A program made the translations under genes and the position numbers. Below the pieces are notes generated by a model, which saw nothing but the letters and a program-made list of their open reading frames with translations, had not been told where the DNA came from and searched no databases. This document shows positions 1-64,000 of a stretch of DNA of 64,000 nucleotides, one piece after another. Numbering within the stretch: the first letter of the stretch is position 1; every line of letters starts with the position of its first letter. Source of the stretch: Octopus sinensis (taxonomy: Eukaryota); assembly GCF_006345805.1 (NCBI RefSeq), contig NC_043025.1, positions 16,616,001 to 16,680,000 of the forward strand. The letters run 5' to 3'.

Positions 1-11069: not shown

Positions 11070-11290
11070 CGATAGGAAAGTCATTAAAACCACACCAACA
11101 TGGTAAATGGTCATTAAATGATGATGATGATTGATTGATTAATTGATTGATACATATATACATATACACACATACATACACACACACATACATACATACA
11201 CACATACACACATACATACATACATACATACATGCACGCATACACGCATACATACACACACACACACACAGACATACACATACACTCTTT
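10905..11290. repeat. (AT)n / (CATA)n / (CA)n compound microsatellite
   Basis: Direct reading. It also includes an inverted copy (11065-11130) of the 10503-10570 segment. Confidence 0.9.
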
Positions 11291-12164
11291 CTGACCTTAT
11301 TTATGATATCCTGGAGATAAAAACCAAGACATACAATAAAATAATAAAAGTCAATCACTCCACAATTTGTACATCTTCTGTTGCCAGACTCCAATCCACC
11401 TACAAACCAACTGTGCAGCCACATGTGTCTATTACAGATCAAAATATATTGATTAGGATTAAGGGTTAATTAAATTTATTAATTAAGTCTTAGTTGTGTG
11501 AACTTACATCGTAAAGACAGCTATGAGAGAAGAGAAGTCAATTAAAAGTTTGAGAAGAAATATGGAAATACTGAATGTTTTGCTCCTCAACCACATGGTT
11601 CCAGGTTCAGTCCCACTGCATGGTACCTTCTACTATAACCGCGGGCCGACCAAAGCTTTGTGAGTAGATTTGGTAGGTGGAAACTGAAACCTGTCATTTA
11701 TATCATTATCATCGTTTAGCATCCACTTGTATGAATGGGACAGGTGGGATTTACTGAGGCAGATTTTCTATGGCTGGATGCCCTTCTTGTCACCAACCCT
11801 CACCTGTATCCAACCAAGGTAACATTTCCCCTTGGCCAAAGATGGCCATCACTGAAGATTGGAAACGGACAACATGGCTTCAAAGGATAAATAAACACGC
11901 CGCTCATTTACAACCATCACAATTTCACAAGGACAGACACACACACCCACACACATGTACACAAGGAGCTTCTTTCAGTTTCCATCTACCAAATCCACTC
12001 ACAAGGCTTTGGTTAGCCCAAGGCTATAGTAGAAGACATTCGTCCAAGGTGCCACGCAGTGGGACTGATCCCAGAACCATGTGGTTGGGAAGCAAGTTTC
12101 TTAACATTACATGAATGTGTGTGTTTGTATTACTGAAGCTGCATAGCTTCATCATCACCATTGT

Positions 12165-12535
12165 TCGACCATGGTCGAGACAATGGAATTTACCATGCTA
12201 CGCCAGACTTCACGGTCCATCATGGCATTACGGAGGTCCTGTTGCTGGATGCCTGTATCCCTGGAGATTGCACCAGGGTAGGAGAGTGTGCGCCCTCTGG
12301 TATTGCGAGTAGATGGCAGAGGAGAAGAGTAGAAATTACCTCTTTTTCAGCTCTACAACAATGTCCAGCAAACTGGACTCTCCTACCTTTCACAAGAGAT
12401 GACACAGGTGGTAGTTTCCCATATATTTGCATTTTGGTTGGATGGTGCTTCCACGAGAGATTTTGAGCTCTCATAAGGAGGCGAGTGTAGGTTCCATCCA
12501 ACCACCTCTCAAGCTTCTTTGATAACGTCCAGGTT
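12165..12535 (-). mobile_element. RTE-like LINE C-terminal fragment with 3' end
   Basis: ORF reads DGTYTRLLMRAQNLSWKHHPTKMQIYGKLPPVSSLVKGRRVQFAGHC, the RTE-type R..L.I.W...ITN...RRL.FAGH region, followed by a short (GAT) tail. Confidence 0.75.
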
Positions 12536-13165
12536 TCTGAGCCTTAGTGGTTAGGGCATTCGGCTGATGATTGTAAGGTTGTGAGTTCAATCCCTGGTGA
12601 CGTGTTGTGTTCTTGAGCAAGACACTTTATTTCCTGTTGCACCAAGACCATTCAGCTGGCAAAAATGAGTTGTACCAGTAATTCAAATGGGGCCAGCCTT
12701 GTCACATTCTGTGTCACACTGAATCATCATCATCGTTTAACGTCTGCTTTCCATGCTAGCATGGGTTGGACGGTTCGACTGGGGATCTGGGAAGCCAGAA
12801 GGCTGCACCAGGCTCCAGTCTGATCTGGCAGTGTTTCTATGGCTGGATGCCCTTCCTAACGCCAACCACTATTGTGAGTGTAGTGGGTGCTTTTTACGTG
12901 CCACCGACATGGAAGCCAGTCGATCTCCTTGAGAATTACATTAAGGGTATGTGTGTCTGTGGAGTACTCAGCCACTTGCACGTTAATTTCATGAGCAAGC
13001 TGTTCCGTTGATTGGATCAACCGGGACCCTCATCATCGTAACCAATGGAATGTCAGTGTTAGTGTCTCCCTGCCTTGACTTTTGAGTGAGAGCCATAAAA
13101 TTCCACCATCAATGATTGGATATTAAAAACAACGTTGATGGGAAACAAATACGAGCAAAGTAGGC

Positions 13166-13535
13166 ACAGGAGTGGCTGTGTGGTAAGTAGCTTGCTTATG
13201 AAGCACATGGTTCCGGGTTCAGTTCTACTGCGTGGCACCTTGGGCAAGTGTCTTCTACTATAGCCTTGGGCTGACCAAAGCCTTCTGAGTGGATTTGGTA
13301 GACGGAAACTGAAAGAAGCCCGTTGTATATATGTATATATGTATATGTATGTGTATGTTTGTGTGTCTGTGTTTGTCCCCCTAGCATTGCTTGACAACCG
13401 ATGCTGGTGTGTTTACGTCCCCGTCACTTAGCGGTTCGGCAAAAGAGACCGATAGAATAAGTACTGGGCTTACAAAAGAATAAGTCCCGGGGTCGAGTTG
13501 CTCGATTAAAGGCGATGCTCCAGCATGGCCGCAAA
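13166..13535 (+). mobile_element. tRNA-SINE family A, full length
   Basis: tRNA-like head, ggcaccttgggcaagtgtcttctactatagcc body, internal (AT/GT)n spacer, and 3' gctccagcatggccgc. Confidence 0.92.
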
Positions 13536-14045
13536 TAAAAAAAACGAAAAAAAAGTAGTTTAACATGTGGAGTCATTAACATTTGCCCCAATCTAGCAAC
13601 AACAACAAACAGAAACAGAGATGAATGACCAATCCTCCATTAGAGCTTATCTCTCAACAAATAGATAAACACTTTTAGAGATAAATCAGAACATTTTAGG
13701 TCAGAGTCGCAACAATTAAATAATATCACCATCGTCGTTGTTGTTTAACATCCACTTTTCCATGGCTTGCATGGATCCAACAGGATTTGTTGGAAGATTC
13801 ACTATGACTGGGTGCTCTTCCTATCACCAACTCGGATGGATTACAATGGGATTGCTCACCCTAAGTAACCCTAGGTGATCCTTACAACTCAATGCAGCTA
13901 GCCAGAACCGGGATTATAACTGCTGGTGCCATGTGAAAAGCACTCGGTCCACTCTGCAGGGTGGATTGGTGTTAGGAAGGACACACCAGCATGGAAGGCA
14001 GACATTAAGCAGTGATGGCCTCACTCTAAATAAAAGTATATATTT

Positions 14046-14335
14046 CTTTACTGCCCACAAGGAGCTAAATACAGAGAGGACAAACAAGGACAGACAAAGG
14101 GATTAAGTCAATTACATCGACCACAGAGCGAAACTGGTACTTTATTTATCAACCCCGAAAGGATGAAAGGCAAAGTTGACCTAGTTCAAATTCCGCTGAG
14201 GTCAACTTTGCCTTTCATCCTTTCAGAGTCGATAAATTAAGTACCAGTTACGCACTGGGGTCGATGTAATCGACTTAATCCCTTTGTCTGTCCTTGTTTG
14301 TCCTCTCTGTGCTTAGCCCCTTGTGGGCAGTAAAG
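14046..14335. mobile_element. Head-to-head pair of family-B SINE 3' halves forming a ~137-bp-arm hairpin with a 16-nt loop
   Basis: Left arm ctttactgcccacaagg...ggcaaagttgacct (to 14182), loop agttcaaattccgctg, right arm aggtcaactttgcc...ccttgtgggcagtaaag (14199-14335). Confidence 0.92.
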
Positions 14336-14679
14336 AGTGAGGCCATGCTGGGACGCCACCTTAGAGGCATGTCAAACAAATCACGCACCCCTACCTATTT
14401 TTTAAAGCTTGGTACCTATTCTTTCAGTCTCTTATACCAAACCATTAAGTTAGAGGAACACAAACAAACCAACATCGCTAGTCAGTGGTAGATAAACACT
14501 AGCACAAAGACAATTGCATGCGTGCATGATGTGCTTCTTTCAGTTTCAAGGCTTTTGCCAGCCCGGGTCCACAGTAGAAAACATGCGCAAAATGCCATGC
14601 AGTGATATTGAACCAGGAACCACATGGCTAAGAAGTACACTTCTTACACAAAGCAAACGTCTATACGTATTATATATAT

Positions 14680-14912
14680 TTCTTTACTACCCACAAGGGG
14701 CTAAACACAGAGGGGGACAAACAAGGACAGACAAACGGATTAAGTCGATTATATATCGACCCCAGTGCATAACTGGTACCTAATTTATCGACCCTGAAAG
14801 GATGAAAGGCAAAGTTGACCTTGGCGGAATTTGAACCCAGAACGTAACGACAGACGAAATACGGCTACGCATTTCACCCGGCATGCTAACGTTTCTGCCA
14901 GCTCGCCGCCTA
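14680..14912 (-). mobile_element. tRNA-SINE family B, full length
   Basis: Ends ...ttctgccagctcgccgcc, the reverse of the ggcggcgagctggcagaa head; the core is intact. Confidence 0.92.
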
Positions 14913-15288
14913 TACATATTATATGTGTATTAAGTATGCAAGACAGGTATTATATATGCGTAGAATGAAATTATATATTCTGCACTTTATTGCGTTCTAT
15001 TATGCACCTGACATCCCAATCTGTGGAAAAATTTGTCTTGCGTGGGCTGGTCTTTGATGCAAACAGGAATGCTTGGTGACAGCTGCTTTAGAGCACAGAT
15101 CTGTGTCATCAGGCTTCACCTGGAGCCAAACAATATCAACGGCAATAATTTTAATCAATTATTCGCATATTAAATTTAGAAGAGCAGTGTTTAAAACGAA
15201 GTCAGGGCAGTGGTAAAAGAATGGGTGTTTTTAAAAATCAGCAACTTTCAGCAAAACATTGTGTTTGCGCGAATGTGTCTTCTTTTTG

Positions 15289-15497
15289 CTTTTTCTTTTT
15301 ACGTGTTTCAGTCATTTGACTGCGGCCATGCTGGAGCACCGCCTTTAATCGAGCAACTTGACCCCAGGACTTATTCTTTTGTAAGCCCAGTACTTATTCT
15401 TATCGGTCTCTTTTGCTGAACCGCTAAGTAACGGGGACATAAACATACCACCATCGGTTGTCAAGCAATGCTAGGGGGACAAACACAGACACACACA

Positions 15498-15549
<52 letters not shown>

Positions 15550-15693
15550 ATATACATATACACGACGGGCTTCTTTCAGTTTCCGTCTACCAAATCCACT
15601 CACAAGGCTTTGGTCGGCCCACGCAGTGGGACTGAACCCGGAACCATGTGGTTGGTAAACAAGCTACTTACCACACAGCCACTCCTGCGCCTA
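15289..15693 (-). mobile_element. tRNA-SINE family A, full length
   Basis: Complete reverse complement of the family-A consensus, ending cacagccactcctgcgcc. Confidence 0.92.
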
Positions 15694-15794
15694 TACTGTG
15701 TATTAATTTTTACCTTAATTAGTTTTTACATGCTTAGCTACTTTGTAAAACCCTATAGAGATTTTATCCTTGATTTTAATTGATAGATACTCTT

Positions 15795-16090
15795 TTACTT
15801 GTTTCAGCCATTTGACTGTGGCCATGCTGGAGCACTGCCTTTAGTCGAGCAAATCGACCCCAGGATTTATTTTGGTACTTATTCTCTGGGTCTCTTGTGC
15901 CGAAAGGTTAGGTTACGGGAATGTAAACACACCAGCTTCTTTCGGTTTCCATCTACCAAAACCACTCACAAGGCTTTGGTCGGCCCGTGGCTATAGCAGA
16001 AGACACTTGCCCAAGGTGCCAAGCAGTGGGAGTGAACCCAGAACCACGAGGTTGGTAAGCAAGCTACTTACCACACATCCATGCCTGCAC
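15795..16090 (-). mobile_element. tRNA-SINE family A, internally deleted
   Basis: Tail cttttacttgtttcagccatttgactg and head caagctacttaccacac both present; the (AT)n spacer is missing. Confidence 0.85.
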
Positions 16091-16236
16091 CTGGTCTGTG
16101 GCCCAGCTGGGCCACAGTGTGGAGGAGTTTAATCCAGCAGTTCTTAACCATTATTTTTCCTATGAACCCTTTTTGATTTTCCTTTTATTCTAACGAATCT
16201 CCCAAACCATTCAATGTTTATATATATATATATACA

Positions 16237-16625
16237 CGCAGGAGTGGCTGTGTGGTAAATAGCTTGTTTACCAACCACATGGTTCCGGGTTCAGTCCCAC
16301 TGCGTGGCACCTTGGGCAAGTGTCTTCTACTATAGCCCCGACCGATGCTTTGTGAGTGGATTTGGTAGACGGAAACTGAAAGAAGCCCGTCGTATATATG
16401 TATATATATATATGTGCGTGTATGTTTGTCGCCCTAGCATTGCTTGACAACCGATGGTGTGTTTATGTCCCCATCACTTAGCGGTTCGGCAAAAGAGACC
16501 GATAGAATAAGTACTGGGCTTACAAAGAATAAGTCCCAGGGTCAAGTTGCTCGATTAAAGGCGGTGCTCCAGCATGGCCACAGTCAAAATGACTGAAACA
16601 AGTAAAAAGAAAGAAAAAGAAAAAG
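16237..16625 (+). mobile_element. tRNA-SINE family A, full length
   Basis: Runs from the gcaggagtggctgtgtggtaa head to the tail aaatgactgaaacaagtaaaaaga. Confidence 0.92.
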
Positions 16626-16681
16626 AAATATAAAAAGAATCCTGCTGTATTTTTATAATGAAATATTATTGGGAATTGAAA

Positions 16682-16880
16682 GCAGCGGGCTTGCAGAAAC
16701 GTTAGCGAAATGCTTAGCGGTATTTCGTCTGTCTTTATGTTCTGAGTTCAAATTCTGCGAAGGTTGACTTTGCCTTTCAGCCTTTGGGGGGAGGGGGTGA
16801 CTAATTAAGTAACAGTTGCGTACTGGGGTCGATCTAATCGGCTGGCCCCCTCCCCCAAAATTTCGAGCCTGTGCCTAGAA
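16682..16880 (+). mobile_element. tRNA-SINE family B variant
   Basis: gcgggcttgcagaaacgttagc...ttctgagttcaaattctg...gactttgcctttcagcctttgggg...gtactggggtcgatctaat. Confidence 0.85.
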
Positions 16881-18662
16881 TAGAATAGAATATTATTGGG
16901 AATTGTATTAAAGAAATATTTGATATTTAGTGTATTATAGGTGTCTAAGCAATTTATTGCAGATAATTTTTAGCAACAAAATCTTATATGGACCCCCAAG
17001 AGTCGGATTAATTTCAGTTGAAAATCACTAGTTTAATCGAAAACCGACCCAAGTTCATATTATTCTAAAACCTGGTAAATATTCTATCGGGGACATAAAC
17101 GAACCAACACCGGTTGTCAAGCTGTTGCGAGGACCGAAGACACCTACACACACACATACATGCATATATCGCACCATCATACACACACAACATCAACACG
17201 TGGTTATTATTTTACTTTATGGTCCCGAGTGGGAAAGTAAAAGGTTGACTTTGGCGGGTTTTGAACTCGTGACTGCAAACAGTCGGAACAATAAGCTGGG
17301 GATTCCGGCTCACAACCAATTCCACGCCCTCTTTTTTTATCAACCTCTGAAAATAGGACTTAGGACTTACCTACTTAACAGTTTTACGATAGCTCAGCCT
17401 TACCACACGGGGGGAGGACAACGGCCTCGGGGAGAAGCGAAATTAAAATATTAAAAAATTGAAAATTTTAGGGGAAAACCTGTTGTAATGAAACAGGAAC
17501 TATAAGAAATTAAGGAGAAGATCCCCTGAATCGTTGCTTCTAACTTTTTTATTAATTTTATTTTGCAACAGTTGCGAATTGAATAAAAACTGAGGAAAAA
17601 AAATCTCTTGTAAAATCCACGTTTTAAAATTAAATAACATTAACTAATTATTGTTTTGGATTCAAGACTGGAACAATTTTTGGCAAGTGTGTCCTCTTTT
17701 CCACTTTGTTTCCTCGGAACTTTCAAAAGAGTGAGTGTAGGTTATTAATGTATCAGAATTTAAAGTTAAAAAAACATCGGCGATCGCACTCGATACTTGA
17801 CTCTACAAAATGAAAGTGGAAATATTGAAAATAAAAAAGTGGTGTGTCAGTGTGTGTGTGTGTGTGTGTGCGCTCACTCAATTTTTGTTTTCACTTGAAA
17901 TTCCGATATTATCATAATCTACACCTGAAAGGTATTTGTCGAAAATTTCATTGAAAAAATTTTTTTTTTAAAGTTATGAGGAAACAAAGTCGGTAGGGAT
18001 ATGCCTCATTTTTTTTTTTTTTATCATATATGTTCTGAAAATTGGTTAGCGGACGATTTCACATTTAAATGACAGAAAACCCGGCTTTCAACGGAAAAAA
18101 ACTTGGACAGGATTCGAACCTGAATTGTCAAGGGAGCTAACTGAGGAAGTAACCTAAATAAAAATGGAAATTTTTTGACTAAAGAAAAAGAAATAAAACA
18201 TTTATTTTTAATTGAGACGAGAAAAGTTTAGGGTTAGCGCATAAAATAAAAGGATCAAGGTGTCTGGACAGGTTCTACAGTCTTGTTTATCGATACAGCC
18301 GACTGAAACCGGAAGAAATGGCTATGAATGCGATGAGTATTTTCTACAAAGCTGCACAAAACCCCATTTTAGGGGGATTTTTCTCTTATTTCCTTCATCG
18401 TTGAAACAAATCTTACCAAAAATAATTGTCCACCCACCATGTCTAGTATTTTGTGTGGCACTCTAGCGATTATAAAAGCCATACTTAATAAACGGACGAT
18501 AGAAGGAAACTCGGTTAATGAGAGACACGTGAAAGATTTGAACTCGAAAAGTCCAAGGCAGAAACGAAATCCCAGGTCACAGTCAACCCATCACGGCCCC
18601 GTTTCGAGACGAGGACGACGGTTCGTTAATTAATTAAATAAAAATAGATGTTTCTATCTTAC

Positions 18663-19155
18663 CTGCGATGGTATATCTGTCCATATAGTTGAGAAGATTG
18701 ATGGCAAATAGGATCCCGACGGAAACGTAGGCCCTCCGCGAGTTGATCGGAGTCGAAGAGAGCACCTGCACGGTGGGGTTGGTGGCATCGCTCTCGAAGC
18801 TGCGACCCTCGTCCGAATCGACGATCGGGGCCGTGTCCGAAGCATCGTTGATCGGTTCCGGCGCCGAAATCGTTTGTCCTTCGACTGAGACGTAAGGCAA
18901 GATGGTGTTGATACTCGGGTTGGGGTTGCTATCGCTGCTGCCGCCTCCTCCGGCAGATGAGGAGAACATAGCTTGAAGACGATGACGACGACGTGGTGAT
19001 CGATGGTGTTGTGATTGCGATTGTTGGCCAGTGCCGGCGGTGGTGGTGGTCGTGGATAGGATGTCGTTCAATGGTACTGTATCGTCAAAGGGAGCATCCA
19101 ACACCGACAACGACTGATTCACCCCTCTCTCTCCCCTTCCTCCTCCTCCCTTCAT
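18663..19155 (-). CDS. spin: Spinster/SPNS1-like lysosomal MFS transporter, coding exon 1 (low-complexity N-tail plus TM1)
   Basis: ATG at 19155-19153. The translation ends ...VGILFAINLLNYMDRYTIAG, the Spinster TM1 signature (LLNYMDRxTxAG). A phase-1 donor G|GTAAG follows at 18662. The exon is GC/CpG-rich against an AT-rich background. Confidence 0.93.
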
Positions 19156-19159
19156 GGGC

Positions 19160-19360
19160 AGAGTTCAACAGCGACGACTACGACGACAATTAGTATTGTT
19201 TTTATTATTATTATTACTACTACTACTACTACTAATACATATGTTTTTTGTGGTGGTGGTGGTGGAGAACATCACGTGGAGGGAGGAGTATGTGGAGTAA
19301 GTATTGAATGAGAGGAGGAGCGGGAGGAAGAAAAACAGAGAGAGGAGGAGGGAAGATAAC
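19160..19360 (-). promoter_or_regulatory. Putative 5'UTR/proximal promoter of the spinster gene with an E-box (TCACGTG at 19272-19278)
   Basis: Lies immediately upstream of the ATG and next to the CpG-rich exon 1. Contains ATCACGTGG. The TSS cannot be determined from sequence. Confidence 0.4.
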
Positions 19361-19604
19361 CAATATATAATTTATATTGATAATAATAAATATATATCTA
19401 TGTATGTGTGTATATAAATATATATATGTGTGTGTGTGTATACATTTGTGTATGTGTAGAGACTGGACAGAGGGAGGGAGGAAAGAGAAAGACGATGGAT
19501 GGAGTTATAGAATTCGAGAAAGCAAAAAGAAAAAAAAACAGTTATAAATGACTCAGAAATTAATCACGCACCCTTAAATGCATATACACACATACACGTG
19601 TGTT

Positions 19605-19639
<35 letters not shown>

Positions 19640-19670
19640 TTTATGCTTGTATATATGCTTTAGAACAAAA

Positions 19671-19704
<34 letters not shown>

Positions 19705-19715
19705 ATATAATGAGT

Positions 19716-19757
<42 letters not shown>

Positions 19758-21649
19758 GCGCACCAGTGACTTATCAGTATAAGTGGTCGAAGGTGGCGAG
19801 ACAAAGAGAATCAATGGGACATTAAGATGTTACAATACACTCACACATAGATATAGATATATAAATATATATATTCAAATATACACGTTTCTATATATCC
19901 TCTAAGTGTGTATACAATCACACGCGCCCGACAAAGCGCTTATCAAAGTGCAAACTGTTAAGACTGATGAAACTTTGATATTAAAACAGATCATACGATG
20001 TAGAGATGTGTAGATAGGCATCGGTAGATGGTAGTCCTGTTCACCTTAGGACCCGTGGAGTTGTGAGGTAGGTCCAGTAGTGGGGAGGACGGGCTTGATC
20101 TCAACACATCACACCATGCCAAGCTGTTTGAATATATATATGTAGATACTATGTAATTAGGGTCCAGCAACGATTAACTTCACCATACACCGAAGCACAG
20201 AAATAGCAGTCAAAAATCTTAGCTATTCTTTCTACTTTAAAGGGAGTTCCCAGAAAAACCAAAGCAAGCTAAGATTTTTGACTGCTATATGTAGATATAT
20301 ATATATATAAAGCATACGGGTGTGTGTAGATCTACCGGACTACGTTGTAGCGCGTGGATGTTGGTTTGTGAATGAACTTTCAACTGAATTCTATGTATTT
20401 GTGATGTCTATTAACAGTGGATGTGAGTTAAATGAGAGCACTATGTCTCTTAAACGGGTGCTAAATGAGGGCACTTTGTGCGTCGATATATGCCTCAGAT
20501 GGAAGGAGAAACTCTGTTAAATGTTACCAGTGTTGTGCTGCCTAAATCGTGTTAAGTGGTTTGCTGTGTTTCATGTGAGAGGGTGTGCTTTATTTGGGTG
20601 TGGTACCTACCAAACGACGGCTTTCGTATTTTTTCCTAGGATAAAATATAATATAAAATATGTGATGTAGTTTAATATAATGCAATATTATGGTAAAATT
20701 AAAATAATACTAATTAGGAAAATTTTAAATGGTAATAAGTGTAAAAGATTATAAAATTATCAAACAGGATGTTTGTTAAAAATTCGGGATTATCTTGAAA
20801 AGAAATCTTAACGGTAAAAAAGCAGAAAAACACTTTCGGTTTTGAATTCGGTTGCTTTACATAATTCTAAACGTACTGTTGACAATAGTAATTAATTATA
20901 AATATAATTACAACGATTATATTATTAATAATGATTTAATTAGCACAAGGCTGGGAGTCTGAGGAAAGGAGGGGTTCGTTTGGATTTCGGGCACTTAATT
21001 AGATAATTTCTAACGAAATGATAATTAAAAGTGAGATAACAGAATAAAAAATTAAAAAGAGCAGGAAGAAAGGTAAATAAAATAAAAAACGATAGTACAA
21101 GAACTTGTGAAACGGCTTAATTAAGGGACGGAAACGGTGACGGTTCAATCTTCGGTGGAATCAAGGAATGTTGAGAACCATGCCAGATGTTATCCTGTTT
21201 GTGAAAACAATATATGTTGGTCATATTAAATGTCACGGACATATACAGGAGGCTGCATCAGTATAAATATATTTATATATTATAAAAAAAAACATCTACG
21301 ATCATCGTCAGGATGGTTAAGGCTCTTAAAATTATAGTTAATTATTAAATGTCAGACACCAAACATTCACATGACCTGGAAATGAATCGCACAAATCCAC
21401 GCTCGCGATCGCAATACAGCGCTCTAGTTTCGTATTCCAGGCAAATAGCAATTCGTAATACACACACACACACACACACACACACATGCATATTTCTTTT
21501 ATCTTTTACTTGTATCAGTCAGTGGACTGCGGCCATCCTGGAGCACTGCTTTGATGGGGTTTATTCAATATAGATAGACGACTGCAGTTTCACTTGGAAG
21601 ACTCGTCAAGCCAAGGGAAACCAGTCGTGACCATTGCTAGTGTCTTTTA

Positions 21650-21855
21650 AGTGGCACCCTTGCTGGTGGTACCTAAAAAGCACCCAGCAGACACTCTTGA
21701 AGGGGTTGTCATTAGGAAGGGCATCCAGTCGTAGAAACCGTACCAAATCAGACTGGAACCTGGTGCTGCTCTCCAGCTTACCAGTTCAAATCAGACCATC
21801 CAACCCATGCCAGCATGGAAAGCAGATGTTAAATGATGATGGTGATGATGATGAT

Positions 21856-21860
<5 letters not shown>
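21650..21860 (+). mobile_element. RTE 3'-end fragment
   Basis: aaaagcacccag...cattaggaagggcatccagtcgtagaaacc...gttaaatgatgatggtgatgatg tail. Confidence 0.8.
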
Positions 21861-21889
<29 letters not shown>

Positions 21890-21933
21890 GCATATATGGT
21901 TTCAAGCATCAATATTTGGCACATCTAAATTCA

Positions 21934-22322
21934 TCTCTCTATATATAATGCTGAAGTTGTCTGTGTATGGCAGGTTTAGTAGCCTTCAACTAACACTATC
22001 TCCTCCAAGACCCTGCGGCGCAAGTTGACCAAAATTGAGAGTATGATAGAAGGCTTGCTGTTCTGTCCGTAGAAGAAAAAATTCAAATCGGACCATGTTA
22101 ACACCAAAAATTATTTACATCAAAAAGGTGATTTTTTTCTATGGAAATCCCTATTTTTTACGATTTTTTGACTGCTGTGTCACCATTTTTCGGTGTATTT
22201 CAACCAGAAAAATGTTCACTTAAAGAGAATAACAAGCTACATAATGCAAAATTTTGACTTTTCAAAAATTCCAATTCTAAAGGGTCGAAACAAACCCAAG
22301 CAACACCGGGTGATACTGCTAG
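21934..22322 (+). mobile_element. Non-autonomous Helitron
   Basis: 5' a|TCTCTCTATATATA; 3' hairpin cccaagcaacaccggg then tgatactg-CTAG|T. No TSD. Same 3' end as the 3000-3304 copy. Confidence 0.75.
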
Positions 22323-23211
22323 TACAATATATTTTTTATGTGCTCCTATTAGCTTCATGTGATAAGACAGTATTTCTTAACACTTCTGTTGTCCTAGCAC
22401 AATCTTTGGGCACTGTCCACATGGCATTACCCGAAGATTGGACATCAGACATATTAAAAAATATTGCCTAGCATGCTCTTATTACATGAAACTAATAGAA
22501 GCATATCAAAAAATAATGTACTGTGTTTATTGAATAATATCTATCTCTCACCAGTTGGAATAATTGTTTTGTTGATCTTACCATCACAGAACAGAGCACT
22601 ATATATATATATATATATATCTAATGTAGGATAAAACTTTTTTCGAAAAAAATTCTTTTCCCAAAAAATTTTATCAATGGCCAGCATATTAAAAAATACC
22701 TTTAAAGGTTAAATTTATAAACAATTCATAGATAAGGGCAAACGAAAAAATTTCTAATGCCAAATATGTCGAAAAATTGGACATATTGTCCAATTACCAT
22801 ATAATTTTTTCACAATACACACGCTACTCGAAAAAAAGTTGGACAGAAATTTCTAAAAAATTCCATTATTACCATATCGGAGCGATTTCAGGGTTAGCTT
22901 ATAACTGCCCTCCCTTCGTCAGTGATACATGTGGCAAAAGGAATAAATGAGATACTTACTCATACCCATGGAAGAAGCAAACACTAAGTCATGAGCACAA
23001 TTAAGTACCCCTTATCTATGAATTGTATATATATATATATATATATATATTTCTCTCCTTTTTTCTCTCCTTGTTTTTTCTGTGTCCCTTTCTGTAGAAG
23101 AGCATAGGCTCGAAACGTAAAAGACTTTTTCTATTCCTGAGCGTTATACTAATACATCTCTTTGTTTTGTACAACACCTGTCTTCATCTTTTGTTTTTTT
23201 TCGTAAACTTT

Positions 23212-23244
<33 letters not shown>

Positions 23245-23245
<1 letters not shown>

Positions 23246-23785
23246 TCTTTACTCTTTTACTTGTTTCAGTCATTTGACTGCGGCCATGCTGGAGCACCAC
23301 CTTTAATCGAGCAACTCGTCCCCGGGACTTATTCTTTTGTAAGCCCAGTACTTATTCTATCGGTCTCTTTTGCTGAACCGCTAAGTAACGGGGACATGAA
23401 CACATCAGCATCGGTTGTCAAGCAATGCTAGAGGGACAAACACAGACACACAAACACACACATGCATATATGTGTATATATATATATATACATATATTGG
23501 CCTGCTCGCTTAGCCAGCGGGGTGGCGACATTCGAAAGCTAAAACAATGCGAACGCATTGTGACCAGCGATGTGTAACTACATCTGATGGACTGGTTGGT
23601 CACGTGATCACGTGATATACATATATATATATTTTCAGTTTCCGTCAACCAAATCCACTCACAAGGCTTTGGTCGGCCCGAGGCTATAGTAGAAGACACT
23701 TGCCCAAGGTGCCACACAGTGGGACTGAACCCGGAACCATGTGGTTGGTAAACAAGCTACTTACCACACAGCCACTCCTGCGCCA
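23245..23785 (-). mobile_element. tRNA-SINE family A with a 3' fragment of SINE family D (23498-23617, +) inserted in its (AT)n spacer
   Basis: Family-A tail and head both present. The insert ggcctgctcgcttagccagc...ggtcacgtgatcacgtgat matches 33120-33245. Confidence 0.85.
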
Positions 23786-36012: not shown

Positions 36013-36735
36013 TCCAATCCATAAGAGGCACAGTGTAGATCTGTAAGACGTTCTAAAGATTTACAATCTGAGATTCTTATGTTAATAGATGCAGACACTT
36101 CGGTGTGTGCATCAACAATTCAACCAACACACTAACTCAACTGCATATTTACAGACATCAGGAAGACTCTTAACTTAAAAAGTCTTGTTGCTTTGTTAGC
36201 GTCCAGCTTCAACTCTCTCAAGATGAACTTAAATAAAACTCAAAGTAAAAACATACATACGTATAGACATATGTTGTTCACTTCAAGTCTTCTATGAAAA
36301 ACGTCTGGCTTTGAGGAATTGTTACTTTACTGGGAAACTGGTGAAGGTTGGTGAAGAACATCTTGTGTATAAATCATACTGCTTTTATATTTGAATGTAA
36401 CTGAAGAAACGAAAAGAAGTGAAATTGAACCAGTGCATGTTTATTGTTGGTGTAATGACCTACCCAACATACATGATGTGTGTGTGCACGCGCATGCTTT
36501 TTATATCTTTTCCTTTTTTTCGTTTGGTAGACTGCTGCCATGTTGGATCATCGCCTTGGAAGGTTCAAAGGAATGAACCCCGATATTTTATTCTTTTAAA
36601 GTTTGGTACTTGATGATCTGTTAGTGCCTTTTGCCCAAAACCATTGAGTTAGAGGGTCGTAAACAAACCGACACCACTTGTCAAAGGGTGGGTGATGACA
36701 CGCACACACATACACACATACGATAGGCTTCTTTC

Positions 36736-37479
36736 AGATTTTTTCCTTTTGAACGGCAGTTTTCAACACAGTTTCTAGTTAACTAAACACTTTAAAACTT
36801 CGTATTCTGGCAGAATGTGTCAAAATAAAACATTTTTTTCTCTTGGCTTTCTTGAGAAAATTGTAATTTGTTTGTTTAATGTAGTTTAATTTTTTGAATT
36901 TTAACCAATGAATTGCCTCTAATTTAGCTAAAATCATTTGCTGCATCTAAAACTGAGACAACATCCTGTAACTAACCCTAACCCTAAATTTTAGCCTTTT
37001 ATTTTTTTTTTCTTAATTGTTAAATTAATTTAAGGGAAAAAAATGATAGGCTAAAATGAAAGCAATGGAAAATAATTTTAATTTAACAATTAAGAAAAAA
37101 AAAACGAAAGGCTAAAAAGAAAGCAAAATCTCAAAACAAAAACAAAACGAATCATTTTAGACACACGCGTAACAATTAAATTAATTTAACAATTAAGAAA
37201 AAAAAAAACAAAAACGAAAGGCTAAAATTTAGGGTTAGGGTGAGGGTTAGGGTTAGTTACAGGATGTTGTCTCAGTTTTAGACGCAGCAAATGATTTTAG
37301 CTCGAAAGAGAGCATAGGATTGGTTAAAATTCGAAAAATTAAACTACGTTAAACTTACAAATTACAATTTTCTCAAGAAAGCCAAGAGAAAAAAATGTTT
37401 TATTTTGACACATTCTTCCAGAATAGTTAACTAGAAATTGTGTTGAAAACTGCCGTTCAAAAAGAAAAGATCCAAGATC
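36736..37479. mobile_element. Foldback-type element (~280-bp inverted arms with telomeric repeats) inserted into a family-A SINE
   Basis: The left arm 36736-~37030 is the reverse complement of ~37170-37472. Arms carry CCCTAA (36975-36986) and TTAGGG (37229-37255). Perfect 8-bp TSD CTTCTTTC at 36728-36735 and 37480-37487. The host SINE resumes after the TSD. Confidence 0.9.
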
Positions 37480-37839
37480 CCTTCTTTCTGTTTCTGTCTA
37501 CCAAATCCCCTCACAAGCCTCTGGTCGGCTTTTGCCCAAGGTGCCACGCAGTCGGACTGAACCCAGAACCATGTGGTTGGGAAGCAAGCTTCTTCCCACA
37601 CAACCAGACTTCCAATGTGCCATATGTAGTTACTTCCCTTCACACACTGGGTTTCAAATCCAACTTTCGTTTTCTTCTTTGCTGTTTCTTTCGGGGTCAA
37701 CAGAAAAGAGGATCAGACCAGACGAATACCGTACAATTGTAATCGGCCCCGTGTCATCTCCCGCCACTTCTCAATGATATGGGATTGTATTTCTATGATA
37801 GAAACCCTGTTTAGTTATGTTAGTGGTGGGTATAGGAAG

Positions 37840-38650
37840 GTAGGGGGTTCTAGATAGGCAGATAGAGAGAGAGAAAGAGTGTGTGAGGGAAGAGATACGG
37901 ACAGAGAGAAAAAGAGGAGAGAGAGAGACAGAGAAAGAGAGGAGAGAAAGGCTTGAGAGAGGGGGAGAGAAACAGTGAGACAGGTATAGAGAGAGAGAGG
38001 GGTTGGGGAGACAGTCACAAATAGAGAGAAGGAAGGGAGTTATATAGAGAGATAGATAGGGAGAGGAAAAAGAGAGAGAGATAGACATATAGAGAGGGAA
38101 GAGGGTGAGACAGGAAGATAGAGAAAGAGAGAGAGAAAGGGTGGGGTGGGAGAAAGAAGGGTGGTGGTATCAGTTTGAGATTAACAGGTGGTGGTGACAC
38201 GGAAGGCGCGATAGCGTAAGAAATAGAGGGAGAAGCCTGGGGTATAGGCTGAGGTGAGTAGGAGGAAGGGTAGTAGTATCAGGTGTTATTTAAACTGAAG
38301 GAGGAATGGACAAGTGAGAGTTGGAGGCAAATACAGTGTAAAGAGAGAGAGAAACAGAGCGATGATAGAGTAATAGATAGAGAAGGGAAGAGAGGGAGGA
38401 GAGAAAAGTAAGATGGAAAGAGTGAAAGTTAGAGAAAGCATGAGAAAGTGAGATGTGAAAGAGTAATAGTTACATAGGCAGGGGGAAAGACAAATGTGTG
38501 TATGTGGAGAGAATGAGAAAGAGAACGATATAAAAGAAAGATTAAATAATAGAGAGAGGGGAAAGAAAAGAAAAGCGAAGAGGAAGAAGCGGCAAAAGAC
38601 TATCGAGAGAGTAAGAAACGAACTGAGAGAAGGAGAGTATTTAAAAGTGG
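37840..38650. repeat. ~800-bp purine-rich (GA/GGA)n tract
   Basis: Direct reading; source of the L/S/F-rich minus-strand ORFs. Confidence 0.9.
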
Positions 38651-38789
38651 ACATTGAAGAGGACAAGGGCTCTGTTGTCTGCAAAAGTCTTGTCTGAAAG
38701 CATTGTGGTCCTGGAATTGGTCGAGCAATAAACGAAGTGCCTTGTGGTGTTTAGTAACATCTCTAAACTACAACTTCGCCTTTCAGCCT

Positions 38790-41700
38790 TTTGATGAGAA
38801 GTTTTTGATGAAATAAAGTAGCAGTGAAATACTGGGGTAGATTTAATATTCCTCTAAAACATCTGAGATGCCAAGGGAATTATGATAGAAGACTAACACT
38901 AACTTTACCTTTCTTTGTTGTGGGGTGGATACAATAAAGTAGCAGTGAAATACTGGGGTAGATTTAATATTCCTCTAAAACATCTGAGATGCCAGGGAAT
39001 TATAATAGAAGACTAACACTAACTTTACCTTTCTTGTTGTGGGGTGGATAAAATAAAGTAGCAGTGAAATACTGGGGTAGATTTAATATTCCTCTAAAAC
39101 ATCTGAGATGCCAAGGGAATTATGATAGAAGACTAACACTAACTTTACCTTTCATTTTTGTTGTGGGGTGGATAAAATAAAGTAGCAGTGAAATACTGGG
39201 GAAGATTTAATATTTCTATAAATATCTGAGATGCCAAGGGAATTATAATAGAAGACTAACACTAACTTTACCTTTCATTGTTGTGGGGTGGATAAAAAAA
39301 GTAGCAGTGAAATACTGGGGAAGATTTAATATTTCTATAATATCTGAGATGCCAAGGGAATTATAATAGAAGACTAACACTAACTTTACCTTTCATTGTT
39401 GTGGGGTGGATAAAATAAAGTAGCAGTGAAATACTGGGGTAGATTTAATATTCCTCTAAAACATCTCAGATGCCAAGGGAATTATAATAGAAGACTAACA
39501 CTAACTTTACCTTTCTTTGTTGTGGGGTGGATAAAATAAAGTAGCAGTGAAATACTGGGGAAGATTTAATATTCTATAAACATCTGAGATGCCAAGGGAA
39601 TTATGATAGAAGACGAACACTAACTTTACCTTTCATTGTTGTGGGGTGGATAAAATAAAGTAGCAGTGAAATACTGGGGAAGATTTAATATTTCTATAAA
39701 TATCTGAGATGCCAAGGGAATTATAATAGAAGACTAACACTAACTTTACCTTTCATTGTTGTGGGGTGGATAAAATAAAGTAGCAGTGAAATGCTGGGGT
39801 AGATTTAATATTCCTCTAAAACATCTGAGATGCCAAGGGAATTATAATAGAAGACTAACACTAACTTTACCTTTCATTGTTGTGGGGTGGATAAAATAAA
39901 GTAGCAGTGAAATACTGGGGTAGATTTAATATTCCTCTAAAACATCTGAGATGCCAAGGGAATTATGATAGAAGACTAACACTAACTTTACCTTTCATTG
40001 TTGTGGGGTGGATAAAATAAAGTAGCAGTGAAATACTGGGGTAGATTTAATATTTCTATAAAACATCTGAGATGCCAAGGAAATTATAATAGAAGACTAA
40101 CACTAACTTTACCTTTCTTTGTTGTGGGGTGGATAAAATAAAGTAGCAGTGAAATACTGGGGTAGATTTAATATTCCTCTAAAACATCTGAGATGCCAAG
40201 GGAATTATGATAGAAGACTAACACTAACTTTACCTTTCATTGTTGTGGGGTGGATAAAATAAAGTAGCAGTGAAATACTGGGGAAGATTTAATATTCTAT
40301 AAATATCTGAGATGCCAAGGGAATTATGATAGAAGACTAACACTAACTTACCTTTCATTGTTGTGGGGTGGATAAAATAAAGTAGCAGTGAAATACTGGG
40401 GTAGATTTAATATTCCTCTAAAACATCTGAGATGCCAAGGGAATTATAATAGAAGACTAACACTAACTTTACCTTCTTTGTTGTGGGGTGGAAAAAATAA
40501 AGTAGTCAGTGAAATACTGGGGTAGATTTAATATTCCTCTAAAACATCTGAGATGCCAAGGGAATTATGATAGAAGACTAACACTAACTTTACCTTTCAT
40601 TGTTGTGGGGTGGATAAAATAAAGTAGCAGTGAAATACTGGGGAAGATTTAATATTTCTATAAAACATCTGAGATGCCAAGGGAATAATAATAGAAGACT
40701 AACACTAACTTTACCTTTCATTGTTGTGGGGTGGATAAAATAAAGTAGCAGTGAAATACTGGGGTAGATTTAATATTTCTATAAAACATCTGAGATGCCA
40801 AGGGAATTATAATAGAAGACTAACACTAACTTTACCTTTCTTTGTTGTGGGGTGGATAAAATAAAGTAGCAGTGAAATACTGGGGTAGATTTAATATTCC
40901 TCTAAAACATCTGAGATGCCAAGGGAATTATGATAGAAGACTAACACTAACTTTACCTTTCTTTGTTGTGGGGTGGATAAAATAAAGTAGCAGTGAAATA
41001 CTGGGGAAGATTTAATATTTCTCTAAAACAGCTGATATGCAAAGGGAATTATGATAGAAGACTAACACTAACTTTACCTTTCTTTGTTGTGGGGTGGATA
41101 AAATAAAGTAGCAGTGAAAGACTGGGGAAGATTTAATATTTCTAAAATATCTGAGATGCCAAGGGAATTATAATAGAAGACTAACACTAACTTTACCTTT
41201 CATTGTTGTGGGGTGGATAAAATAAAGTAGCAGTGAAATACTGGGGTAGATTTAATATTCCTCTAAAACATCTGAGATGCCAAGGGAATTATAATAGAAG
41301 ACTAACACTAACTTTACCTTTCTTTGTTGTGGGGTGGATAAAATAAAGTAGCAGTGAAATACTGGCGTAGATTTAATATTCCTCTAAAACATCTGAGATG
41401 CCAAGGGAATTATGATAGAAGACTAACACTAACTTTACCTTTCATTGTTGTGGGGTGGATAAAATAAAGTAGCAGTGAAATACTGGGGTAGATTTAATAT
41501 TTCTATAAAACATCTGAGATGCCAAGGGAATTATAATAGAAGACTAACACTAACTTTACCTTTCTTTGTTGTGGGGTGGATAAAATAAAGTAGCAGTGAA
41601 ATACTGGGGTAGATTTAATATTCCTCTAAAACATCTGAGATGCCAAGGGAATTATGATAGAAGACTAACACTAACTATACCTTTCATTGTTGTGGGGTGG

Positions 41701-44700
41701 ATAAAATAAAGTAGCAGTGAAATACTGGGGAGATTTAATATTTCTATAAATATCTGAGATGCCAAGGGAATAATAATAGAAGACTAACACTAACTTTACC
41801 TTTCTTTGTTGTGGGGTGGATAAATAAAGTAGCAGTGAAATACTGGGGAAGATTTAATATTTCTATAAAATATCTGAGATGCCAAGGGAATTATGATAGA
41901 AGACTAACACTAACTTTACCTTTCTTTGTTGTGGGGTGGATAAAATAAAGTAGCAGTGAAATACTGGGGTAGATTTAATATTCCTCTAAAACAGCTGATA
42001 TGCAAAGGGAATTATGATAGAAGACTAACACTAACTTTACCTTTCTTTGTTGTGGGGTGGATAAAATAAAGTAGCAGTGAAATACTGGGGAAGATTTAAT
42101 ATTTCTATAAAACAGCTGATATGCAAAGGGAATTATGATAGAAGACTAACACTAACTTTACCTTTCTTTGTTGTGGGGTGGATAAAATAAAGTAGCAGTG
42201 AAATACTGGGGAAGATTTAATATTTCTATAAATATCTGAGATGCCAAGGGAATTATGATAGAAGACTAACACACTTTACCTTTCTTTGTTGGGGGTGGAT
42301 AAAATAAAGTAGCAGTGAAATACTGGGGTAGATTTAATATTTCTATAAAACATCTGAGATGCCAAGGGAATTATGATAGAAGACTAACACTAACTTTACC
42401 TTTTTTGTTGTGGGGTGGATAAAATAAAGTAGCAGTGAAATACTGGGGAAGATTTAATATTTCTCTAAAACAGCTGATATGCAAAGGGAATTATGATAGA
42501 AGACTAACACTAACTTTACCTTTCTTTGTTGTGGGGTGGATAAAATAAAATAGCAGTGAAATACTGGGGAAGATTTAATATTTCTATAAATATCTGAGAT
42601 GCCAAGGAATTATAATAGAAGACTAACACTAACTTTACCTTTCATTGTTGTGGGGTGGATAAAATAAAGTAGCAGTGAAATACTGGGGTAGATTTAATAT
42701 TCCTCTAAAACATCTGAGATGCCAAGGGAATTATAATAGAAGACTAACACTAACTTTACCTTTCTTTGTTGTGGGGTGGATAAAATAAAGTAGCAGTGAA
42801 ATACTGGGGTAGATTTAATATTCCTCTAAAACATCTGAGATGCCAAGGGAATTATGATAAAAGACTAACACTAACTTTACCTTTCATTGTGTGGGGTGGA
42901 TAAAATAAAGTAGCAGTGAAATACTGGGGTAGATTTAATATTTCTATAAAACATCTGAGATGCCAAGGGAATTATAATAGAAGACTAACACTAACTTTAC
43001 CTTTCTTTGTTGTGGGGTGGATAAAATAAAGTAGCAGTGAAATACTGGGGTAGATTTAATATTCCTCTAAAACATCTGAGATGCCAAGGGAATTATGATA
43101 GAAGACTAACACTAACTTTACCTTTCTTTGTTGTGGGGTGGATACAATAAAGTAGCAGTGAAATACTGGGGTAGATTTAATATTCCTCTAAAACATCTGA
43201 GATGCCAAGGGAATTATAATAGAAGACTAACACTAACTTTACCTTTCTTTGTTGTGGGGTGGATAAAATAAAGTAGCAGTGAAATACTGGGGTAGATTTA
43301 ATATTCCTCTAAAACATCTGAGATGCCAAGGGAATTATGATAGAAGACTAACACTAACTTTACCTTTCATTGTTGTGGGGTGGATAAAATAAAGTAGCAG
43401 TGAAATACTGGGGAAGATTTAATATTTCTATAAATATCTGAGATGCCAAGGGAATTATGATAGAAGACTAACACTAACTTTACCTTTCATTGTTGTGGGG
43501 TGGATAAAATAAAGTAGCAGTGAAATACTGGGGTAGATTTAATATTCCTCTAAAACATCTGAGATGCCAAGGGAATTATAATAGAAGACTAACACTAACT
43601 TTACCTTTCTTTGTTGTGGGGTGGAAAAAATAAAGTAGCCAGTGAAATACTGGGGTAGATTTAATATTCCTCTAAAACATCTGAGATGCCAAGGGAATTA
43701 TAATAGAAGACTAACACTAACTTTACCTTTCTTTGTTGTGGAGTGGAAAAAATAAAGTAGCCAGTGAAAAACTGGGGTAGATTTAATATTCCTCTAAAAC
43801 ATCTGAGATGCCAAGGGAATTATATAGAAGACTAACACTAACTTTACCTTTCATTGTTGTGGGGTGGATAAAATAAAGTAGCAGTGAAATACTGGGGTAG
43901 ATTTAATATTTCTATAAAACATCTGAGATGCCAAGGGAATTATGATAGAAGACTAACACTAACTTTACCTTTCTTTGTTGTGGGGTGGATAAAATAAAGT
44001 AGCAGTGAAATACTGGGGAAGATTTAATATTTCTCTAAAACAGCTGATATGCAAAGGGAATTATGATAGAAGACTAACACTAACTTTACCTTTCTTTGTT
44101 GTGGGGTGGATAAAATAAAGTAGCAGTGAAATACTGGGGAAGATTTAATATTTCTATAAATATCTGAGATGCCAAGGGAATTATAATAGAAGACTAACAC
44201 TAACTTTACCTTTCTTTGTTGTGGGGTGGATAAAATAAAGTAGCAGTGAAATACTGGGGTAGATTTAATATTCCTCTAAAACATCTGAGATGCCAAGGGA
44301 ATTATGATAAAAGACTAACACTAACTTTACCTTTCATTGTTGTGGGGTGGATACAATAAAGTAGCAGTGAAATACTGGGGTAGATTTAATATTTCTATAA
44401 AACATCTGAGATGCCAAGGGAATTATAATAGAAGACTAACACTAACTTTACCTTTCTTTGTTGTGGGGTGGATAAAATAAAGTAGCAGTGAAATACTGGG
44501 GTAGATTTAATATTCCTCTAAAACATCTGAGATGCCAAGGGAATTATGATAGAAGACTAACACTAACTTTACCTTTCTTTGTTGTGGGGTGGATACAATA
44601 AAGTAGCAGTGAAATACTGGGGTAGATTTAATATTCCTCTAAAACATCTGAGATGCCAAGGGAATTATAATAGAAGACTAACACTAACTTTACCTTTCTT

Positions 44701-47700
44701 TGTTGTGGGGTGGATAAAATAAAGTAGCAGTGAAATACTGGGGTAGATTTAATATTCCTCTAAAACATCTGAGATGCCAAGGGAATTATGATAGAAGACT
44801 AACACTAACTTTACCTTTCATTGTTGTGGGGTGGATAAAATAAAGTAGCAGTGAAATACTGGGGAAGATTTAATATTTCTATAAATATCTGAGATGCCAA
44901 GGGAATTATGATAGAAGACTAACACTAACTTTACCTTTCATTGTTGTGGGGTGGATAAAATAAAGTAGCAGTGAAATACTGGGGTAGATTTAATATTCCT
45001 CTAAAACATCTGAGATGCCAAGGGAATTATAATAGAAGACTAACACTAACTTTACCTTTCTTTGTTGTGGGGTGGAAAAAATAAAGTAGCCAGTGAAAAA
45101 CTGGGGTAGATTTAATATTCCTCTAAAACATCTGAGATGCCGAGGGAATTATAATAGAAGACTAACACTAACTTTACCTTTCTTTGTTGTGGGGTGGAAA
45201 AAATAAAGTAGCCAGTGAAAAACTGGGGTAGATTTAATATTCCTCTAAAACATCTGAGATGCCAAGGGAATTATAATAGAAGACTAACACTAACTTTACC
45301 TTTCATTGTTGTGGGGTGGATAAAATAAAGTAGCAGTGAAATACTGGGGTAGATTTAATATTCCTCTAAAACATCTGAGATGCCAAGGGAATTATGATAG
45401 AAGACTAACACTAACTTTACCTTTCATTGTTGTGGGGTGGATAAAATAAAGTAGCAGTGAAATACTGGGGTAGATTTAATATTTCTATAAAACATCTGAG
45501 ATGCCAAGGGAATTATAATAGAAGACTAACACTAACTTTACCTTTTTTGTTGTGGGGTGGATAAATAAATAAAGTAGCAGTGAAATACTGGGGTAGATTT
45601 AATATTCCTCTAAAACATCTGAGATGCCAAGGGAATTATGATAAAAGAGTAACACTAACTTTACCTTTCTTTGTGGGGTGGATACAATAAAGTAGCAGTG
45701 AAATACTGGGGTAGATTTAATATTCTCTAAAACAACTGAGATGCCAAGGGAATTATAATAGAAGACTAACACTAACTTTACCTTTCTTTGTTGTGGGGTG
45801 GATAAAATAAAGTAGCAGTGAAATACTGGGGTAGATTTAATATTCCTCTAAAACATCTGAGATGCCAAGGGAATTATGATAGAAGACTAACACTAACTTT
45901 ACCTTTCATTGTTGTGGGGTGGATAAAATAAAGTAGCAGTGAAATACTGGGGTAGATTTAATATTCCTCTAAAACATCTGAGATGCCAAGGGAATTATAA
46001 TAGAAGACTAACACTAACTTTACCTTTCTTTGTTGTGGGGTGGAAAAAATAAAGTAGCCAGTGAAATACTGGGGTAGATTTAATATTCCTCTAAAACATC
46101 TGAGATGCCAAGGGAATTATGATAGAAGACTAACACTAACTTTACCTTTCATTGTTGTGGGGTGGATAAAATAAAGTAGCAGTGAAATACTGGGGAAGAT
46201 TTAATATTTCTATAAATATCTGAGATGCCAAGGGAATAATAATAGAAGACTAACACTAACTTTACCTTTCATTGTTGTGGGGTGGATAAAATAAAGTAGC
46301 AGTGAAATACTGGGGTAGATTTAATATTTCTATAAAACATCTGAGATGCCAAGGGAATTATGATAGAAGACTAACACTAACTTTACCTTTCTTTGTTGTG
46401 GGGTGGATAAAATAAAGTAGCAGTGAAATACTGGGGAAGATTTAATATTCTATAATATCTGAGATGCCAAGGGAATTATAATAGAAGACTAACACTAACT
46501 TTACCTTTCATTGTTGTGGGGTGGATAAAATAAAGTAGCAGTGAAATACTGGGGTAGATTTAATATTCCTCTAAAACATCTGAGATGCAGGGAATTATGA
46601 TAGAAGACTAACACTAACTTTACCTTTCTTTGTTGTGGGGTGGATAAAATAAAGTAGCAGTGAAATACTGGGGTAGATTTAATTCCTCTAAAACATCTGA
46701 GATGCCAAGGGAATTATGATAGAAGACTAACACTAACTTTACTTTCTTTGTTGTGGGGTGGATACAATAAAGTAGCAGTGAAATACTGGGGTAGATTTAA
46801 TATTCCTCTAAAACATCTGATATGCCAAGGAATTATAATAGAAGACTAACACTAACTTTACCTTTCTTTGTTGTGGGGTGGATAAAATAAAGTAGTAGCA
46901 GTGAAATACTGGGGTAGATTTAATATTCCTCTAAAACATCTGAGATGCCAAGGGATTATGATAGAAGACTAACACTAACTTTACCTTTCATTGTTGTGGG
47001 GTGGATAAAATAAAGTAGCAGTGAAATACTGGGGAAGATTTAATATTTCTATAAATATCTGAGATGCCAAGGAATTATGATAGAGACTAACACTAACTTT
47101 ACCTTTCATTGTTGTGGGGGTGATAAATAAAGTAGCAGTGAAATACTGGGGTAGATTTATATTCCTCTAAAACATCTGAGATGCCAAGGAATTATGATAG
47201 AAGACTAACACTAACTTTACCTTTCTTTGTTGTGGGGTGGAAAAAATAAAGTAGCAGTGAAAAACTGGGTAGATAGATTAAATTCCTCTAAAACATCTGA
47301 GATGCCGAAGGGAATTATAATAGAAGACTAACACTAACTTTACCTTTCTTTGTTGTGGGGTGGAAAAAATAAAGTAGCAGTGAAATACTGGGGTAGATTT
47401 AATATTCCTCTAAAACATCTGAGATGCCAAGGAATTATAATAGAAGACTAACACTAACTTTACCTTTCATTGTTGTGGGGTGGATAAAATAAAGTAGCAG
47501 TGAAATACTGGGGTAGATTTAATATTCCTCTAAAACATCTGAGATGCCAAGGGAATTATGATAGAAGACTAACACTAACTTTACCTTTCATGTTGTGGGG
47601 TGGATAAAATAAAGTAGCAGTGAAATACTGGGGTAGATTTAATATTTCTATAAAAAATCTGAGATGCCAAGGGATTATAATAGAAGACTAACACTAACTT

Positions 47701-50700
47701 TACCTTCTTGTTGTGGGGTGGAAAAAATAAAGTAGCAGTGAAATACTGGGGTAGATTTAATATTCCTCTAAAAAATCTGAGATGCCAAGGGAATTATGAT
47801 TACAAAAGAGTAACACTAACTTACCTTCTTGTGGTGGGGGATACAATAAAGTAGCAGTGAAATACTGGGGTAGATTTAATATTCCTCTAAAACAACTGAG
47901 ATGCCAAGGGAATTATAATAGAAGACTAACACTAACTTACCTTTCATTGGTGTGGGGTGGATAAAATAAAGTAGCAGTGAAATACTGGGGTAGATTTAAT
48001 ATTCTCTCTAAAACATTGAGATGCCAAGGGAATTATGATAGAAGACTAACACTAACTTTACCTTTCATTGTTGTGGGGTGGATAAAAAAAGTAGCAGTGA
48101 AATACTGGGGTAGATTTAATATTCCTCTAAAACATCTGAGATGCCAAGGGAATTATAATAGAAGACTAACACTAACTTTACCTTTCTTTGTTGTGGGGGT
48201 GGAAAAAATAAAGTAGCCAGTGAATACTGGGGTAGATTAATATTCCTCTAAAACATCTGAGATGCCAAGGGAATTATGATAGAAGACTAACACTAACTTT
48301 ACCTTTCATTGTTGTGGGGTGGATAATAAAAGTAGCAGTGAAATACTGGGGGATTTAAATTTAATTTCTATAAATATCTGAGATGCCAAGGGAATTATAA
48401 TAGAAGACTAACACTAACTTTACCTTTCATGTTGTGGGGTGGATAAAATAAAGTAGCAGTAGCAGTGAAATACTGGGGTAGATTTATATTTCTATAAAAC
48501 ATCTGAGATGCAAGGGAATTATGATAGAAGACTAACACTAACTTTACCTTTCTTTGTTGTGGGGTGGATAAAATAAAGTAGCAGTAAATACTGGGGAAGA
48601 TTTAATATTTCTCTAAAACAGCTGATATGCAAAGGGAATTATGATAGAAGACTAACACTAACTTTACCTTTCTTTGTTGTGGGGTGGATAAAATAAAGTA
48701 GCAGTGAAATACTGGGGAAGATTTAATATTTCTATAAATATCTGAGATGCCAAGGGAATTATAATAGAAGACTAACACTAACTTTACCTTTCATTGTTGT
48801 GGGGTGGATAAAATAAAGTAGCAGTGAAATACTGGGGTAGATTTAATATTCCTCTAAAACATCTGAGATGCCAAGGGAATTATAATAGAAGACTAACACT
48901 AACTTTACCTTTCTTTGTTGTGGGGTGGATAAAATAAAGTAGCAGTGAAATACTGGGGTAGATTTAATATTCCTCTAAAACATCTGAGATGCCAAGGGAA
49001 TTATGATAGAAGACTAACACTAACTTTACCTTTCATTGTTGTGGGGTGGATAAAATAAAGTAGCAGTGAAAAACTGGGGTAGATTTAATATTTCTATAAA
49101 ACATCTGAGATGCCAAGGGAATTATAATAGAAGACTAACACTAACTTTACCTTTCTTTGTTGTGGGGTGGATAAAATAAAGTAGCAGTGAAATACTGGGG
49201 TAGATTTAATATTCCTCTAAAACATCTGAGATGCCAAGGGAATTATGATAGAAGACTAACACTAACTTTACCTTTCTTTGTTGTGGGGTGGATACAATAA
49301 AGTAGCAGTGAAATACTGGGGTAGATTTAATATTCCTCTAAAACATCTGAGATGCCAAGGGAATTATAATAGAAGACTAACACTAACTTTACCTTTCTTT
49401 GTTGTGGGGTGGATAAAATAAAGTAGCAGTGAAATACTGGGGTAGATTAATATTCCTCTAAAACATCTGAGATGCCAAGGGAATTATGATAGAAGACTAA
49501 CACTAACTTTACCTTTCATTGTTGTGGGGTGGATAAAATAAGTAGCAGTGAAATACTGGGGAAGATTTAATATTTCTATAAATATCTGAGATGCCAAGGG
49601 AATTATAATAGAAGACTAACACTAACTTTACCTTTCATTGTTGTGGGGTGGATAAAATAAGTAGCAGTGAAATACTGGGGTAGATTTAATATTTCTATAA
49701 AACATCTGAGATGCCAAGGGAATTATAATAGAAGACTAACACTAACTTTACCTTTCTTTGTTGTGGGGTGGATAATAAAGTAGCAGTGAAATACTGGGGT
49801 AGATTTAATATTCCTCTAAAACATCTGAGATGCCAAGGGAATTATGATAGAAGACTAACACTAACTTTACCTTTCTTTGTTGTGGGGTGGATAAAATAAA
49901 TAAAGTAGCAGTGAAATACTGGGGAAGATTTAATATTTCTCTAAAACAGCTGATACGCAAAGGGAATTATGATAGAAGACTAACACTAACTTTACCTTTC
50001 TTTGTTGTGGGGTGGATAAAATAAAGTAGCAGTGAAATACTGGGGAAGATTTAATATTTCTATAAATAGCTGATATGCAAAGGGAATTATGATAGAAGAC
50101 TAACACTAACTTTACCTTTCTTTGTTGTGGGGTGGATAAAAAAGTAGCAGTGAAATACTGGGGAAGATTAATATTTCTATAAATATCTGAGATGCCAAGG
50201 GAATTATGATAGAAGACTAACACTAACTTTACCTTCTTTGTTGTGGGGTGGATAAAATAAAGTAGCAGTGAAATACTGGGGAAGATTTAATACTTCTATA
50301 AATATCTGCGATGCCAAGGGAATTATGATAGAAGACTAACACTACTTTACCTTTCTTTGTTGTGGGGTGGATAAATAAAGTAGTAGTGAAATACTGGGGA
50401 AGATTTAATATTTCTATAAATATCTGCGATGCCAGGGAATTATGATAGAAGACTAACACTACTTTACCTTTCTTTGTTGTGGGGTGGATAAAATAAAGTA
50501 GCAGTGAAATACTGGGGAAGATTTAATATTTCTATAAAACATCTGAGATGCCAAGGGATTATGATAGAAGACTAACACTAACTTTACCTTTCATTGTTGT
50601 GGTGTTGATAAAATAAAGTAGCAGTGAAATACTGGGGTAGATTTAATATTCCTCTAAAACAGCTGATATGCAAAGGGAATTATGATGAAGGACTAAATAA

Positions 50701-52330
50701 TATAAAGACTAACACTAACTTACCTTTCTTTGTTGTGGGGTGGATAAAAATGTAGCAGTGAAATACTGGGGAAGATTTAATATTTCTATAAATATCTGCG
50801 ATGCCAAGGGAATTATGATAGAAGACTAACACTAACTTTACCTTTCTTTGTTGTGGGGTGGATAAAATAAAGTAGCAGTGAAATACTGGGGTAGATTTAA
50901 TATTCCTCTAAAACAGCTGATATGCAAAGGGAATTATGATAGAAGACTAACACTAACTTTACCTTTCTTTGTTGTGGGGTGGATAAAATAAAGTAGCAGT
51001 GAAATACTGGGGAAGATTTAATATTTCTATAAATATCTGCGATGCCAAGGGAATTATGATAGAAGACTAACACTAACTTTACCTTTCTTTGTTGTGGGGT
51101 GGATAAAATAAAGTAGCAGTGAAATACTGGGGAAGATTTAATATTTCTATAAAACAGCTGATATGCCAAGGGAATTATGATAGAAGACTAACACTAACTT
51201 TACCTTTCTTTGTTGTGGGGTGGATAAAATAAAGTAGCAGTGAAATACTGGGGTAGATTTAATATTTCTATAAAACAGCTGATATGCAAAGGGAATTATG
51301 ATAGAAGACTAACACTAACTTTACCTTTCTTTGTTGTGGGGTGGATAAAATAAAGTAGCAGTGAAATACTGGGGTAGATTTAATATTCCTCTAAAACAGC
51401 TGATATGCGAAGGGAATTATGATAGAAGACTAACACTAACTTTACCTTTCTTTGTTGTGGGGTGGATAAAATAAAGTAGCAGTGAAATACTGGGGAAGAT
51501 TTAATATTTCTATAAATATCTGCGATGCCAAGGGAATTATGATAGAAGACTAACACTAACTTTACCTTTCTTTGTTGTGGGGTGGATAAAATAAAGTAGC
51601 AGTGAAATACTGGGGAAGATTTAATATTTCTATAAATATCTGCGATGCCAAGGGAATTATGATAGAAGACTAACACTAACTTTACCTTTCATTGTTGTGG
51701 GGTGGATAAAATAAAGTAGCAGTGAAATACTGGGGAAGATTTAATATTTCTATAAAACATCTGAGATGCCAAGGGAATTATAATAGAAGACTAACACTAA
51801 CTTTACCTTTCATTGTTGTGGGGTTGATAAAATAAAGTAGCAGTGAAATACTGGGGTAGATTTAATATTCCTCTAAAACAGCTGATATGCAAAGGGAATT
51901 ATGATAGAAGACTAACACTAACTTTACCTTTCTTTGTTGTGGGGTGGATAAAATAAAGTAGCAGTGAAATACTGGGGAAGATTTAATATTTCTATAAATA
52001 TCTGCGATGCCAAGGGAATTATGATAGAAGACTAACACTAACTTTACCTTTCTTTGTTGTGTGGTGGATAAAATAAAGTAGCAGTGAAATACTGGGGTAG
52101 ATTTAATATTTCTATAAAACAGCTGATATGCAAAGGGAATTATGATAGAAGACTAACATTAACTTTACCTTTCTTTGTTGTGGGGTGGATAAAATAAAGT
52201 AGCAGTGAAATACTGGGGTAGATTTAATATTCCTATAGAACAGCTGATATGCAAAGGGAATTATGATAGAAGACTAACATTAACTTTACCTTTCTTTGTT
52301 GTGGGGTGGATAAAATAAAGTAGCAGTGAA
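38790..52330 (+). repeat. Satellite DNA, homogeneous domain: ~110 tandem ~121-bp monomers
   Basis: Consensus aaagtagcagtgaaatactggggtagatttaatattcctctaaaacatctgagatgccaagggaattat(a/g)atagaagactaacactaactttacctttc(a/t)ttgttgtggggtggataaaat; period of 121 read directly (39841 vs 39962). Confidence 0.98.
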
Positions 52331-55300
52331 ATACTGGGTTAGATTTAATATTCCTCTAAAACTTCTGAGATGCCAAGGCAATTGAAATAGAAGACTAACA
52401 GTAACTTTACGTTTCATTGTTGTGGGGTGGATAAAAATGTAGCAGTGAAATACTGGGGTAGATTTAATATTCCTCTAAAACTTCTGAGATGCCAAGGCAA
52501 TTGAAATAGAAGACTAACAGTAACTTTACGTTTCATTGTTGTGGGGTGGATAAAAATGTAGCAGTGAAATACTGGGGTAGATTTAATATTCCTATAATGT
52601 ATCTAAGATACCAAGGAAATTATAATAGTAGACTAACAGTAACTTTATCTTTCATTGTTGTGCGGTGGATACAATAAAGTACCAGTAAAATTCTGGGGTA
52701 GATTTAATATTCCTCTAAAACTTCTGAGATGCCAAGGCAATTGTAATAGAAGACTAGCAGTAACTTTAACTTTCATTGTAATTGTAATAGAAGACTAACA
52801 TTAACTTTAACTTTCATTAGCAGTAAAATCCTGGGGTAGATTTAATATTCCTCTATAACTTCTGAGATGACAAGGGAATTATAATAGAAGACTAACACTA
52901 ACTTTACCTTTCATTGTTGTGGGGTGGATACAATAAAGTAGCAGAAAAATTCTGGGGTAGATTTAATATTCCTCTAAAACTTTTGAGATGCCAAGGGAAT
53001 TATAATAGAAGACTAACAGTAACTTTATCTTTCATTGTCGTGGGGTGGATACAATAAAGTAGCAGTAAAATTCTTGGGTAGATTTAATATTCCTGTAAAA
53101 CTTTTGAGATGCCAAGGGAATTGTAATAGAAGACTAACAGTAACTTTATCTTTCATTGTTGTGCGGTGGATACAATAAAGTAGAAGTAAAATTCTGGGGT
53201 AGAGTTAATATTCCTCTGAAACTTCTGAGATGCCAAGGGAATTATAATAGAAGACTAACAGTTACTTTACGTTTCATTGTTGTGGGGGGGATAAATAATG
53301 TAGCAGTGAAATACTGGGGTCGATTTAATATTCCTATAAAGTATCTAAGATACCAAGAAAATTAGAATAGAAGACTAACAATAACTTTATCTTTCATTGG
53401 ATACAATAAAGTAGCAGTAAAATTCTGGGGTAGATTTAATCTTCCACTAAAACTTCTGAGATTCTAATTGAATTGTAATAGAAGACTAACTGTAACTTTA
53501 CCTTTCATTGTTGTGGCTTGGATACAATAAAAAAGCAGTAAAATTCTGGGATAGATTAATATCCCTCTAAAACTTCTGAGATGCCAAGGCAATTGTAATA
53601 GAACACTAACAGTTACTTTACCTTTCATTGTTGTGGGGTGGATAAATAAAGTAGCAGTGAAATACTGGGGTAGATTTAATATTCCCATAAAATTATCTAA
53701 GACACCAAGGAAATTACAATAGAAGACTAACACTAACTTTACGTTTCATTTTTGTGGGGTGGATACAATAAAGTAGCACTAAAATTCAGGGGTAGATTTA
53801 ATATTTCTCTAAAACTTCTGAGATGCCAAGACAATTGTAATAGAAGACTAACAGTAACTTTATATTTCATTGTTGTGCGGTGGATACAATAAAGTAGCAG
53901 TAAAATTCTGGGGTAGATTTAATATAACACTAAACCTTCTGAGATGCCAAGGGAATTATAATACAAGAAAAGAGTAACTTTACCTTTCATTGTTGTGGCT
54001 TGGATACAATAAAAAAGCAGTAAAATTCTGGCATAGATTTAATATCCTCTAAAACTTCTGAGATGCCAAGGCAATTGTAATAGAACACTAACAGTTACTT
54101 TACCTTTCATTGTTGTGGGGTGGATAAATAAAGTAGCAGTGAAATACTGGGGTAGATTTAATATTCCCATAAAATTATCTAAGACACCAAGGAAATTAGA
54201 ATAGAAGACTAACACTAACTTTACCTTTCATGTTTGTTGGGTGGACACAATAAAGTAGCAGTAAAATTCTGGGGTAGATTTAATATAACACTAAACCTTC
54301 TGAGATGCCAAGGCAATTGAAATAGAAGACTAACAGTAACTTTACGTTTCATTGTTGTGGGGTGGATAAAAATGTAGCAGTGAAATACTGGGGTAGATTT
54401 AATATTCCTATAATGTATCTAAGATACCAAGGAAATTATAATAGTAGACTAACAGTAACTTTATCTTTCATTGTTGTGCGGTGGATACAATAAAGTACCA
54501 GTAAAATTCTGGGGTAGATTTAATATTCCTCTAAAACTTCTGAGATGCCAAGGCAATTGTAATAGAAGACTAGCAGTAACTTTAACTTTCATTGTAATTG
54601 TAATAGAAGACTAACATTAACTTTAACTTTCATTAGCAGTAAAATCCTGGGGTAGATTTAATATTCCTCTATAACTTCTGAGATGACAAGGGAATTATAA
54701 TAGAAGACGAACACTAACTTTACCTTTCATTGTTGTGGGGTGGATACAATAAAGTAGCAGAAAAATTCTGGGGTAGATTTAATATTCCTCTAAAACTTTT
54801 GAGATGCCAAGGGAATTATAATAGAAGACTAACAGTAACTTTATCTTTCATTGTCGTGGGGTGGATACAATAAAGTAGCAGTAAAATTCTTGGGTAGATT
54901 TAATATTCCTGTAAAACTTTTGAGATGCCAAGGGATTTGTAATAGAAGACTAACAGTAACTTTATCTTTCATTGTTGTGCGGTGGATACAATAAAGTAGA
55001 AGTAAAATTCTGGGGTAGAGTTAATATTCCTCTGAAACTTCTGAGATGCCAAGGGAATTATAATAGAAGACTAACAGTTACTTTACGTTTCATTGTTGTG
55101 GGGGGGATAAATAATGTAGCAGTGAAATACTGGGGTCGATTTAATATTCCTATAAAGTATCTAAGATACCAAGAAAATTAGAATAGAAGACTAACAATAA
55201 CTTTATCTTTCATTGGATACAATAAAGTAGCAGTAAAATTCTGGGGTAGATTTAATCTTCCACTAAAACTTCTGAGATTCTAATTGAATTGTAATAGAAG

Positions 55301-57087
55301 ACTAACTGTAACTTTACCTTTCATTGTTGTGGCTTGGATACAATAAAAAAGCAGTAAAATTCTGGGATAGATTTAATATCCCTCTAAAACTTCTGAGATG
55401 CCAAGGCAATTGTAATAGAACACTAACAGTTACTTTACCTTTCATTGTTGTGGGGTGGATAAATAAAGTAGCAGTGAAATACTGGGGTAGATTTAATATT
55501 CCCATAAAATTATCTAAGACACCAAGGAAATTACAATAGAAGACTAACACTAACTTTACGTTTCATTTTTGTGGGGTGGATACAATAAAGTAGCACTAAA
55601 ATTCAGGGGTAGATTTAATATTTCTCTAAAACTTCTGAGATGCCAAGACAATTGTAATAGAAGACTAACAGTAACTTTATATTTCATTGTTGTGCGGTGG
55701 ATACAATAAAGTAGCAGTAAAATTCTGGGGTAGATTTAATATAACACTAAACCTTCTGAGATGCCAAGGGAATTATAATACAAGAAAAGAGTAACTTTAC
55801 CTTTCATTGTTGTGGCTTGGATACAATAAAAAAGCAGTAAAATTCTGGCATAGATTTAATATCCCTCTAAAACTTCTGAGATGCCAAGGCAATTGTAATA
55901 GAACACTAACAGTTACTTTACCTTTCATTGTTGTGGGGTGGATAAATAAAGTATCAGTGAAATACTGGGGTAGATTTAATATTCCCATAAAATTATCTAA
56001 GACACCAAGGAAATTAGAATAGAAGACTAACACTAACTTTACCTTTCATGTTTGTTGGGTGGACACAATAAAGTAGCAGTAAAATTCTGGGGTAGATTTA
56101 ATATAACACTAAACCTTCTGAGATGCCAAGGGAATTATAATACAAGAAAAGAGTAACTTTACCTTTCATTGTTGTGGGGTGTATACAATAAATTAGCAGT
56201 AAAATTCTGGGGTAGATTTAATATTTCTCTTAATCTTCTGAGAGGGCAAGGGAATTATAATATAAGACTAACTTTACCTTTCATTGTTGTTGGGTGGATA
56301 CAATAAATTAGCAGTAAAATTCTGGGGTGGATATAATATTCCTCAAAAAATTGTGAGATGCCAAGGGTATTAAAATAGAAGACTAACAGTAACTTTACCT
56401 TTCATTGTTGTGGGGTGGATACAATAATATAGCAGTAACATTCTGGGGTAGATTTAATATTCCCCTAAAACTTCTGAGATGCCAAAGGAATTGTAATAGA
56501 AGACTAACAGTAACTTTATCTTTCATTGTTGTGAGGTGGATACAATAATGTAGCAGTAAAATTCTGGGGTAGATTTAATATTCATCTAAAACTTCTGAGA
56601 TGACAAAGGAATTAAAATAGAAGACTAACACTAACTTTACCTTTCATTGTTGTGGAGTGGATACAATAAATTAGCAGTAATATTTTGGGGTAGATTTAAT
56701 ATTCCTTTAAAACTTCTGAGATGCCAAGGCAATTGTAATAGAAGACTAACAGTAACTTTACGTTTCATTGTTGTGGTGTGGCTAAATAAAGTAGCAGTGA
56801 AATACCGGGGTAAATTTAATATTCCTATAAAGTATCTAAGATACCAAGGAAATTATAATAGAAGACTAACAGTAACTTTATCTTTCATTGTTGTGCGGTG
56901 GATACAATAAAATAGCATTAAAATTCTGAGATAGATTTAATATTCATGTAAAACTTCTGAGATGCCAAGTCAATTGTAATAGAAGGCTAACATTGACTTT
57001 AACTTTCATTGTTATTGTAATGGAAGACTAACATTAACTTTAACCTTCATTAGCAGTAAAATCCTGGGGTAGATTTAATATTCCTCT

Positions 57088-57502
57088 TGTAACAGGATGG
57101 GTTATCGATTCACTGAAAGGGTGTCGATCCGATCCAGTCACATACAATTTTTGCAAGACAATACAGACGAAGTCAGGTTGTAGGTGAAAGACAGCAGTTC
57201 GTTTATTTATTGCGATGGCGTACGTGTGTCTGCTGGGAGAAGGACAGCCTCTGATGTAGAGCTTCGTGCTCGTTTTGTTGAAGAGGTTCGATGGTCGTTG
57301 GCGGCTAAGTCGGTGAGTTTATCAGAGCCTGCGAAATGTACGTCCGATCGCGTTGGCTGACTTGCCAGAGAGAAGGATTTGAGTTTGTCGGGCCCAAGGG
57401 AACGTTTCCTGCACATGCGCATGGGGAAGACTTCCAATGGCAACCCGGAAGTAGTCCTATTCTGCGCATGCGCGCCGAACCCTACACAGAAGCATCACTA
57501 CA
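57088..57502 (-). mobile_element. Solo LTR (415 bp), copy 1
   Basis: TGTAAC...ACTACA termini, 4-bp TSD CTCT (57084-57087 / 57503-57506), AATAAA on the minus strand (~57203-57212), CpG-rich against the satellite. Confidence 0.88.
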
Positions 57503-58248
57503 CTCTAAAACTTCTGAGATAACAAGGTAAATATAATAGAAGACAAACACTAACTTTACCTTTCATTGTTGTGGGGTGGATACAATAATATAGCAGTAAC
57601 ATTCTGGGGTAGATTTAATATTCCCCTAAAACTTCTGAGATGCCAAAGGAATTGTAATAGAAGACTAACAGTAACTTTATCTTTCATTGTTGTGAGGTGG
57701 ATACAATAATGTAGCAGTAAAATTCTGGGGTAGATTTAATATTCATCTAAAACTTCTGAGATGACAAAGGAATTAAAATAGAAGACTAACACTAACTTTA
57801 CCTTTCATTGTTGTGGAGTGGATACAATAAATTAGCAGTAATATTTTGGGGTAGATTTAATATTCCTTTAAAACTTCTGAGATGCCAAGGCAATTGTAAT
57901 AGAAGACTAACAGTAACTTTACGTTTCATTGTTGTGGTGTGGCTAAATAAAGTAGCAGTGAAATACCGGGGTAAATTTAATATTCCTATAAAGTATCTAA
58001 GATACCAAGGAAATTATAATAGAAGACTAACAGTAACTTTATCTTTCATTGTTGTGCGGTGGATACAATAAAATAGCATTAAAATTCTGAGATAGATTTA
58101 ATATTCATGTAAAACTTCTGAGATGCCAAGTCAATTGTAATAGAAGGCTAACATTGACTTTAACTTTCATTGTTATTGTAATGGAAGACTAACATTAACT
58201 TTAACCTTCATTAGCAGTAAAATCCTGGGGTAGATTTAATATTCCTCT

Positions 58249-58663
58249 TGTAACAGGATGGGTTATCGATTCACTGAAAGGGTGTCGATCCGATCCAGTC
58301 ACATACAATTTTTGCAAGACAATACAGACGAAGTCAGGTTGTAGGTGAAAGACAGCAGTTCGTTTATTTATTGCGATGGCGTACGTGTGTCTGCTGGGAG
58401 AAGGACAGCCTCTGATGTAGAGCTTCGTGCTCGTTTTGTTGAAGAGGTTCGATGGTCGTTGGCGGCTAAGTCGGTGAGTTTATCAGAGCCTGCGAAATGT
58501 ACGTCCGATCGCGTTGGCTGACTTGCCAGAGAGAAGGATTTGAGTTTGTCGGGCCCAAGGGAACGTTTCCTGCACATGCGCATGGGGAAGACTTCCAATG
58601 GCAACCCGGAAGTAGTCCTATTCTGCGCATGCGCGCCGAACCCTACACAGAAGCATCACTACA
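58249..58663 (-). mobile_element. Solo LTR (415 bp), copy 2, apparently identical
   Basis: Same termini, the same CTCT TSD on both sides and the same satellite flanks, offset exactly 1161 bp. Confidence 0.88.
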
Positions 58664-61600
58664 CTCTAAAACTTCTGAGATAACAAGGTAAATATAATAG
58701 AAGACAAACACTAACTTTACCTTTCATTGTTGTGGGGTGGATACAATAAAGAAGCAGTAAAATTCTGGGGTAGATTTAATATTCCTCTAAAACATCTGAG
58801 AAGCCAAGGCAATAGTAATTGAATACTAACAGTAATTTTACCTTTCATTGTTGTGCGGTGGATACAATAAAGTAGCACTAAAATTCTGGGAAGGATTTAA
58901 TATTCACCCAAAACTTCTGAGATGCCAAGGGAATTATAATAGAAGACTAACAGTAACTTTACCTTTCATTGCTGTGCGATGGATAAAATAAAGTAGCAGT
59001 AAAATTCTGGGGTAGATTTAATATTCCTGTAAAACTTCTGAGATGACAAAGGAATTGTAATAAAAGACTAACATTAACTTTACCTTTCATTGTTGTTGGG
59101 TGTATAGAATAAATTAGCAGTAAAATTCTGGTGCAAATTTAATATTTCTCTAAAACTTCTGAGATGGCAAGGGAATTATAATATAAGACTAACACTAACT
59201 TTACATTTCATTGTTGTGGGGTGGATACAATAAAGTAGCAGTAAAATTCTGGGGTAGATTTAATATTCCTGTAAAACTTCTGAGATTCCAAGGCAATTGT
59301 AATAGAAGACTAACATTAACTTTACCTTTAATTGTTGTTGGCTGGATACAATAATTTAGCAGTAAAATTCTGAGGTAGATTTAATATTCCTCTAAAACTT
59401 CTGAGATGACAAGGGAATTGTAATAGAAGAGTAACAGTAACTTTACCTTTCATTGTTGTGGGGTGGATACAATAAAGTAGCAGTAAAATTCTGGGGTAGA
59501 ATTAATATTCCTCAAAAACTTCTGAGATTCCAAGGCAATTGTAATAGAAAACTAACATTAACTTTACCTTTCATTGTTGTTGGGTGTATACAATAAATTA
59601 GCAGTGAAATACTAGGGTAGATTTAATATTCCTATAAAACTTCTGAGATGCCAAGGAATTGTAATAGAAGACGAACAGTGACTTTACCTTTCATTGTTGT
59701 GGGGTGGATACAATAAAATAGCAGTAAAATTCTGGGGTTGATTTAATATTCCTCTAAAACTTCTGAGATAAGAAGGTAATTATAATAGAAGTCTAACACT
59801 AACTTTACCTTTCATTGTTGTGGGGTGAATACAATAAAATAGCAGTAAAATTCTGGGGTAGATTTAATATTCCTGTAAAACTTCTGAGATTCCAAGTAAT
59901 AGAAGACTAACACTAACTTTACCTCTCATTGTTGTTGGGTGTATACAATAAAGTAGCAGTAAAATTCTGGGGTAGATTTAATATTTCTCTAAAACTTCTG
60001 AGATGGGAAGGGAATTATAATATAAGGCTAACACTAAATATACCTTTCATTGTTGTGGGGTGGATACAATAAATTAGCAGTAAAATACTGGGGTAGATTT
60101 AATATTCCTACTTTACGTTTCATTGTTGTGGGGTGGATACAATAAAGTAGCAGTAAAATTCAGGGGTAGATTTAATATTCCTCTCAAACTTCTGAGTGGC
60201 CAAGGCAATTGTATTTGAAGACTAACAGAAACATTATCTTTTATTGTTGTGTAGTGGATACAATAAAGTAGCAGTAAAATTCTGGGAAAGATTTAATATT
60301 ACTACAAAACTTCTGAGATGCCAAGGGAATTATAATAGACTAACAGTAACTTTACCTTTCATTGTTGTTGGGTGTATACAATAAGTTAGCAGTAAAATTC
60401 TGAGGTAGATTTAATATTTCTCTAAACTTCTGAGATGGCAAGGGAATTATAATATAAGACTAACACTAAATTTACCTTTCATTGTTGTAGGGTGGATAAA
60501 ATAAATTAGCAGCAAAATTCTGGGGTAGATTTAATATTCCTTTAAACTTCTGAGATGAGAAGGGAATTATAATATAAGACTAACAGTAACTTTATCTTTC
60601 ATTGTTGTGCGGTGGATATAATAAAGTAGCAGCAAAAAATTCTGGGGTAGATTTAATATTCCTCTAAAACTTCTGAGAAGAAAAAGGAATTGTAATAGTA
60701 GACGAACAATGAATTTACCTTTCATTGTTGTGGGGTGGATACAATAAAATAGCAGGAAAATTTTGGGTAGATTTAATATTCCTCTAAAACTTCTGAGATG
60801 CCAAGGGAATGGTAATAGAAGAATAACAGTAACTTTACCTTTCATTTTTGTGGGCATTGTTGTGCGGTGGATACAATAAATTAGCAGTAAAATTCTGGGG
60901 TAGGTTTAATACTCCTGTGAAACTTCTTAGATTCCAAGGCAATTGTAATAGACGACTAACATTAACTTTACCTTTAATTGTTGTTGGGTGGATACAATAA
61001 TTTAGCAGTAAAATTCTGGGGTAGATTTAATATTCCTCTAAAACTACTGAGATTCGAAGGGAATTATAATAGAAGACTAACAGTAACTTTACCTTTCATT
61101 GTTGTGGGGTGGATACATTAAAGTAGCAGTAAAATTCTGGGGTAGATTTAATATTCCTCTAAAACTTCTGAGATGCCAAGGCAATTGTAATTGAAGACTA
61201 ACACTAACTTTATCTTTCATTGTTGTGCGCTGGATACAATACAGTAGCAGTAAAATTCTGGGAAAGATTTAATATTCCTCTAAAACTTCTGAGATTCCAA
61301 GGCAATTGTAATAGAAGACTAACATTAACTTTACCTTTCATTGTTGTGCGGTGGATACAATAAATTAGCAGGAAAATTCTGGGTAGATTTAATATTTCCC
61401 TAAAACTTCTAAGATGGCAAGGGAATTATAATATAAGACTAACAGTAACTTTAGCTTTCATTGCTGTGCGGTGGATACGATAAATTAGCAGTGAAATACT
61501 GGGGTAGATTTAATATTCCTGTAGAACTTCTGAGATGACAAAGGAATTGTAATAGAAGAGTAACAGTAAATTTACCTTTCATTTTTGTGGATATTGTTGT

Positions 61601-62222
61601 TGGGTGGATACAATAAATTAGCAGCAAATTTCTGGCTTAGATTTAATATACCTGTAAAACTTCTGAGATGCCAAGGGAATTATAATAGAAGACTAACAGT
61701 AACTTTACCTTTCATTGTTGTGGGGTGGATACAATAAAGTAGCAGTAAAATTCTGGGGTAGATTTAATATTTGTCTAAAACTTCTGAGATGAGAAGGGAA
61801 TTATAATATAAGACTAACAGTACCTTTACCTTTCATTGTTGTGTGGTGGATATAATAAATTAGTAGTGAAATACTGGGGTAGATTTAATATTCCTATAAA
61901 GTATCCAAGATACCAAGGAAATTATAATAGAAAACTAACAGTAACTTTATCTTTCATTGTTGTGCGGTGGATACAATAAAGTAGCAGCAAAAAATTCGGG
62001 GTATATTTACTATTCCTCTAAAACTTCTGAGATGACAAAGGAATTGTAATAGAAGATGAACAATGAATTTACCTTTCATTGTTGTGGGGTGGATACAATA
62101 AAATTGCAGTAAAATTCTGGGGTACATTTAATATTCCTGTAGAACTTCTGAGATGCCAAGGCAATTTTATTAGAAGACTAACAGTAACTTTCAATTTCAT
62201 TAGCAGTAAAAGGCAAATGTAA

Positions 62223-64000
62223 TAGTCTTCTATTTCAATTCCCTCATCATCTCAGAAGTTTTAGAGGAATATTAAATCTACCACAGAATTTTACTGCTAC
62301 TTTATTGTATGCACCCAACAACAATTAAAGGTAAAATTAATGTTTGTCTTCTATTACAATTCCTTTGGCATCTCAGAAGTTTTAGGGGAATATTAAATCT
62401 ACCCCAGAATTTTACTGCTAATTTATTGTATCCACCGCACAACAATGCCCACAACAGTGAAAGGTAAAGTTACTGTTAGTCTTCTATTACAGTTCCCTTG
62501 GTATCTCAAAAGTTTTAGAGGAATATTAAATCTACCCCAGAATTTTACTGCTAATTTATTGTATCCACCCCACAATAATGAAAGTTAAAGTTAATGTTAG
62601 TCTTCTATTACGATTACAATGAAAGGTAAAGTTAATGTTAGTCTTCTATTACAATTGCATTGGAATCTCAGAAGCTTTACAGGAATATCAAATCAACCCC
62701 AGAACTTTAATGCTAATTTATTGTATCCACCCAACAACAATGAAAGGTAAGGTTAATGTCAGTCTTCTATTACAATTACAATGAAAGTTAAAGTTACTGT
62801 TACTCTTCTATTACAATTGACTTGGAATCTCAGAAGTTTTAGAGGAATATTAAATCTTTCCCAGAATTTTACTGCTATTTTATTGTATCCACCGCAAAAC
62901 AAGGCCCACAACAATGAAAGGTAAAGTTACTGTTAGTCTTCTATTACGATTGCCTTGGCAACTCAGAAGTTTTCGAGGAATATCAAATCTACCCCAGAAT
63001 TTGACTCCTACTTTATTGTATCCACCCAACAAAAATGAGAGTTAAAATTAGTGTTAGTCTTCTATTATAATTCCCTTTGCATCTCAGAAGTTTTATAGGA
63101 ATATTAAATCTACCACAGAATTTTAATGCTATTTTATTGTATCCACCCCACAACAATGAAAGGTAAAGTTACTGTTAGTCTTCTATTACAATTCCCTTGT
63201 CATCTTAGAAGTTTTAGAGGAATATTAAATCTACCCCAGAATTTTACTGCCAAAGTTAATTTTAGTTTTCTATTACAATGGCCTTGGCTTCTCAGAAGTT
63301 TTACAGGATTATTAAATCTACCCCAGAATTTTACTGCTACTTTATTGGATCCACCCAACAAAAATGAAAGTTAAAATTAGTTTTAGTCTTCTATTATAAT
63401 TCCCTTGGAATCTCAGAAGTTTTAGAGGAATATTAAATCAATCCCAGAATTTTACTGCTACTTTATTGCATCGACCCAACAATAATGAAAGTGAAATTTA
63501 ATGTTAGATTTCTATTATAATTTCCTTGTCATCTCATAAGTTTAGAGGAATATTATATCTTCCTCCAGAATTTTGCTGCTACTTTATTGTATCCACTGCA
63601 TAACAATGAAAGGTAAAGTTCGTGTTAATCCTATATTATAATTCCCATGCCATCTCAGAAGTTTTAGAGAAATATTAAATCTACCCTAGAATTTTACTGC
63701 TAATTTATCATATACACCGAACAACAATGAAAAGTAATGTTAATGTTAGTCTTCTATTATAATTCCCTTGTCATCTCAGAAGTTTAGAGGAATATTAAAT
63801 CTACCCCAGGATTTTACTGCTAATAAAAGTTATAATTAATGTTTGTTTTCTATTACAATTGCCTTGGAATCTCAGATATTTTATAGGAATATTAAATCTA
63901 CCCCAGAATTTTACTGCTACTTTATTGTATCCACCCCACAACAATGAAAGCTAACGTTACTGTTAGTCTTCTTTTACAATTCCCTTGTCATCTCAGAAGT
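62223..64000 (-). repeat. Satellite DNA, inverted-orientation domain (runs off the window)
   Basis: Monomers read as the reverse complement (ctcagaagttttagaggaatattaaatctaccccagaattttactgctac...) after a ~12-nt junction at 62211-62222. Confidence 0.96.

What the first reader, a model, noticed from the sequence alone, without database searches (positions are those of the whole stretch)
38700..64000. A >25-kb satellite whose 121-bp monomer appears to derive from the central domain of the window's family-B tRNA-SINE
Seen in sequence: the SINE core actttgcctttcatcctttcggggtcgataaa-ttaagtaccagttacgcactggggtcgatgtaat (e.g. 4140-4205, 14205-14270, 34808-34872) aligns to the monomer segment actttacctttcattgttgtggggtggataaaataaagtagcagtgaaatactggggtagatttaat at 52/67 positions with one gap (hand count). 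The rest of the monomer (ttctgagat(t/g)ccaagg) resembles the SINE B-box region (ttctgagttcaaattccgccgagg). Some diverged monomers keep SINE states (aaagtaCcag at 52676, ggggtCgat at 53316). The left junction, caacttcgcctttcagcctttt (38771-38792), is closer to the SINE than to the satellite, as if the seed copy is still there. Inference: a dispersed Pol III retroposon domain was amplified into a satellite about 200 monomers long in this window, possibly (peri)centromeric or subtelomeric. TE-derived satellites are known in general; I do not know of a description for this octopus family.
Basis: partly seen in the sequence, partly recalled or inferred. Interest (0 to 1): 0.82.

Follow-up and report, generated by a model that had tools for sequence, protein, structure and literature searches.

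The report
Satellite DNA partly derived from a SINE
A tandem repeat array of more than 25 kb is built from a 121-bp unit, and 67 bp of that unit are clearly homologous to the central part of a short retroposon (SINE) scattered through the neighbouring DNA; this makes it a good, probably first molluscan, example of a kind of satellite origin so far documented convincingly only in lizards and snakes.

Summary
The array is real. It runs from 38,772 to the window end (25.2 kb) and holds 190 full and about 13 partial 121-bp monomers. It has a homogeneous left domain (92-95% pairwise identity), an older right domain (84-86%), a strand flip at about 62.2 kb, and two identical 414-bp LTR-like inserts.

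The SINE is real: 13 dispersed copies in two subfamilies that share a core.

A profile of the satellite core finds the cores of all 12 copies that retain one.

- The B-box resemblance of the other 54 bp is not significant.
- 'SINE states' in diverged monomers are at chance level (10 of 123 departures).
- The source is not family B. Older A-like copies share 3-6 satellite states at the 15 diagnostic sites, against 1-2 for B copies.

Three results favour SINE-to-satellite as the direction:
- All four CpGs of the SINE core are lost in a CpG-free monomer.
- The satellite shares subfamily-specific SINE states.
- The junction unit's first 20 nt match the SINE at 17/20 (maximum 15/20 among 190 monomers).

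Unresolved: the origin of the 54-bp remainder, the species, the chromosomal position and the distribution. No head lies at the junction. This is a new member of a known kind (squamate sSats, 2023).

The parts
38772..38793 (+). SINE-like 5' end of the first repeat unit (CAACTTCGCCTTTCAGCCTTTT); the array starts abruptly here.
   Evidence: It is 19/22 identical to the SINE consensus and 14-15/22 to the satellite. Positions 1-20 match the SINE at 17/20, while no one of 190 monomers exceeds 15/20. The next 41 nt are 40/41 identical to the satellite and 32/41 to the SINE. A local 13-bp duplication (TTTTGATGAGAAG / TTTTTGATGAAAT) follows.
38772..52600 (+). Left, homogeneous domain of the 121-bp satellite (variant L: ..GGATAAAAT..CAGTGAAATACTGGGG..CATCTGAG..ACACTA).
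   Evidence: 114 full monomers. Mean pairwise identity is 0.953 (38.7-47 kb) and 0.923 (47-52.6 kb); p-distance to own consensus is 0.025-0.038. Recurrent multi-monomer variant blocks, no strict higher-order repeat.
52600..62200 (+). Right, older domain of the satellite (variant R: ..GGATACAAT..CAGTAAAATTCTGGGG..CTTCTGAG..ACAGTA), with 41-bp internal duplications and deletion variants.
   Evidence: Pairwise identity is 0.86 and p-distance to own consensus is 0.076. TRF reports 41-bp duplications at 52,739, 54,555, 56,973 and 58,134.
62221..64000 (-). Inverted block of R-type monomers, running off the window end.
   Evidence: From 62,221 on, nhmmer hits are on the minus strand. GC skew changes sign. 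The breakpoint sequence is shown.
57089..57502 (+). 414-bp GC-rich insert with TGT...ACA ends and a 4-bp CTCT duplication of the monomer target site; read as a solo-LTR-like insertion.
   Evidence: Sequence and flanks are shown. blastn finds only this copy and its duplicate in the window.
58250..58663 (+). Second, identical copy of the LTR-like insert, carried by a 1161-bp segmental duplication (56,393-57,553 = 57,554-58,714).
   Evidence: 414/414 and 1161/1161 identical. The duplication is either very recent or an assembly artefact.
52655..56286 (+). About 1.8-kb (15-monomer) segmental duplication within the R domain (52,655-54,470 and 54,471-56,286).
   Evidence: 1781 of 1821 aligned columns identical. 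Identity peaks at 0.94 at lag 13.
16679..16888 (+). Complete subfamily-A SINE with a 17-bp target-site duplication (AATATTATTGGGAATTG). From core start to 3' end it measures 122 bp.
   Evidence: It is the only SINE copy whose tail gives a significant pairwise match to the monomer remainder (z = 4.7-5, family-wise p = 0.003-0.008).
3348..3534 (-). Old A-like SINE copy. It shares the most satellite states of any copy, 6 of the 15 diagnostic sites.
631..1117 (-). Two old A-like SINE copies (631-816 and 920-1117).
4060..4299 (+).
   Evidence: JC distance to the B consensus is 0.078.
6840..7032 (-). Family-B SINE copy.
7904..8086 (+). Old SINE copy with the GAAT state at core positions 47-50, as in the satellite.
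9998..10114 (+). 5'-truncated SINE copy; the best single match to the satellite-core profile (E = 3.8e-9, 53/67).
14038..14342 (.). Two 5'-truncated family-B copies lying head to head (14,038-14,192 minus strand; 14,180-14,342 plus strand).
14669..14910 (-). Full-length family-B SINE copy.
34725..34960 (+).

Best explanation
The array is a satellite DNA. Positions 1-67 of its 121-bp monomer descend from the central (core) segment of the SINE family that litters the flanking DNA, most likely from an older A-like subfamily and not from the young family B.

Proposed history; every step in it is inferred:
1. A head-less (5'-truncated) SINE copy, or a fragment of one, together with about 54 bp of adjoining sequence, was duplicated in tandem. 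Those 54 bp may be that subfamily's own tail plus its terminal simple repeat.
2. The unit was amplified by unequal exchange.
3. The array then grew and was homogenised in blocks.

Shown directly: two sequence domains of different age, multi-monomer segmental duplications, an LTR-like insertion that was itself duplicated, and an inversion.

The monomer has lost the Pol III boxes and every CpG, so it does not behave as a retroposon. It behaves as ordinary, probably heterochromatic, tandem DNA. The first unit at the left edge escaped homogenisation over its first ~22 nt and still shows SINE states.
For: Homology:
- 52/67 identity, z = 18, 0/2000 shuffles.
- In both directions, profiles find the partner: the satellite-core profile finds all 12 SINE cores, and the SINE profile hits 203 array units at a median of 27 bits.

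The SINE is a real dispersed retroposon:
- 13 copies on both strands, two subfamilies with different tails, 5'-truncated copies, and a 17-bp target-site duplication.
- Copy ages range from JC 0.04 to 0.39.

Direction:
- The SINE core consensus has 4 CpGs. All four are lost in the monomer, whose consensus has none; CpG observed/expected is 0.10 in the array against 0.54 in the flank.
- The satellite shares subfamily-specific states (A at 35, GAAT at 47-50) with older A-like copies: 3-6 of 15 sites against 1-2 for B copies, p = 0.001. It therefore sits inside SINE diversity.
- The edge unit matches the SINE at 17/20, while the maximum among 190 monomers is 15/20; its next 41 nt are 40/41 satellite.

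Growth mode:
- Two domains at 0.95 and 0.86 identity.
- Segmental duplications of 1161 bp (100% identical) and about 1.8 kb (97.8%), and a duplicated LTR-like insert.

Not a retroposon: no A or B box in the monomer.

Possible tail origin:
- The head-less A-type SINE measures 122 bp against a 121-bp monomer, with a collinear alignment of 81 identities.
- The remainder matches the 16,678 tail at z = 4.7-5.

Precedent: squamate sSats have the same design, including extra sequence of unknown origin and SINE-like terminal units.
Against: - 54 of 121 bp are not demonstrably SINE-derived. A remainder-only profile finds nothing in the 38.7 kb outside the array. A profile of the four A-type tails gives the remainder no score. 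The single pairwise match leans partly on an AATAG simple repeat.
- No SINE head is detectable upstream of the junction (family-wise p = 0.2-0.46).
- Scored over the whole window, the junction unit (32 bits) is not more SINE-like overall than ordinary left-domain monomers (mean about 31, maximum 38).
- Only one of the four CpG losses is a simple CpG-to-TpG transition.
- No outgroup was available to polarise the sites where all SINE copies differ from the satellite.
- The more SINE-like left domain is the younger one, so SINE-likeness does not simply increase with monomer age.
- One array, one window and 13 SINE copies are all the data.
Confidence: 0.72

Rival explanations
1. Both the satellite and these SINEs took the 67-bp segment independently from a third element not sampled in the window. 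That element could be another SINE family sharing the same conserved central domain, or a partner LINE. Its own downstream sequence would then be the unexplained 54 bp.
For: - The 54-bp remainder matches no SINE head or tail of the window at family level.
- According to the literature, central domains are shared among different SINE families, and octopus OR1/OR2 are listed as CORE-SINEs.
- Satellite-to-SINE core divergence is high (JC about 0.25).
Against: - The satellite shares subfamily-specific states with the A-like copies of this very family.
- The edge unit carries the TTTCAGCCTTT string seen in the A-type copy at 16,678.
- The head-less A-type element is collinear with the monomer and of equal length.
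Confidence: 0.17
2. Reverse direction: the satellite came first, and a SINE captured one monomer fragment as its body.
For: - No outgroup polarises the roughly ten sites at which all SINE copies differ from the satellite.
- The right-hand monomers look old (p-distance 0.08-0.09).
- The origin of SINE bodies is generally unknown, as stated.
Against: - Four CpGs would have had to arise in the SINE core from a CpG-free monomer.
- The core is shared by subfamilies with different tails, and by copies as old as JC 0.2-0.39.
- Satellite states are shared with only a subset of SINE copies.
- The array edge is SINE-like, not the reverse.
Confidence: 0.06
3. The array edge is not a remnant of the founding copy. 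It is a recombination joint: an already formed satellite array, born elsewhere, was joined to a resident 5'-truncated SINE fragment through their shared core homology.
For: - There is a sharp switch from SINE states to satellite states inside one unit (19/22 to the SINE, then 40/41 to the satellite).
- The adjoining monomers are the youngest and most homogeneous of the array.
- No SINE head lies upstream.
Against: A resident SINE reduced to about 22 nt, ending exactly at the start of the core, would be needed. Homogenisation that stops short of the array end explains the same pattern. This rival concerns only the junction and not the SINE ancestry of the monomer. Its confidence is therefore separate from the others: it is compatible with the main explanation and does not add to the other figures.
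Confidence: 0.2
4. The similarity is due to chance or shared AT-rich composition, or the array is an assembly artefact.
For: The 1161-bp duplicate is 100% identical, and the inversion lies near the window end. Either could be an assembly error.
Against: - z = 18 against dinucleotide-preserving shuffles, and reciprocal profile hits at E down to 4e-9.
- The 190 monomers carry graded divergence and domain structure, which no assembler invents.
Confidence: 0.01

Closest known systems
SINE-derived satellites (sSats) of squamate reptiles, from Squam1/2/3 SINEs (Vassetzky, Kosushkin & Ryskov 2023, Mob DNA 14:21; PMC10702118)
   Same: - Tandem arrays whose unit is a portion of a SINE that is also dispersed in the same genome.
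- Units of 67-150 nt, some including 14-30 nt 'of unknown origin'.
- Terminal units that keep SINE sequence.
- Homogeneity of 82-94%, rising with array length.
- Locus-specific monomer subvariants.
   Different: - The host is a presumed cephalopod, not a reptile, and the SINE family is unrelated.
- The non-SINE part is much larger (54 of 121 bp).
- The unit is far more diverged from the SINE (78% identity).
- The terminal unit does not extend to a SINE terminus.
- Only one locus is seen. The array (more than 200 units, more than 25 kb, open-ended) is at the upper end of what that paper reports.
Amphibian Pol III/tRNA-related tandem repeats (newt PolIII/TAN, Xenopus OAX/satellite I, Rana/polIII, Hy/polIII)
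   Same: Tandem repeats proposed to be related to tRNA-derived retroposons.
   Different: Those units contain the tRNA-like, transcribable part, and no matching dispersed SINE is known; the 2023 paper judges them inconclusive. Here the dispersed SINE is present alongside the array, and the unit lacks the promoter part.
TE-derived satellites of bivalve molluscs (MITE- and Helitron-associated tandem repeats; own knowledge and the review PMC12692304)
   Same: Mollusc satellites that arise by tandem repetition of part of a mobile element.
   Different: Those come from DNA transposons and usually stay as short arrays inside the element. This one is related to a retroposon and forms a long free-standing array.
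CORE-SINE superfamily, including octopus OR1/OR2 (Ohshima & Okada 1994, as cited in PMC4824008 and PMC4758252)
   Same: A tRNA-like head with a B-box-like motif, a conserved central segment of about 65 bp, variable tails and target-site duplications. From memory, the core resembles the MIR core around GGGGATAATAATAGTACC.
   Different: Membership is not shown.

Membership tests
SINE-derived satellite (sSat, in the sense of Vassetzky et al. 2023) | Head-to-tail tandem array of at least four internal units | tested here: met
   190 full-length monomers, with a modal spacing of 121 bp.
SINE-derived satellite (sSat, in the sense of Vassetzky et al. 2023) | The unit is significantly similar to part of a SINE that is dispersed in the same genome | tested here: met
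   52/67 identity, z = 18, 0/2000 shuffles; reciprocal profile hits; 13 dispersed SINE copies.
SINE-derived satellite (sSat, in the sense of Vassetzky et al. 2023) | A terminal unit extends into SINE sequence up to the SINE terminus | tested here: inconclusive
   The left edge unit is uniquely SINE-like over about 22 nt (17/20 against at most 15/20). No SINE head lies upstream. The right end of the array is outside the window.
SINE-derived satellite (sSat, in the sense of Vassetzky et al. 2023) | The whole unit is accounted for by SINE sequence, allowing small additions | tested here: not met
   54 of 121 bp have no family-level match to any SINE part. There is only a weak match to one A-type tail.
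Satellite DNA (classical) | Long array with concerted evolution of units | tested here: met
   More than 25 kb. Within-domain identity is 0.95 and 0.86, against 0.84-0.86 between domains. Block duplications are present.
Satellite DNA (classical) | Heterochromatic (pericentromeric or subtelomeric) location, and many copies genome-wide | not testable with these tools
   No cephalopod genome is available here. Scans of the metagenome and viral collections returned nothing.
Centromeric satellite | Association with centromeric histone, or position at the primary constriction | not testable with these tools
   Needs CENP-A profiling or FISH.
tRNA-derived SINE (the parent element) | Head recognisable as a tRNA, with A and B boxes | tested here: inconclusive
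   ARAGORN finds no tRNA. Rfam gives no tRNA hit at E <= 1. A B-box-like GAGTTCAAATTCC is present in the copies that have a head.
tRNA-derived SINE (the parent element) | Dispersed copies with target-site duplications and 5' truncations | tested here: met
   A 17-bp duplication flanks 16,679-16,888. Three copies are 5'-truncated.
CORE-SINE superfamily (the parent element) | Central domain homologous to the CORE sequence of about 65 bp | tested here: inconclusive
   Against a MIR consensus recalled from memory: z = 3.1, p about 0.005 with permissive scoring, not significant with strict scoring.

The most novel reading that the evidence does not exclude
This 121-bp repeat is a major (peri)centromeric or subtelomeric satellite of octopod chromosomes. 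Its SINE-derived half would descend from an ancient conserved SINE central domain (CORE-like), which would tie a deeply conserved retroposon module to chromosome architecture in cephalopods, whose centromeres are uncharacterised.
Probability: 0.07. Interest if true: 0.75.

Novelty: new member of a known kind. Interest (0 to 1): 0.45.

Why it matters
Convincing SINE-to-satellite cases are few. The 2023 squamate study judged the earlier amphibian claims inconclusive and left open whether the phenomenon exists outside squamates.

Here the parent SINE and a long array lie side by side, so a well-supported case in a mollusc would show the route is general. It would also give repeat annotators of cephalopod genomes a concrete satellite family to track. 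SINEs make up about 11.6% of the O. vulgaris genome, and neither octopus genome paper read mentions a satellite.

The array also records its own growth: two age domains, block duplications, and a dated insertion. That makes it useful for studying how arrays expand.

It does not open a new kind of biology.

Tried and rejected
2. A-type tail origin tested at family level: a remainder-only profile against the flank, and a profile of the four A-type tails, with and without the 16,678 copy. Neither gives any signal. Only the pairwise match to 16,678 survives.
3. A SINE head upstream of the junction: not significant. The upstream sequence is not a decayed satellite remainder either (p = 0.2).
4. 'SINE states retained in diverged monomers': at chance level.
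5. A 3-mer (362-bp) higher-order repeat: not supported.
7. A tRNA in the SINE head: ARAGORN and Rfam are negative. All Rfam hits are low-complexity miRNA matches below the gathering score.
8. Reaching other assemblies. A satellite pseudo-ORF used as a protein probe found nothing. Exact-pattern scans of metagenome contigs (two) and viral contigs (one) found nothing.
9. Relatives found through the Spinster-like exon. The nearer relative gives only 1.7-kb contigs (81% DNA identity). A more distant relative's 20.5 kb contains neither the SINE nor the satellite.
10. Species identification through accession numbers in the literature: nothing.
11. Literal sequence strings of the SINE and the satellite in the paper library: nothing.

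Full report
**1. What is in the sequence**

Tandem Repeats Finder reports a 121-bp repeat from 38,807 to 57,013 (150.9 copies, 90% matches), with further 121-bp blocks to the end of the window.

With the monomer as query, nhmmer finds 203 units between 38,774 and 63,956. Of these, 190 are full length. Start-to-start spacing is 121 bp in 94 cases and 117-123 bp in most of the others.

The array starts abruptly at 38,772, after an AG-rich low-complexity tract, and runs off the window end.

The array is not uniform:
- **Left domain (38.8-52.6 kb).** Monomers average 92-95% pairwise identity and 2.5-3.8% divergence from their own consensus.
- **Right domain (52.6-64 kb).** Monomers average 84-86% identity and 7.6-8.8% divergence. 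They carry a distinct consensus: GGATACAAT, CAGTAAAATTCTGGGG, CTTCTGAG, ACAGTA.
- **Inverted end.** From 62,221 on the monomers are inverted.

TRF's 362-bp period is not a real higher-order repeat, because identity is flat over lags 1-18. Variant haplotypes do recur in irregular multi-monomer blocks.

Two larger duplications are visible:
- About 1.8 kb (52,655-54,470 and 54,471-56,286), 97.8% identical.
- 1161 bp (56,393-57,553 and 57,554-58,714), 100% identical.

The 1161-bp duplication carries a 414-bp GC-rich insert that begins TGT and ends ACA. The insert is flanked by a duplicated CTCT from the monomer and occurs nowhere else in the window. I read it as a solo-LTR-like insertion that was later copied along with its neighbouring monomers. 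Perfect identity could also mean an assembly error.

**2. The SINE**

Thirteen copies of one SINE family lie in the 38.7 kb left of the array, on both strands. All share two parts: a head with a B-box-like GAGTTCAAATTCC, and a core of about 67 bp.

There are two tail types:
- **Family B.** The tail ends ...CCCTTGTGGGCAGTAAAGAAATA. There are six copies, at JC 0.04-0.08 from their consensus.
- **A-like group.** The tail is CCCCTCCCCCAAAATTTC..CCTGTGCCTA. These copies are mostly older, at JC 0.14-0.39 measured against the B consensus.

The copy at 16,679-16,888 is complete and flanked by a 17-bp target-site duplication. Three copies are 5'-truncated.

ARAGORN finds no tRNA, and Rfam gives no tRNA match at E <= 1. 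'tRNA-derived' therefore rests on the box-like motif and on the literature.

**3. The homology claim**

The Smith-Waterman score is 57, against 15.8 +/- 2.3 for 2000 dinucleotide shuffles (maximum 30), giving z = 18.

A profile built from the satellite's positions 1-67 finds the cores of all 12 SINE copies that retain one outside the array, at E = 4e-9 to 1e-2; the copy at 2,344-2,460 has lost most of its core. A profile built from the SINE copies hits 203 array units at a median of 27 bits. Chance is excluded.

**4. What does not hold**

- **B-box origin of the other 54 bp.** The remainder is ATTCCTCTAAAACATCTGAGATGCCAAGGGAATTATAATAGAAGACTAACACTA.
- **A-type tail origin.** The remainder matches one SINE tail significantly, that of the A-type copy at 16,678 (z = 4.7-5, family-wise p = 0.003-0.008). 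That element measures 122 bp from core start to 3' end, against a 121-bp monomer, and aligns collinearly with it. Against this, a remainder-only profile finds nothing in the flank, and a profile of the four A-type tails gives the remainder no score. The idea that the monomer is a head-less A-type SINE is attractive but unproven.
- **SINE states in diverged monomers.** The quoted variants at 52,676 and 53,316 exist. Over all monomers, though, departures at the 15 diagnostic sites go to the SINE state 10 times and elsewhere 113 times, which is no better than chance.
- **A seed copy with a head.** Nothing upstream of the junction resembles a SINE head.

**5. Which SINE, and which direction**

*Source subfamily.* At the 15 sites where the satellite differs from the B consensus, the six B copies carry the satellite state at 1-2 sites. 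The A-like and older copies carry it at 3-6 sites. These are consistently the same sites: A at position 35 and GAAT at positions 47-50 (exact Mann-Whitney p = 0.001). The satellite therefore groups with the older A-like lineage, not with family B.

*Direction.* Three results favour SINE-to-satellite:
- **CpG loss.** The SINE core consensus has four CpGs, and the monomer has lost all of them. Its consensus is CpG-free. The array's CpG observed/expected ratio is 0.10, against 0.54 in the flank. Losing CpGs is far more likely than gaining four.
- **Nesting.** The satellite shares states with only a subset of SINE copies, so it sits inside SINE diversity.
- **The edge unit.** Its first 22 nt are 19/22 identical to the SINE and 14-15/22 to the satellite. 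Over positions 1-20 it matches the SINE at 17/20, while no one of 190 monomers exceeds 15/20. Its next 41 nt are 40/41 identical to the satellite.

This chimeric edge unit fits incomplete homogenisation at the array end. It also fits a recombination joint with a SINE fragment.

*Caveats.*
- No outgroup was available.
- Only one of the four CpG changes is a simple transition.
- The more SINE-like left domain is the younger one.

**6. Mechanism**

*Inferred.* A head-less SINE fragment plus adjoining sequence was duplicated in tandem and then amplified by unequal exchange.

*Shown.* Later growth proceeded by block duplication, with homogenisation in domains, an insertion and an inversion.

The monomer has no A or B box, so it is not a Pol III unit. 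It most likely behaves as ordinary tandem, probably heterochromatic, DNA.

*Rough timing.* Using the rate calibration quoted for O. vulgaris (JC 0.065 about 18 My, 0.2 about 56 My), and only if the species and rate are comparable:
- Core-to-satellite distance (JC about 0.25) suggests an origin tens of millions of years ago.
- The left domain would have been homogenised within roughly the last 10 My.

These dates are inference only.

**7. Comparison with what is known**

The closest described class is the SINE-derived satellites of squamates (PMC10702118). These have units of 67-150 nt taken from parts of Squam SINEs, sometimes with extra sequence of unknown origin. They also have SINE-like terminal units, and homogeneity that rises with array length.

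The authors regard the older amphibian cases as inconclusive, and do not know whether the phenomenon exists outside squamates.

No paper in the searchable library describes an octopus or cephalopod satellite, or prints these sequences. The two SINE-superfamily papers list octopus OR1/OR2 as CORE-SINEs. I could not test whether this SINE is one of them.

**8. Limits**

I could not confirm the species. The N-terminal exon of a Spinster-like gene in the window has its best relative at 82% amino-acid identity, in Logan assemblies of unnamed runs. The orthologous DNA there is 81% identical.

A more distant relative's 20.5-kb locus contains neither the SINE nor the satellite.

No cephalopod genome collection was available. 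Distribution, copy number, chromosomal position and the orthologous site therefore remain untested.

**9. Verdict**

The core observation is real and statistically solid. The array is a new member of a known kind and of moderate interest.

Noticed in passing
window 57,089-57,502 and 58,250-58,663: A 414-bp GC-rich insert inside the satellite, with TGT...ACA ends and a CTCT target duplication. It looks like a solo LTR. It lies within a 1161-bp block that is duplicated at 100% identity, which means either a very recent duplication or an assembly error.
   Followed up: partly
window 8,544-9,161 (-) and 18,634-19,155 (-): Exons of a Spinster-like major-facilitator transporter gene. By eye, the motifs are ...SPIFGYIGDRYNRKYIM... 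and ...LLNYMDRYTIAG. Pfam MFS_1 gives E = 8.6e-6, below the curated cut-off. The apparent first exon is about 20 kb from the array, so the satellite abuts gene-bearing DNA.
   Followed up: partly
window 25,498-27,095 (-): A reverse-transcriptase fragment in two overlapping frames: Pfam RVT_1 at E = 3.5e-14 and 1.6e-4, with a weak PHD-finger hit. It is a decayed retrotransposon and a possible partner-LINE candidate for the SINEs. That was not tested.
   Followed up: partly
window 14,038-14,342: Two 5'-truncated family-B SINE copies lie head to head and overlap by about 13 bp, forming a palindrome of about 150 bp per arm. Rfam's weak miRNA-like hits at 14,158-14,223 are this hairpin.
   Followed up: no
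window 34,370-34,741 (-): A fragment resembling a pogo/Tc5-type transposase DNA-binding domain (Pfam HTH_Tnp_Tc5, E = 0.004, below the cut-off), next to the SINE at 34,725.
   Followed up: no
window 37,860-38,640: A long AG-rich low-complexity tract lies immediately before the array, with GC skew +0.43 over 38-40 kb. Whether it helped to seed or to bound the array is unknown.
   Followed up: no
window 57,040, 58,200 and 62,190: A recurrent deletion variant of the monomer (TTTCATTAGCAGTAAAA, lacking about 24 nt of the core) sits at both LTR-insert borders and at the inversion breakpoint. It may mark breakage-prone units.
   Followed up: no
window 6,026-6,457; 4,635-5,166; 24,711-25,105: Other tandem repeats in the flank, unrelated to the satellite: a 26/52-bp minisatellite, a 530-bp (ATT)n tract, and 62-bp and 98-bp repeats.
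   Followed up: no
L001 (ENA ERZ21867824, contig ctg117590l, 20.5 kb): A locus from a more distant relative, whose Spinster-like N-terminal exon is 40% identical. It contains no copy of this SINE family, against 13 copies in 38.7 kb here. This suggests the SINE has a restricted taxonomic range.
   Followed up: partly
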